Shown: positions 1-64,000, counted from the first letter of the stretch. The stretch is DNA of 64,000 nt from a virus (IMGVR_UViG_3300013121_000033:161160-225159); one strand, 5' to 3'. The notes: generated by a model not told the origin, from the sequence alone. A program made the numbers and translations.

Positions 1-450
1 GACGGTGTCGAGAGGGTGGCCGCTGGTGGCGTCGATGTCGTCGGGGTCCCACACGACCTCGGCGACCTTGACGCGTTCCCACAGGGTTTGGTCAGTCGGG
101 TGGACCACCCGGACGTCTTCGTTCGCCACGGCTGCGGTGTCGAAGTGCCAGGTGATCCCGCGGAACGACTGCGCTTCGTTCTCTGCGGGCCACAGCGCGT
201 CGGCTTCGACAGTGCGCCCAGCGGCGGTCACGATCAGGCGGTCGCCGCCCTCACCGCGGACGATGACGTCGCCGACACGAGGCACCCACGCCGGGGGCGG
301 TGGGGGTGGCGTGGATGGCCGGAACTCGGCGGCGAGCACCCGGAGGTCCGCAGCGACGTCTCGCTGACCCTTGCCGTCCCACCAGTCGGCGAGGACGTCG
401 AGCCGACGGCTGACTTGGCGGAGAGCGTCGTCGCGGGTTGGTTCAGCCAC
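1..450 (-). CDS. Hypothetical protein, runs off window start
   Basis: GTG at 450 just after the lipoprotein stop; the portion translated by hand (VAEPTRDDALRQ...) has no stop. Confidence 0.5.
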   Translation of the reverse strand, partial: MAEPTRDDALRQVSRRLDVLADWWDGKGQRDVAADLRVLAAEFRPSTPPPPPPAWVPRVGDVIVRGEGGDRLIVTAAGRTVEADALWPAENEAQSFRGITWHFDTAAVANEDVRVVHPTDQTLWERVKVAEVVWDPDDIDATSGHPLDTV

Positions 451-453
451 GAG

Positions 454-798
454 TCAGAACCCCGCGGCGTCGCAAGCGGCGCCCATGTCGATCGCCGCGG
501 CGGCGACGTCGTCGGCAGTGCCGGTCGTCATCGCTGCGACGAGTTCACGGGCAGACGACCGGATGTCGGCCTCCTCGGCGCCGGACGCGGAGTCCTCGAC
601 CTCTTGGAACTTCGCTCGGGCCTCGGCGTCGGTGAGGACCCCGTCGGCGATGTCGCCGACGATGTTGCGGAAGTGGGTGCACGCGAGATCGGCACCGGCC
701 GACCCGGAGCCGTCGTCACCGTAGCCGTCGGTGCACGCGGCCGTGGCGGCGAGCGCGACGATGGCGAGAGCAGCAGCGCGGCGCATCGTGGTGGTCAT
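454..798 (-). CDS. Putative lipoprotein
   Basis: Basic N-terminus, hydrophobic stretch, lipobox-like TAAC; GGAGG RBS. Confidence 0.65.
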   Translation of the reverse strand: MTTTMRRAAALAIVALAATAACTDGYGDDGSGSAGADLACTHFRNIVGDIADGVLTDAEARAKFQEVEDSASGAEEADIRSSARELVAAMTTGTADDVAAAAIDMGAACDAAGF

Positions 799-904
799 GG
801 TGTTCCTCCTAGGACGTCGCGTCCGCGTGGCTCGGCGAGCGCTCGGACCTTGGACTGGTTGCCGGTGAGCAGGTAGTGCTCGCCCACCACGATCTCAGAT
901 GCTT

Positions 905-1372
905 TCACGGGGTCCCCTCCCGGTTGTCGAGGCTGTCGAGGTGGATGAGGAACTGGCGGCGCATCGCGACTTCCCCACCGGCGGACGGCGACTTCTCGTT
1001 CGTGAACGTCTGCCACCCGCACGAGCAGGTGACGGTCGTCCCGTACGAGGTGGTGTTGCTGCCCCACCGGGTGCCGAGACGGCGTGCCGTGTAGCGGGGA
1101 ACGTGGCCTTCGATGCCGTCGAGGGCGGTGTGGACCGGGGCGATGCGGGCGCAGCGACCGCAGTCCCTCGGGGCTCCACGGCCGGGGGCGTCGTCGTCGG
1201 ACACGGCTTGACCGGGGGCGGCCCCACAGATCGGCACGACGTGGATCAAGTCGCCGCTTGGGCCGTAGTAGTGCCTGACGCGGGCAAGGTGTCGGACTGT
1301 GCTCGGCGACCCGCCCACCGGGCGAACCACCGTCGCGATCAACGACCCGACCGGAGTGAGCGCTGCGGTCAT
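905..1372 (-). CDS. Hypothetical Cys-rich protein
   Basis: ATGA overlap with upstream gene; CGRC and CSC motifs. Confidence 0.5.
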   Translation of the reverse strand: MTAALTPVGSLIATVVRPVGGSPSTVRHLARVRHYYGPSGDLIHVVPICGAAPGQAVSDDDAPGRGAPRDCGRCARIAPVHTALDGIEGHVPRYTARRLGTRWGSNTTSYGTTVTCSCGWQTFTNEKSPSAGGEVAMRRQFLIHLDSLDNREGTP

Positions 1373-1713
1373 CGGTCTGTTCCCTTCGCCTTGCGCCATG
1401 CGGCGACCAACTCTTTCACTGCGGCGGCACGGGTGTACCCGAAACCGTCGTCACGCCACGTCCGGCGCTGCTGCGACCGGAGTTCGGGGATGAGATTGGC
1501 CTTCCACTCGACCGCGTAACCGATCAAACCCGTCGTGTACCGAAGCCCCTTCGGCTTCCGGCGGGATGCTTCGGAGTGCTTCTCGACGTGACCGATGAGG
1601 ACGCCGTTGAGGTACACCTCGTACCGGGCGGGCTTGTGGATCGTGTCGCCGACGGCTATGGCATATGTGCTCGGCTCGACTGCCTTGAAGATGACCGTGT
1701 CGTCGTTGTCCAT
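1369..1713 (-). CDS. Hypothetical protein (MDND cassette gene)
   Basis: ATG 6 nt after the -10 of the repeated promoter; starts MDNDDTVIFKAVEPS. Confidence 0.7.
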   Translation of the reverse strand: MDNDDTVIFKAVEPSTYAIAVGDTIHKPARYEVYLNGVLIGHVEKHSEASRRKPKGLRYTTGLIGYAVEWKANLIPELRSQQRRTWRDDGFGYTRAAAVKELVAAWRKAKGTDR

Positions 1714-1750
1714 GACCACATGGTACCGCCGACGTTATGGTCACGTCAAC
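1702..1750 (-). promoter_or_regulatory. Repeated promoter/operator cassette P1
   Basis: GTTGACGTGACCATAAC; TTGACG-18-TACCAT-6-ATGGACAACGAC. Confidence 0.8.
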
Positions 1751-1867
1751 ACTCCCGGGGTCGTGGTACGGTGCCCCGAGGTTCGTCCGAGTCGGAAGGG
1801 AGGTGGTGGTCGTGGATTGGTTCCCGCCTGGCGGCAAGTAACTGCCCCAGACGAGAGGAACTTCACG

Positions 1868-2629
1868 ATGCCCACCTACGGTGCCGCGAAGCGGCGCGAC
1901 ATGATCCGTTCCGTGCTGCCGTCGTCCCGCTATCGGACGGCGAGCGCTGACAAGCGGACGACGAATCGGCGGCTCCGCCGTGCTGTCCGCCTCAACCTGG
2001 CGCGCCTCGACGGCGACGATCTCACGGACCGCGCCTACGCGAACATCGGTGCCGCTGAGGGCTGGTATCGCCGGGACATCTACGAGATCGTGTTCGACCG
2101 CCGCCAGGGCGACAAGGCGTCGGCGCTTGAACGGTGGGCGCCGCACCAGGTGGCCCACATTCGGATCGAGGACCGGTTGTCGCGGATGGCGGCGATGCTG
2201 CCCGACTCGACGGTCGGCCGTCACGCTCTCGACCATCTGCGATGGCTGCCCGAGTTCGAGGTCGAACCGCGGTACCGGTGGCGGCCCACTCCGGAGGAAT
2301 GGGCTCGTCGGGATCGTGAAGAGTGGATCGCCGCGTGCCGGTATGCGGCGATCCGGGCGCGGCTGCTGTGGGTGTGGGACCACGACCTGATCGGCGTGTT
2401 CAACGCTCAGGTCGCGCAGGCTCCGGACATCGCTCGTGGCGGGGTCGACGACCCGGGGTATCCGCCTGTCGAGCGGCGGAACCACCACGCTGCGGTCGGG
2501 TTGGTCGACGGCGGCGGGATCGACTCGTGGCTGTGCGCGAACCTGGTGTCTCGGACGGCGTGGCGGCCGCGGCCGACGGACCTGCCGCGGCGGCTCGAAG
2601 CGTGGCTCGCTGACGTCGCCCCGTTCTAG
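1868..2629 (+). CDS. Hypothetical Arg-rich protein
   Basis: GAGAGGA RBS before ATG 1868; 253 aa protein-like ORF. Confidence 0.6.
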   Translation: MPTYGAAKRRDMIRSVLPSSRYRTASADKRTTNRRLRRAVRLNLARLDGDDLTDRAYANIGAAEGWYRRDIYEIVFDRRQGDKASALERWAPHQVAHIRIEDRLSRMAAMLPDSTVGRHALDHLRWLPEFEVEPRYRWRPTPEEWARRDREEWIAACRYAAIRARLLWVWDHDLIGVFNAQVAQAPDIARGGVDDPGYPPVERRNHHAAVGLVDGGGIDSWLCANLVSRTAWRPRPTDLPRRLEAWLADVAPF

Positions 2630-3099
2630 ACGGACCGAAGCTTCGGCGGCCGCGGTTCGTCTGCCGGTTTGCCGACGACTTCGCATCCGTCGTCACCGCA
2701 GAGGAACCCGACGCCTGTCTCCGGGTCGGGCAGGTAGAACCAGCGGGGTGCGTAACCGGTGAGGGTCGCGAGACGGCGGACGTCGTCGACGGTCGGGATG
2801 ATCGTTCCCGCTTCCCACCCGTCGACCACCGTGTCGAACGCGTCGGCGACGCCGAGCGCTTCGTCGACCTCGGGGCCTTCCATGCCGTTGAGGTCGAGAA
2901 CCATCGTGATCCGTGACGGGCTCGGCCGGTCAGCGAGCCGGGTGAGTCCACCGCGGTCCACCTGCGGGTCGACGTGAGGGACTTCGGGATGGAGGGGGAC
3001 CGGTGCTGGGTGTTCCTCGACGAGCCCGCCGCCGGGCCGGTAGCAGCGGACCCAGAGCCGACCGTGTTCGTCGCGACGCCACCAGTCCGGTTGTCCCAC
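2626..3099 (-). CDS. XRE-like HTH protein (start uncertain)
   Basis: VDEALGV...VDGWEAGTIIPTVDDVRRLATLTG resembles Cro/C1-type HTH. Confidence 0.5.
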   Translation of the reverse strand: MGQPDWWRRDEHGRLWVRCYRPGGGLVEEHPAPVPLHPEVPHVDPQVDRGGLTRLADRPSPSRITMVLDLNGMEGPEVDEALGVADAFDTVVDGWEAGTIIPTVDDVRRLATLTGYAPRWFYLPDPETGVGFLCGDDGCEVVGKPADEPRPPKLRSV

Positions 3100-3113
3100 G
3101 CCACGAAGATAGA

Positions 3114-3189
3114 TGGTGCCCCTGGTAGGACTCGAACCTACGCACGCGGCTTCGTAGGCCGCTGCTCTCTCCAACTGAGCTACAGGAGC
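3114..3189 (-). tRNA. tRNA-Arg(ACG)
   Basis: Cloverleaf; gcggc-CTACGAA-gccgc; GTTCGA T-loop; CCA encoded. Confidence 0.92.
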
Positions 3190-3190
3190 T

Positions 3191-3266
3191 TGGTGGGTCA
3201 GGTGGGGCTCGAACCCACGACCGTCCGATTAAAAGTCGGTGGCTCTACCAACTGAGCTACTGGCCC
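3191..3266 (-). tRNA. tRNA-Lys(TTT)
   Basis: ccga-CTTTTAA-tcgg; canonical D and T arms; CCA. Confidence 0.92.
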
Positions 3267-3268
3267 GA

Positions 3269-3354
3269 GGTGGGTGCGGTGGGATTCGAACCCACGAAGG
3301 CTTGCGCCGCTGGATTAAGAGTCCAGACCCGTTGACCGCTTGGGTAACGCACCC
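3269..3354 (-). tRNA. Long-variable-arm tRNA with CTT (Lys) anticodon, Tyr-like body
   Basis: GGGTGCG/CGCACCC acceptor; ctgga-CTCTTAA-tccag; variable arm cggcgcaagccttc; GTTCGAATCC. Confidence 0.8.
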
Positions 3355-3358
3355 GTGT

Positions 3359-3435
3359 TGGTGCCCCCGGCCCGGTTCGAACGGGCGACCTTCCCCTCCG
3401 GAGGGGGACGCTCTATCCGACTGAGCTACGAGAGC
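3359..3435 (-). tRNA. tRNA-Arg(CCG)
   Basis: tcccc-CTCCGGA-gggga; CCA. Confidence 0.9.
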
Positions 3436-3454
3436 GAGACTGCTGTGTTGCCCG

Positions 3455-3528
3455 CTGCGCCCCTGGGCCTCGAACCCAGAACATCCGCCTTAACAGGACG
3501 GTCCCCCTGCCAGTAGGGGCCGAGCGCA
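3455..3528 (-). tRNA. tRNA-Asn(GTT), atypical D arm
   Basis: ccgtc-CTGTTAA-ggcgg; G discriminator; G at position 8. Confidence 0.75.
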
Positions 3529-3566
3529 ATCGCTAACTGTCACACCTCCTGGTTACCGTCTCGGCG

Positions 3567-3965
3567 ATGCCCTACAAAGACCGCGAGGCGCAACGCGCCT
3601 ACCAGCGTGAGTGGATGGCGCGCCGTCGCCGCGAGTGGATCGAGGCTCACGGCCCGTGTGTCGACTGCGGGTCGTGGACCGACGACCTGGAAGTCGACCA
3701 CGCCGATCCCGCTTCGAAGGTGATGAATCCCACGTTGGTCTGGTCGCGACGAGCCGCAGTCCGCGACGCCGAGTTGGCGAAGTGCGTCGTCCGCTGCCAC
3801 AACTGCCATCTCCGCAAGACATCTCATGAGCGGGCACCTCAGCACGGAACGGACAACATGTACGGCAAACACGGTTGCCGCTGCGATCCATGCCGAGCGG
3901 CTAGGGCGAGGGCTAAGAAGGCGAATCGTGACAGACGGAAGGCGTTGGGCCTAGCCCGCCAGTAG
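3567..3965 (+). CDS. HNH endonuclease-like protein within tRNA cluster
   Basis: CVDC..LEVDH..RCHNCH motif; C-terminal HGT..Y..CRCDPC. Confidence 0.8.
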   Translation: MPYKDREAQRAYQREWMARRRREWIEAHGPCVDCGSWTDDLEVDHADPASKVMNPTLVWSRRAAVRDAELAKCVVRCHNCHLRKTSHERAPQHGTDNMYGKHGCRCDPCRAARARAKKANRDRRKALGLARQ

Positions 3966-3984
3966 ACGGCCTAAACGCCTAATC

Positions 3985-4060
3985 GGTGACCGACCGGGTT
4001 CGAACCGGCACGTCGCACGGGGACACAACCCGCGGCTCTACCTGTTGAGCTACGGTCACC
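3985..4060 (-). tRNA. tRNA-His(GTG)
   Basis: 8-bp acceptor with G-1; gcggg-TTGTGTC-cccgt. Confidence 0.88.
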
Positions 4061-5075
4061 ACGAGCGGGGCCAGACGACGAGCGAGTACGCGGTCAGGCC
4101 CCGGCGGGGTTGCGATGTCGCAGCCCGCGCCGTCGCTTTCGGCGCGCAGCAGCGTCGACAAGTTTGTCGCGGAGCGCAGCAGCGAAGGCGTCGGCGGAGG
4201 TCACGCCCGACACGGTACCGGGACAGGTGCGGCGTGTCGACCGATTTCTCGGGGTGGTGTCGGGCGCCGCGGTTCGCGCACGCCTGCTCCGTCGCCGCCA
4301 CGGCCGGGGGTGAACACGGCAACGACGGGACCGACCCGTCTCATAGATGCCACGTCTGCGACTGCGGCGGCGAGCGCAGAAAGACGGACGTCAGCGGCGG
4401 CCGGTCGGCGGGTCGCTACGGTCACGGTGACCTCGGACCCGGCTGTGAGGAACAAACGGAGCTTCGCTGCTTCGTAGCGGGGCAGCCCCTCGATGGAGGG
4501 GCGGACCGTCATCTGCTCGATCCGGCAGCCTCGATCTTGTAGACCTCGCGGAGCGGGATGCGCCACGCCTGCCGTCGCGTCACGGTCCCGTCTGCGTTGA
4601 CCGACGTGATCGTCGTCTCTTGCGGGAGTGCGGAACTGGTGTTGCGGGTCATCGCCGCGTGACGTTAGCCGCGGCGGGCGAGTTCGGCGTCGATCGCTGC
4701 GATCGCCCGGTCAGCGAACTCGGCGACTGTGACACCAGCGGCGGCGGCCCCGGCAGCGAACTGGTCGCGGCGGAGCGTGACGCGTGGTTTCGGTGGGAGA
4801 CGTGGGCGGACGGTCGGCTGTGGGCGGGTCGGCTGTGTGCCTTTCGGGGTGACCCGGCCGCCGCCTTTCTTCGGGCGGGCCATGTCACTCCACCACGGTG
4901 AGCGCGTTCGATCCGTAGGTGGCAGTCCGGTCGGTGCCGTCGATGTCGACGACCACAGACCATCCGTTGCTGTCCTCGCCGACGACACCCGTGACGCCGT
5001 CGTTGGCGACGACCCGGGTTCCGGCGGTGAACGTCTCGCGGGCGATCCGCAGGGCGCGGCGCACCTCGGGCGGGG

Positions 5076-5507
5076 TCAGTGCCCCCATGCCGCGTCCTCC
5101 GCTGCCATCGCCTGCTCCTCGCGGACCAGGCGGTCCATCTCGGCGACGTCGAAGTCCTCGACGTACTCGGGGGGTTCGTGCTTGTGGTCGGCGACACAGA
5201 ACCCGCAGACCGACACGAGCGGGTCGCCGTTGATGTCGTACTGCGTGGAGGCGAACAGGTCGGCGGCCTCAGCGACCAGTTGGGAGTGGGCGCCGATGTC
5301 GCAGGCGTCGCAGCCGCCGATGACGTTGCCGTCGATCCCGGTAGCCGCCATGGCCTGTGCGAGCGCCTTCACGGTCGGCAGGTTGGCGTGGTCGACAGCG
5401 AGCTTCGCTGCGGCGGCGCACACGGCTTCGAGGACGGAGTCGCACTGTGCGTCCGAGAGCCGAACGACCGTGTCGGAGTCCGGGGTGGTGTCGTTGTCGT
5501 TGTCCAT
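5076..5507 (-). CDS. Hypothetical protein (MDND cassette gene), two CxxC motifs
   Basis: Leaderless ATG after P2; CDAC and CGFC. Confidence 0.7.
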   Translation of the reverse strand: MDNDNDTTPDSDTVVRLSDAQCDSVLEAVCAAAAKLAVDHANLPTVKALAQAMAATGIDGNVIGGCDACDIGAHSQLVAEAADLFASTQYDINGDPLVSVCGFCVADHKHEPPEYVEDFDVAEMDRLVREEQAMAAEDAAWGH

Positions 5508-5543
5508 GACCCCACCCTACCCGAATGTTGTGGTCACGTCAAC
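5496..5543 (-). promoter_or_regulatory. Repeated promoter/operator cassette P2
   Basis: GTTGACGTGACCACAAC; TTGACG-17-TAGGGT-6-ATGGACAACGAC. Confidence 0.85.
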
Positions 5544-5847
5544 GTTTGCGGATGGTGGCGGCGAGTTCCCGCTTGATGGCGTTCAACTCGGCGAACCTGA
5601 CCATCCCGTCAGCGATCTCCGTTTCCGTCTCCCGGAGCCAGTGCTCCGACGCGGCAGGCCACCGGACGCGGTCCTGGCCGTACACAGCCACGATTGACAT
5701 GACAAGATCAACGAGCGTCTGGCGGAGAACCACGAGGTCCCTGGCCGCCACGTCGCAGGCCGCGGAGATGTCGTCGAGTTCCGAAGCCAGTTCGTCCAAC
5801 GACCACGTAGCGATCGTGTCAGCGTCCATGATCGTCCGAACCGTCAC
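5539..5847 (-). CDS. Hypothetical helical protein
   Basis: GTGA overlap with micro-ORF; its stop lies in the TTGA of P2. Confidence 0.6.
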   Translation of the reverse strand: MTVRTIMDADTIATWSLDELASELDDISAACDVAARDLVVLRQTLVDLVMSIVAVYGQDRVRWPAASEHWLRETETEIADGMVRFAELNAIKRELAATIRKR

Positions 5848-5897
5848 CGAGCCCGAGCGGCCGCCTGGTCGGTGAGAGAGATCGTGTCGTTGTCCAT
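5844..5897 (-). CDS. 17-aa micro-ORF MDNDTISLTDQAAARAR
   Basis: Leaderless ATG after P3; stop overlaps next GTG. Confidence 0.5.
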   Translation of the reverse strand: MDNDTISLTDQAAARAR

Positions 5898-5933
5898 GTG
5901 CACACCCTACGTGCCCGTTGTCGTCACGTCAAC
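5886..5933 (-). promoter_or_regulatory. Repeated promoter/operator cassette P3
   Basis: GTTGACGTGACGACAAC; TTGACG-17-TAGGGT-6-ATGGACAACGAC. Confidence 0.85.
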
Positions 5934-6111
5934 GTTGGGGGTGATGCGGGCGATCCATTCGCTCGTCGTCTCGTCAGGGCGGCGGTCGTGCTTGCGGGCC
6001 TTCGGCACGGACGCCATCTCCAAGACCGTCCCGAGGTTGGCCTCGCCACGTCGAGTACCGACCGCGCGTCCCATGTTCTCGGTGCCCACAGACGACACAA
6101 GCTAGCGTTTG

Positions 6112-6183
6112 AGCGCCCCCCGGGAGTCGAACCCGGTTTCCACGCTTTGCAGGCGCAGCCCTCGCCGTCCGGTGCCGAGGCGC
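6112..6183 (-). tRNA. tRNA-Cys(GCA), atypical D arm
   Basis: tgcgc-CTGCAAA-gcgtg; U discriminator; GTTCGACTCC. Confidence 0.75.
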
Positions 6184-6188
6184 ATCGC

Positions 6189-6245
6189 TACCTTCGACCT
6201 CACCCTTATCAGGGGTGCGCTCTAAACCTGCTGAGCTACCTGCCG
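6189..6245 (-). pseudogene. Truncated tRNA-Ile(GAT), T arm and 3' acceptor missing
   Basis: TAGCTCAG..AGAGC D arm and caccc-CTGATAA-gggtg, then sequence runs into tRNA-Cys. Confidence 0.75.
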
Positions 6246-6246
6246 T

Positions 6247-6322
6247 TGGAGCGACCGACCGGATTCGAACCGGTACAACCAGGGTGGGGTCCTGGCGTGC
6301 TAACCGTTCACACTACGGTCGC
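6247..6322 (-). tRNA. tRNA-Gly(CCC)
   Basis: ccagg-ACCCCAC-cctgg; U discriminator plus CCA. Confidence 0.85.
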
Positions 6323-6337
6323 AGAGGTTGTGTGCGT

Positions 6338-6411
6338 TGGAGCGGATCACCGGAATCGAACCGGTTCTTCCAGGGTGGCGTCCTGGTGTGCGGCCTTCAC
6401 ACCCGACCCGC
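6338..6411 (-). tRNA. tRNA-Gly(GCC)
   Basis: ccagg-ACGCCAC-cctgg; U discriminator plus CCA. Confidence 0.8.
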
Positions 6412-6412
6412 A

Positions 6413-6489
6413 TGGCGCCACCGAAGGGACTCGAACCCTCGACCTTCCGCTCGACAAGCGGCTGCTCTCACCATCTGAGCTACGGCGGC
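6413..6489 (-). tRNA. tRNA-Asp(GTC)
   Basis: ccgc-TTGTCGA-gcgg; G discriminator plus CCA. Confidence 0.9.
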
Positions 6490-6506
6490 ATAGATGAAGT
6501 TGTCAG

Positions 6507-6581
6507 GGTGCCCTCGCCAGGATTCGAACCCGGGCTCGTACCGTTAGGACCGGTCTGCTCTATCCGCTGAGCTACGAGGGC
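6507..6581 (-). tRNA. tRNA-Arg(CCT)
   Basis: accg-GTCCTAA-cggt; GGATAGAGC D loop. Confidence 0.87.
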
Positions 6582-6642
6582 GTGACGGTCGATGTTCCTG
6601 TTCTGTGCCTTCGCTTCACGATTCGTCGTTCCTTTCAATCGG

Positions 6643-6720
6643 TGGAGCCGGTGGTCGGACTTGAACCGACAACCTGACGTATACAAGACGCCTGCTCTAT
6701 CCAAGTTGAGCTACACCGGC
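6643..6720 (-). tRNA. tRNA-Thr(TGT)
   Basis: ggcgt-CTTGTAT-acgtc; CCA. Confidence 0.9.
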
Positions 6721-6722
6721 AT

Positions 6723-6798
6723 TGGAGCCCTCGCCCGGGATCGAACCGGGGACCTCATCCCTACCATGGATGCGCTCTACCAACTGAGCTACGGGGGC
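6723..6798 (-). tRNA. tRNA-Thr(GGT)
   Basis: catcc-ATGGTAG-ggatg; CCA. Confidence 0.9.
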
Positions 6799-6799
6799 G

Positions 6800-6875
6800 T
6801 GGAGCCTGTGACCCGGATCGAACGGGTGACCTCCGCTTTACGAGAGCGGCGCTCTACCAACTGAGCTACACAGGC
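6800..6875 (-). tRNA. tRNA-Thr(CGT)
   Basis: ccgct-CTCGTAA-agcgg; CCA. Confidence 0.92.
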
Positions 6876-6894
6876 AACGATGTTTTGCCTTGCG

Positions 6895-6970
6895 TGGTCC
6901 AGGTCGGAATCGAACCGACGACCCCTCGCGTTTCAGGCGAGTGCTCTCTCCGAGTCTGAGCTACTGGACC
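6895..6970 (-). tRNA. tRNA-Phe(GAA)
   Basis: ctcgc-CTGAAAC-gcgag; canonical arms. Confidence 0.9.
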
Positions 6971-7373
6971 GAGAACCGATCCAGCCTGCTCGACGGGATC
7001 AGCGACAACGTCCGCCGCCGATCCCGGTGGTATCGGTGATACCTCGGGGACCGGCGGTGGGGAATGTCCTGATCGTCAGCGTCGAACGCATGACAGCGAC
7101 ACTACGACACCCGACCGGTGAACGTCTACCGGTTTCTCGCGACCACGGCGAGGTACCGGTCTGCGAGTTCGGACGCGACAGCGTGGTGGGCGAAGATGAG
7201 CGTGACCCCGTTCGCTGCGGGGGGCCAACACGTCGCTGCGAACTGGGGTAGCTGAGCGTCGGCGGGGAGGGAGCCCGTCTCGTTCAGCGTCGCGTACTCG
7301 GCGTGGAGCGTCGCGAGGTAGTCGTCGGTGAACGTTCGGGCGAGTTCGTCAGCGCGTCTCATCGGTGCTCGTT

Positions 7374-7649
7374 TCAGTCGGTGGGTGTCTCGTTGAGGCC
7401 GTCGTTCGCCGACCGGTACATGTCGTAGATGTCCTTGCACGCCTGGCACATCGGCAACCGGCGCGGGTCGCGGGACGGCACCCAGACGTGGCCGCACAAC
7501 GCTTCGAGCGGGGTCCCCTCGATGCGGGCAGTGAGCACCTTGTCCGCCGCGTTCTCACCGGGACGGGTCTTGACGATGTGAGCGACCGGGCCGTCCTCAG
7601 TCGCAGTCGTATCGGACGGGATCGTCGAAGGGGACTCGATGGTGGTCAA
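7374..7649 (-). CDS. DUF3039 family protein
   Basis: AHIV..GTPLEALCGHVWVPSRDP..PMCQACKDIY fits the actinobacterial DUF3039 pattern. Confidence 0.8.
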   Translation of the reverse strand: MTTIESPSTIPSDTTATEDGPVAHIVKTRPGENAADKVLTARIEGTPLEALCGHVWVPSRDPRRLPMCQACKDIYDMYRSANDGLNETPTD

Positions 7650-8215
7650 CGGTCACTTCCTGGTCTTGGGTTTGCGGTTTGCGGGCGGGGTGCTTCCCGC
7701 GTCCCGCTCGGATGCGGGCGTGGCCGCGGGCGTGCCACGGTTCGATCGGGTGTTGCTTGCGCCACTCGGCGAGTAGACGGGCGTGTTCGCGCATGGCTGC
7801 GGCGAGGTCGTCGGGGTGGGCGGCACGGGCCTGTTCCCACAGACTGCGGTAGGTCCCGCGGCGGCTCTCGCGGTTCACTGACGGAGGCATCGAGTTCAGC
7901 CTTCGATCTCTCGGCGGGCCTGTTCGTAGCCGCCGCGGTCAACTTGCTTCCATCGTGGCGGCAGGACCACGGTCGCTTCGATCGGGACACGGGTCATGAG
8001 GTGCATCGTGTCGTCCGGGGTCGGGTAGTGGTCGATCGCGCCGACAGCGCGTTCCACGGGGAACGGGACGACAGGTCCGGTCTTGCCGGGGGTGACGACC
8101 TGGACGTCGATCACGGAGTCGGCGGCGACCCAGTCGGGAACGAGTTCCTTCGGGAGGCGAACGAACCGGGCGTCGGCAACGAAGTAGACGTTCGCGTCCG
8201 GTGGGGTGGGGCGGG

Positions 8216-8827
8216 TCACGGAAGCAGCACCTCCAACGCCTCGCTGTACTTCAACCCGAGACGGGCCGCGGTCGGTTCGTCCATCCTGCCCGCTGCGACC
8301 GCGGTCTTGATGCCGGACAGGTTCCGGAGGGTGTCGGCCAGCTTCACCGGTCGGGCGACCGGGTCCGCTGCGATCGCTTCGAGGTAGGGGCGGCGCGGTG
8401 TCCCCTTCTCGTGGGTGAGTAGGCCGACGGCGGTGACGACGGGTCTGATCCACAGGGGGGAGCGGGTGAACCCGGGGAAGCGACACAGCGTGGCTTGGAC
8501 ACGGTCGAGCGGCCAGTCGGGGACGTCCTCGGGGACGTCGTGGAGCCAGGCTGCGCTAACGGCTTGGACACGGTCAGTGGCGGTGAGGAAGGTGGTGAAC
8601 ATTCCGCAGACGGACGCTGTGAGCGTCGCGACCGGTTCGACGTGGTCGGTGATGTACGGGCCGGACCCGTACTTGCCGACGGCGTCGGCGTGCGCGACGC
8701 GGGCGACAGCCTGGCATGCGTCGATCACCCTGCCAGCGTTCAGGTCGATCTGTCCGACGTAGCCTGCGCACCGGGCGCAGAGCGTGTCGCCGCCGCTTGC
8801 CTGTTCGCAGATGAGGCACACGGTCAT
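8216..8827 (-). CDS. HD-domain hydrolase, RelA/SpoT (Mesh1/SAH)-like
   Basis: AH..K..GPYITDH..AAWLHDVPED..LLTH..VKLADTLRN; N-terminal CxxC..CxxC. Confidence 0.8.
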   Translation of the reverse strand: MTVCLICEQASGGDTLCARCAGYVGQIDLNAGRVIDACQAVARVAHADAVGKYGSGPYITDHVEPVATLTASVCGMFTTFLTATDRVQAVSAAWLHDVPEDVPDWPLDRVQATLCRFPGFTRSPLWIRPVVTAVGLLTHEKGTPRRPYLEAIAADPVARPVKLADTLRNLSGIKTAVAAGRMDEPTAARLGLKYSEALEVLLP

Positions 8828-9264
8828 CGCGCGCCATCCCGTTCGAAGCGGAACATCGGGTGGACCGGCCGATCGTCGGGCACCATCGCGCCGCCACCGG
8901 CGCAGACCCGTTCGTGGTGGTCGCGTTCGGTCTGCTTGTACCAGTCGAGGATCGGGCCGCCGTACGACAGGCTGTGGACCATCCGGATGCGGTCGAGGCA
9001 CCGTTCGTACTGTGCGGTCGTGCCGCCGTACTCGACCTGGTCGAGCGCCCACGCCAGGCCGTCGCTCAGGAGTCGAACGCGTGCCTCGGCGTCGTGGACG
9101 TACGCCCAGGTCGTGTTCTCCCTCCACGCCGCCTCGGCCTGCTGTTGGCGGGCGACGAACGACAGGACATCGAGTGCCGTATCGGTGTCCGGGTTCTTGT
9201 CCCGAGCGTGGGACTTGAGGACAGCCGCGGTCACGTCGACCATCGTCGGCTCAGTGGTACTCAT
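8824..9264 (-). CDS. Hypothetical protein
   Basis: 4-nt overlaps with both neighbours; GAGG RBS. Confidence 0.55.
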   Translation of the reverse strand: MSTTEPTMVDVTAAVLKSHARDKNPDTDTALDVLSFVARQQQAEAAWRENTTWAYVHDAEARVRLLSDGLAWALDQVEYGGTTAQYERCLDRIRMVHSLSYGGPILDWYKQTERDHHERVCAGGGAMVPDDRPVHPMFRFERDGAR

Positions 9265-9800
9265 GGGTGTTCCTCGATTCGAGCGAGTAGAAGGTCAAGG
9301 TCATCGAACGACATCGTGACCACTTCGGTGTCGCGTAAGCGGCCGATCTCGGCCCCCGCCTGCGCTGCTCGACGGACAAGCCCAACGAACCGGTCGCGGA
9401 TGAGGGCTTCAACCCGGTCGGCTTCGGCGCGTTGCGCTGAGCGTTCGGCAGCGATGGCGGCAGCCTTCGCTTCGCGTTTGGCGATCGCGTGGACGCCGCG
9501 GTGTTCGATCATCCGGCGTGCTCCGGACAGCGAGTAGTGCCGCTGGTCGGTCCACCCGGGGTGGGTGCCGATCGCCATGATGAACCGGCAGTGGGCATCG
9601 AGGAGGACCGACACCTTGAACTCGCCGGGGTCGTCTCCCAAGACGATCCGGTCCCGTGGCGCTTGGAACGTGACGACGGTCCACGGTCGAGCGTCCCGTC
9701 CGCGTTGGCCGCTGTAGCCGATGCGGTGGAGCGGGATCGGGTCGACTTTCGTGAACCCGTGCTCCGCGGCGAACGCGTCGAGATCAGCGGCGTCAACCAC
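9261..9800 (-). CDS. Hypothetical protein
   Basis: Coupled ORF in operon-like run. Confidence 0.55.
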   Translation of the reverse strand: MVDAADLDAFAAEHGFTKVDPIPLHRIGYSGQRGRDARPWTVVTFQAPRDRIVLGDDPGEFKVSVLLDAHCRFIMAIGTHPGWTDQRHYSLSGARRMIEHRGVHAIAKREAKAAAIAAERSAQRAEADRVEALIRDRFVGLVRRAAQAGAEIGRLRDTEVVTMSFDDLDLLLARIEEHP

Positions 9801-9926
9801 GGCGCACCCGCCGGAGGATCACGGCCGCCGATCCGGTGACCGCGGCCCACACGGCGAGAGTGGTGAGGCACCCGAACCCGAGACACCCCAGGTTCAGATA
9901 GATGCGGGGGGCGCAACCGCGGCTCA

Positions 9927-10169
9927 TCACGCGACCCGGTCGGCTCGGAGCACAGGGGCCATCGAGTAGTTGCCGAGCGGCAGGCACGTCTCGACACCGT
10001 CGCGCACCTTCACCCCGACACGACGAAGGACGCCGTTGACATCGGGGATGACGACGAACTTCGCGGTGCGGGCCTCGACGGTGACCGGGGTGCGAAGGGT
10101 GGAGTCGGTCGCCCAGCGCATCTCGTACGTCTTGCCAACCTTGAACTCGGTGATCATGTCGTTGTCCAT
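9927..10169 (-). CDS. Hypothetical small beta-rich protein (MDND cassette gene)
   Basis: Leaderless ATG after P4; MDNDMITEFKVGKTY. Confidence 0.7.
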   Translation of the reverse strand: MDNDMITEFKVGKTYEMRWATDSTLRTPVTVEARTAKFVVIPDVNGVLRRVGVKVRDGVETCLPLGNYSMAPVLRADRVA

Positions 10170-10205
10170 GCCCACACCCTACCGTTCTGTTATGGTCACG
10201 TCAAC
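10158..10205 (-). promoter_or_regulatory. Repeated promoter/operator cassette P4
   Basis: GTTGACGTGACCATAAC; TTGACG-17-TAGGGT-6-ATGGACAACGAC. Confidence 0.85.
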
Positions 10206-10414
10206 GTTCGGGGTGGCGATGGCGGCAAGAATGTTCGCGATCCGGGCCACGTCGCCAGGGTGCGGCCAGGTCAGATCGTCGTCAGAGCACATGAACCCCA
10301 GGTCAGAGTGGCGTCGCTCCCACTCGGCGTGCAGCACCTCAGCGAGGTCATCACACTCGGAGAGAGCAGCGAGCGCTCGCGACGCAGCGACCAGCTTGCG
10401 AGGAGTGACTAGCT

Positions 10415-13231
10415 TCACGCTGTCCTCCGGTCGTCGTCGTCACAGTCGTCGTTGTCGGGTGGGGGGATGTTGAGCGGCCGGTGACCGTGCTCCTCGACGA
10501 AGTCGTGATCGAGTAGACCGACGAGGTCGCCCCATTCGTCTTGGACGCCGTCGTTCAACGCTGTCGCTGTCGATGCGAGGTCTGCGAACGTGGCGTCGGG
10601 GTTGGCGTCGACCCAACCGGACTCGATAGCTCGTTTGAGGACGAAGGTGACCGAGGCCCTGTCGAGGTCGTCGTCGTAGCGGAGCGTCTTGAGGTGCCCT
10701 TCCCACAGGTCGGGGTCGGCGTAGTCGTCGATGAACCGTTGGTACTGGGCGGTTTCCCACTCGGCTCGAAGCGTGTCCCGGAGGGCGTCGAACGCGGCCC
10801 CTGCGCGTCGCCCGATCGCCGTGGCGCGGTCGCGGGCGGTGTTGTACTCGGCGGTGGCGGCGTCGAGCGCGTCGAGTTCGGCCCGGTCGAGCCACGCGGC
10901 TTTCGCGATGAAGTCGTCACGGCTGTACTGGGGGACGCCCCAGGTGTTGAACCGGGACAGGGTGATGCCGTCGCGGGTTCGTTTCCACTCGTACTCGACA
11001 CACGTCTTGACCGGCGCTTCGATCTTTCCGGTGGCAGGACGGTCCGGTGGCGGGAGGAGCGGCGGGAACCACAGGTGTGCGTAGAACAGGCCGCGCTTGT
11101 GCTCGTTGTCCTTCCGGAAGATGACGCCGTAGAACCGGGGGTCGGCGTCGATCGTTGACCCCCAGCCGTTGCTGTAGGACCAGGAGCGGTCGGCGGCGTA
11201 CCGTGCGGCGACCACGACGACTCGGGTGGCGACTTCCACGATCTCGTGGGGGCGGAGATGGTCAGAGGGGTGGGCGTCGTGGTCCCAGCCGGTCCACCGG
11301 TCGGAGTGCCAGAGTAGACGCCAGCGGCGCCACCCGGTCCCGGTGACAGCCCATTCGGTGTCCACGGCGACCCCGGTTCGGGTGGGACGCCAGCGGTGGA
11401 CCCACACGTTGCCGTCGTCCGCTGCCGAGTAGGCGACGTAGGTGCCGTTCGGTTTACGGGCGACAGCGAGCAGGTCCGGGACCGCGGCTTGGAACTCGGC
11501 GACCTTCGCTGCTTCCTTGTCGGCTTCGGTGTCACCGCGTTCGTCGTTCGTGACGCGCCGCCGGTACTCGGCGACGACCGCGGCAGCGACCCGGTCGTCG
11601 ATGTCGCCGTCGAGGACGAGGGGCCGATGCCAGCGGTTCCCGAGCTTCCACCAGTCGACGAGTTCCCCCACCTTCGCTTCGGCGTCGGGGACGGAGACGG
11701 AGCAGTCGCGTGCGATGACCCCGGCGAGCATCGCCCGGACTGGTGCCTCGGCTTCGTGTTCGCGGCGCTTCGCTTCGAGGGTCGCCCGGATCAACGGGAG
11801 GACGGTCAGATAGTTGTGTCGCTCGGTGCGGGCGTTCAGGTAGAAGTCGAGGTCGTCGGGGTTGACGAGGTCGAACGCGATGACGAACGGGTCGGCCGGG
11901 TGGATGAGGACGGTGGCCCGATGCTTGTACGGCCACTCGCCCCACGCGCCACGCCACCCGGCCGGTTCGCTGGGGTGTTCCCATCCCCATCGTTTGTCGG
12001 TGCGGTCGAACTTGACCGTCAGGTACTCGGCGCCTTGGTGGCGGCGGGTGCCGTCGATCACGACGGGGGTCATCTCGGGGAGGCCGCGGGCGTCGCTGGG
12101 GAACACGCGGCCGCCGTAGCCGTCGCGGTCGACGTGGTTCTCGGATCGGAAGTCGGTCGAGTTGAACGCGACAACGACTCGCATCCCGGGGCGGAGCCCG
12201 GCGTTGAGGTCTTTGAGCCACTGCGAGAACGGGGGGCGGCCGGTGCCGATCGCCCGTTCGGCGTCGGTGATGATCGCGACGTGTCCGGCGTCGTAGTCGT
12301 CGGGTTGGAGGACGGAGAGGCCGGGGTGGGGAAGGGGGTGGAACACGGTGGTGCGGTCGATGAGCCCCTGGATGACGAGCGCTGCCCGCATGTAGTGGCG
12401 GTGCTTCGAGTCGGCTTTCTCTTCGGCTTCGGCCCATTCGCGGCTGCCGGGCTTGAGGTCGACCCAGTCGCCGTGTTCGGCGCGTTCGTGTGACCATGCG
12501 CGGCGGCGGAACAGGGAGGTGAACTCGTCGGCGAGGGGGACGAGACGGTGGCCGACGCGGAGGTCGGTGTGCATCCGGTACAGGTTGTCGCCGTTGCGGA
12601 TCAGCCAGTACGAGTCGGTGTTCGCGTCCTTCATCGCGAGTGTCGTCCACGGGTTGCCGTAGTCGCGGTTCTGGCGTGACGCGACGAGGACAACGACCCC
12701 TTTCGGTTCGGGGATGATCTGCTCGACGTGGGCGGGGTCGGCGGCGAGCCACGCGTCGAACTCGGGGAGGTCGTTGATGTCGATGCCGCCGACCTCGGCT
12801 GCGATCCGGGATTCCTCATCCATCGCGAGGGTCATCTGGCGGATCGTGATGGGGGTGTCGGCGGGGGCCGGGTCGCCTTCGGTGAGGCGGACGATGCTTT
12901 CGTCACGGCCCAGGTACAGGTTGATCGTCCAGATGCCTTCCTGCATTCGGGCGACCATCTTCTTGAGCGGTTCGAGCACCTGGTTGGCACGGGCCATCTC
13001 GGCGTCGAGACGAGCGCGGAGCGCCTGCTGCGCGGCGGCGACTTCGGACTGCTTGCGGCGCACGAGGGAATGGACTTCCGCCATGCGTGCCTTCACGACC
13101 GCGGGATCGCTGGTGACGTGCACGAGCGCGGTGCTGTGCTCCTGGTCGGCCAGGTCTGCCGCTTCGGCGGTCAAGCGTTCGAGGTCAGCGACCAGATCGG
13201 CGACGGACGGCTCAGCGTTGTCGGCGGTCAC
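10415..13231 (-). CDS. Large hypothetical protein (~938 aa) with N-terminal coiled coil
   Basis: GTG overlapping upstream stop; long ORF with typical codon usage; WTINLYLGRDE segment. Confidence 0.75.
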   Translation of the reverse strand: MTADNAEPSVADLVADLERLTAEAADLADQEHSTALVHVTSDPAVVKARMAEVHSLVRRKQSEVAAAQQALRARLDAEMARANQVLEPLKKMVARMQEGIWTINLYLGRDESIVRLTEGDPAPADTPITIRQMTLAMDEESRIAAEVGGIDINDLPEFDAWLAADPAHVEQIIPEPKGVVVLVASRQNRDYGNPWTTLAMKDANTDSYWLIRNGDNLYRMHTDLRVGHRLVPLADEFTSLFRRRAWSHERAEHGDWVDLKPGSREWAEAEEKADSKHRHYMRAALVIQGLIDRTTVFHPLPHPGLSVLQPDDYDAGHVAIITDAERAIGTGRPPFSQWLKDLNAGLRPGMRVVVAFNSTDFRSENHVDRDGYGGRVFPSDARGLPEMTPVVIDGTRRHQGAEYLTVKFDRTDKRWGWEHPSEPAGWRGAWGEWPYKHRATVLIHPADPFVIAFDLVNPDDLDFYLNARTERHNYLTVLPLIRATLEAKRREHEAEAPVRAMLAGVIARDCSVSVPDAEAKVGELVDWWKLGNRWHRPLVLDGDIDDRVAAAVVAEYRRRVTNDERGDTEADKEAAKVAEFQAAVPDLLAVARKPNGTYVAYSAADDGNVWVHRWRPTRTGVAVDTEWAVTGTGWRRWRLLWHSDRWTGWDHDAHPSDHLRPHEIVEVATRVVVVAARYAADRSWSYSNGWGSTIDADPRFYGVIFRKDNEHKRGLFYAHLWFPPLLPPPDRPATGKIEAPVKTCVEYEWKRTRDGITLSRFNTWGVPQYSRDDFIAKAAWLDRAELDALDAATAEYNTARDRATAIGRRAGAAFDALRDTLRAEWETAQYQRFIDDYADPDLWEGHLKTLRYDDDLDRASVTFVLKRAIESGWVDANPDATFADLASTATALNDGVQDEWGDLVGLLDHDFVEEHGHRPLNIPPPDNDDCDDDDRRTA

Positions 13232-13560
13232 GGTTCGACCGCCGACGTGATGCGCTTCGGGTCGAGCATGAGGCGACCCCAGCGGGGCGAGTAGACGACG
13301 ACGGTGCGCCGGTTCACCTTCGCGACGGGGACCGGTTCCGGGTCGCTGAGGCCGCGGCGCGGGAGGTAGGTGACGAGGTCGCCGACGCCGACCGTGAGCG
13401 TCGTCGCGGTGACGGACGGCGGGGCGAGGCCGTCGGCTTCGTCGAGGGAGAACTCGTCGCCGCACGCCGAGCAGTGCATCTGGTCGCCCATGAAGTCCAT
13501 CCGGTGACCGCCCGCGCCGCACGTCGCGCACCGGAACCGGTCGATGAGGGTGATGGTCAT
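13228..13560 (-). CDS. Hypothetical Zn-ribbon protein
   Basis: CATC..CSAC; coupled overlaps. Confidence 0.55.
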   Translation of the reverse strand: MTITLIDRFRCATCGAGGHRMDFMGDQMHCSACGDEFSLDEADGLAPPSVTATTLTVGVGDLVTYLPRRGLSDPEPVPVAKVNRRTVVVYSPRWGRLMLDPKRITSAVEP

Positions 13561-13817
13561 GCCGTCGCCTCCTGTGCGAGCTTCTTGGCGCATCGCGGGC
13601 AGAGCCGTTCGGGGTCGACCGTGTGGAGCCAGTCGTCAGCGATGGTCGCGAGTCGGGAGGCGGTGCCGCAGAGCGGAACGAGCGGCGGGAACCGATCGTC
13701 GGGCCACCGCGGAACGGGTCGGGAGACGTGGATGACGCGTCGGGCGGACTGGCCGCGCGCCGGTCGGGCCGCCCACTGGTACTCGAACGGCTCGGCGAGG
13801 TCGGGGAGTCTGCTCAT
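13557..13817 (-). CDS. Hypothetical protein with H..LCG..CPRC
   Basis: ATGA overlap with the 31-aa MDND ORF. Confidence 0.55.
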   Translation of the reverse strand: MSRLPDLAEPFEYQWAARPARGQSARRVIHVSRPVPRWPDDRFPPLVPLCGTASRLATIADDWLHTVDPERLCPRCAKKLAQEATA

Positions 13818-13909
13818 CCGTGGGTCCTTCGGTAGTGGGTCTTGTCGCCAGCGGCGATCGCCCACGACGATGGCTCGACAGCGGTGAAGGTGACGGTGTC
13901 GTTGTCCAT
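13814..13909 (-). CDS. 31-aa MDND ORF, truncated paralogue of 1369..1713
   Basis: MDNDTVTFTAVEPSSWAIAAGD vs MDNDDTVIFKAVEPSTYAIAVGD. Confidence 0.6.
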   Translation of the reverse strand: MDNDTVTFTAVEPSSWAIAAGDKTHYRRTHG

Positions 13910-13947
13910 GGCGCACACTGTACCCGGCTTGTTGTGGTCACGTCAAC
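13898..13947 (-). promoter_or_regulatory. Repeated promoter/operator cassette P5
   Basis: GTTGACGTGACCACAAC; TTGACG-18-TACAGT-7-ATGGACAACGAC. Confidence 0.8.
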
Positions 13948-13954
13948 ATTGTTG

Positions 13955-14000
13955 TGCGGGTGGAGGGAGTCGAACCCTCACGCCTTCCGGCGTCGACTGG
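13955..14000 (-). pseudogene. 3' half of a type II (Leu-like) tRNA
   Basis: acgcc-ggaa-ggcgt variable arm, gaggg-TTCGACT-ccctc, cacccgc-A; no 5' half. Confidence 0.6.
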
Positions 14001-14424
14001 CGTTTCGCTTGTCATTCCACTCTCGCTTCGCCCGGCTACAGATGTCGCAGCAGCAGCGCCGCTTCTGCCACGCGTACATCGTGCCGTGGGCGAACCCCTT
14101 GTCGATCCCCCTGAACGGGCTCGCCTTGCCGAGATTGGTCTTTCTGTTGTTCTCCGCTGGGGTCAACAACTGATAGTTGTCGATCCGATCGTCCATCGGG
14201 TCATCGTTGACGTGGTCGACGTGCTCGTCGGGGGCCAGCGTTCGCCCGAGATGCTGTGTCATCTGCCAGCGGGCGTAGGACATGCTGGTCCTGCGACCGT
14301 TTGCCAAGTGGATGACGACCTGCCGTCGTGGTCGGCTGCCGCCCGGACGCACAACGTACGGACCGTAAACCTTTGTGATCGCCACATCGAACGGATTGTG
14401 CATTGGGATGGCGAGTTTACTCAC
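13978..14424 (-). CDS. HNH homing endonuclease
   Basis: HVDHVNDDPMDDRIDNYQLLTPAENN; C-terminal HGT..Y..CCCDIC. Confidence 0.85.
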   Translation of the reverse strand: MSKLAIPMHNPFDVAITKVYGPYVVRPGGSRPRRQVVIHLANGRRTSMSYARWQMTQHLGRTLAPDEHVDHVNDDPMDDRIDNYQLLTPAENNRKTNLGKASPFRGIDKGFAHGTMYAWQKRRCCCDICSRAKREWNDKRNASRRRKA

Positions 14425-14480
14425 GGCGTGTCTGCCAGCTTTACAGGCTGCCCCACCTCTCCGAACGGTGGCGCGCTCCC
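14404..14480 (-). pseudogene. Degenerate tRNA-Tyr(GTA)
   Basis: ccac/gtgg D stem, cagc-CTGTAAA-gctg; T loop reduced to TAAA; partial acceptor. Confidence 0.5.
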
Positions 14481-14666
14481 CGGTTCCGGGACCGGAAGGC
14501 GCGGCTGAATGCTCGTGCGCTCCGGTCCCTACGGAAGTAGGCGGCGGCGATACAAGCGTCGGGTCACGGCAGAGAACTCTACTCGTCGAGGTCGCCGGTG
14601 TCGACGGGGTTGAGTTCGTCGGCGTGTTCCTGACAGAGGTCTAATCGAGACATGACCATGGTTCGT

Positions 14667-14714
14667 GTTGACGTGACCACAACAGTCGTGTAGGGTGTGG
14701 ACATGGACAACGAC
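14667..14714 (+). promoter_or_regulatory. Repeated promoter/operator cassette P6
   Basis: GTTGACGTGACCACAAC; TTGACG-17-TAGGGT-6-ATGGACAACGAC. Confidence 0.85.
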
Positions 14715-15005
14715 ACGCTGATGCAAGCCCGGTGGGACGCCTTCATGGCGGACTGTGCAGCCGCGGCGGCCCGCGGGAAGGACTGGGACGCTGTCGGTGC
14801 GGCGTGGCGGGCCGAGCATCCCGACACCCGGTTCACCGACCTGCCCTACATGGAGCAGGTTCACCTGATCGCCGGGCTCGACGGGTTCTATCCGGACTTG
14901 ATCGACGACGCCGTGGCGGTGTTCCTCGCTGACGACGAGGACTTGGACTACGACATGGCTCTGCCGGTGGAGGCCGCGGCGCAGGCTGCCGCCAACGCCT
15001 ACTGA
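14703..15005 (+). CDS. Hypothetical acidic protein (MDND cassette gene)
   Basis: Leaderless ATG after P6. Confidence 0.7.
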   Translation: MDNDTLMQARWDAFMADCAAAAARGKDWDAVGAAWRAEHPDTRFTDLPYMEQVHLIAGLDGFYPDLIDDAVAVFLADDEDLDYDMALPVEAAAQAAANAY

Positions 15006-15121
15006 TCCGAAGGGTTCCGGGGGGGGGGTTGATACTGCCGTCTTGGAGCCCGAAGGCGAGATTCAGAGCCCCTGGTGGACTCCCGCCCAACCGGGGGCTC
15101 TCTCGCGTATGGTCACCCGTC

Positions 15122-15559
15122 ATGGCGTACAAGCAGGCATGCAAGAAGCAGTCGCTCCGGTTCTACGCGGCCCTCGGGATCGTCCCCGGCTACCCGGGTG
15201 GTGCGGGCGAGAGCATGCGACGCGATCCATGGTGGACGGAGGGGATCGTGGCGGAGGAGTGGAACGAGGCCGCCGCCGAGTCCGCCGCGACGTTCCGTGT
15301 GTACCCGCCGTCAGTGGTCGTGCAGGTGGCGACGGTCGGCTACCAGATCGAGGGTGACGGTCAACGGGCGGAACAGGTGGTGACGTTGACCGGAACGTTG
15401 AACCCTCACTGGGGTGACGACCAGGAGGCGTGGCGTGCCGCGGTCCTGGACGTCGTTCAGCGGCTCGGTGACCGGTTCGGGCAGGAGACAGTCCAGGTGA
15501 ACTTCGAAGAGGTCGAGGTCGTCTACTACCAGCGGCACCCGGCAGCAGTGACGGTGTGA
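15122..15559 (+). CDS. Hypothetical protein
   Basis: TATGGT -10-like hexamer just before ATG; protein-like ORF. Confidence 0.6.
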   Translation: MAYKQACKKQSLRFYAALGIVPGYPGGAGESMRRDPWWTEGIVAEEWNEAAAESAATFRVYPPSVVVQVATVGYQIEGDGQRAEQVVTLTGTLNPHWGDDQEAWRAAVLDVVQRLGDRFGQETVQVNFEEVEVVYYQRHPAAVTV

Positions 15560-15560
15560 G

Positions 15561-16178
15561 ATGGGATGCGAGCATTCGCTGCTGGTGAACGGCATCTGCC
15601 GGGATTGCGAACCGGACGAACCCGGGCCTCACCAGCGGGGACGGATCGTCGTCAATGACCGCCACGTCCACTACATCGACCGTGACGGTCCGGGCTGCTA
15701 CTACTGCCGACGAGACGCCACGTCGCTGACGTTCGACCACGTCGTCCCTCGCGCCGTGTTCCGTGCTGGCCTCGCCCCGATCCCTGCCGGGCGGCTCAAC
15801 AAGGTGCTGGCATGCCGGAAGTGCCAGAAAGACAAGGGCGCTCGACTCGATCTCGATTGGGACCCGCGGTGGTACGACCATGGCGGCCTGTACCGGCCGA
15901 CACCCGAGGACCGGTTCGTTCGAGGCGTCCCCGACGACCTGCGCATCCTGCTCCCGTTCTCGAACGGGCCGCACAGTGTGCGCGCCTTCCGGGTCCTCTA
16001 CCGCGACACCCTGGACTCTGAGGGCGGATGGAGTGGGGCTCGAACCCACACGGACGCTGCGAACGCCCCAACCGTTTTCGAGACGGCGGCCGGTAGTCCA
16101 TCACTCGGCTTATCCATCCAGGCGGAGGGGGCGAGGATCGAACTCGCAGTGAACTCCACAGAGCCCACACCCGGGTAG
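15561..16178 (+). CDS. HNH endonuclease (McrA-like); 3' end antisense to tRNA-Ser genes
   Basis: CYYC..TFDHVVPR..NKVLACRKCQKDKG. Confidence 0.75.
   Translation: MGCEHSLLVNGICRDCEPDEPGPHQRGRIVVNDRHVHYIDRDGPGCYYCRRDATSLTFDHVVPRAVFRAGLAPIPAGRLNKVLACRKCQKDKGARLDLDWDPRWYDHGGLYRPTPEDRFVRGVPDDLRILLPFSNGPHSVRAFRVLYRDTLDSEGGWSGARTHTDAANAPTVFETAAGSPSLGLSIQAEGARIELAVNSTEPTPG
16023..16119 (-). tRNA. tRNA-Ser(CGA), enlarged D loop
   Basis: gccgt-CTCGAAA-acggt; long variable arm; G discriminator. Confidence 0.8.
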
Positions 16179-16214
16179 CAACCGGGCTGCCTTGCCAGCC
16201 GTAGCGACCCCTCC
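16121..16214 (-). tRNA. tRNA-Ser(GCT)
   Basis: cccgg-TTGCTAC-ccggg; long variable arm; G discriminator. Confidence 0.8.
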
Positions 16215-16335
16215 GAGAACTTGCGGGGTCGCGCGTGACGTCGCCGTCTAGCTCGACCCCTCGGGGGAACTCGATGACAGCGACGAACGGATCACGGCCG
16301 GAACGATACGCCCACCGTCCCGGCCGTGTCCACGA

Positions 16336-16902
16336 CTATTCGTCGGCGCCCCACACGCGGTTGCGGGCCTTCTTGAGGAGGCGGAGCAACGCCTGGACCG
16401 ACTGGCGGTCCGACAGGTTCGCCCACTGGTCCCGGTAGTAGAGACGGCCAGGCTGTTCGAGGAACGCGACGAGCGCTTCGCCGTACGCCCGGTCGATCCA
16501 CCTCTGATCTTCGGACGAGTCCTCGGACAGTTCCATGATCTTGATGACGGCGTTCCGGAACGCGGCTTGACCGACGGTGAACCCGGACGCGGCGAGCCAC
16601 GTCTTGTAGTCGGATGCGGTGGTGAACCCACCGCGCGGCCTCTCACCGGGCGCTCTCTCTGCGGGCGAAGGCATCGACTCGCGGAGAGCGACGACCTCGT
16701 CGATGATGGCTTGCTCGACGAGCGCGGCGTGGCCGATGTCGCGGATGAACCGGCCGACCTCGGTGAGTGTCTGGTCGTTGCCGAGCCACTGTCGGATCAG
16801 AGCGGGTCCGTCGTCGGGGTTGCCGACGCCGATGGACACCTCGCCCTTGTCCCACGCGACGTTGATGCGGCCGTCGTCGGCCATGACGTGTTCTCGGGGC
16901 AT
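16336..16902 (-). CDS. Hypothetical protein ending VWGADE
   Basis: AAGGAGG RBS; protein-like ORF. Confidence 0.65.
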   Translation of the reverse strand: MPREHVMADDGRINVAWDKGEVSIGVGNPDDGPALIRQWLGNDQTLTEVGRFIRDIGHAALVEQAIIDEVVALRESMPSPAERAPGERPRGGFTTASDYKTWLAASGFTVGQAAFRNAVIKIMELSEDSSEDQRWIDRAYGEALVAFLEQPGRLYYRDQWANLSDRQSVQALLRLLKKARNRVWGADE

Positions 16903-16935
16903 CTCGCCCTCCTTCTATGTGTGTGGCCGCCTATC

Positions 16936-17094
16936 TCAGGCGGCGCTGGTGTCGGAGGATAGACGCCGGGGGTACGCCACCTCCCGAACCAACGGACCTG
17001 GCCGAGGGGGCGGGCCGCCGTCAGTGGGGATCACGTCCCACCGTTTCGTCTTAGGGGCCGGAGTCGTTTCGACGAACTCGATCCACTTCGCCAT
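16936..17094 (-). pseudogene. Short ORF MAKWIEFVE..., possibly frameshifted at a C-run
   Basis: AGGAG RBS; +1 frame after GGCCCGCCCCC reads LGQVRWFGRWR. Confidence 0.4.
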
Positions 17095-17176
17095 CTACCG
17101 CTCCTGTGAGGGTTCATCGGGGAGCACCACCCGGAAAGGGTTATGTTGGGTAACACGAGACGTGGTGGGGTAGGAG

Positions 17177-17458
17177 GTGCGTATGGCACCGATGAGCCAC
17201 CGGCGAACCGAACGAGGGCGGTTCCTCTACGCGGCGCGAGTCCGGAAAGCGAACACGTTGACGGACGCTGCGATCGCCGCGTGCGGCGGTGACCCCGTGT
17301 GCGCCGCTGAGGTGATCGCCGCGTGGGAGGTCGACGTCGAGTGGGCTGACCTCGCTGGGCGGGCCGGAGTGAACGCCCCGTCTCCGATCACGGTGACGAT
17401 GGTGCGGCATCGGGTCGAGGACCGCGCCCGCCGTGCCCGCTGCCAACGCCGGGGCTGA
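17177..17458 (+). CDS. Hypothetical protein
   Basis: AGGAGG RBS just upstream. Confidence 0.55.
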   Translation: MRMAPMSHRRTERGRFLYAARVRKANTLTDAAIAACGGDPVCAAEVIAAWEVDVEWADLAGRAGVNAPSPITVTMVRHRVEDRARRARCQRRG

Positions 17459-18938
17459 GCCGCCACCCCGGCCGCTCGCCGTCGTCGAACTCGAACGGGC
17501 CGTCAGCGATCCACTTCGCGGCGTCGGCGCTGTCGTCGTCGACCCACCCATCGAACCGTGACCCGCCTCGGGTGCGGACGTTCCGGATGAGCGCGTCGAC
17601 ACCTAGGGGTGCGAGCGAGTTCGAGAGGACCGCGACGGCTTCGGTCGTGAACCGTGCCGCCTTGAGCCAGGCGGGGAGCGTCGACCAGGCGGCTTCGAAG
17701 GTGGTGCGGGCCTGGTACTCGGCTTCCGTGACTGGGGCGTGAGGGCTGGCCGGGTGGAAGGTGGTGCGGCCGATGGTGAACTCGGTCGCCCAGCCTTCGA
17801 CGTTCAGGGCGGCGCCAGCGGTTCGAGCCCATTCGTACCCGGATCGGCGTGGACCTGCCCCGAAATCGGGGGGCGTCGTCGACGGCGGCCGGTGCTCGGC
17901 CGCGAGAGCGTTCCACTGGTCGAGTTCATCGGACTCTCCGACACACGACGCGAGCATGTCGCCGGTGGCGACGAGAGCTTGCACCGCTGCTTCGGCTTCG
18001 CGTCGTAGCTGGTGCGGCGACGGCCGGTTCGGTCGACAGATGATGACCTTGTACTCGCGGGGTTCCTCGGTGCCGTCCGGCCGCGTCCACGACGCCCGAT
18101 AGGTTTGCTCGACATAGTTGATGGCGGCGTCGGACTCGGCGAGCATGTCGCCGAAGATGCGTGCCATCAACGACGTGTACCAGTGGGGTGGCGACACGGA
18201 GAAGTCGATCGTCGAGCCTTCCTGGATGATGCCACCGGTGCCGAGGAGGAGGGCTTCGGTGGAGAACGGTCGGGCGACGCCTTCGCGTTGGAGGAACGCC
18301 AGGAACCCGGTGAGGATCGTGGCGGTGTCGTCGACCGGTTTCACCTCGGTGGCGTAGGCGTCGACAAGCCAGGCGCGGAGGTTGTCGTCGAGGACGCGTT
18401 GCGGGGGGAGGGGGCGCAGGTCGGTGGAGCGGACTTCGAGGGTGCCGGTTCGACGGTTGTCGACAACCCAGTCTCCGAGGCGGGCGGTGTCGCCGTTCGG
18501 GAGGACGATCACGGTGTCGGGGTCGACACCGGGGGCGGGTGCGCGGTTCTCGACGCTGGCGCCGCGTGCTTCGAGGATCGCTGCGGTGTCGTCGAACCGT
18601 TCCCCGCTGGGGTCCTCGACTTCGGTGGGGAGGTACCAGCCGTGATGGTGGACTTGCGCAGAGTTGAGGTCGATCTCGACGACGTCACCGGCGCGTGCGT
18701 CGACGATCATGGTGGCGCCGATGACGGGACCGGTGGATTGGTCGAACTGCTGGTAGTCGTCGGGGGTGCGGCCGGTGAAGTCGCGCATGGTCGCGAACAT
18801 GGAGGGGTCGAGGTAGTCGACTGACGGCCCGAGTGGTGCGACTGCGGCGGCGAGCGCCGCGGTGACGTCGTCGACGGTGCGGCCGTCAGCGGGGATGGTG
18901 ACGGTGAACGTGTAGCTGGCGTCGTCGTCCACGGTCAC
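17388..18938 (-). CDS. Hypothetical mosaic protein (~516 aa)
   Basis: GTGA overlap with upstream ORF; long open frame. Confidence 0.6.
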   Translation of the reverse strand: MTVDDDASYTFTVTIPADGRTVDDVTAALAAAVAPLGPSVDYLDPSMFATMRDFTGRTPDDYQQFDQSTGPVIGATMIVDARAGDVVEIDLNSAQVHHHGWYLPTEVEDPSGERFDDTAAILEARGASVENRAPAPGVDPDTVIVLPNGDTARLGDWVVDNRRTGTLEVRSTDLRPLPPQRVLDDNLRAWLVDAYATEVKPVDDTATILTGFLAFLQREGVARPFSTEALLLGTGGIIQEGSTIDFSVSPPHWYTSLMARIFGDMLAESDAAINYVEQTYRASWTRPDGTEEPREYKVIICRPNRPSPHQLRREAEAAVQALVATGDMLASCVGESDELDQWNALAAEHRPPSTTPPDFGAGPRRSGYEWARTAGAALNVEGWATEFTIGRTTFHPASPHAPVTEAEYQARTTFEAAWSTLPAWLKAARFTTEAVAVLSNSLAPLGVDALIRNVRTRGGSRFDGWVDDDSADAAKWIADGPFEFDDGERPGWRLSPGVGSGHGGRGPRPDAAPSSP

Positions 18939-20511
18939 TCTCCGTACAGGCAGCGGCGGGCGTCGCGGAACGCTTGGCGTGCGGTCGCCGCGTCCCGCTT
19001 CGCTGAGGTTCGTTGCCCTGGCCGCTTCACGGTCCACGTCCACCGGTTGTCGGGGTCGCCGTCGGGGTTGTAGTAGAGATGGAACTGGTCGTTGGTGGAG
19101 CGGTGGGTGCAGATGACGAGGTGGGGCTCGCGCCCTACTGCGACGTTCCAGCGGGCTCGCTTCGCGACGGGAGCGAGGACTTCGGCGGCGGCGAGGAACG
19201 GGGTGAGACGGTCGATGAGTTGGACGAGCGACGGGCACGCCGCGAGCCATTCGCGGTACGAGAAGAACGGGCTGTTGGCGTAGCCGTTGAGGGCGTCGAT
19301 GAACGCGTCGTGTTCGGCTTCGAGGTTGACTGCGGACGTCACTGGGGGTTGGCCTTTCCTGTGGAGATGTCGGGCACCTGTGCCTCCTGTTAGCGGGTGA
19401 GTGCGATCCACGCGCAGTAGCCGTTGGCTGCGACGGCTGCCGCCACGATCAGCCACGTGACGATGTCGAACGCTCGGTCGAGGAACCGGCGGCAGCGGCG
19501 AGACAGGATCGGTCGAGTACGCATGTCCACCTCGGGTCGCGGGCGATGCCGAAGCACAGGGTGGCGGCGTGGGGGTCGTTCTCTACGAGAACGACGACTT
19601 CGTTGGGGCCAAGCCCGACCCACGGGTAGGTGGGGTCGAGTTGCGGGATGATCTGGCAGCGGAGCCCTTCGCGTTCCGGCCACGGCGACCCGACGATCCG
19701 ATAGGGCCAGTCGGTCATCGGTTCGAGCGTTGCCGTGAGCGTCGGATGCGGGCCTGCCGGTTGTGGATGCGTCGCAGGTGGCTGGGGCGGGGTCCGCCGA
19801 GTAGCAGCCGGTCGGGCGCGGGGTCGAGTTTGTATGGGCCGAGCGTGACGATCGTTCCTCCCTTGCCCCACCGGCGATTCCGGCGGCGTTCGCGGCGGGC
19901 GATGTCACGGCGATGATTCCGGGCGGTCATGGTTCTCCTGTGAGATGGCGTCGACTTTGGCGTAGCACCAGGTGCGGGCTTCGATCTCGGATGCGCAGTG
20001 GTAGCTCTCGATGGGGGCGGCGCCGGAGGCAGCCCACACTTCGCAGCACCAGCCGTCGCTGTCTGGTTTCGCGATCACTCCCGGGGTGTAGTCGCCGGGG
20101 TCGTACACCCAGAACCCTGCTTGCTGGATGAATCCCCGGCTTGTCCAGTGGTCCATCCATGCGAGGAAACCCGGCCAGCACCTGTCAGCACATAGATGGA
20201 ACTTCTCGACGTGGTCGCTGCCGCCGTGGTGGGTGGGCGGGGAGAACGCGATCGCGCCGAACTCGGTCAACTCGGTGCCGCACCGGGCGCACGTCGGGCG
20301 GATCATCGGGTCGCTTCCCGGTGGTAGCGGGCGACTGTCGTGAACCTGGTGGTGATGCGCAGGTCGACGGCGTCGCCTTCCCGTTTGTTCCCCGGGGCGG
20401 TGACCATCTTGACGAGCATGTCGAACACGGTCTGTGCGAGGTGCCGGTCGCGGCTCTCGTGGAGGACCACGGTTGGGCCGTCGTCGTCGGCGATCGTGAC
20501 GAGGTACTTCC

Positions 20512-22566
20512 TCACGGCGTCTCGTCCCAGGTGCGGCCGTCCAACTCGCGGCCTGCGGCCCTCTTTCCGACGTTGGCGACCCGGACGACGTCACGGCCGT
20601 GGAACCCGTGTCCGCCGTCGGCGTTGAGCCACCGACCCGCAGGGGCCTGATCCGGCGCGTCATCGTCGAACGGGACGGGCACCCACGCGCCCCACTGCTT
20701 GAAGAAGAACGGGACGGGCTGCGGGTGACGGCCGACCTGCGTGACGTGTTGCGACGGTCGAGCGCACACCCAGCAGTCGCCGTCGCCGTCCGTGTCGTTG
20801 GGGCATGGCACGGTGGCGGCCTGGCAGCGGTCGCGGAGGTCACGTACCCAGTCGGGGTGCATGGGGCGTGCGCCGGGGCCGGACTCGCCACCGACGATGA
20901 CCTGGTCGATGCCGGTGAGGTCGAGCGATGGGAGCGGACCGAGGAGCGGTTCGCACGACAGGAAACGCACGGCGGCCGGGGTGGCGCGCAGATGGTCAGC
21001 GCGGAACGTGTACCGGTCCGACTCGATCGACGTCCCCAACCACACGTTCGGGAGCGGCCACGCGCAGGCGGCGTTCATCTGCTGGCCGATCGGGTACTCG
21101 CCGATCCGAGCTTCGACCTTCTCGCGGAACCCGGGATCGCCTACGACCTTCGCCATCCGCTGCGGCCGCTTGGTGAGCACCTGGAACGTGTGCTGCGACG
21201 CGAGCGCCATCACCGCGAACACCTCCACGACGAAGTCGACGGTCACCTGATCGTGGAACAGGTCCGACATCGAGTTCACGAAGATGCGACGCGGGCGCTT
21301 CCAGCGGAGCGGCTGATCGAGCGCGTCAGCGTGGGTCGCGACACCGAATCCGGGGCCGGACGTCCGCGGGTCGCCGTCGGTCTGGTAGCGGGCCGATCCC
21401 ATCGCCTTCAACCGCTTCGCCAACGCCAGCGCGTAGCAGTTGTGTGTTGCCAGCCCGGCAGCGATGAAGGTGCCAGTTGATGTCTGGATGTCGACTAGGT
21501 CGCGCACCCCGAGTCGGCGCACACCATCCACGGGGCTTGCCGCCTTTGGGAAGCGGCGGCCATAGAAGTCGGCGGCCTTGCGTGTCAACGCTGGCTGGAT
21601 GCACGACAGGAACCTGACCTTGTCGGTGACGTCTCCGGCCAGTCGAACGCTTCGGCCTTCGGCGCTGCGGAAGTCCTCCCGTGTCGCCTTGAACCCCAGC
21701 CGGTCGATACACCTGACGGTCACGTCGAGGAGGTCGTTGTCCTTCGACTGGTTGAACCTCAGGTTTCCTCCGCTGTAGCTGCCGTCGGTGTCGAGGAACC
21801 CGGCGAGGAACCCGGCCGCCCAGTTGGGGTCGTCGCGCTCGGGGAGGCACTGGTCGGCGATCAGCAACAAGTTGTCCATCCGCCGAGTTTCGACCTTCGC
21901 CATCGGCGCTCTGACGCCACTCTTGGGAGCGAAGCCACTGCTGCCTGGCCCTTGGTCGAACGGGCGGATCGCGATGTTGGAGCAGCCCAGAGCCACGAGC
22001 GAAGCCGCGAACCGTTCCAGCAGCGGCATGTCCGTTTCGGGGTCGGCGACCCTCATGTACGACTGTTTGGTCCCGCCTTTGCCTGACCCGTCGATTCGCA
22101 TGGTCCCGTCGCCGCCGATAACCCCGGCGACGTAACCGGCCCGGTACGCCTCGGTGTCGACGTTGGGGACCCATCCGGGCATACCGATGTCAACGATCAG
22201 GGAATCGAGGCCAAGCGAGTCCGCCGTCCGCCAGGAGGGTCGGGTGGGAGCAAGGAACCGGTGGTCGGCGCTCGCGATGATCGAGCGGTCCCCGACCGTT
22301 AGTTCTACCGCCTCCGCTCGCGTAGTCCACACATGTTCGACGGCGGCTGTCTCGTACACCCGGTTCTGGCCGACGGACGGGGCCTCCGTGAACGACACAA
22401 GAAGGTCGCCGACCTCCACCTTCCCGATCGGCTTCCACCGCATGTCGGCCATCAGAACGGGCGTCGCCGGGTCGAGGCAATTTTCGCAGCCGGGCGAGAT
22501 GCGATCGCAGCCGGTCACCGGGTTCCACGTCGCCTCGGTCCACTCGATCCCCGTCTTGTCTCCCAT
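20512..22566 (-). CDS. Phage Gp37/Gp68 family (DUF5131, radical-SAM-like) protein with intein
   Basis: [78 protein letters not shown]. Confidence 0.92.
21439..22479 (-). mobile_element. Intein (347 aa) with LAGLIDADG homing endonuclease
   Basis: Starts [12 protein letters not shown], ends GLATHN before Cys+1; block B SADHRF; [10 protein letters not shown] and [10 protein letters not shown]. Confidence 0.92.
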
Positions 22567-22737
22567 CACACGACTCCTACGAGAGGTCTGGCGACACGGT
22601 CGGCGTCGCGGCCATCGCACAGCCGCCATTGCACGACACCAGATCGGCTCGTGTGCATCCACACGCCGTCGACCTGGACGATCCACGCGCCGCAGGCGCA
22701 TTCTTGGCCCTCGCTCCGGATTCGGGATTCGGTCTTG

Positions 22738-23127
22738 TCACCCAGGACCACTGGTCGTCCATCCGAGAGGACCGCCGGGGCTGCTTGCCCCGTACGGTTC
22801 GGTGGGGAGCGGGAAGCCGAGCACCCAACCGACTTCCTCGACGGATGCTTCGACGACGAAGTCGCCGACGTGGGCGATGGTGAGTAGGCATCGGTCCGAG
22901 TGGTACCGCGCGGCTTGGACCGCGACGACCGCGGATTGACGGCAGATCACTACCCTGCGGTATTCGTTGAGGCTGTCGCCGCTCAGCGCGACGATTCTCA
23001 GCCAGTCCGTCTCTTCCGTCTCTTCGGTCCCGACGTGGTAGAGGGGCGATACGGCGGGGCCGAGTTCACCGAGCGGCGGCTTGTCCTCGCGGGGTCCGCA
23101 GTAGAGGAGCATCGGGTCGTCGGGCAT
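22738..23127 (-). CDS. Hypothetical protein
   Basis: TGATG coupling to upstream gene. Confidence 0.5.
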   Translation of the reverse strand: MPDDPMLLYCGPREDKPPLGELGPAVSPLYHVGTEETEETDWLRIVALSGDSLNEYRRVVICRQSAVVAVQAARYHSDRCLLTIAHVGDFVVEASVEEVGWVLGFPLPTEPYGASSPGGPLGWTTSGPG

Positions 23128-23921
23128 CAGATTCCTGCCTCGGGTTCGTGGGGGCGGTGCTGGTTCGCTTTGCCCCAGTAGCGGGCCTCGTCGCCGCGGA
23201 TCATCAACAGGTGCGCCATGACGTCATCGGACGGGGTCAGGCTCCCGGCCCACGTCCCGCCGTAGTAGCCGGTCGGGTGAAGGCAGAGGACGGCGAGGAC
23301 GCGCATGTAGTTCTCGGCGCCGGTGTAGCGGGCGCGGGGCGTCATCGCGACGGTGGGGCGGAGTCGGCGGAGCAGGTAGGTGACCCGCGACCGGGGCGAC
23401 GTTTCGAGGAACGAGCCGGTGAGGTCGTACTGGTTCCACTGGCGTTCGGTGAGGAGTTCGCGGAGCGCCGCGCGGGCGGTGTGTTCCGCTTCGGGACGCC
23501 ACGCGTCCATCGCTCCGAGCGTGGTGAGCCACAGGTTGAGGCGTTCCATCGACCGGTCAGGAGAGACGGTGTCGGTCAACGCGTAGCGGCAGCCGTCGGT
23601 GTCCACGACGTACACGAACCGGTTGCGGCGGCCGTCCCACCAGTGGTTCACGACCCGTTCGGTGTCGTTCACGCCCGAGCACACGAACGAGAACGTCTCG
23701 CCGTCGTCGTCGTTATCGTCGGGGTCGGGGTCGGAGTCTGCTGCGGGCGCCCAGTGGGTGTAGTCGTAGACGTCGGCGAGCGGATGACGCGAATGAAGGA
23801 TCAGCGGGGTGTCGTCACCGAGCGGGACCGGGATGCCCTGGTAGTCGCCGCGGTACTCGGCGACCGCGGTGAGGACGTCCCGGAAGTCGGGCATGGAGAA
23901 CGAGTCGGACACGTCAGTCAC
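23127..23921 (-). CDS. Conserved phage hypothetical protein with LCLHP..DD..AHLL motif
   Basis: 264 aa; C-terminal GSFLETSPRSRVTY..LCLHPTGYY..DDVMAHLLMIRGDE..ANQH. Confidence 0.7.
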   Translation of the reverse strand: MTDVSDSFSMPDFRDVLTAVAEYRGDYQGIPVPLGDDTPLILHSRHPLADVYDYTHWAPAADSDPDPDDNDDDGETFSFVCSGVNDTERVVNHWWDGRRNRFVYVVDTDGCRYALTDTVSPDRSMERLNLWLTTLGAMDAWRPEAEHTARAALRELLTERQWNQYDLTGSFLETSPRSRVTYLLRRLRPTVAMTPRARYTGAENYMRVLAVLCLHPTGYYGGTWAGSLTPSDDVMAHLLMIRGDEARYWGKANQHRPHEPEAGI

Positions 23922-25131
23922 CCGTCGCCCCCTCTGTGGTGGCGGCGATGGCTGCGACGAGGTCGTCGAGTGTGGGGTGGCGTTCGAACACGGCGTCACC
24001 GTCGGCGCTTCGCGGCCACGCCGACACCAGCGTCGCTGCCCCACCGGGTCCACCCGGAGCGCCTTCGACCTGGATGCGGACAAGGTGCCTGTGAGCCGCG
24101 ATCACGAGCCGGGTCAACTCGTTCATGTCGTGTGAAGCGAGCGGCTTGCGCGGCATCCGCACCGACACATGCCACGGCGTGATGCGCCATCTACTCCCCG
24201 TCGACCCACCGATGTTGTACGGGGCGCCGATCGAACAGATCGCCACGACGCACCGCTCAAAGTCATCGTCGCCGAGACGCCGACCGGGAGTCTCGTAGCA
24301 GCCGTGACGGGCCACCCATTCAGCGCGCTTGTCTATCACGCGCCCTCCGTGGCGGCGGCGATGGCCGCGACAGCAGCCTCCACCGGGTCGTCGGCCTCGA
24401 CCACGCCGAACTGCGCCCCAGAGGAGAAGCACGCCTGGAATGCGGGCTTGACGTAATAGGACACGGCCAGCGCGCTGCCGTCGGCCCAGGCGTAGCGGAG
24501 CATCCCGTCTCGAATCGTCCGTCGCCATCCCTCGGGCAGCTTCCCGCTGTCCTCGATCGCGACGCCCGCGGCGGAGAGCCGGGCGTAGACCGGGTCGAAC
24601 GCGACCTGGCGGGTGAGGCGGGCGATGTCGGCGCGCAAGCGGTCCCGTTCTTCCGCAGCGTCATCCATGGCGTCGAGCCGCCAGGACATGCGGCGGGCGT
24701 CCGTTACGCACTCCTCGTAGCGGGCTGCCAGTTGCTCGATGCGGTCGGCGGCTTCACGGACCAGGAGCACATCGGAGTCGTCCTGCCAGCCCATCTGCTC
24801 GGCGAGGACCCGCAGGCGTGCGGTGATGTCGTCGTCGTCAGGCACGGCAGTCCTCGCAGAGCAACGGGTCACCAGGGCCGCCGTGGTCCTCGAACCACCA
24901 TCCGCACCCCTCACACACCTCGATGCGGCGCTTTCCGAGTTGTTCCTCGACCTCTGATTCCGGCAGGCCCGCCACCTCCGCAAGCGCGGCCGGGCTCTCG
25001 CATGTGCCCAAGGCCCGCACGGCAAGAGCATCCCAGCGTGCGGCGATGTCGTCGTCAGCCATCGGGGACCGTCCCGAACTCTGCGCCGATGACGCGAAGA
25101 TCGAGAAACACCTCGATTCCTCAGGCATCGG

Positions 25132-25440
25132 TCATCCACCTGCGGTGGCGCCGACGGCACGGGACCGGGTTCCCTGTGCGGGGAGTTCCTTCTCCGGTTG
25201 GGCCGCGGTCGGTGACGGGGTGTCGACGATGATGTACGTCTGCCGCTTCGGGTTGTACTTCTTGACGCGGCGGAGGCCGCTGTCCGTCTCGACGAAGATC
25301 GAGTATCCGGCGCGGAGCATGTCGCCGATGACCTGCTCGGCCTTGCCGCGTTCCTCCGGGGTGTCGCCCGTGAACGACAGGCGCATGTCGCCACGGCCGA
25401 TCGACAGGACGTCGATCACCCATCCGGGCTGGTCAGGCAT
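25132..25440 (-). CDS. Small protein ending in -AGG
   Basis: 102 aa alpha/beta protein; C-terminus RAVGATAGG-stop. Confidence 0.7.
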   Translation of the reverse strand: MPDQPGWVIDVLSIGRGDMRLSFTGDTPEERGKAEQVIGDMLRAGYSIFVETDSGLRRVKKYNPKRQTYIIVDTPSPTAAQPEKELPAQGTRSRAVGATAGG

Positions 25441-25816
25441 CGTTCTGCGCTGCCGCGAGGATGCGGTCGATCTCGGCGGCGATCAGGGCGCCTGCCTTGA
25501 CCAGGTTGCGGACCGGGTCGTCAGGGGACGGCTTCCACCAGTCGGGGTGCCACGGCCAGTTGTCGGACGGCCCGGCGATGAACTCGCTGACCTCCGAGGC
25601 TGTCGGGTCGCGAAGCAGGATCGCAGCGAACCGGGCGTAGTCGATGGCGGCGTCGACCAGTTCACCTTGAACGTGCTCGGCGTCGTGTTCGGAAGTCCAG
25701 CCCTCGACGGCTCGCTGTCGGAGACGTTCGTACTCGATCAGGTCTGCGCCGGTGAGGGGGATCATGTCGTCGATGTCGGGGATGTTCATGGAACCTTCCT
25801 CGTTGTCGTTGACCAT
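25433..25816 (-). CDS. Conserved phage protein (ER.RQ..EGWT.EHD..WPW..WWKP..LVKAGALI.AEI.R)
   Basis: Recognisable widespread phage motif; starts MVND after P7. Confidence 0.8.
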   Translation of the reverse strand: MVNDNEEGSMNIPDIDDMIPLTGADLIEYERLRQRAVEGWTSEHDAEHVQGELVDAAIDYARFAAILLRDPTASEVSEFIAGPSDNWPWHPDWWKPSPDDPVRNLVKAGALIAAEIDRILAAAQNDA

Positions 25817-25855
25817 AGCGTCCGACCCTACCCGGTGTGTTGACGGGGCGTCAAC
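25805..25855 (-). promoter_or_regulatory. Repeated promoter/operator cassette P7 (perfect palindrome variant)
   Basis: GTTGACG-CCC-CGTCAAC; TTGACG-18-TAGGGT-8-ATGGTCAACGAC. Confidence 0.75.
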
Positions 25856-26457
25856 GGTTCGGAGGCGATGGTGTCCCACAGTTCGTGGAACCGTTCGATC
25901 CCTACGGGGTTCCGCCAGTTCGCCGCGTGCCGGTAGTCGTCGGGGTGCTTCTGGATTGCGTAGTTCATCCAGCCGACCCCGGCGTTGAGGGCGGTCAAGT
26001 CGAACGCGAACCCTGGCAGTATCCGTGACGGCTCCCCCGTGGCGGCGGGGTCGATGACGAGGGGGCGGCGGACTCGGATGCCGTGGGCGGGACGGTCGAA
26101 CTGCGGGGCGGACATGTCGAGCAGGCGGGCGCCTTCGCTGCCGTCGGGGAGCGCGACCTTGGCGAGGACGACGAGATGGCCGCGGTAGCCGCCGTGTTGG
26201 ACCTTGTCGGTCGACTGGACACCGACAGTCCAGGTGCCCGGCTTGAGGTTGCCGTTCCGGTCGGTGGTGCCGATCTGGTGGGCGAGCCGGTTCTCGGCGA
26301 CGGCGTCCATCACGAGCACGAGCGGGTCGCTGTCCGAGAGCAGCAGGTCGGTCAGGACACGGGCCGCGTAGATGCAATGGTCGGCGCGGAGCATCGGTTC
26401 GGCGACGGACTGCCAGCGGTCGGCGAGCCTTTCGACGTGTTCAAGGTGGTAGGCCAT
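25828..26457 (-). CDS. Hypothetical protein, possible Cys-His-Asp (transglutaminase-like) triad
   Basis: DHCIYAA..GHLVV..LLDMSAPQF. Confidence 0.55.
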   Translation of the reverse strand: MAYHLEHVERLADRWQSVAEPMLRADHCIYAARVLTDLLLSDSDPLVLVMDAVAENRLAHQIGTTDRNGNLKPGTWTVGVQSTDKVQHGGYRGHLVVLAKVALPDGSEGARLLDMSAPQFDRPAHGIRVRRPLVIDPAATGEPSRILPGFAFDLTALNAGVGWMNYAIQKHPDDYRHAANWRNPVGIERFHELWDTIASEPLTPRQHTG

Positions 26458-28325
26458 CTATGTCACCGTTCTGGTGGGGGTGGGGAACTCGCGGCGGTAG
26501 TCGCGGAGCAACCGTTCGATGCGGCGGTGCAGCCACGACCACTGCTCCTCTGCGCCGTCGCCCGGGTGCGGGTCGAACACTCGGTGGCCGTCGACCCGGA
26601 CCGTTTCCATGACCTCGTGGACCATGTCGGTGAGGATCGCTGCTGAGCCGACCACCGCGAACTGTTCGGCGGTCCGACAGTTCGCGCCGACGAGCCACCC
26701 GGTCCCGAGGCAGTTGTAGCCAACGACGACTCTGCCGCGGTGGTCGCGTTGCGGGGGGATCGACGCGTCGGGGCGGACGGGGCCGTCGACATACATGATG
26801 CCGACCGCTGCGGGTGTCTCATCGGGTCGATGATGGGAACCGACCGGGATCACCCGGTAGTCGGGGGGCCACGTCACCCGGTCAGGGTCGAACGGGTACT
26901 GGTCGTCGGCCGCGGTCATGACACACCTGCGAGGCGCACGCGGGCGGCGGTGCGGACCATGTCGGTGAAGCTCGCCCGCTGGCGTGCGACCTGGTCGGGG
27001 TCGTCGCCGTAGATGTCGGCGAGGGTGGCGAGCGCCTTGACGATCGACGCTTCGACCTGGTCGACGAGGATCACCGTGATGTCGGTGGTCGGTCACGGCG
27101 ATGACGTTGCCGGTGGGGAGGCGGACGAGCCAGTCGCCGAACTCGGCGTAACCGTTGTTCGACGGGTTGCCGACTTGGTGGATGATGACCTCGACGCAGC
27201 CCCGCTTCCCGGCTCGCGGGCGGCGCATCGTGAAATCCTCACCGCGTCCCGTGTCCGGGTGGACGTCACTACCGAGGAACACGGCGACGGCATCCCACAC
27301 CTTCATGGCGTCGCCTTCGGTGAGTTGGATCGCCTCGACAGCGTGGGAGTTGCTGTAGTAGCGGATGGGGTCGGTCATGGTCAGGTCGTCCTTGGGGCTT
27401 CGGGGTGGGTGCGGCGGTCGATGACTCCGGCGACGTCAGCGGCGGCGACACGGACCAGGGTGGGGGCAGAGTCAGAAGCCCAGCAGATGATCTGGCGGGG
27501 GCTCGCGACGGCGAACACGGTGAGGTGCTGCTCCTCGAACAGGTCGTCGGAGAGCGGGTGGAAGTGGACGACTCGGTCGCCGGTGCCGACGTGGATGACG
27601 TCGTCGACGATTCCGGGGGCGGTGATCGTCGCGGTCGAGTCGCGGTCGATGACAGTCGTCATGTCGTTGCCTCCGTGATGCGGGCGCCGAGACGGCGGGC
27701 GTCCTTGAGGATCGCTCGGCCCTCGGCTCGGGTGTCGGGGTCGTCGCCCGCGGCGAACCCTTCGCCGACAGTGACGAGATGATCGTGAAGCGCTTCGGCG
27801 ACGGCGACCGGCATCGCTGCCCAGGTGACCTGGTAGCCGCGGCCGATCTTCGCCCACGTCGAGGGGACCTTGTCGAGGCCGATCTCGCGGGGCACGGACG
27901 ACACCTTGTCGTCGAGGCAGGCGTCGTAGGTCTTGCCGGACACCGTCACCTTGAGGGTCGCTGTCATGACTGGCACGCCTCCCGGACGGCGGCGTCCATA
28001 ACGGCGTACATCCACCGGTTCGCCTTCACGAACGCGTCGGCGATGACCGCCATGTGGCTGCTGGTGAGATGGTCGGTGGGGTCGGTTGCGCCGACGTCAC
28101 CGCCGTGGTCCCACTCGTAGATGATGTCGGCGCGAGAGCCGAGCGGCCGCCGAGCCGACCATGGGCCGTGCCCGTTCATGCCGTTCCGGCCGTCGAAGCG
28201 GAACACCATCGTTCGACCGTCCATGTAGTAGTCGACGATGTCACCTTGGATCGTGTTGAGCGTCGCGATCGCTTCGAGCGCAGCGTCTCGTGCCGCCTCT
28301 GCACGGGTCGGCGGGATCGTGGCGG

Positions 28326-29132
28326 TCATGGGTTCGCCCCCTTGTGCTGGCGGAGCTTGAGCGTCGAGGTGACAGAGATGACCTGACCGCAGTGATCGCA
28401 CTTCGCTCGCTTCGAGTAGTAGTGGATGCCGGAGCGGTCGTGGTCGAGGGTCCCGGAACCGGGGCAGCGTTCGGCGGCGGCCTGCGCCTGCCGGTCCCGG
28501 GCGGCTGCGAGAGCGGCGAGGAACGCCTCTTCGCCGTCGTTGAGCAGCCGTTCCGCTTGGGCCTTCGGGAACTTGAGGGGCGACCCGGTGACGGGTGCTG
28601 CGGGGAAACAGACGGTGCACAGCGTCTCACCGAGGAGAGCAACGGCGGCGGTGTCGTCGAGGCCGGACAGGTGGGGGAGCGGGGCGAACAGGGTGGACGG
28701 TCGGCACGTCTGGCAACTGCGGGTCCGGTGGACGTGCCCGGCCGACGACACGACGAGGAAGTAGCGGTTCCAGCCGGTGTAGTTCTGCTCGTGGTCAACG
28801 ATGAGGCCGTCGATCTCGGCGGCGGCGTCGCGGGCGGTGTCGTAGTCGGCGACCATCTGCGGGACGTCCCAGTAGGTGTGGGTCGGCGGCTTCGGGACGT
28901 TCCCTGCTGCCATGGCCCGGACGTGGTCGAGCATCTGGACGAGGGAGTAGAGGCTGCCGTCGGGGTGGGTGCGGTAGCCGTTGCGGCTCACCTTGGCGCC
29001 GGTGAGCGACCACAGGTTCCCGGCGGCCAATCCAACCTTGTGGTGCGCGGCGTGGGATTCGCGGAGCAGTTCGAGCAGGTGCTCGTCGTGGGCGACCTGC
29101 GCTGCCCGCTCGGTGGTGATGTCGTTGTCCAT
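28326..29132 (-). CDS. Hypothetical Zn-binding protein (MDND cassette gene)
   Basis: GHVH..SCQTC..LCTVCFP..CPGSG..CDHC; leaderless ATG after P8. Confidence 0.75.
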   Translation of the reverse strand: MDNDITTERAAQVAHDEHLLELLRESHAAHHKVGLAAGNLWSLTGAKVSRNGYRTHPDGSLYSLVQMLDHVRAMAAGNVPKPPTHTYWDVPQMVADYDTARDAAAEIDGLIVDHEQNYTGWNRYFLVVSSAGHVHRTRSCQTCRPSTLFAPLPHLSGLDDTAAVALLGETLCTVCFPAAPVTGSPLKFPKAQAERLLNDGEEAFLAALAAARDRQAQAAAERCPGSGTLDHDRSGIHYYSKRAKCDHCGQVISVTSTLKLRQHKGANP

Positions 29133-29169
29133 GCCCAACACCCTACCCGGTTGTTGGTGTCACGTCAAC
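29121..29169 (-). promoter_or_regulatory. Repeated promoter/operator cassette P8
   Basis: GTTGACGTGACACCAAC; TTGACG-17-TAGGGT-7-ATGGACAACGAC. Confidence 0.85.
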
Positions 29170-30276
29170 ACGTTGCTAGGGGAGGCGGACGACGACTTCG
29201 CCGTCGCGGTGCGGGCTGTTCCTGTTCGAGCCAGGCGATGACACACGCGAGGGCGTGTCGGGTGTCGCGGGCGGCGTCGACCTCGTACACGGCGACCGTG
29301 TGGTGGTCGCGGGTCGGTTCGACCCCGACAGTGACCGCTTCGAACGTGCGGACCGGGTCGAGGTCAGGGTCGAGGCCGCGGTAGCGGCGGACGGGAACGT
29401 CGCGGACGTGGACGAACATCAATCCTCCTGTGGGGGTGAGAGCGGGTAGAGGTGGGCGGGGGTGAGTACCGGCTGCGGGGGGAACCCGTACGGCCACCCG
29501 CAAATGACCTCCCACCAGCAGGCGGCTTCGCGGGTCGACCCATCGAGTTGATCGAGCAACGCGGCGACGTCGGCTCGGCTTCGTCGCGAGTGGATTCTGT
29601 AGGCTGCGTCGGTGAGCGCCGTCTTGATCTCTTCGGTGGCGCCTTCGTCGACACGACGTTGCCACAACCGGTTGATGTCCGACGCTGTCGGCGGAAAGGC
29701 GGCGGTCACGGACGGTACGCGTCTGCTGCGAGTCGGTCACGGACGACGCTGGTGTCGAACGGGTCATACCCGAGTCGGTTGCCACGGTAGGGGAGGGTGG
29801 TCGAGTGCGGGTCGTCGGCGACGTTCAACATCGCTGCGATGATCGCTTCGAGCGATTCGCGCCGGTAGTTCGCGAGGTTCTTCATGTCGAGCGTCTGGAC
29901 GCCGACGCATTCGGCGCAGTAGGTGAGCACCTTCCGCATGTGGTCCGCTTCGTTGATGAGCGCGAGAACGTCAGCGGCGGACACGCCGACGACGTCGTGG
30001 TGCCCGAACGTCTCGTCGCGGGTCTGTGGTTCGACCACGCCGCGGAGTTCGGCGAGTCGGTCCCGGTAGAGGGGCCGGTCCCCCGTGTACGGGTTGCTGG
30101 TGATACCCATGGTCATCGGGTTCCTTGCCTTGTCATGAGTTTGGCGAGAGCGCTCAACATGAGGGCCGTCACCTGTTCGGATTCGGATTCGGTGTAGCCG
30201 TCGACCACTTCCCCGGCGAGCACCTGGTTGAGCGCGGTGATGACCGCGTCGGTTTCGGCTCGGGTGAGTCGGGTGG

Positions 30277-30846
30277 TCACGTCGGTGCTCCGTTGGCGAT
30301 CGCTGCGGCGCGGGCGTAGTCGTCGTCGGTCTGTGCGACCCCAGCGAAGTTGATCGCGAGGTACAGGTCGGCTTCGGCGGCGGTGTCGAGGCCGACGGCT
30401 TCGACGACGGTGACGGTGCAGGACCGGAACCAGAGGCGTTGCCCGAGGTCGGTGAGGTCCCGGTAGTGGACCATGCCGTCGAGGTCGACCCCGTCGGGCA
30501 GATAGATGCCGCCCTCGTTGTAGGTGGGGTCGTTCTCGAACCAGCGTGCCGGGACGGTGAACTCGTTGTCGTGGAACGCTCGGAGCGTGGTGATGCGCTG
30601 CTTGCCGTCCACCACGACGCCTTGCACGTTCGGGTCCGGGTGCGGGTTCTCGGCGTCGCGGAGGGAGAGGGTGATGGCTCCGATGGGGAGGCCGATCATC
30701 AACGAGTGGATGAGCATGCGGCGCTGGTCGTCGTTCCACACGCTGCCCCGCTGGTACGGAGGGTTGAGGTCCCAGCGAGATTTGTCACGGGTGAAATCCA
30801 TGACGTTCGCGGAGAACCCGGAGAGGGGGAGTCGATGAAGGGCCAT
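30277..30846 (-). CDS. Stand-alone DUF262 (ParB-like/GmrS) domain protein
   Basis: LNPPYQRGSVW..LIHSLMIGLPIG..VVDGKQRITTL. Confidence 0.85.
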   Translation of the reverse strand: MALHRLPLSGFSANVMDFTRDKSRWDLNPPYQRGSVWNDDQRRMLIHSLMIGLPIGAITLSLRDAENPHPDPNVQGVVVDGKQRITTLRAFHDNEFTVPARWFENDPTYNEGGIYLPDGVDLDGMVHYRDLTDLGQRLWFRSCTVTVVEAVGLDTAAEADLYLAINFAGVAQTDDDYARAAAIANGAPT

Positions 30847-31475
30847 CAGTCCCCCTTGGCAGCGACCGCCGTGGCGCGGTCGCGGTCGGTGTCGGTCTGG
30901 TCGACGCCACCGAAGTTGACGCGCAGGTACAGGTCGGCTTCGGCGGCGATCGCTTCGTCGTTGGTGCGGGTCCCCCACAGGCGGTTCTCGGTGCCGGGCT
31001 CGATGCCGAGGAACACCACATCGGAGTCGAACTCCAACGATGGCATCACCCGGTTCTCGAAACGGGCTCGCCCGCGGTTCGACAGGTTCGAGTAGGTCAC
31101 GTCACGGTCGCGGGGGACGGTGAGGTCAGCTTCCTCCCACCACCAGCCGGGCACAGCGAACTGGTCGTCGTGGAACGCTCGCAGCGTCTCGATCCGCTGC
31201 TTGCCGTCGATCACCCGGTACGGCGACACGCCGTCACGGACAGTCTCGACGCCGAGCTTCGCGATGACGAGTGACCCGATGGGGACACCTTCGAGCATGG
31301 AGCGGATCAACGCGTGGCGCTGGTCGCCGGTCCACACGGCACCCCGCTGGTAGGGGGCGTCGAGGTCGAACATGAGGACCCCGTTGGAGAGGTTCCGGTG
31401 CTCGGTGTAGTGGGCGACGGTGTAGTTCATCGGCGACAGGTGAACCCGCGCGAGGGGGGCTGGAAGGTCAGTCAT
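30846..31475 (-). CDS. Stand-alone DUF262 domain protein (tandem paralogue)
   Basis: LDAPYQRGAVW..LIRSMLEGVPIG..VIDGKQRIETL. Confidence 0.85.
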   Translation of the reverse strand: MTDLPAPLARVHLSPMNYTVAHYTEHRNLSNGVLMFDLDAPYQRGAVWTGDQRHALIRSMLEGVPIGSLVIAKLGVETVRDGVSPYRVIDGKQRIETLRAFHDDQFAVPGWWWEEADLTVPRDRDVTYSNLSNRGRARFENRVMPSLEFDSDVVFLGIEPGTENRLWGTRTNDEAIAAEADLYLRVNFGGVDQTDTDRDRATAVAAKGD

Positions 31476-31973
31476 CGTCGTCCTCGGTGTCGTTGTAGTT
31501 GTCGAGCGTTGTTGCGGCGTGGAGGCGGTCGAGCACCAGGCGGACAGCGTCGACGTCGCGGAGGGCGTCGATGCGGGCTTCCACGATCGCTGTCGCCATC
31601 GGTCCGACTCGACCGAACCCGGTGTCGTCGGTCGACCCGAGGTGCATGGTGAACTCGGCGATCTCGGTGTGGCACCACTCTTCGACGATGCCGACCCAGC
31701 GGATCGCGTCGTCGACCCGTTCGCGGGTGATGAAGTCGCGTTGCAGCATCGACCGCAGCGCCGCCTTCCCGCGGTCGGACACGAGCGGCGAGGTCGGCAC
31801 CTCGGGGTTCACGACCTCACCCGAGTCGGGGCCGTGCCAACGGAGGAACGACTCGATCGCGGCGCGGCCAGGGTCGTGCCGTGAGAGACGGGCAACGGTT
31901 CGCGCCACGATCGGCGGCGGGTCGCCTGCCGGGTCGCCTCGGTTCTCCGGCACGTCGACGTCGTAGGTGGCGG

Positions 31974-32324
31974 TCATCGGTCGGGTCCTTCGATGCAGTG
32001 GTTCAGAGCGGGAGTGTTCGGGTAGTCGGCCCAACGGCCGCCTGAGTCGAGGCACGCCTGACGGTCGTCGTCGTTGCTGCCGTCGCTGTCGATGGCGAAC
32101 ATGACGACTCCGGCGAGGATCATGAGGATCGAGATGACGACGAGGAGTTCGACGACCGTGACTCCGGACTGGCCGCGTGGTCGGCCGAGCAGCCGGGCGC
32201 ACCGGTCGGCGCATCCGACGGTGTCGGTACAGAACCACATGTAGTCGGCGCCGGAGCCTTGGTGGCCGACCCGGAGCCCGCCGGGCGGGTTGATGGCGCC
32301 GCACGCTGCGCAGGTGGTGTCCAT
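31974..32324 (-). CDS. Small protein with type IV prepilin-like hydrophobic segment
   Basis: QSG/VTVVELLVVISILMILAGVVMFAI after a Cys-rich N-terminus. Confidence 0.6.
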   Translation of the reverse strand: MDTTCAACGAINPPGGLRVGHQGSGADYMWFCTDTVGCADRCARLLGRPRGQSGVTVVELLVVISILMILAGVVMFAIDSDGSNDDDRQACLDSGGRWADYPNTPALNHCIEGPDR

Positions 32325-32326
32325 GG

Positions 32327-32689
32327 TCAGCACGTCTCGTCGTCGGGGACGTCGACCAGGAGGTCGGCGGGCACGTTGAAGTAGTCGACTCGGAGCGACG
32401 TGTCGCAGCCACCGAGGTTGTCGGGGCAGTAGAAGGTGGCGAACACCTTGCCGCGGGCGTGGGGGAGAGCGAACCGGGCGTCGTGGGGGATGCGCCGCGG
32501 GCTGGTCGGGTCCATGAGTACCTGTGCGCCCTTCGCGACGATGACGCGGCCGCGGGACTTGACGGGGCGGGTGCAGGTGACGGCGATCCAGCCGTCCCAG
32601 TGACCGGCGTACTGCGGGTACTGGGCGTGGGTTGCGTCGGCTTGGGCTCGGAGCCGCTGAGCGGTCGGGGAGTTGGGGTCGTTGTCCAT
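32327..32689 (-). CDS. Hypothetical protein (MDND cassette gene)
   Basis: Leaderless ATG after P9. Confidence 0.7.
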   Translation of the reverse strand: MDNDPNSPTAQRLRAQADATHAQYPQYAGHWDGWIAVTCTRPVKSRGRVIVAKGAQVLMDPTSPRRIPHDARFALPHARGKVFATFYCPDNLGGCDTSLRVDYFNVPADLLVDVPDDETC

Positions 32690-32725
32690 GCCCACACCCT
32701 ACCGCCGCGTTGTGGTCACGTCAAC
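32678..32725 (-). promoter_or_regulatory. Repeated promoter/operator cassette P9
   Basis: GTTGACGTGACCACAAC; TTGACG-17-TAGGGT-6-ATGGACAACGAC. Confidence 0.85.
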
Positions 32726-33649
32726 ACGTTGTGATGTGGTGTTCGACTTTCTTGATCGCTTCCTCCGCTGACGGGTAGTCGCCGTCGACCCCGAGGATCG
32801 TCCAGCGTTCCAGGCTCGGGTGGATATGGACCGGGACGATCCGCCACTCCGTCTTGGCGTGGATCACGAGAGCGGGACCGGAGTCGTCGACAGCGATGCA
32901 CACCTCGATGTGGGGTGGCGCGTCGGCGGCGGCGCGTAGGACCGCGGCGAGCGCCCCGGCTTGGAACCCGACGTGCACGGTCGACCCGCGGGTCTGGTAG
33001 TCGTCGAGGTGGGCGAGCAGACCGCGCCAGCCTTCGGCCCGGTCGGTGGACGACCATCTATCTGCGGGTCTGGTCACGGTGTGTGTCCTCTGTGTATGGG
33101 CGGCGGTAACGGCGGCGGCGACGACGGTCCAGGTGCACTGCTGTGGCGACGACCGCCGCGTAGACGAGTCCCCCGAGCGCCGCCCCGGCCGTGTAGTCGC
33201 TCATGCGAGGACGGCGTCCAGGGTGTCGATGATCTGCTTGATCGGGAACCCCGGGCCGATGAACAGGTGTGCGTCGTCGAGACGGTCCGACGCTGGGTGA
33301 CCGATGGTGGACATGATGCTGCTGATCTGCCAGGTGCCGTCGTTGCGGGGAACGAAGTACACGGAGTCGCTGCCAGCGCGGGCGTCGAACGACGGGGAGA
33401 AGTTGACGGTGATGCCGTCCGTTTCGACGGTGACGTAGAGGCCACGCTCGGCCGAGTACACGGCGGACACGGTGGCCTTCTTCGCGACGACGGACGCGAG
33501 TAGGTGCTCGAAGTCGGCGAAGTAGCTGTGCGGCCCCGTCAACGCTGCGGTCACCGAGGCGTCGAGCAGACCGCGGGCGGACCGGTGGATGAGGACACCG
33601 ACGGCGACCCCGACGGCGAACGCCGTCGATGCGGCGGCGACGTACAGGT

Positions 33650-33979
33650 TCATGCTGGGGTGACCTCCGGGTCGGGGTGGGTGAGCATCCACAGTGCGGT
33701 GAACGCTTCGTGGATCGCTTCGCCGGGCGCGGTGTACCGGCCGAGCCCGGTTGCGGCGGGGCCGAGGACCCGCCAACCGCTGTCGGATTTCGACCAGTAG
33801 ACGGTGACGACTCGGGGCAGTTGATCGGGCTGGTGGGCTACTCGGACCATGCCGTTGTCGAGCATGCTGAGCGAGTCGATCAGCTTTCTGGCAGCGGGGG
33901 TGTTCGCTCTCCACTCGGCGACGGCGGCAGCCGCCGCTCGGATCGTGTCGGGGATTTCATCCTGCCAGTCGTTGCCCAT
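33650..33979 (-). CDS. Hypothetical protein (MGND start)
   Basis: Leaderless ATG after P10. Confidence 0.65.
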   Translation of the reverse strand: MGNDWQDEIPDTIRAAAAAVAEWRANTPAARKLIDSLSMLDNGMVRVAHQPDQLPRVVTVYWSKSDSGWRVLGPAATGLGRYTAPGEAIHEAFTALWMLTHPDPEVTPA

Positions 33980-34016
33980 CCACCCGAACCTACGCGGGCG
34001 TTACGGTCACGTCAAC
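33968..34016 (-). promoter_or_regulatory. Repeated promoter/operator cassette P10
   Basis: GTTGACGTGACCGTAAC; TTGACG-17-TAGGTT-7-ATGGGCAACGAC. Confidence 0.8.
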
Positions 34017-34129
34017 AATTCAGCGGGCGAGGACGGCGGAAACGATCGAGCAGATGACGACGGCAAGGCAGACGACAAGCGCGAGTACGGCAGGCAGGAT
34101 GCTGTCGCGCCGGTTGGGGGGCGTCGGGG

Positions 34130-34828
34130 TCATGCGTCGGCGTGCGACGCGCCGATCCACGCCGGGAGCGGGGGGAGTGACACGAACCGGATGCGGGGGG
34201 AGTTCCGCACCCGGGACAGGAGCAACCGGATGAGGTCGGCGACTGGTCCGGTGATGGTGTGGGGGCAGTCGTCGAATCCGGCCATGGCGAGGTCGACGCC
34301 GCGGAACATCACCGAGAGTCGGTCGGTCGAGTAGCCGGTGAGGCCGACAAGGTAGACGGTGCCGCCGCCGTTGAGCCGGAACTGCCATCCGATCCCGGGA
34401 AGTCGGACCGTCTTGTGGCCGATCCCGGTGAGCATCCGGACGGTGGTGTCGTAGATGCCGTCGGGCAACTGCATGGAGTCGTAGTCGAAGCGGAACAGGA
34501 GTGCGTCGCCACCGGAGCGGGCGACGGTGACGGCTTCGTACACGAGTCCCCACGTCTTGCCAGCCCCGTGTTCGGCGCACCAGATGCTCGATTGTTCGGC
34601 GTCGATGAACTCGGCTTGGGCGGGGGTCGGTTCCTGTGTGTCGACGTAGGAGCGGCCGCCGCTGGCGGCGTTCCAGAGGCGGGACGCCATCTCGGGACGG
34701 CCGCATACCATGTAGATCGCGGCTTCGACGCGTAGCTGGCCGCTGGTCTTGTGGCGCGGGTCGAGCCGCCTGTTCCACCAGCCGTGCACAACTTCGAGAG
34801 CGCAGGTCAGGATGCGGTCGGCGATCAT
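34130..34828 (-). CDS. P-loop protein resembling a terminase ATPase N-terminal fragment
   Basis: PTPAQAEFI..GAGKT..FRGVDLAMAGFDD; no nuclease domain. Confidence 0.45.
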   Translation of the reverse strand: MIADRILTCALEVVHGWWNRRLDPRHKTSGQLRVEAAIYMVCGRPEMASRLWNAASGGRSYVDTQEPTPAQAEFIDAEQSSIWCAEHGAGKTWGLVYEAVTVARSGGDALLFRFDYDSMQLPDGIYDTTVRMLTGIGHKTVRLPGIGWQFRLNGGGTVYLVGLTGYSTDRLSVMFRGVDLAMAGFDDCPHTITGPVADLIRLLLSRVRNSPRIRFVSLPPLPAWIGASHADA

Positions 34829-35376
34829 GGTGGAACGCTACCTGGCTGACGGTGAGAGCAGCGGCATGAGGACTTCCGCTGCGACCGCTTCCATGAGTCG
34901 CCGGTTGTGCTCGGGGACCTGTTCCCACGGGACGGCCGATTCGACGCGTGTCTCGTAGCCGAACGTCGGGGCGAGGCGTTCGTAGGCTTCGTGGAAGCGG
35001 CGTGCGATCGTCTCGGCGGTGACGGGCGTGTCGCCGGGAAGGGGTTGGACTGGGGCGCCGAACGCGGCGGTGCGGGCCGCGGCTCGGGATGCGATCTCGC
35101 CGTCGATGTAGTCGGCGCGCATGCGAGCGAACTCGGGGTCGAGTTGGCCGGGGAGATACCCGGGTCCTTCGGGGAGGTCGCGTTGGTCGAGGACGTCGAT
35201 GAGGTAGCCGAGTTCCGGGAAGTAGGCGAGGGAGAGGCCGATCGGGTGGAAGAATCTGCGGTTCGCCTCTTGGAGGTATCCGAGGCGCTGTAGTTCCTCG
35301 GCTGGCACGGTCGGCGCCGACGTGGGGGCGACGACTTCGCTGCCAGGCTCGGGCGGTTCGGGGAGGTCGGGGTCGG

Positions 35377-36771
35377 TCATGCTGCCTGGTTCGTGATGTC
35401 GGCCGCCCAGCAGGCGGAACGGGACGGGCCGCCGGTGGCGCACTGGTTCGTGGCGGGGGCGAGGACACGGACGTCGGCGGCGGACTTGACGATCGTGAAG
35501 ATGTGGTCGAGCTTCACGTCGCCGAGGCCGAGCGCTTCCCACCCGGCCGCTGTGTTCGTGCCTCCGGCGACTTGGATCGTTGCTTTCTGCGCGGTGGTCG
35601 ACGTCTGGATGAGGCCGTAGTCGCGCCATGCGACGAGGAAGATTCGGAGCGTCGAGCGGGTGTTGCCGGTGTAGCCGCCGTCGTCGAGCCACCGGTCGAT
35701 CTCGGCGTCGGTCTTGACGAGAACGTAGCGGGTGCCGTCTGGGACCATGCCTGCGAGGCAGTCGTCGTCGCCGGGGACGACGGTGCACGGGGCAGGCTTC
35801 GCGGTGATCGCTCGGGATTCGAACTGTCCGGCGGGGGCGACGGACATGCCGCAGGTTGTACCGACGGCGGGGTCGTCGACGCTGGTGTCGGGCGGGCACG
35901 CGGGGCCGGTCATCGAGAGTTGCCGTCCGACCGCGTACTTGAGGGCGTGGGGGATGCGTCCGGCCGCGACCTCATCGGGGGTGGCGAGGCCGACGGTGTT
36001 CGGGAGGCCGCCGCCGCCGACGGGTGGCATGTTGCCCCGGTAGGTGCGCATGTCGGCGGACGTGCCGTCGGGGGCAGTGATGATGTTGAGGGCGGCGGCG
36101 CAGGCGTCACGGTTCGGGTTGAACGCTGGGGTGCCGGAGGGGAGGCCGTTGGGGAAGAACACGGACTGGGGTTGGAGATTGTTGCCGTCCAACTGGCATG
36201 CGATCTGTGTGCGGTCGTTGCTCGACGAGTTGGGGGTCGACACGACCCACAGGTCCCACTCGCGTCCGGTGGCGGGGTCGTAGATGACGAGGAACCCGTC
36301 TGCGCCGTCGGACGGCTTCCACTTCGGGTTCCACGGGACTTTGACACCGCGGGGCTGGTTCCACGCACCGGGATAGTTGGGCCTCGGGTAGACGCGGATC
36401 GTGGTGGTCGCGTCGGCGGTGCAGTAGTAGGCGATCGAGTAGTCGCTGCCGGGTGTCTCGTTGATCCCGGCTTCGAGGCTGACCGAGAGGATGCCGACGC
36501 GTTCGTCGCTGTAGTTCGCGATGCGGTCCGCCCACTTCGCTGCCTGCCCGGCGGTCGCGATCTCGGCGGCTGGCTGTTCCCACGCTCGCGGCGGGTTCGT
36601 CGGGGCGATCGTGCACCCTTGGCTGCCAGGTGGGGCGACGGTCGGCGTGGTGGTCGTGGTCGGTTTCGGCGCCGGGGTCGGTTTCGATGTCGCTGCGTAA
36701 GCGAGCGCTGCGATCAGGAAGGCAGCGATACCGACGGCTGTCGCCGTGGTGCGAGTGGACTTCTGTGCCAT
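35377..36771 (-). CDS. Secreted or membrane-anchored protein, 464 aa
   Basis: N-terminal signal/TM segment, PT-rich linker, Cys-containing globular domain. Confidence 0.7.
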   Translation of the reverse strand: MAQKSTRTTATAVGIAAFLIAALAYAATSKPTPAPKPTTTTTPTVAPPGSQGCTIAPTNPPRAWEQPAAEIATAGQAAKWADRIANYSDERVGILSVSLEAGINETPGSDYSIAYYCTADATTTIRVYPRPNYPGAWNQPRGVKVPWNPKWKPSDGADGFLVIYDPATGREWDLWVVSTPNSSSNDRTQIACQLDGNNLQPQSVFFPNGLPSGTPAFNPNRDACAAALNIITAPDGTSADMRTYRGNMPPVGGGGLPNTVGLATPDEVAAGRIPHALKYAVGRQLSMTGPACPPDTSVDDPAVGTTCGMSVAPAGQFESRAITAKPAPCTVVPGDDDCLAGMVPDGTRYVLVKTDAEIDRWLDDGGYTGNTRSTLRIFLVAWRDYGLIQTSTTAQKATIQVAGGTNTAAGWEALGLGDVKLDHIFTIVKSAADVRVLAPATNQCATGGPSRSACWAADITNQAA

Positions 36772-36868
36772 GACGGCACGCTACGGGACGGCAGACGCCG
36801 GGACGCGGAACGACCCCCGCCTGGCGTGAGGGCGAGGGTCGTTCCGAGGTTCCCGCTGAAACTGGAAC

Positions 36869-37516
36869 TCAGACGATCGGGTCGCCGGGCTCCCCCTCGG
36901 CGGGGTCGACGGGCTCCGGGTCGGCAGGGGCCTCGGGCTCACCCGGGACCGGGTCGACCGGCGCTTCGGGCTGCACGGGCTCCGGCGTGGGCTCCCCCTC
37001 GGGGGCGGCGGGCTCGGGCTCCGGGTCGACCGGTGCCTCCGGAGCGGGGTCCGGCTCCGGAGCGGGGTCCGGCTCCGGCGTGGGCTCGGGGTCGGGCTCG
37101 GGCGTGGGCTCCGGCGTGGGCTCGGGGTCGGGCTCGGGGTCGGGCTCGGGCGTGGGCTCCGGCTCCGGCGTGGGCTCCGGCTCGGGCTCCGGCGTGGGCT
37201 CGGGGGCGACGACCTCTGCGAGGCGGTCGATCACGGCGTCGAGGCCGTTGAGTTCGTCGCTCAGGTCCGTCTCGTCGCGGAGGCGAGCAACCTCGGAACG
37301 GAGATCGGTCACGGTGGACACGACCGTGTCGACGACGCCTTCGAGGCGAGCGACGCGGTCGAGGACATCCTGATTGTCGGACATGATCTTGTTGATCCTC
37401 TCGTCGAGTTCAGTGAAACCGAGTGCCGTCATCTCGGCGAACAGGTGGAACGACCGAGTGAGCCGCTTGATGCGGCGCCGGAGTTGCTTCCACAGGACCA
37501 CGTCAGCAGCACCCAT
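36869..37516 (-). CDS. Coiled-coil protein with Pro/Glu-rich (PEPT/PEPD) tail
   Basis: Heptad region followed by ~110 aa of PEP repeats; start uncertain. Confidence 0.65.
36985..37205. repeat. Coding tandem repeat of 6/12-nt units (gggctc/ggggtc/cggcgt)
   Basis: Directly visible repeat. Confidence 0.85.
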
Positions 37517-37665
37517 GGAGGCGATCATACCCGGTCGGGGTGACAGCGAACCGAACCTGGTGAGCGCCGGGACGGGTTCGCGGCGGTCCCCGCCCGCTGC
37601 GGCGACCATGCACCCGTGCTCACGGACCACGTCCCGGCGCGCCGGTGACGGTACCTGCCGTCATG

Positions 37666-38190
37666 TCAACGCGGAGGGACCATCCACGTCGGCCGGTAGG
37701 CGATGCCGAACACGCCGTCGTCGGGAGACACAGAGATGATGTCGGGTTGTTCGCCGTCGCCGCATGCGAGTAGCTGCTGGACGAGCAGGTCCCGGACGTC
37801 GCCAGCGATGAGCGACTTCCCGGAACCGCGACCGTTCTCGATGACGAGAACCAGCGCCGCTGCCTCTCGCGGCGAGTAGTAGCGGCGGAACTTGGAGCCA
37901 CCGACGTCGGGGCCGAGAGCACGCGACGAGTATGACGAGACGACCTTGATGGGGAGGTCGAGGTGAGCGGCGATCTCGGCGATGGTGAGAGTCCCGGGTG
38001 GCGGCGGCGGGACCGTCCGCTTCGGGGCTGCCGGTGGCCGCGGGGTGCGTGACCGGGGCTCCGGCTTGTCCTTCGGGATGGGACGCTTCGCAGCCTGCCT
38101 GGCTGCCTCTTCGAGGCGGGCGCGGCGTCGGGCGGCGATGTCGGCTCGGCGGTCGTCGAGGTAGGTGACGTCGTCGGCGGCGGTGCTCAT
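37666..38190 (-). CDS. MerR/excisionase-like HTH protein
   Basis: LTIAEIAAHLDLPIKVV..GSKFRRYYSPRE. Confidence 0.5.
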   Translation of the reverse strand: MSTAADDVTYLDDRRADIAARRRARLEEAARQAAKRPIPKDKPEPRSRTPRPPAAPKRTVPPPPPGTLTIAEIAAHLDLPIKVVSSYSSRALGPDVGGSKFRRYYSPREAAALVLVIENGRGSGKSLIAGDVRDLLVQQLLACGDGEQPDIISVSPDDGVFGIAYRPTWMVPPR

Positions 38191-38231
38191 AGCCGCTGAC
38201 GGTACCCGCAGTGTTGCCGTGGCGGCAACGG

Positions 38232-38447
38232 TCAGAGTTGGATGGCGTCGAAGGCTTCGACGCCTTTGCGGCCCTGACGAGTCGCGTACTCGACCTTCGC
38301 GCCTTCGGTGAGGGAGCGGTAGCCGTTGCCCTGGATGCCGGTGTAGTGGATGAACAGGTCGTCGCCGTTGTGGTCGGGCTTGATGAACCCGTACCCCTTC
38401 TCGGCGTCGAACCACTTCACGGTGCCGGTGAGACGGTCGCCGTCCAT
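38232..38447 (-). CDS. cspA: Cold-shock protein
   Basis: GTVKWFDAEKGYGFI (RNP1) and DLFIHY (RNP2). Confidence 0.93.
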   Translation of the reverse strand: MDGDRLTGTVKWFDAEKGYGFIKPDHNGDDLFIHYTGIQGNGYRSLTEGAKVEYATRQGRKGVEAFDAIQL

Positions 38448-38638
38448 CACTGTCCTTCCTGCGCGGCTTGCTTGCGGCGCTTGTCGATCATCTTCTCCAC
38501 CTCGCGGATGCGGCGCCTGTAGCTGTTCTTGGTGCATTCGGAGCACCCGGGCTTGGCGATGGCTTCGTCCCTGTTCGCTTCGAGCTTCGCCTTGTGCGCT
38601 TCGAGTTCGGCCACGGTCATCCGGCTGAGAACTGGCAT
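38447..38638 (-). CDS. Small basic helical protein with PGCxEC
   Basis: Paralogous to an internal segment of 50946..51752. Confidence 0.65.
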   Translation of the reverse strand: MPVLSRMTVAELEAHKAKLEANRDEAIAKPGCSECTKNSYRRRIREVEKMIDKRRKQAAQEGQ

Positions 38639-38721
38639 AGCTCATCTTTGTAGCCGACCGGTGACGGTGACGTGTGCATCCCCCCGTCGCTGTCCGTTCA
38701 CCTGGGTCGGGACGCGTTGAG

Positions 38722-38799
38722 GCCCCCGGGGTCACGGGACGGAACCTTCGAGGAAGTGGACAACGACCGCGTGGTTCCGCTCCCAGATCACCCGGGGGC
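38722..38799 (-). ncRNA. Candidate structured RNA (possible third guide-like unit)
   Basis: gcccccggg/cccgggggc outer stem; inner CCA-N9-TG-T-CCA-N9-AG. Confidence 0.4.
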
Positions 38800-38809
38800 T
38801 GTCGCCCAT

Positions 38810-47229: not shown

Positions 47230-47892
47230 TCACGTCGCCACGAACTCGTCGATGAGGTCGGGGTCGGTGGTGAGCCACGGGCCGACGAGTAGGTCACGGT
47301 GGGCGAAGGTGAACGGTCCGTCGTCGGTGGCGAGGTCCCACACGACGGCGGCCACAGCAGCGTCCACAGCGGCGTCCACAGCAGCGTCCCAAGCGACGGC
47401 CACAGCAGCGTCCCAAGCGTCCACAGCAGCGTCCAGAGCGGCGACCAGAGCGGTCGACTCGGCGGCCACAGCGGCGACCCCGGCGGCGGCCCAGGCGGCG
47501 CCCCGCTGTGCGTCCCAAGCGGCGGCCACGGGTCGGGCCTCGTGGTCGGTCAGCGTAGCGGCCTTGCGGACGATGCGGATGACGGCTCGCCACTGCGGCC
47601 CGAAGGTGTCGGCGAGGTCGGCGTCGGACACGTCGACCCCCGCCACGAGGCGGTGGCGCACGTCGGCCTCGGTGGTGTCGGGGTCGTCGTTCCACGCTGT
47701 CCCCCACCCTTGCCGTTCGGCTACCGCTTGGATGAGGTGGGCGTCGCCGGGTTGCGGTGAGCACAACTGGATCGCCTGGTGGGCGCACACGCGGCCTTCT
47801 TCGTCCATCCACGAGCCTTGTGTCCAGCCGTGGTCGTCGAGGACGGCGAGGATGTCGGCGCCGTCGATGTGAATGACTGCTGCTGCGTTCAA
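47230..47892 (-). CDS. Phage protein with HGWTQG..C..WND domain and AAWDA/AAVD repeats
   Basis: AGGAG RBS plus TTG start; Ala-rich repeat 47340-47530. Confidence 0.65.
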   Translation of the reverse strand: MNAAAVIHIDGADILAVLDDHGWTQGSWMDEEGRVCAHQAIQLCSPQPGDAHLIQAVAERQGWGTAWNDDPDTTEADVRHRLVAGVDVSDADLADTFGPQWRAVIRIVRKAATLTDHEARPVAAAWDAQRGAAWAAAGVAAVAAESTALVAALDAAVDAWDAAVAVAWDAAVDAAVDAAVAAVVWDLATDDGPFTFAHRDLLVGPWLTTDPDLIDEFVAT

Positions 47893-47911
47893 AGGGGGGG
47901 GCTCCTGGCGT

Positions 47912-48532
47912 TCAGGTGATGCGGTCGAGGACACGGTCGACGACGTCGGCCGGTGGGGTCCACACCTTCGGTTTCCCAGCGACACGGACCGGGTCGAACC
48001 GGCGGGTCGACCGGTCGTCGAGGGGGACGCGGCGCACGTTGCCGAACAGGATCACTGAGGACCCGGGCGCCCACCGGCCGTAGGGGCGTTGGTCCTCGAT
48101 GCGGGTCGGGCGCCCACGGTTCGGGGGGCCGGACCCGATGAGCCAGAGGCCGCCTTGCTGGTGGACGAGTTCACCTTCGTGCGGGAAGTCGCTGATGAAG
48201 TGGGGGCCGGGACGCGGGTCGCCGGGTGCTTTGACGGGGACGATGTCGAGGATCGAAGCGACAGCGACAGCGACGCCGCCGTGCAGGATGGTTTCGACGC
48301 CGGTGTGCCGGTGGATCATCTTGTCGGGCCAGATCACATGGTCGCCGACCACCGCGGACGCGTCGCCCCACACAGGGTCGGTGACCGCTCCTGTGGTGGG
48401 GAGATGCGGCTTCATGGTCGAGGTGATGATGACGTCCCCGCGGTACTCCCAGCGTTTCGCTGTCTGGTGTGTCCACTTGACGCCGTCGGCGACAAGGTAG
48501 GCGTCGGCCAGGTGAAGGGTCAGGGCTTGCAT
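47912..48532 (-). CDS. ASCH-like domain protein (divergent)
   Basis: MQALTLH..AYLVADGVK..W.YRGDVII. Confidence 0.55.
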   Translation of the reverse strand: MQALTLHLADAYLVADGVKWTHQTAKRWEYRGDVIITSTMKPHLPTTGAVTDPVWGDASAVVGDHVIWPDKMIHRHTGVETILHGGVAVAVASILDIVPVKAPGDPRPGPHFISDFPHEGELVHQQGGLWLIGSGPPNRGRPTRIEDQRPYGRWAPGSSVILFGNVRRVPLDDRSTRRFDPVRVAGKPKVWTPPADVVDRVLDRIT

Positions 48533-50945
48533 GGGTCAGGGGGTTCCGGTGCATGGGGCGGCCCCGTAGTTCGCGAGGCCAGCGGCGGCCGCTTCCTCGA
48601 CGGTGTCGTGCGAGGAGTCCTCGCCGTCGTCGTCGACAAAGAAGCAGTCCCACCGGCCGTCGGCTCCGTGTGGTGCGATCGCGAACCGCCAGTTGTTGTC
48701 GTCGTCGATGTCGCCTTCGTACACCTCGACAGACCCGATCTCGTCGGTGACTCGTGCGATCCATCCGGCGGGGAGCAGGCGGCGCACCAGGACGAGAGCC
48801 CGGTAGACGGTCTGTTCGTCGGCAGGGACCGCGGCGAACGCTTCGAGGTCGAGCGCGACGTCGGTTGACATCGGCGGCAAGCCAGGGACGGCGACGGGGA
48901 TCGACTGGTTCACGGGGATACCACGGTGCGACCACCCCCACCCGGGGGGCAGGGTGACGACCTGGTCGAGTAGCGCGTCGGCGACACCGAAGTCCTCGGG
49001 GCGGAGGTTGACGCCGGTGATGTCGTTGTGCCAGTAGACGGTCACTCCCGCGGCGGTGTCGGCGTCGAGCGCGACCGGGTCGAACGGAGCGGTGATGTCG
49101 CCGCTGCCCTGGTCGTTCGGTGGGAACGCTCCGCGGTCGGGGACCAGCAGTTCGACGAGCCGATCGTGGAACCTGACGAGTACCTGTGCCATCAGCGTGC
49201 TTTCACTGTGAAGTCGTGATTCCAGTCGTGGGGCCACATCGGTTCGTCGGGGTGGACGGAGATGTGGACGATCTCGTAACCGAACGGCGGCGACCCGTCC
49301 CACGCCTGGTTGGCGCGGTCTGCGAGCATCCCGTCAGCGACGATCCAGGCGTCGGCCATGTTCGCGAAGATCACGGCGCGTGGCTTGCCGTCTGCCGTCT
49401 TGCCTTCGAACGGGAGCGCTTGTCGACCGTGGAAGATCAACAGGATCATGTATCCGGGACGGTTGGCCTCGGGCCAGGTGGGGTCGGTGCCCATTCGCCC
49501 ACCCTACTCGTCGTGTTGTGGCGGCGTCAACAGGCGGAGGTCGGGGCGGCCCGGGGGGCGGAGCGCTGCGAGGTCGGCTTCGAACTTCGCGACCATCCGG
49601 TCGAGCGACGCTACGATCATCAGCCGGACAGACAAGGCGGCAACGGTAGCGGTCACAACAGCGGCCAGAGTGTTCGCCCACGTCCACCACACGCTCAGCG
49701 TCCACAGGACAGCGGCCGTGGCTGCCAACGCGGCGATCACGGTGACCGCACGGGCGTTGCCGATACGGCTGGCGACAGTCACGGAGCCGCTTCCAGCGGC
49801 GGGATAAGCGTCCACCAGTCGCCGACCGTGACACGGGCCTCGCCGGGGTCGACCCAGAACGTGACGTCGACGACCGGTAGTGACCGGTGAGGTGAGGCGG
49901 CGACGGCGGATACCCACCCGTGGACCGCTGACCGGTCGTCGGGCATCGGCGCGCCGGAGGGCCGGTAGCCGGGGGTCAGCCACCGGTCGCGGCCCACGGT
50001 GGTGAGCTTCGCGTTCCTCGTGCGGGGAATGGGGCCGTCCCAGTGTGCGACCCACCCGCGGGAAGCGAGTTCGTCGAGAGCGCGGGATACTCGGGTCGTG
50101 AACGGCCAGAACGGTTCACCGAGCCGGTGGCGGGCGATCAGGACTTCGAGAACGAGTTCCGCTGTCGGCGACACATCCGGTTCGACGTCGTCGGTCATGA
50201 CGTCGGGGCGTCGAGTTCGGCGAGCAGCGCGACGATGATCTCCGGGGCGGCGGCGATCATCGCCTTGTTCGCTTCGTTCCCCAGGTGCTCGGGCCAGTCG
50301 GTCACGGTTCCTCCGTGGTGCGGGCGGTGAGGCGGGCTTGGATGCGGCGCCGGAGGTTGGCCCGCCATGCGGCACGGTTCCACGCGGCGTTCGCTTCGGG
50401 AACGGTCGAGTGGATGTCGGCGGCGAGGCGGGTGCCGTCAGCGGGGCCGTCGTCCCATGGTGCGAGGGCGGTGTCCATCAGAACGGTTCGCGGTCGGGGA
50501 GGCATCCGCCGATGTGCCCGGCGTACAGGGAGCAGCGGTAGGCGCGGCCGTCGTCGAGGATGGTGAGGGGACAGGTCGGCCAGGTCCGATGCTGTGGCCG
50601 GACCTCGGGGTTGAGGTGGAAGCGGTCGTAGTCGCCGCCGGTCTGTGCGGTGCAGCGGATCAGTTCCCAGTCGGATGCGACAGCACGGACGGCGGCGTCG
50701 ATCCGTGCGAGGTCGACCGCTGCGACGCGTGGGGTGAGTCCGACGAGGGACGCGTTGGTGACGCGGCAGACGACGGTGACGGTGCGTTCGCCGCGGTCAC
50801 CGGCGAGGCCGGGGGACAGGTCGATGAGCGGCGCGAGGACCGCCGTGGCGACGTCGTTGTCGACGCCGTCAACGAGCGACGGGTGCGTGTACGTCGCGGT
50901 GGCAACTATCTCGGGCATGGGCGTTGCTCCTGGGTGGGCCTGGGG

Positions 50946-51752
50946 TCAGTGGGCGCCGGGCAGCATCGTGAGCAGGAACGAGACGCCGACGGCCATCGCC
51001 CACTTGTTGTCGGGGAGAGCGGTGAGGACGGTGCCCCACTGGACGAGCGGCAGGTCCGACGCGGTGAACGTGACGATGTCGCCGACGTTGTGGCTGCGCT
51101 TCACCCAGGCGCGGCCGCCGTCCTTCACCTGGTAGACCGCCGCGGTGTCGACGGGGTCGAACACCAACACGAGGTCGTTGTTCTTCACGGTGCGGGCTTC
51201 GCTGCCGTTGGAGAGGTCGGAGAACGCTTGGACGTCGAGCGACGCTCCGGACAGGTTGTCGGGGTTGTGGCGGATGCCGTACTTGACTGCGATGACGTTA
51301 GGCATAGCTGGGTCCTCCATGGTTGACTTGCGGGCGATCATCTTGTCGACCAGCCGGATGCGGCGCCGGTAGTGGTTCTTGATGCACTCGGTGCACCCGG
51401 GTTTCGAGAGGGCGTCGGCGAGGTCGCGTTCGAGTTTCGCCTTGCGGACGTGTAGCTCGGCGACGGTCATCTCGATGAGCTTGAGCGGCGGGTTCCTCGG
51501 TTCGGGTTCGCGCCGGTGGGTGGGGGCGGGGTGCCGGTGGGCGTGCCTTCCGGTCTTGGCGACGAGACGCTGCCAGGTGAACGCGGAGCCGTCGTAGAGC
51601 AGGACCGCCCGGTACTTGCCGAGCCACGGCGCAGCGGCGGTGACCATGACGGACGCGATCCCGAGTTGACGGTCGGCTCGGACGATCAGGTGCGTGTACC
51701 CGGCGGCCTCGTATGCGGCGGCGATCTCCGATTGGGCTTGTCGTCGGTTCAC
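50946..51752 (-). CDS. Composite hypothetical ORF (apparent fusion of 2-3 small genes)
   Basis: Internal PGCTEC module and internal GGAGG-ATG before MPNVIAVKY. Confidence 0.55.
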   Translation of the reverse strand: MNRRQAQSEIAAAYEAAGYTHLIVRADRQLGIASVMVTAAAPWLGKYRAVLLYDGSAFTWQRLVAKTGRHAHRHPAPTHRREPEPRNPPLKLIEMTVAELHVRKAKLERDLADALSKPGCTECIKNHYRRRIRLVDKMIARKSTMEDPAMPNVIAVKYGIRHNPDNLSGASLDVQAFSDLSNGSEARTVKNNDLVLVFDPVDTAAVYQVKDGGRAWVKRSHNVGDIVTFTASDLPLVQWGTVLTALPDNKWAMAVGVSFLLTMLPGAH

Positions 51753-52647
51753 TGGCCTCTCCCGGTGACGGCGGCTTGGTAGGCGGCGACCCCGGTCGGG
51801 TAGACGCCGGTCGACTCGGTGACGTCAGCGTCGTCGTCGATCGGGGTGTACTCCCACGTCCAGGTGCCAGCATCGTGCATCACGGCGACGTAAGAGCCGT
51901 CGGGGAGGATCGCGACGACCGTCCCGTAACCGTTGGCGTTGAACTGTGTGACGGTCCCCTCGGGGGCGACTCGTTCGATGTCCTCTGCTGCGGCCGTGCA
52001 CAGGACCAGTTCAGGGTTGTGGCGCCTGATGCGCTCGACGACCGCGGCGTACCGGTCGCGGTCGACCAGCAACGATTCGACTTCGTCAGCGGTGAGGTCG
52101 CCGCCGACGAGTTCGTCGTCGCTGCGGAGACGGTCGATCAACATTTCGACTTCGCTGGTCGACGGCCCGGTCACCAGGTCGCCCCTTCCGGGACCGGAGC
52201 GTGCTGTGTCTGCCACGAGATGACCTCGGGTGCAGGGATGCCGTGCCGTTCGATCAGGTACCGCATCCGGGCTTCCATCGCGTCGAACAACCGGGCGACG
52301 TCCGCCTCGGGCAACGGGTCACTGTGCGACCACGAGAACCCGATGTCCGACGGCCACGCCTTCGCCCGCACCCGTTTCGACACCCGCCCCGCGCCGATCC
52401 TGAACCGGATCACACACGACCCGAGCCACACCTCCGGCATCGGCACACGATCATCCGGCGGACACGGCAACCAGTGGAACGGAACATGCGTCGCCGTGAA
52501 CGACCCGCCATCCACCACAGCGAACCCCGACACCGGCACCCGAACACCCGAACCCATCCCGAACCTCCGATGCCGATGCCGACCAGTCCCCTCCCCCCGG
52601 CCACAGCGTGATGCGGAACACGGCAACCGGAAGGGAGGGGACCAGAC

Positions 52648-52682
52648 CACCCAACCTACCGTCACGCTAACGCCACGTCAAC
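52648..52682 (-). promoter_or_regulatory. Divergent promoter cassette P15
   Basis: TTGACG-17-TAGGTT; GTTGACGTGGCGTTAGC. Confidence 0.55.
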
Positions 52683-52840
52683 AACCAGCCGCCGCCAGGG
52701 CAGCGAAGTGGCGGGGAGCCCCCGGTCCACAACCACCCTCACCGCACGCGAGAGGCCGAACGTCGTTCACTCGGGGCGGGTTGGTGGTGGTGGTGGGGTG
52801 GTGGTGGGTGGGTGTATGACGGGTTGGGTGGGGGTGGGGG

Positions 52841-53317
52841 TTAGTACCAGCCTTTTGTTTGGCGGGCTCGGAGGGCGTTGCAGGGGGTTCCGTAGCGGTT
52901 GGCGATGTAGTCGAGGCCCCAGCGGATTTGGGTGTAGCCGTTGGTTCGCCAGTCGGCGCCGTGGGATGCCATTTTTGATCCGGGGAGGGCTTGGGGGATG
53001 CCGTATGCGGTGGAGTTGGGGTTGTCTGCCCACCACCGCCATCCTGATTCGTGGTCGCCCCATAGGTTGTTGAGGCAGTTGAATTGGTTGGGTGCCCATC
53101 CTCGGTTGGCGGCGAGGGTTTGGGCGACCTCGCGGGCTCCTGTGGGGTTCTGCGCCCGGTAGTGGAGCGAGATGGCTTCGGCTTGGTCGGGGGTGAGGGT
53201 GATGCCGTGGTTGGCTGCGGCGGCGAGGACTTGTTCGGGGGTGCAGGCTGCTGCGGTGGTTGGCAACAGGATTGCAACGAGAACGAGAACGGTTCGTCTC
53301 ATGGTGTGTGGTTTCAT
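52841..53317 (-). CDS. Secreted lytic transglycosylase (SLT-like), possible lipoprotein
   Basis: QFNCLNNLW..ESGW..NPNSTAYGIPQALPGSKM..QIRWGLDYI..RYG..GWY; signal peptide with AAAC. Confidence 0.88.
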   Translation of the reverse strand: MKPHTMRRTVLVLVAILLPTTAAACTPEQVLAAAANHGITLTPDQAEAISLHYRAQNPTGAREVAQTLAANRGWAPNQFNCLNNLWGDHESGWRWWADNPNSTAYGIPQALPGSKMASHGADWRTNGYTQIRWGLDYIANRYGTPCNALRARQTKGWY

Positions 53318-55251
53318 GAGGTGGTGTCCTTCCAGGTGGTAGCTGGGTTGGGGCATGGGGAAGTGGCCTCCACTGGTGGTCCCGGTCGGTCCGGTTCGGG
53401 GTGTCGTTGAGCCTTTCGGGTGGCTCCGACGTTCCGGTGGGCGGGTCGGGTGGTGGGGGTCGCTTCGCCGCGCACGATAGCGGGTGGGGTGCGCTGGTGA
53501 CGGTGACTGGCAGATAGTTGACCGGTGGTGGTGGGGTGGGGGAGGCTGCGCGGTGTGGGTGACGGGTTAGGGATGGTGTTCGCCTGGATGGCGGCCGTGT
53601 GCGGGGTGGTTGCCGCTGCCGGGTACATCTGGTACCTGGTGCCCGCTGTCGTCCTGGCAGCCGCCGCAGCACAGATTCTCGTCCCAGACGACGACGAACA
53701 CCCCGGAGAGACATAGATGGCGCAGTCGGGTAGTGAGGTTCGGCGGCGGGAAGACGTCGACTCGGAGATCGCCGGGCACATCGGTTCTGCGGCGTGGGGA
53801 ACATGGTGGGCGGTACTCGCCGGGTTGGCGACGGTCGCGCTAACGGGAGCCGCCAACGCCGACGTCGCCGCCATGGCAGTCTCGGCGTTCGCGGCGTTTC
53901 ACGCGGTTCGTGCGGCGTTGCGAGCGGTCACCGGAGCGATCCGGGACAGGTGACCGGAGAGTTCACCGACTGGGGGCCGCTCGCCCCACGACGGATCGTT
54001 CCGAGAGGGCCACGCCCCGGGACGAACCGCACCACGATCGTGTCGTTCCGAACCTCGAACGACGTCATCACCGTGTTCCGATGGTGGACCGAAGCTGTCC
54101 TCGACTCCGGGTACACCGCTGTCATCCGCGACGCCGTCGAAAGTGTCGTGCTAGACATCATCGAAACGTACGACATCGACCTCAACCTCGACCGCGACGC
54201 GCTCACCACCCGGCTACGCCAGAGGATGCAACTCCATGGGCAACCACCCGACCAAACCACCTGACGCAGACACCAGCGCCGAACGGCCCAGCGACACGAG
54301 CATCGGAAGTGTCCGGAAGCGCATCCGGGACTTGCAAGAACTCGCTGCGGTCTGTAGGCGGGCCGGACGTGGCGACCTCTCGTCGGTGGCCCGAGACGTG
54401 ACCGCCCTCATCGAGGCCCTGGTCGCCGAGCGGGACGGCCTGCGAGTCAAGGTCGGCCAGGAGCGCGACCGGTGGTCCACTCTCTCCGCCGCCGTCGAAG
54501 TCGCGCTCGACGAGGACGACCTCAACAAGCCGAAGGTCCGCCGCTGGCTTGAGACGGCGTTGGCTGGAACCGCACCCGGTGGTGCGTCGTGACCGCCGCA
54601 GGGGGCGAGCGCCGCTGGTCCGTGAAGCCGATGTTCGCGTGGTTCGACCTGTGGGTCGGCGTGTTCATCGACAAGCCGAAGCGGCGCATCTACATCTTCC
54701 CGATCCCGTGCCTCGGAGTCGTCATCCAGCTTCCTGAGGCGACCCCGTGACCGCCGCAGGGGGCGATGTGGACCCCGGCGCACGGCCGAGCCTCACGCCC
54801 AGGCAGCTCGACGTGCTCGAAGCGATCGCCGCCGACCAGGTGACGTGGAACCGTGAGTCGTTCAGATGGTGGCACGACGAGGGGGGCTACACCCTGTGCA
54901 CGGCGCAGGCGAAGCGACTGGTCGCCCTCGGCCTCGCTCGCACCTTCATGGCCGCCGGGTACGTCTACGTCCGCCGTGGCTACGTCGAGGTGACACCGGC
55001 GGGTCGTGCTGCTCTCGCAGCCGCAGGCGTGGAGGCTGACCGGTGAGCGGCGACGAGATCAACTTCCAACTGGGGCAGCCGGTTGTTGTGGTGACAGCGG
55101 ACAACATACGAGTTCCGATGGTCGCCCTCGGCCCGGTCGAGTGGGGCCAGGACTTCCGCATCGTGTGGGTCTGCACGGAGGACGAATGGCGAGAGTTTGG
55201 CGACGAGGCCGACCCAATGCCATGGCCCGTTTCCTACGTCGAGGCCACGCC

Positions 55252-55815
55252 ATGAAGGCCGCCCCGCCGACCACCACCCAGTGGGAACGCGGCTCGATGA
55301 CGCCACCTGAACCGCTCCCCGGCTTTGCACCTGACATCGAACGGACCGCTGTCCTCTCCGACGACGGACGCTACCGGTACCGGCTCGGGCGACGCTGGGG
55401 TGACGGACCCGTCATGTGTTTCATCATGCTCAACCCGTCGACCGCTGACGCCGACATCGACGACCCCACCATCCGCCGGTGCATCGGCTTCGCGAAACGC
55501 GAAGGTTGCGACGCGATCGACGTCATCAACCAGTACGCCTACCGGTCAACCGATCCGCACGTCCTCAACGTCACACTCCGCGGCCCCGACAACTTCGCAG
55601 CATGGGCCGAATCCCTCAAGGCCGCTGACATCATCGTCGCCGCGTGGGGTGCCTGGTTCGACACCAAGAGCCGCGGCGCCCCCTGGCAGCCGTCCGACTT
55701 CCACGCCGTCGCCCCCGACGATGTTCTCTGTCTCGGATGCACCAGCAGCGGGGCGCCACGGCATCCGCTGTACGTCCGCGGTGACCAGCCGCTCGAACTC
55801 TTCACGACAGCGTGA
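55252..55815 (+). CDS. DUF1643 family protein
   Basis: SDDGRYRYRL.RRW..FIMLNPSTAD..DDPTIRRC..AAWG..PRHPLY. Confidence 0.9.
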   Translation: MKAAPPTTTQWERGSMTPPEPLPGFAPDIERTAVLSDDGRYRYRLGRRWGDGPVMCFIMLNPSTADADIDDPTIRRCIGFAKREGCDAIDVINQYAYRSTDPHVLNVTLRGPDNFAAWAESLKAADIIVAAWGAWFDTKSRGAPWQPSDFHAVAPDDVLCLGCTSSGAPRHPLYVRGDQPLELFTTA

Positions 55816-56138
55816 GCCGTGACAACGCCCGCAACAACGCCGTCGAATGCCGGGACTGTGACCGGCTCGGCCCCATACGCCCTACCCTTGCCGACGCTCG
55901 CCGCGCCGCGCTCGACACCGGGTGGAAACGCACCCGCGGCCACACCTGGCTGTGCCCAGACTGCCGCCCACCCGCCGCCCCCCACGCTCGCATCACGCTC
56001 CGTGTCCCCGCCGACCTCGTCGACCGGCTCGACCGTGCAGCGCACGACCGGTGGACGACCCGCAACGCGCTTGCCGCGCAACTGCTCGACACCGGCCTCG
56101 CCCAACTTCCACCACCCGACCCGAACAGGCTCACATAG
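55812..56138 (+). CDS. Zn-ribbon plus ribbon-helix-helix protein
   Basis: CRDC..CPDC; ITLRVPADLVDRLDRAA. Confidence 0.6.
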   Translation: MSRDNARNNAVECRDCDRLGPIRPTLADARRAALDTGWKRTRGHTWLCPDCRPPAAPHARITLRVPADLVDRLDRAAHDRWTTRNALAAQLLDTGLAQLPPPDPNRLT

Positions 56139-57224
56139 ATGACAAGATCGACGACGTCCGGGGGGCTTCCCCTCGCCTCCGACCTGTACGAAGCGCCGCC
56201 CATCCACATCCCCGACCTCGACGGCGGAGCGTTCAAGACGGAACTCACCCTGTACCGGTCGGCGGAACGCACCGAGAAACTGATCTGGTGGCACGGCCCC
56301 GACCCGCGTCCCGTCCCACACGACCACCCGTGGCCGTTCACGTCCACCATCATCCGCGGCGGCTACACCGAACACCGCTACACCATCGGCGACGGCGGCG
56401 GCGTCCGTCACGAGGTCCGCACTTACCGGTCCACCCCGCCCGCCGGGCACATCGCAGCGCCGAACGACGGGAACACCAACCACGTCCCCCTCGGCGTCTA
56501 CCACACCGTCACCGACGTCCTCCCCGGCACCGTCACCCACCTCGTGTGCGGGGCGGCCCGCTCCGGGAACGAGTGGGGCTCCCTCGACACCGACACCGGA
56601 GAACCCATCGCTTTCGACGATGCCCGCGTCGCCGACCCCACGTTCATCGAACGCCTCCACCGGCTCAACCCCCACCTCCAACCCGAATCCTGGGCGGCCG
56701 TAACCGCCCGAGACATCAGCAACGCCATCATCGCCGGATGCTCCTGCACCTACCGAGCGAACCGAGCCCGGCAAGTCATCCGCTACCCGAACCCCCACTG
56801 TCCGCTCGACGCAAGGAACACCGAGTTCGGGGAGAACCGCCACACCGTCGACCCCGACGGGACCGGCCTCCACAACGTCCTCGACCTGCTCTCCCCCGAC
56901 GACTACAGCGCCGCCCACGACACCAACCCCGACGGCTACCAGGCCAAGAGCGACCGCCTCGACGACGCCGCCCGGGAAGTCACAGCCCTCCTCGGCGCCG
57001 CCTGGACGCCACAGTCCCGTGTCGACCTCGACCCCGGACGCGCCTGCGAGTTCTGGTGCGACTGGGTCGACAACCACGGCCGAACCGTCGCCCTGTTCCT
57101 CACCAACGACGGATGGCGAAGCCAAGCACATGTCGACGGGATCGGCCTCCCCACGAACGCCGAGTTCCCGGACGCCACCGACGCCGCCGCCGCCGCGCTC
57201 GCCCGACTCGACAACCGGGCCTGA
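56139..57224 (+). CDS. Cupin-like N-terminal domain fused to unknown domains
   Basis: PHDHPWPFTSTIIRGGYTE..YHTV. Confidence 0.6.
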   Translation: MTRSTTSGGLPLASDLYEAPPIHIPDLDGGAFKTELTLYRSAERTEKLIWWHGPDPRPVPHDHPWPFTSTIIRGGYTEHRYTIGDGGGVRHEVRTYRSTPPAGHIAAPNDGNTNHVPLGVYHTVTDVLPGTVTHLVCGAARSGNEWGSLDTDTGEPIAFDDARVADPTFIERLHRLNPHLQPESWAAVTARDISNAIIAGCSCTYRANRARQVIRYPNPHCPLDARNTEFGENRHTVDPDGTGLHNVLDLLSPDDYSAAHDTNPDGYQAKSDRLDDAAREVTALLGAAWTPQSRVDLDPGRACEFWCDWVDNHGRTVALFLTNDGWRSQAHVDGIGLPTNAEFPDATDAAAAALARLDNRA

Positions 57225-58058
57225 CCCATGTCCGATATCGACATCGTCCTCGGTGACGACGAACCAGACGGCGACACCAACCCCGCCGAAGCGTTGACCG
57301 ACCACGACCTCGGGGACCGGCTCAACGACCTGTTCCCCCGCATGCTCACCACCGGCGCGTTCGACGACCACGACGTGGCTGTCATCCACCAGTCGATCGT
57401 CCGGCTCCAACAACGCGGCGACGAGGCCGAGCCCGACGCCCACGGCGAGGGGAACGTCCCAGCGCAGCAGCCGCGGCCACTGTGGGTGACGCTCATCATC
57501 GGAGCGGTCGCCGTTGGCCTCGCCGGGGTGTGGACATGGGCGATCGTCCCGCTCCCCGAGCGTGTCTCGACAGCGTGGGCTGTCACCACGCTCGTCGCCG
57601 CGTTCACCGCCGCAGCGGTCCGGCTCAACACCGGCGACCGTGATGAGTGACGACCCGTTCGTGGCAGCACGCGAACTGCTCGCCACCGCGTACGGGACGA
57701 TCGACACCGACGCGCATGACGCCTGGCACCGCGGCGACGCCGCAGCGTCGTCTCGGGCACGGGAGACAGCGGAACTCGTCCGGCAGGGGCTCGCCGTGTT
57801 CGACGCCGTCGCCGAGTTGGCGACACGAGCCGAGGCGCTTGACAGCATCGCCAGGTTCCTCATCGTCGCCCTCAACGCCATCGACCCTGACGCCGTCACC
57901 GACGCGTTCGAGGACGCCGTCGACTACGCAACCAACGACGACGGCGACCCGACCGCGCTCGAAACGATGACCCGAACCCTCGCCGACAACTATCTGGCGT
58001 TCTTCGGGATCGCGCACCCCGAACCTGTATCGACTGGCCTGTTCACGGAGGAACACGG

Positions 58059-59063
58059 ATGACCGAATCGCTCGACGTGCGCCTCGGGCCTCACCACGAG
58101 ACTGCCGTCCACTGGCTCAACATGGGCGACGACCTCGTGGATGGCGGCGCCGAACCGGCGTGGTGGTGGGTGGAACACCCGTCGTCGTGCACACAGCGGA
58201 TCGAACCCGACATCGCGACCGGTGAACCCCGCGTCGCCTACGACTGCGACGTCGACCGGTACGTCAACGAGGGAGGGTGGGAAGGGCTCGCCGCCGACAC
58301 AGTCCCGCCCGGGGTGCCCGGCCGTTACCCGTTCGTCCTCTGGACCGTCGAACATCCCTCCACCCCCGCCGGTGGCCCCGAATACGACCAGGGCGTCGAG
58401 TTCATCGACAACGACCCTCCGCTCACCCCGGTCGAATGCGACCGCCTCGCAGACCGGCTCGACGCCCGCACCGCGTACCTCGACCACTCGTGGATGGGCG
58501 ACGACCAACACGCCATCCGGATCATCCGGGCATGGCGGAACCTCGACGACGACACCCGCGCCGCCGCCGACCTCATCGTCGACGTCCAACAAGAGATCGC
58601 CACCTACCTGCGGAGCGTCGAGTTCCCCTCCGCTGTCGTGACCGCCGAACGGCACGCCAACGGGGTCCTCATCGTTTCGACCCCCGACGACTCCCGGGCG
58701 ACGATCCACCCGACCTTCGACGGGTGGACCTGGCGGCGCTGCGGGACGGACAGCGTCGGCGGTGGCGCCGCCAACCTCGGCGACGCCGTCGTCGCTGTCC
58801 TCGCCTACCTCGGTTACCACCACGACCACGTCTACCGGCACGACGGCAACATCCCAGCGCTCATGGCGTGGCTCAGCGACCGGGTGGAGTTCATTTGCAC
58901 CACGTTCGTCCCGCACACGAACACCGTGTCCGACCCGGGCGTCGGTGAAGTCCGGATCACCGACAGCGGCACCGGCAACGCGCTCGCAGTCATGCGGATC
59001 GGCGATGTCATCGACGCCCGAGACGGGAACTTGAAGGCGATCGCCTGGGACCGTGGCCGATGA
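58059..59063 (+). CDS. Hypothetical protein
   Basis: GGAGG RBS; ATGA overlap; 334 aa. Confidence 0.6.
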   Translation: MTESLDVRLGPHHETAVHWLNMGDDLVDGGAEPAWWWVEHPSSCTQRIEPDIATGEPRVAYDCDVDRYVNEGGWEGLAADTVPPGVPGRYPFVLWTVEHPSTPAGGPEYDQGVEFIDNDPPLTPVECDRLADRLDARTAYLDHSWMGDDQHAIRIIRAWRNLDDDTRAAADLIVDVQQEIATYLRSVEFPSAVVTAERHANGVLIVSTPDDSRATIHPTFDGWTWRRCGTDSVGGGAANLGDAVVAVLAYLGYHHDHVYRHDGNIPALMAWLSDRVEFICTTFVPHTNTVSDPGVGEVRITDSGTGNALAVMRIGDVIDARDGNLKAIAWDRGR

Positions 59064-59232
59064 CGGACAGCGGCGTCATCCACGACCGGTGCAACTATCT
59101 CGGCGCCCGGATCGACGGCACAGACGCGTGGTGGTGCAACAAGTGCGGCCACGGCGGCAGGTGCGTTCTCGTCGACAGCGCCGCGGCGAAACGACTCACT
59201 ACCACCCACAAGATCGAGGAAGGACCACCGAC

Positions 59233-59700
59233 ATGAGCAACACTGTCACCGTCATTGGCAACTGCACGAGAGCGCCGGAGTTGCGTTTCACCCCGGCAGG
59301 GTCAGCGGTCGCGACGTTCGGGATCGCGGTCAACCGCCGGTGGAAGAACCGGCAGACCGACGAGTGGGAGGAAGCGGTGTCGTTCTTCGACGTCATCGCG
59401 TGGCGCGAGTTAGCCGAGAACATCGTCGAGTCGGTCGACAAGGGAACCCGGGTCATCGTGACCGGGCGCCTCGACCAGCGCACCTGGGAGACACAGAACG
59501 GCGAGAAGCGCTCCAAGGTCGAGGTCGTCGCGGACGAAGTCGGAGCCAGCCTCCGGTACGCAACCTGCACCGTCGTCCGCAACGAACGCCGCGACCCCCG
59601 AGACGACGGACGACAGGCCACCGCCACCCGACCAGCCGCCGCACCCGCTACCGCACCCGCCGCCGATCAAGGCTGGGAGTACGACGACGAACCCTTCTGA
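59233..59700 (+). CDS. ssb: Single-stranded DNA-binding protein
   Basis: VTVIGNCTRAPELRFTP.G..FFDVIAWRELAEN..KGTRVIV.GRL; acidic DDEPF tail. Confidence 0.95.
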   Translation: MSNTVTVIGNCTRAPELRFTPAGSAVATFGIAVNRRWKNRQTDEWEEAVSFFDVIAWRELAENIVESVDKGTRVIVTGRLDQRTWETQNGEKRSKVEVVADEVGASLRYATCTVVRNERRDPRDDGRQATATRPAAAPATAPAADQGWEYDDEPF

Positions 59701-61182
59701 GGGCTCACCCTCTACTTGAAGGTCACCGTGTTCCTGTCTTTCAAGTAGCGACCCCCACTCGGTGTGAAGGAAAGGTTGAGATAGATGGCGATGATGGTTG
59801 AAGTGGCGAACGTCGCAGTCGACGTGCAGTCGATCCGGGCAGTCAGGGTGGTGCCGGACTGGTTCATCGCGCCCGCCGTAAACCCACGGGTCACGGTCGA
59901 GGTTTTGTTCAACGACAGCGGTTGGGTGACGCTCGGCAACTACGCCGAGGACATAGCGAGGCAGGTCGCGCGGCGGCTCGTCGCCGAGAAGGAATGGCCG
60001 GTCGGTTCGGAGGTCGTGTGGGACGGCACCGCTGCGGGCGCCACTCGGATCATCGACATGGTGTTGAGCCTCGGGGAGCACCGCGACGACGGGCCGGTCG
60101 TGTCCTACGACGACAGCGGCGACCGGCCGAGACTCTGGGTCACGAACCCGGACGGCACCGAGTACATCGTGACAGCACGGAACGGGTTGATCCGCAAGTT
60201 CCCCGAAGTGTTCACCCGGCACCCGTAACACGGGTCTACCTTCCAGTTCCGCTAACCAGAGAGGACCCCACCCATGGGCAAGTATCGTGAGACGTTGACG
60301 TTCGATGTCGAGGCCGCCGAGTGGACCGGCCGCAACTCGGCTGAGGTCGCCGCAGTCGTCGGCGGTTCGGTGACCGTCGCGCCCGACGGCACCTTGACGT
60401 TCACCGACCGCTCCGACCCGGCGGCGGTTGATGTCGAGGTGAAGCAGGGAGATGTCGTCGTCCGCTACCTGACCGGCCAGGCCAGGATCAAGGTGATCTC
60501 CAAGGACGAGTTCCACCGGGCGTTCACGAAGGTGAAGCAGCCGAAGGCGGGGTCCGACGTGAAGGCGGCGACGGCGACGTGACTACCGACCCGGGCGCGC
60601 AGCCAACACGGGTGCGGCGCATCCCGAAGATCGGTCACCACGACCACCGGGACCCGCGGTACTGGTGGGCGTGCGACCACCCCGACCGTCCAGCGGACGA
60701 ATGGGTGCACTGGAAGTACGCGTGCCCGGACTGCCGCGCTCACATGGCGAGAGTTCTCGTCACCCAAGGCGACGGTCCCGTCGGCGAATCCGAGGAGAAC
60801 CCTGAGGGGACGCTGCTCGCCCTGTGCGCGATCGTCGCGGCCCACTGGAACGACGACTACCTGTTCCGGGCGATCCAACATGCGCGCCTCGCGCAGAACC
60901 ATCCGAGGGACCAGTGATTCGCCCGACCTCACCTCCGGGGACGACGGCGGCACGTCGCGGTGCCGCCGTCCGGTTCGTCGAAGAGATCGTCGCCGCGGGC
61001 GAGCGGGGCACCTGGTTCGAGTGGGATGGGCCGGTGAACCGCAACGTCGTCACGCGCCGCGCTGAACAGGTCGCAGCGGCAGCGGGAGTCGAGTTGGTCG
61101 TCGAGCTATGCCCCGTCACCCCCGGGGCCGCGGAGACGCACTACAGGTTGAAGGGGCGGCTCAAGATCATGGAGACGAGGGA

Positions 61183-62247
61183 GTGAAGTTCGTTGTCGAC
61201 CGCGGGGAACTGGCCCGAGCCGTTGAGGTGACCGCCCGTTCCGACAGCATCCCGCTGTACGCGGCGACCGCCCCCGATGGCGTCATGCTGATCGGCGACG
61301 ACGACGTCACCCGAGTCTCGACCCGTGTCGCGTGCCATGTCGATGGTGACACCGGTCGGGTGCAACGACTCTCAGCGATGCGGTTCCCTATCGTGTGCCG
61401 CCACCTCCCGAAGGGTGACGTCACGGTGGACGTCACCGACCATGCGTGGACATTGACCGTCGACGGCGTCACGACTGTGCGGGTCCCGACACGGCCGCCT
61501 GACGGGTTCGCTGCACTCCCGCCGTTGCCGCTGGTCGGGGTCATCGGCCGTGACTTCACGAACGCGGTCAAACGGGTCCGGGTAGCGGCCGCACCGTTCC
61601 CGCCGCTCGCAGTTGTCCGCCTCGAAACGTCAGGGGACCGGCTACGTCTCGTCGCCACGGACCGGTACCGTCTCCACGCTGCGGAGGTCCGCTGCGAATC
61701 CCTCAACCTTGACAGCACACCGCTCATCCCGGCGGCGTCGGCGGGTGCTGCGATGTCGGCGTTGACCAGTGGGCTACCGATCGACTTCCGCGCAGACGAC
61801 ACCCAAGTCGAGTTCTCTGACGGGACCACCACAGTCCGTGCCCGCCTCTCCCACGAGCCGTTCCCCGACTTCTCGCCGCTGCTTCGCGTCGACCCCGAAG
61901 TCGCGGCGTTCCTTTCCCCGAAGGCGTTGCTCGCCGCGGTCACGAACGCGTCGCGCATCCTCGGTGAGAACGACCGGTGCTTCCTCACGTTCCGGCCAGA
62001 GTCGGCCCTCATCGACGTCGAAGCTCTGGCGACAAGCACCGACATGGAGTACCGGACGTCGGTCGAAGCCGAGTCGATCGAGGGCGTCGAGATGACCGTC
62101 GGTGTAGCGCCACGCCGCGTCATCGGTGCGTTGCAGTCCACACGCGCCACGCAAGTCGAGGTTGACTTGCACGGCGAGTTCGGGCGGATCGTCTTCCGTA
62201 ACCCACGCGCTCGGGTTCCGTTTGCTGTAGTCATGCCGGTCCGCTGA
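61183..62247 (+). CDS. dnaN: DNA polymerase III beta sliding clamp (divergent)
   Basis: MKFVVDRGEL..LVATDRYRL..RL..FPDF..VVMPVR; 354 aa. Confidence 0.85.
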   Translation: MKFVVDRGELARAVEVTARSDSIPLYAATAPDGVMLIGDDDVTRVSTRVACHVDGDTGRVQRLSAMRFPIVCRHLPKGDVTVDVTDHAWTLTVDGVTTVRVPTRPPDGFAALPPLPLVGVIGRDFTNAVKRVRVAAAPFPPLAVVRLETSGDRLRLVATDRYRLHAAEVRCESLNLDSTPLIPAASAGAAMSALTSGLPIDFRADDTQVEFSDGTTTVRARLSHEPFPDFSPLLRVDPEVAAFLSPKALLAAVTNASRILGENDRCFLTFRPESALIDVEALATSTDMEYRTSVEAESIEGVEMTVGVAPRRVIGALQSTRATQVEVDLHGEFGRIVFRNPRARVPFAVVMPVR

Positions 62248-62254
62248 CAGCGAC

Positions 62255-62284
62255 GTTGCTTTGGCGACAACACTCGGGTAGTGT
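62255..62284 (+). promoter_or_regulatory. Divergent promoter cassette P16
   Basis: GTTG-N9-CAAC; TTGCTT-17-TAGTGT. Confidence 0.5.
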
Positions 62285-62329
62285 GTGTCGAAATCGTCCA
62301 TCGACAACGACAAAGCGGAGGTACCCCCC

Positions 62330-62734
62330 ATGGGGAAGGACAGCGGGCGCGCCATGAGCGACGCCCACAAGAAGGCCATGGCCGTCGGACGCGACCAGGG
62401 TCGAGCGGTGAAGGCGTACCTGACGGCGCTCGCCGAGCACAAGCCGAAGCGGGGCAGGAAGCGGACCCGCGAGTCGATCGAGAACCGGCTCGCCATGATC
62501 GCCGACCAGTACGACAGCGTCGACGCTTTCAAGCGGCTCGCGTTCGCTCAGGAACGGATCGACCTCGAAGCCGAGTTGGCGGCCATGGACGCCCCGGCGA
62601 CGTCGATCGCCGATCTCGAAGCGGAGTTCGTGAAGGTCGCGAAGGACTACTCGGCGTCCAAGGGGTTGACCCGGGCAGCGTGGCGGGAGGTTGGTGTCGA
62701 GCCACGCGTGCTCGACAAAGCAGGGATCAAGTGA
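62330..62734 (+). CDS. Basic helical protein, probable DNA/nucleoid-binding (Acidimicrobiia-type)
   Basis: HKKAMAVGR..YL.AL..KPKRGRKRT..QERIDL..FV.VAK.YS..KG..AWREVGV; GGAGG RBS. Confidence 0.7.
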   Translation: MGKDSGRAMSDAHKKAMAVGRDQGRAVKAYLTALAEHKPKRGRKRTRESIENRLAMIADQYDSVDAFKRLAFAQERIDLEAELAAMDAPATSIADLEAEFVKVAKDYSASKGLTRAAWREVGVEPRVLDKAGIK

Positions 62735-63169
62735 CCGGTCACACCGTCACGTTTGGTGGCGGTGCGTGGTCGATCGCTCATCCGCTCGCCTGCCGGGCTC
62801 GACAAGGCGGGCTGCTCGCCTGTCCCGTTCACTGGGCGGCATCCGACGACGACTGGACCGACCACGCCGACGGCACCTACGCCGTGTACGAGTCGGTCAA
62901 CGACGACGACGTGATCTCGTATTTCCTGCGACCCGTCGAACCAGCCGAGGCGCCAGCGTGGGTCGCTCAACTCCCCGTCGACGGCGACCCGCCGCAAGCG
63001 AACCACGACATCACCCGGTCGCCACGAGGGGACCAGCGGTGGGTCGAGGTCCGTGTCGGGTTCTGGGCTGACCCCGAAGCGTCCGACGACGCCCTGGTTG
63101 CCGACACGATCCGATACCTCGCCAGCCAGATGACAGAGGCGGACGAGGCCCATCAACCAAGGAGCACAC

Positions 63170-63508
63170 ATGGAACTCACCCCTGCTGAACTCGCCGACG
63201 TCATCCGCGGTGCCAATCCCTCCGTGCCGGTGCCGGATGCGTCGTCGGCGCTCGCTGAACTGGTCGGCCGCAACGTGTTCGTCCGCACCGTCACCCACCA
63301 CCACACCGGACGCCTCGCCGCTGTCGACGGCCAGTTCCTCACCCTGGACGACGCAGCGTGGATCGCGGACGACGGCCGCTTCCACGAGGCGCTGCGCGAC
63401 GGGAAGCTGAACGAGGTCGAACCGTTCCCCGGCCGTTGCTTCGTCGCAGTCGGCGCCGTCGTGGATGTGTGCGAGTGGCTGCATGACCTTCCTCGGAGCG
63501 TGAAGTGA
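63170..63508 (+). CDS. Small Sm/SH3-like phage protein
   Basis: VFVRTVTHHHTGRL..L.LDDAAWIADDGRF; AAGGAG RBS. Confidence 0.7.
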   Translation: MELTPAELADVIRGANPSVPVPDASSALAELVGRNVFVRTVTHHHTGRLAAVDGQFLTLDDAAWIADDGRFHEALRDGKLNEVEPFPGRCFVAVGAVVDVCEWLHDLPRSVK

Positions 63509-63735
63509 CTGCAACCGTGCTCCGCACGGGCTACGACCGGTCGTGGTCGTGGTCGCTGTCGTGGCCGGGGTCGCGGTCGCGGTCGGGGTCGCTGTCGGGG
63601 TCGTGGTCGCTGTCGGGGTCGGGGTCGGGGTCGGGGTCGCTGTCGTGGTCGCGGTCGCGGTCGCGGTCGCGGTCGTGGTCGCGGTCGTGGTCGCGGTCGC
63701 TGTCGTGGTCGCGGTCGCGGTCGGGTGCGTCGTGA
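63505..63735 (+). CDS. Ser-X dipeptide-repeat protein, copy 1
   Basis: MTATVLRTGYDR followed by SW/SR/SG/SL repeats. Confidence 0.55.
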   Translation: MTATVLRTGYDRSWSWSLSWPGSRSRSGSLSGSWSLSGSGSGSGSLSWSRSRSRSRSWSRSWSRSLSWSRSRSGAS

Positions 63736-63935
63736 CCGCAGCCGTGCTCCGCACGGGCTACGACCGGTCGTGGTCGTGGTCGCTGTCGTGGCCGGGGTCG
63801 CGGTCGCGGTCGCTGTCGGGGTCGCTGTCGGGGTCGCTGTCGGGGTCGCTGTCGGGGTCGTGGTCGCGGTCGTGGTCGTGGTCGCGGTCGCTGTCGTGGT
63901 CGCGGTCGCTGTCGCGGTCGGGGTCGCGGTCGTGA
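63732..63935 (+). CDS. Ser-X dipeptide-repeat protein, copy 2
   Basis: MTAAVLRTGYDR followed by SW/SR/SG/SL repeats; GTGA overlaps. Confidence 0.55.
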   Translation: MTAAVLRTGYDRSWSWSLSWPGSRSRSLSGSLSGSLSGSLSGSWSRSWSWSRSLSWSRSLSRSGSRS

Positions 63936-64000
63936 CGGCAGCGAAGGCCATCACCGTCCGCCAGCCGTGGGCGCAACTCATCGCCGAGGGCGTCAAGACG
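63932..64000 (+). CDS. ASCH domain protein, partial
   Basis: KAITVRQPWAQLIAEGVKT. Confidence 0.75.
   Translation, partial: MTAAKAITVRQPWAQLIAEGVKT

Follow-up and report, generated by a model that had tools for sequence, protein, structure and literature searches.

The record under study is the 225,159-bp genome of an uncultured phage with a high-GC (actinobacterial-type) host, and the window is the 64,000-nucleotide stretch of it analysed here. A profile built from the cassette copies themselves gave 28 full-length matches to one promoter cassette in the 225,159-bp record at a cut-off of E < 1e-4, confirming the repeat that a sequence-only reading of the window had described and proposed to scan for genome-wide. 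The profile scan placed 15 full-length cassettes and one degenerate copy at 62.26 kb (E = 0.02) in the window (Table 1), and at 46.67 kb of the genome one box serves two divergent cassettes. The consensus is GTTGACGTGACCACAAC, 7-8 nt, TAGGGT, 6-8 nt and ATGGACAACGAC. Sites like ATGGACAACGAC (at most one mismatch) number 14 in the window, where 0.44 would be expected, and exact GTTGACGTGAC occurs 13 times. In this one phage a near-perfect host-type promoter recurs about 28 times. Searches of viral, metagenome, genome and cultured-phage collections found no related genome with the cassette. No RNA sequencing run contained the phage, and the one DNA run with part of it yielded contigs of low coverage only.

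Table 1. Cassettes and related sites in the window (ATG positions are on the strand given).
Coordinates	Strand	Element	ATG	ORF	Remark
1702..1750	-	Cassette; box GTTGACGTGACCATAAC, -10 TACCAT, ATGGACAACGAC; MDND	1713	1372-1713, 114 aa	GC3 0.82
5496..5543	-	Cassette; consensus box, TAGGGT; MDND	5507	5079-5507, 143 aa	Stop of upstream gene is the first TGA within the box
5886..5933	-	Cassette; MDND	5897	17-codon mini-ORF 5847-5897, then 96-aa gene	
10158..10205	-	Cassette; MDND	10169	9930-10169, 80 aa	
13898..13947	-	Cassette; -10 TACAGT, 18-nt spacer; MDND	13909	13817-13909, 31 codons	ORF is a truncated paralogue of ORF 1372-1713
14667..14714	+	Cassette; consensus; MDND	14703	14703-15002, 100 aa	
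25805..25855	-	Cassette; near-palindromic box GTTGACGCCCCGTCAAC, TAGGGT, ATGGTCAACGAC; MVND	25816	25436-25816	Stop of upstream gene is the TAG of the -10
29121..29169	-	Cassette; MDND	29132	28329-29132, 268 aa	
32678..32725	-	Cassette; full consensus; MDND	32689	32330-32689, 120 aa	Top profile score
33968..34016	-	Cassette; -10 TAGGTT, ATGGGCAACGAC; MGND	33979	33653-33979	
38213..38229	-	Variant box, perfect 7-3-7 palindrome GTTGCCGCCACGGCAAC			Followed by TACCGT, 8 nt, ATGAGC: leaderless-type start without MDND
38810..38826	-	Box-only site GTTGACGTGGTGGCAAC, no -10			
40881..40929	-	Cassette promoter (box, TAGCAT) without the +4..+12 block, ATGCGTCCCGGG; MRPG	40892	40515-40892	
44637..44687	-	Cassette; ATGGGCAACGGC; MGNG	44648	43812-44648, 279 aa	
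45597..45644	+	Cassette; ATGGGCACCGAC; MGTD	45633	45633-45953	
49483..49531	-	Cassette; box GTTGACGCCGCCACAAC, TAGGGT, ATGGGCACCGAC; MGTD	49494	49195-49494	
52640..52682	-	Box GTTGACGTGGCGTTAGC and TAGGTT, without start codon			Predicted transcript: long GC hairpin first, then GT-rich tract
62255..62311	+	Degenerate copy; GTTGCTTTGGCGACAAC, TAGTGT, then ATCGACAACGAC within 5' UTR			ATC replaces ATG; Shine-Dalgarno-led ATG at 62330, 30 nt on, in frame

The sequence-only reading had counted about 16 copies, compared with the 15 full-length and one degenerate given here; its list missed the copy at 49.5 kb and wrongly included 38.8 kb, where the box lacks a -10 and GTGGACAACGAC, in non-coding DNA, is on the other strand. 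Three further sites were right in part: the promoter at 40.9 kb is present without the MDND block, that at 52.7 kb has box and -10 without a start codon, and the weak copy at 62.3 kb is degenerate, with its ATG lost and the block in a 5' UTR. The N-termini at the window cassette starts are MDND (eight), MGTD (two) and one each of MVND, MGND, MGNG and MRPG. The residues after MDND are rich in Thr, Asp, Pro and Glu.

Judged by its hexamers and spacing, the cassette is a SigA-type promoter, as had been proposed. The -35 is TTGACG in 25 of 26 copies, the exception (TTGTGG) belonging to the reverse member of the divergent pair; 18 copies have a 17-nt spacer and eight an 18-nt one; and the -10 is TAnnnT preceded by G, with T, A and the final T invariant. 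The start codon, ATG with a single GTG, follows the -10 by 6 nt in 17 copies, 7 nt in five and 8 nt in four, with C favoured at -1. This distance of 6-8 nt implies leaderless mRNAs, which we infer to have the A of the ATG as their first base, in keeping with the geometry first described. The ORFs opened by these ATGs have a coding-type GC3 of 0.82-0.94, and frames entering from upstream are closed by stops within the cassette. Since the upstream gene stops inside the cassette or at most 5 nt before it in nine cases, the cassette forms a compact gene junction. The copies have no conserved hairpin beside them, information content ahead of the box is at background level, and terminator-like structures are no more numerous than in shuffled sequences. 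Sigma70_r2, Sigma70_r4_2, T7-type RNA polymerase and Rpb2 had no match in the record.

The 17-bp box is a 7-3-7 quasi-palindrome with six of eight symmetric pairs in the consensus, and all eight in the boxes at genome 156888 and window 38213-38229. Its left half-site is the -35 hexamer, the AA of its right half is invariant, and the ideal symmetric form would be GTTGACG-N3-CGTCAAC; there are 65 occurrences of GTTG-N9-YAAC, with 6.7 expected. This symmetry suggests that a putative dimeric regulator probably binds the box over the -35. A screen of the record for a few HTH and sigma families revealed no box-binding protein, HTH_17 or sigma factor; HTH_3/HTH_31 genes were confined to 24.2-24.7 kb, within a module (1-36 kb) devoid of cassettes, with a weak HTH_3 match at window 2737-2826.

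Conservation does not end at the start codon. Positions +1..+12, counted from the A of the ATG, carry 1.3-2.7 bits, the same degree of conservation as the -35, compared with about 0-0.2 bits in the box-to--10 spacer. As the sequence-only reading had stated, the conservation extends 12 nt into the coding sequence, and it drops abruptly at +13/+14, with 0.2 bits at +14. The block at +4..+12 opens 21 of 26 cassette starts and only 1 of 37 other leaderless starts (Fisher P = 5e-11), and it is absent from all 283 other genes, none of which has the promoter box. The proteins behind the window cassettes are mutually unrelated, as had been noted, except for the pair of ORFs at 1713 and 13909. The first four codons (Met-Asp-Asn-Asp) of otherwise unrelated genes are set by the cassette.

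An unlikely reading is that the block has no function of its own and that the cassette with its first codons was spread or homogenised as a homology unit for illegitimate or recombinase-driven gene placement. It is consistent with the strict linkage of block to box, with the genes behind the cassettes being mostly ORFans of unrelated sequence, with the compact junctions, and with one cassette-plus-gene duplication in which one copy is truncated (ORFs at 1713 and 13909). There is also a precedent in the PeSL (promoter-early stem-loop) cassettes of T4-type phages, promoter repeats proposed as modular gene-shuffling units (PMC2839356, PMC4122927). However, divergence has brought the spacer and most of the discriminator down to background but has spared +4..+12, a pattern that argues for position-specific selection rather than recent copying or conversion, and the longest identical runs between copies are only 12-18 bp. 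The conserved +1..+12 beside an uninformative spacer indicates that the copies are old and that +4..+12 is under selection. Furthermore, homology alone cannot account for the A-rich, G-poor skew in the unrelated codons 5-7 (+13..+21; A 0.30 vs 0.19, G 0.17 vs 0.27-0.28), which fades after +22.

Selection could also act on the peptide, with MDND serving as a sorting, packaging, stability or modification tag of a class of phage proteins. (M/V)DND stands exactly at the N-terminus of 16 proteins in the genome, eight of them in the window, and the residues that follow resemble a flexible tag. Nevertheless, the block variants include no synonymous change and 13-15 non-conservative ones, the single-base replacements being D to G (five), D to V (two), N to T or S, and, at codon 4, D to G; none of the cassette copies shows D to E. 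Methionine excision rules mean that Gly or Val at position 2 alters N-terminal processing relative to Asp, and the variants that carry them would differ accordingly from MDND. The motif opens none of the 283 genes without a box. In the UvrD-like helicase MDNDI directly precedes the conserved TPTDEQ motif, yet none of 43 inspected homologues starts with MDND. Two cassette ORFs have just 17 and 31 codons, and in two degenerate copies (genome 76527 and window 62300) the block is kept although the ATG is lost, so that it is untranslated or upstream of the working ATG. We regard the N-terminal tag, one of the options first raised, as quite improbable, chiefly on account of the non-conservative replacements, the absence of the motif away from the box and the helicase homologues.

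The folding predictions point to the RNA instead. The predicted cost of unfolding nt 1-13 was 2.3 kcal/mol for cassette mRNAs and 4.5-4.8 kcal/mol for controls (P = 7e-4, 1e-4). Putting codons 2-4 from other genes into cassette mRNAs raised the predicted cost to 4.25 +/- 0.58, none of 200 such swaps reaching the observed low value, and putting GACAACGAC into 255 other genes lowered it by 1.3 kcal/mol (P = 6e-10). None of the block's Asp/Asn codons ends in T (0/62 vs 3.6 expected, P about 0.025). Previous work reported that leaderless initiation depends on an accessible +1..+13, AUG and zero leader nucleotides (PMC8459731) and that leaderless translation is enhanced by CA repeats just past the start (PMC9031893). 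In this phage the other 37 leaderless genes lack comparable accessibility and the A-rich, G-poor skew, and leaderless translation here therefore does not require either. The consensus 9-mer ranks within the best 4.4% of codon-usage-weighted 9-mers for predicted accessibility, which leaves its exact sequence unexplained, about 4% of random codon triplets being predicted to do equally well.

A block acting at the DNA level, as an extra half-site for the box-binding protein or as a downstream contact for a factor joining the polymerase at these promoters, appears decidedly unlikely. In its favour are a direct repeat, ACAAC(G), shared by the right half of the box and +5..+10, the strict association with the box and the persistence of the block without an ATG. 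However, the offset from block to ATG is constant, but variation in the two spacers puts the box anywhere from 28 to 31 bp from the block, which is awkward for a two-site protein; the skew to +21 is unlike the signature of a binding site; and the screen of a few HTH and sigma families yielded no candidate protein in the record. The 12-nt 5' end might also be a trans address for a phage antisense RNA or RNA-binding protein, with all cassette mRNAs silenced or stabilised together after the early phase, a reading that we consider very improbable. The block is class-specific, and on the transcribed strand a single reverse copy, GUCGUUGUCCAC, lies in non-coding DNA at window 38756-38767, with 11 nt complementary to the common 5' end, in the apical part of a long hairpin that adjoins the box-only site. 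Against this, the site is the only one of its kind, and its fold has only a modest advantage over shuffled sequences (z = -1.8). A transposase-like gene lies next to it, of whose element it may be a part, and a discrete RNA from it is a conjecture only.

The explanation we favour, as somewhat likelier true than false, is that the roughly 28 cassettes are strong promoters read by the host, whose +1..+12 is kept as a nucleic-acid element of a leaderless mRNA. Host RNA polymerase with its primary sigma (SigA/HrdB-type) would read them, each cassette standing at the head of a transcription unit in the phage's non-structural arm, and transcription would begin at the A of the ATG, with the first gene translated from a leaderless mRNA. 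The element would comprise +1..+12 (AUGGACAACGAC) and the A-rich, G-poor stretch to about +21; it would sit in the ribosome at leaderless initiation and also be the initially transcribed sequence during promoter escape, so the 12 bases would have to stay open for ribosome and polymerase. It may have been kept for being unstructured in any gene context and made of the phage's most-used codons, Met-Asp-Asn-Asp then being a by-product of selection on the RNA and not a peptide signal. The box most likely doubles as an operator through which a dimeric regulator controls the whole class together. Among the roles first offered for the block, an element of leaderless translation or initial transcription agrees best with the predicted accessibility, the skew to +21 and the lack of T-ending synonymous codons. 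The translation and escape roles are not separable, both spanning +1 to about +20, and we infer both this function and the early timing of the cassettes. The 40.9 kb copy, a promoter without the block, is evidence against the proposal. If it is true, any gene behind a cassette would be expressed at a set, high level.

Actinobacterial SigA/HrdB-type leaderless promoters are known from Mycobacterium, Streptomyces and Corynebacterium (PMC4633059), and in Deinococcus-Thermus the -10 lies directly before ORFs (PMC12340547). Like the cassette, the actinobacterial promoters combine TTGACN, 17/18 nt, TAnnnT and a start 6-8 nt on without a Shine-Dalgarno sequence. The cassette differs from ordinary leaderless promoters in being one sequence present about 28 times in one phage, with conservation covering the spacer half-site and the first 12 bases, which those promoters do not share. 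It resembles the PeSL cassettes in placing a conserved promoter repeat, here a presumed early one, before many small ORFans (PMC2839356, PMC4122927) and in its stop-to-promoter packing. Unlike PeSLs, it has no stem-loop or terminator and belongs to another host and promoter type, its genes are leaderless, and the repeat extends into the coding sequence. The SAS/ESAS of Cluster K mycobacteriophages are likewise actinophage repeats at the starts of unrelated gene families, found at 11-19 genes, partly combined with 17-bp inverted repeats and suspected of an unproven role in translation initiation (PMC3203893). However, SAS precedes the start codon, where it overlaps the ribosome-binding site, and does not serve as a promoter (PMC3203893), whereas the cassette combines a promoter with the opening four codons of leaderless genes. 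The Cluster O mycobacteriophage repeat TGTTCGG-N3-CCGAACA is a 17-bp, 7-3-7 dyad like the box, with over 30 copies in each genome and a dimeric DNA-binding protein that is so far only presumed (PMC4351075). Those sites lie mostly off promoters, whereas here the left half-site is the -35 in every copy. The N25-type early promoters of coliphage T5 are highly conserved and have efficient initial transcribed sequences. Both these promoters and the synthetic 'fore-cistron' leaderless designs in Corynebacterium glutamicum (PMC10367133) resemble the cassette in using a fixed 5' segment for gene-independent output; those segments are leadered or engineered, whereas the one described here is natural, 12 nt long and becomes the native N-terminus.

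The promoter cassette consists of a 17-bp box carrying the -35 element, a -10 element and, a few nucleotides on, an ATG with the three codons that follow. Searches confirmed that it is truly repeated: when up to one mismatch was allowed, the window gave 14 occurrences of ATGGACAACGAC (0.44 expected), and it contains 13 exact ones of GTTGACGTGAC. The copies were aligned, and a profile built from them was searched against the whole record (225,159 bp in IMG/VR, the window being bases 161,160-225,159), giving 28 full-length matches at E < 1e-4, 15 of them in the window, and an additional degenerate copy at window 62.26 kb. A start codon stood at the expected position in 26 copies. The sequence-only reading, which had listed about 16 copies, was thus nearly right, though it overlooked the copy at 49.5 kb (MGTD); its copies at 40.9 and 52.7 kb are present but lack the MDND block and the start codon, respectively, and that at 62.3 kb is degenerate. 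Its 38.8 kb site was rejected as a cassette, being a box without a -10; the GTGGACAACGAC found there is on the other strand, within non-coding sequence. A consensus promoter scan, tuned to E. coli TATAAT, missed TAGGGT and picked up just two of the six cassettes within the first 20 kb; terminator-like sites were no more numerous than in shuffled sequence.

The -35 is TTGACG, followed by a spacer of 17 nt (18 copies) or 18 nt (8 copies) and a -10 of the form TAnnnT, usually TAGGGT with a G just before it. The ATG lies 6 nt (17 copies), 7 nt (5) or 8 nt (4) past the -10, with C favoured at -1, and the frames opening there show the coding signature of the genome (GC3 of 0.82-0.94). This geometry matches an actinobacterial primary-sigma promoter whose transcript is predicted to start at the A of the ATG, so that the earlier proposal of a promoter driving leaderless genes is well supported by the sequence. 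Neither a sigma factor nor an RNA polymerase of T7 or multisubunit type was recognised in the record, and host RNA polymerase is therefore the likely reader. The box contributes two TGA stops and the -10 a TAG, so that no frame stays open when the gap has its common length of 7 nt. Upstream genes terminate inside a cassette in six cases and at most 5 nt before one in three others, indicating that the cassette is also a very compact gene junction.

As had been proposed, conservation reaches 12 nt into the coding sequence. Relative entropy was 1.3-2.7 bits at each position from +1 to +12 and fell to 0.8 at +13 and 0.2 at +14, while the gap between box and -10 (7-8 nt) gave about 0-0.2 bits, with 0.6-0.7 at the inner positions of the -10. 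Unconstrained positions have thus reached background while the block at +4 to +12 is kept, which argues for maintenance by selection rather than recent copying. The proteins behind the block are unrelated: all-vs-all comparison of 26 cassette proteins gave a single related pair, the ORFs at 1713 and 13909, of which the second is truncated to 31 codons. Of 20 cassette proteins compared with Pfam models, just two were recognised, a UvrD-like helicase and a DUF3560 protein; one further protein is YodL-like. In the helicase, MDNDI stands just before the conserved TPTDEQ motif, and none of the 43 helicase homologues inspected starts with MDND. The block was present in 21 of 26 starts with a box against 1 of about 37 other genes of the phage that have TAnnnT 6-8 nt ahead of the start codon but no box, here called box-less leaderless genes (Fisher P = 5e-11), and at the start of none of 283 other called genes. 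By its distribution, the block appears to be a property of the promoter and not of the proteins.

Two of the options raised earlier for +4 to +12 were a nucleic-acid element and an N-terminal peptide tag. Variants of the block are single-base changes that turn D into G (five cases) or V (two), N into T or S, or D into G at codon 4; no D-to-E or synonymous change was found among them. The lack of synonymous changes (0 of about 14, with 1 in 9 expected by chance) is a count without power, while the amino-acid replacements are non-conservative. Furthermore, no T-ending codon occurs among the 62 Asp and Asn codons of the block, against 3.6 predicted from genome usage (GAT 7.1%, AAT 3.1%; P about 0.025). 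At genome 76527 and window 62300 the block is kept although ATG has become ATC, and the usable start is an ATG further on, led by a Shine-Dalgarno sequence. These three observations make the peptide tag less likely. Phage-encoded tRNA-Asn and tRNA-Asp read the two codons of the block (Table), a match that may be coincidence given the 15 tRNA genes in the window alone.

For leaderless reporters, the initiation region was delimited to +1 to +13, and efficiency depended on AUG identity, on how accessible the start is and on having no leader nucleotides (PMC8459731); CA repeats past the start are listed as enhancers in a review (PMC9031893). With the measure of the former study, the cost of unfolding nucleotides 1-13 within the first 50 nt, cassette mRNAs had a predicted cost of 2.3 kcal/mol, against 4.5 for other leaderless genes (P = 7e-4) and 4.8 for other gene starts (P = 1e-4). 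Swapping the block for codons 2-4 of other genes raised the mean to 4.25 +/- 0.58, with 0 of 200 trials as low as observed, while placing GACAACGAC into 255 other genes lowered the cost by 1.3 kcal/mol (P = 6e-10). The consensus is composed of the two most biased codons of the phage and ranked in the best 4.4% of 450 codon triplets weighted by codon usage. Codons 5-7, otherwise unrelated, are enriched in A (0.30 vs 0.19) and depleted in G (0.17 vs 0.27-0.28), and the skew stops at about +21. A constrained zone from +1 to about +21 fits both the mRNA bound by the ribosome at initiation and the initially transcribed stretch that controls escape from the promoter. Box-less leaderless genes show no such skew, so leaderless translation as such does not depend on it here; its confinement to the cassette class is expected if a tightly bound consensus promoter needs help with escape, or if the class was selected for maximal output. 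With moderate confidence, we consider it most likely that the 12-nt extension acts at the nucleic-acid level, in translation start and/or promoter escape. Pairing with 16S rRNA as a "downstream box" was considered as another reading and set aside, that model being regarded as refuted.

We regard it as improbable that the shared 12-nt 5' end, AUGGACAACGAC, serves as a class-wide post-transcriptional address read by one trans-acting phage factor. Such a factor would switch translation or stability of about 25 leaderless mRNAs off (or on) together, and the regulon would then be defined by its first four codons and not by an operator. Candidates would be an RNA-binding protein or the antisense loop of a hairpin at window 38.70-38.80 kb. 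This hairpin follows the 38.8 kb box, and the plus-strand ORF there is non-coding.

With 6 of 8 pairs symmetric, the box, GTTGACGTGACCACAAC, forms a quasi-palindrome of 7-3-7 layout, and two perfect palindromes occur (Table). Its right half contains an AA that varies no more than the TT of the -35, and to our knowledge RNA polymerase does not read this region of the spacer; the natural reader would therefore be a putative dimeric DNA-binding protein. Because its site contains the -35, such a protein would cover that element and could provide class-wide shut-off, or assistance. Two cassettes standing back to back at genome 46.67 kb share one box, and their proteins are not DNA-binding (one YodL-like, the other without a confident model). 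A search of the record for regulators, covering a few HTH and sigma families, recognised no HTH_17 protein or sigma factor and gave no candidate box-binding protein.

The window has 68% GC, and the record's WhiB-family genes suggest that the host is an actinobacterium. An activated-sludge metagenome DNA run covers part of the window (share 0.21); its contigs, all short, match the window exactly and show no variants at cassettes. No RNA run was listed as containing the sequence. No close cultured phage or other contig was found in the collections searched: megablast with 7 kb of sequence gave no match, the portal protein no relatives, and blastn of the whole cassette against cultured phages E = 4. 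The box, box plus -10, -10 plus coding block and whole cassette gave only single chance-level matches in viral, metagenome and genome contigs. The best full-length matches of the UvrD-like helicase had 40-47% identity (52% in a shorter partial match); at the one viral locus among its relatives, the helicase is Shine-Dalgarno-led and there is no comparable repeat.

Table. Positions of features in the window and elsewhere in the record
Position	Strand	Feature	Reading
Window 3454-3528		tRNA-Asn(GTT)	
Window 6413-6489		tRNA-Asp(GTC)	
Window 5847-5897	-	Cassette drives 17-codon mini-ORF ahead of longer gene	
Window 13817-13909	-	Cassette drives 31-codon mini-ORF ahead of longer gene	Truncated paralogue of 114-aa ORF 1372-1713
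Window 13950-13975	-	tRNA T-arm/3' acceptor-like fragment (GGTTCGACTCCCTCCACCCGCA) ending 101-codon ORF just before cassette; no tRNA called by ARAGORN	Possibly attachment-site remnant
Genome 128240, 159555, 186975 (window 25816)		(C/G)GACGC(C/T) abutting ATG in 3 of 4 cassettes with 8-nt discriminator	Suggests sub-family, or start 1-2 nt upstream of ATG
Genome 156888		Box copy, perfect palindrome	
Window 38213-38229		Box variant, perfect palindrome	
Window 38700-38826	-	Box-only site at stop of transposase-like gene (38822-39682, phrog_4285), then long hairpin (-56 kcal/mol, z = -1.8)	Apical part reads GUCGUUGUCCAC, antisense to common 5' end of cassette mRNAs
Window 52380-52682	-	Cassette promoter without start codon; predicted transcript opens with long GC-rich hairpin (GGUCCCCUCCC ... 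GGGAGGGGACUGG), then unusual ~150-nt GT-rich tract	Candidate non-coding RNA or regulatory leader
Genome 21918, 34588, 43889	-, +, +	Leaderless promoter class GTCACACCC-N6-TAnnnT	Probably later temporal class
Genome 51349, 56144, 66384	-, -, -	Leaderless class CTGAC..CCCAC..(A/G)CATACTTG(A/C)C, directly preceding giant structural genes	Probably later temporal class
Genome 1-36,000		Resembles complete small temperate phage: terminase (phrog_9), tail genes, probable serine recombinase, divergent HTH_3 pair (24.2/24.6 kb), three WhiB genes; genes Shine-Dalgarno-led, cassette absent	With next row, could be phage within phage or chimeric assembly
Genome 48-76 kb		Second capsid/portal set	
Genome 32178-32380		Five copies of GTCACCCC-containing repeats in ~200 bp of small-phage module	May be iterons or binding array

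The cassettes offer a natural experiment, in which one 12-nt 5' end precedes many coding contexts alongside about 37 leaderless genes without it, and which bears on what beyond a 5' AUG sets the production and translation of leaderless mRNA in high-GC Gram-positive bacteria. Should the block act in the proposed way, it would give actinobacteria a compact expression part that insulates against context. For annotation, it cautions that a common N-terminus can come from a promoter and not from a protein signal.

Repeated phage promoters and leaderless genes are each known, and the promoter and leaderless design of the cassette is ordinary in actinobacteria and their phages. We found no published account of promoters whose repeats dictate how unrelated genes begin, here the first four codons of about 25 proteins. 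The two cassette-driven mini-ORFs resemble the leaderless short first cistrons of mycobacteria. PeSL cassettes of T4-type phages also place repeated promoters, early ones in their case, before ORFans (PMC2839356, PMC4122927), but the present cassette has no stem-loop. Cluster O phages carry a 17-bp repeat of the same 7-3-7 form, with a presumed dimeric DNA-binding protein as its reader; its sites, unlike the box, lie mostly away from promoters (PMC4351075). The nearest actinophage parallel is the start-associated sequences of Cluster K, a repeat that accompanies start sites of genes without sequence relationship (PMC3203893).
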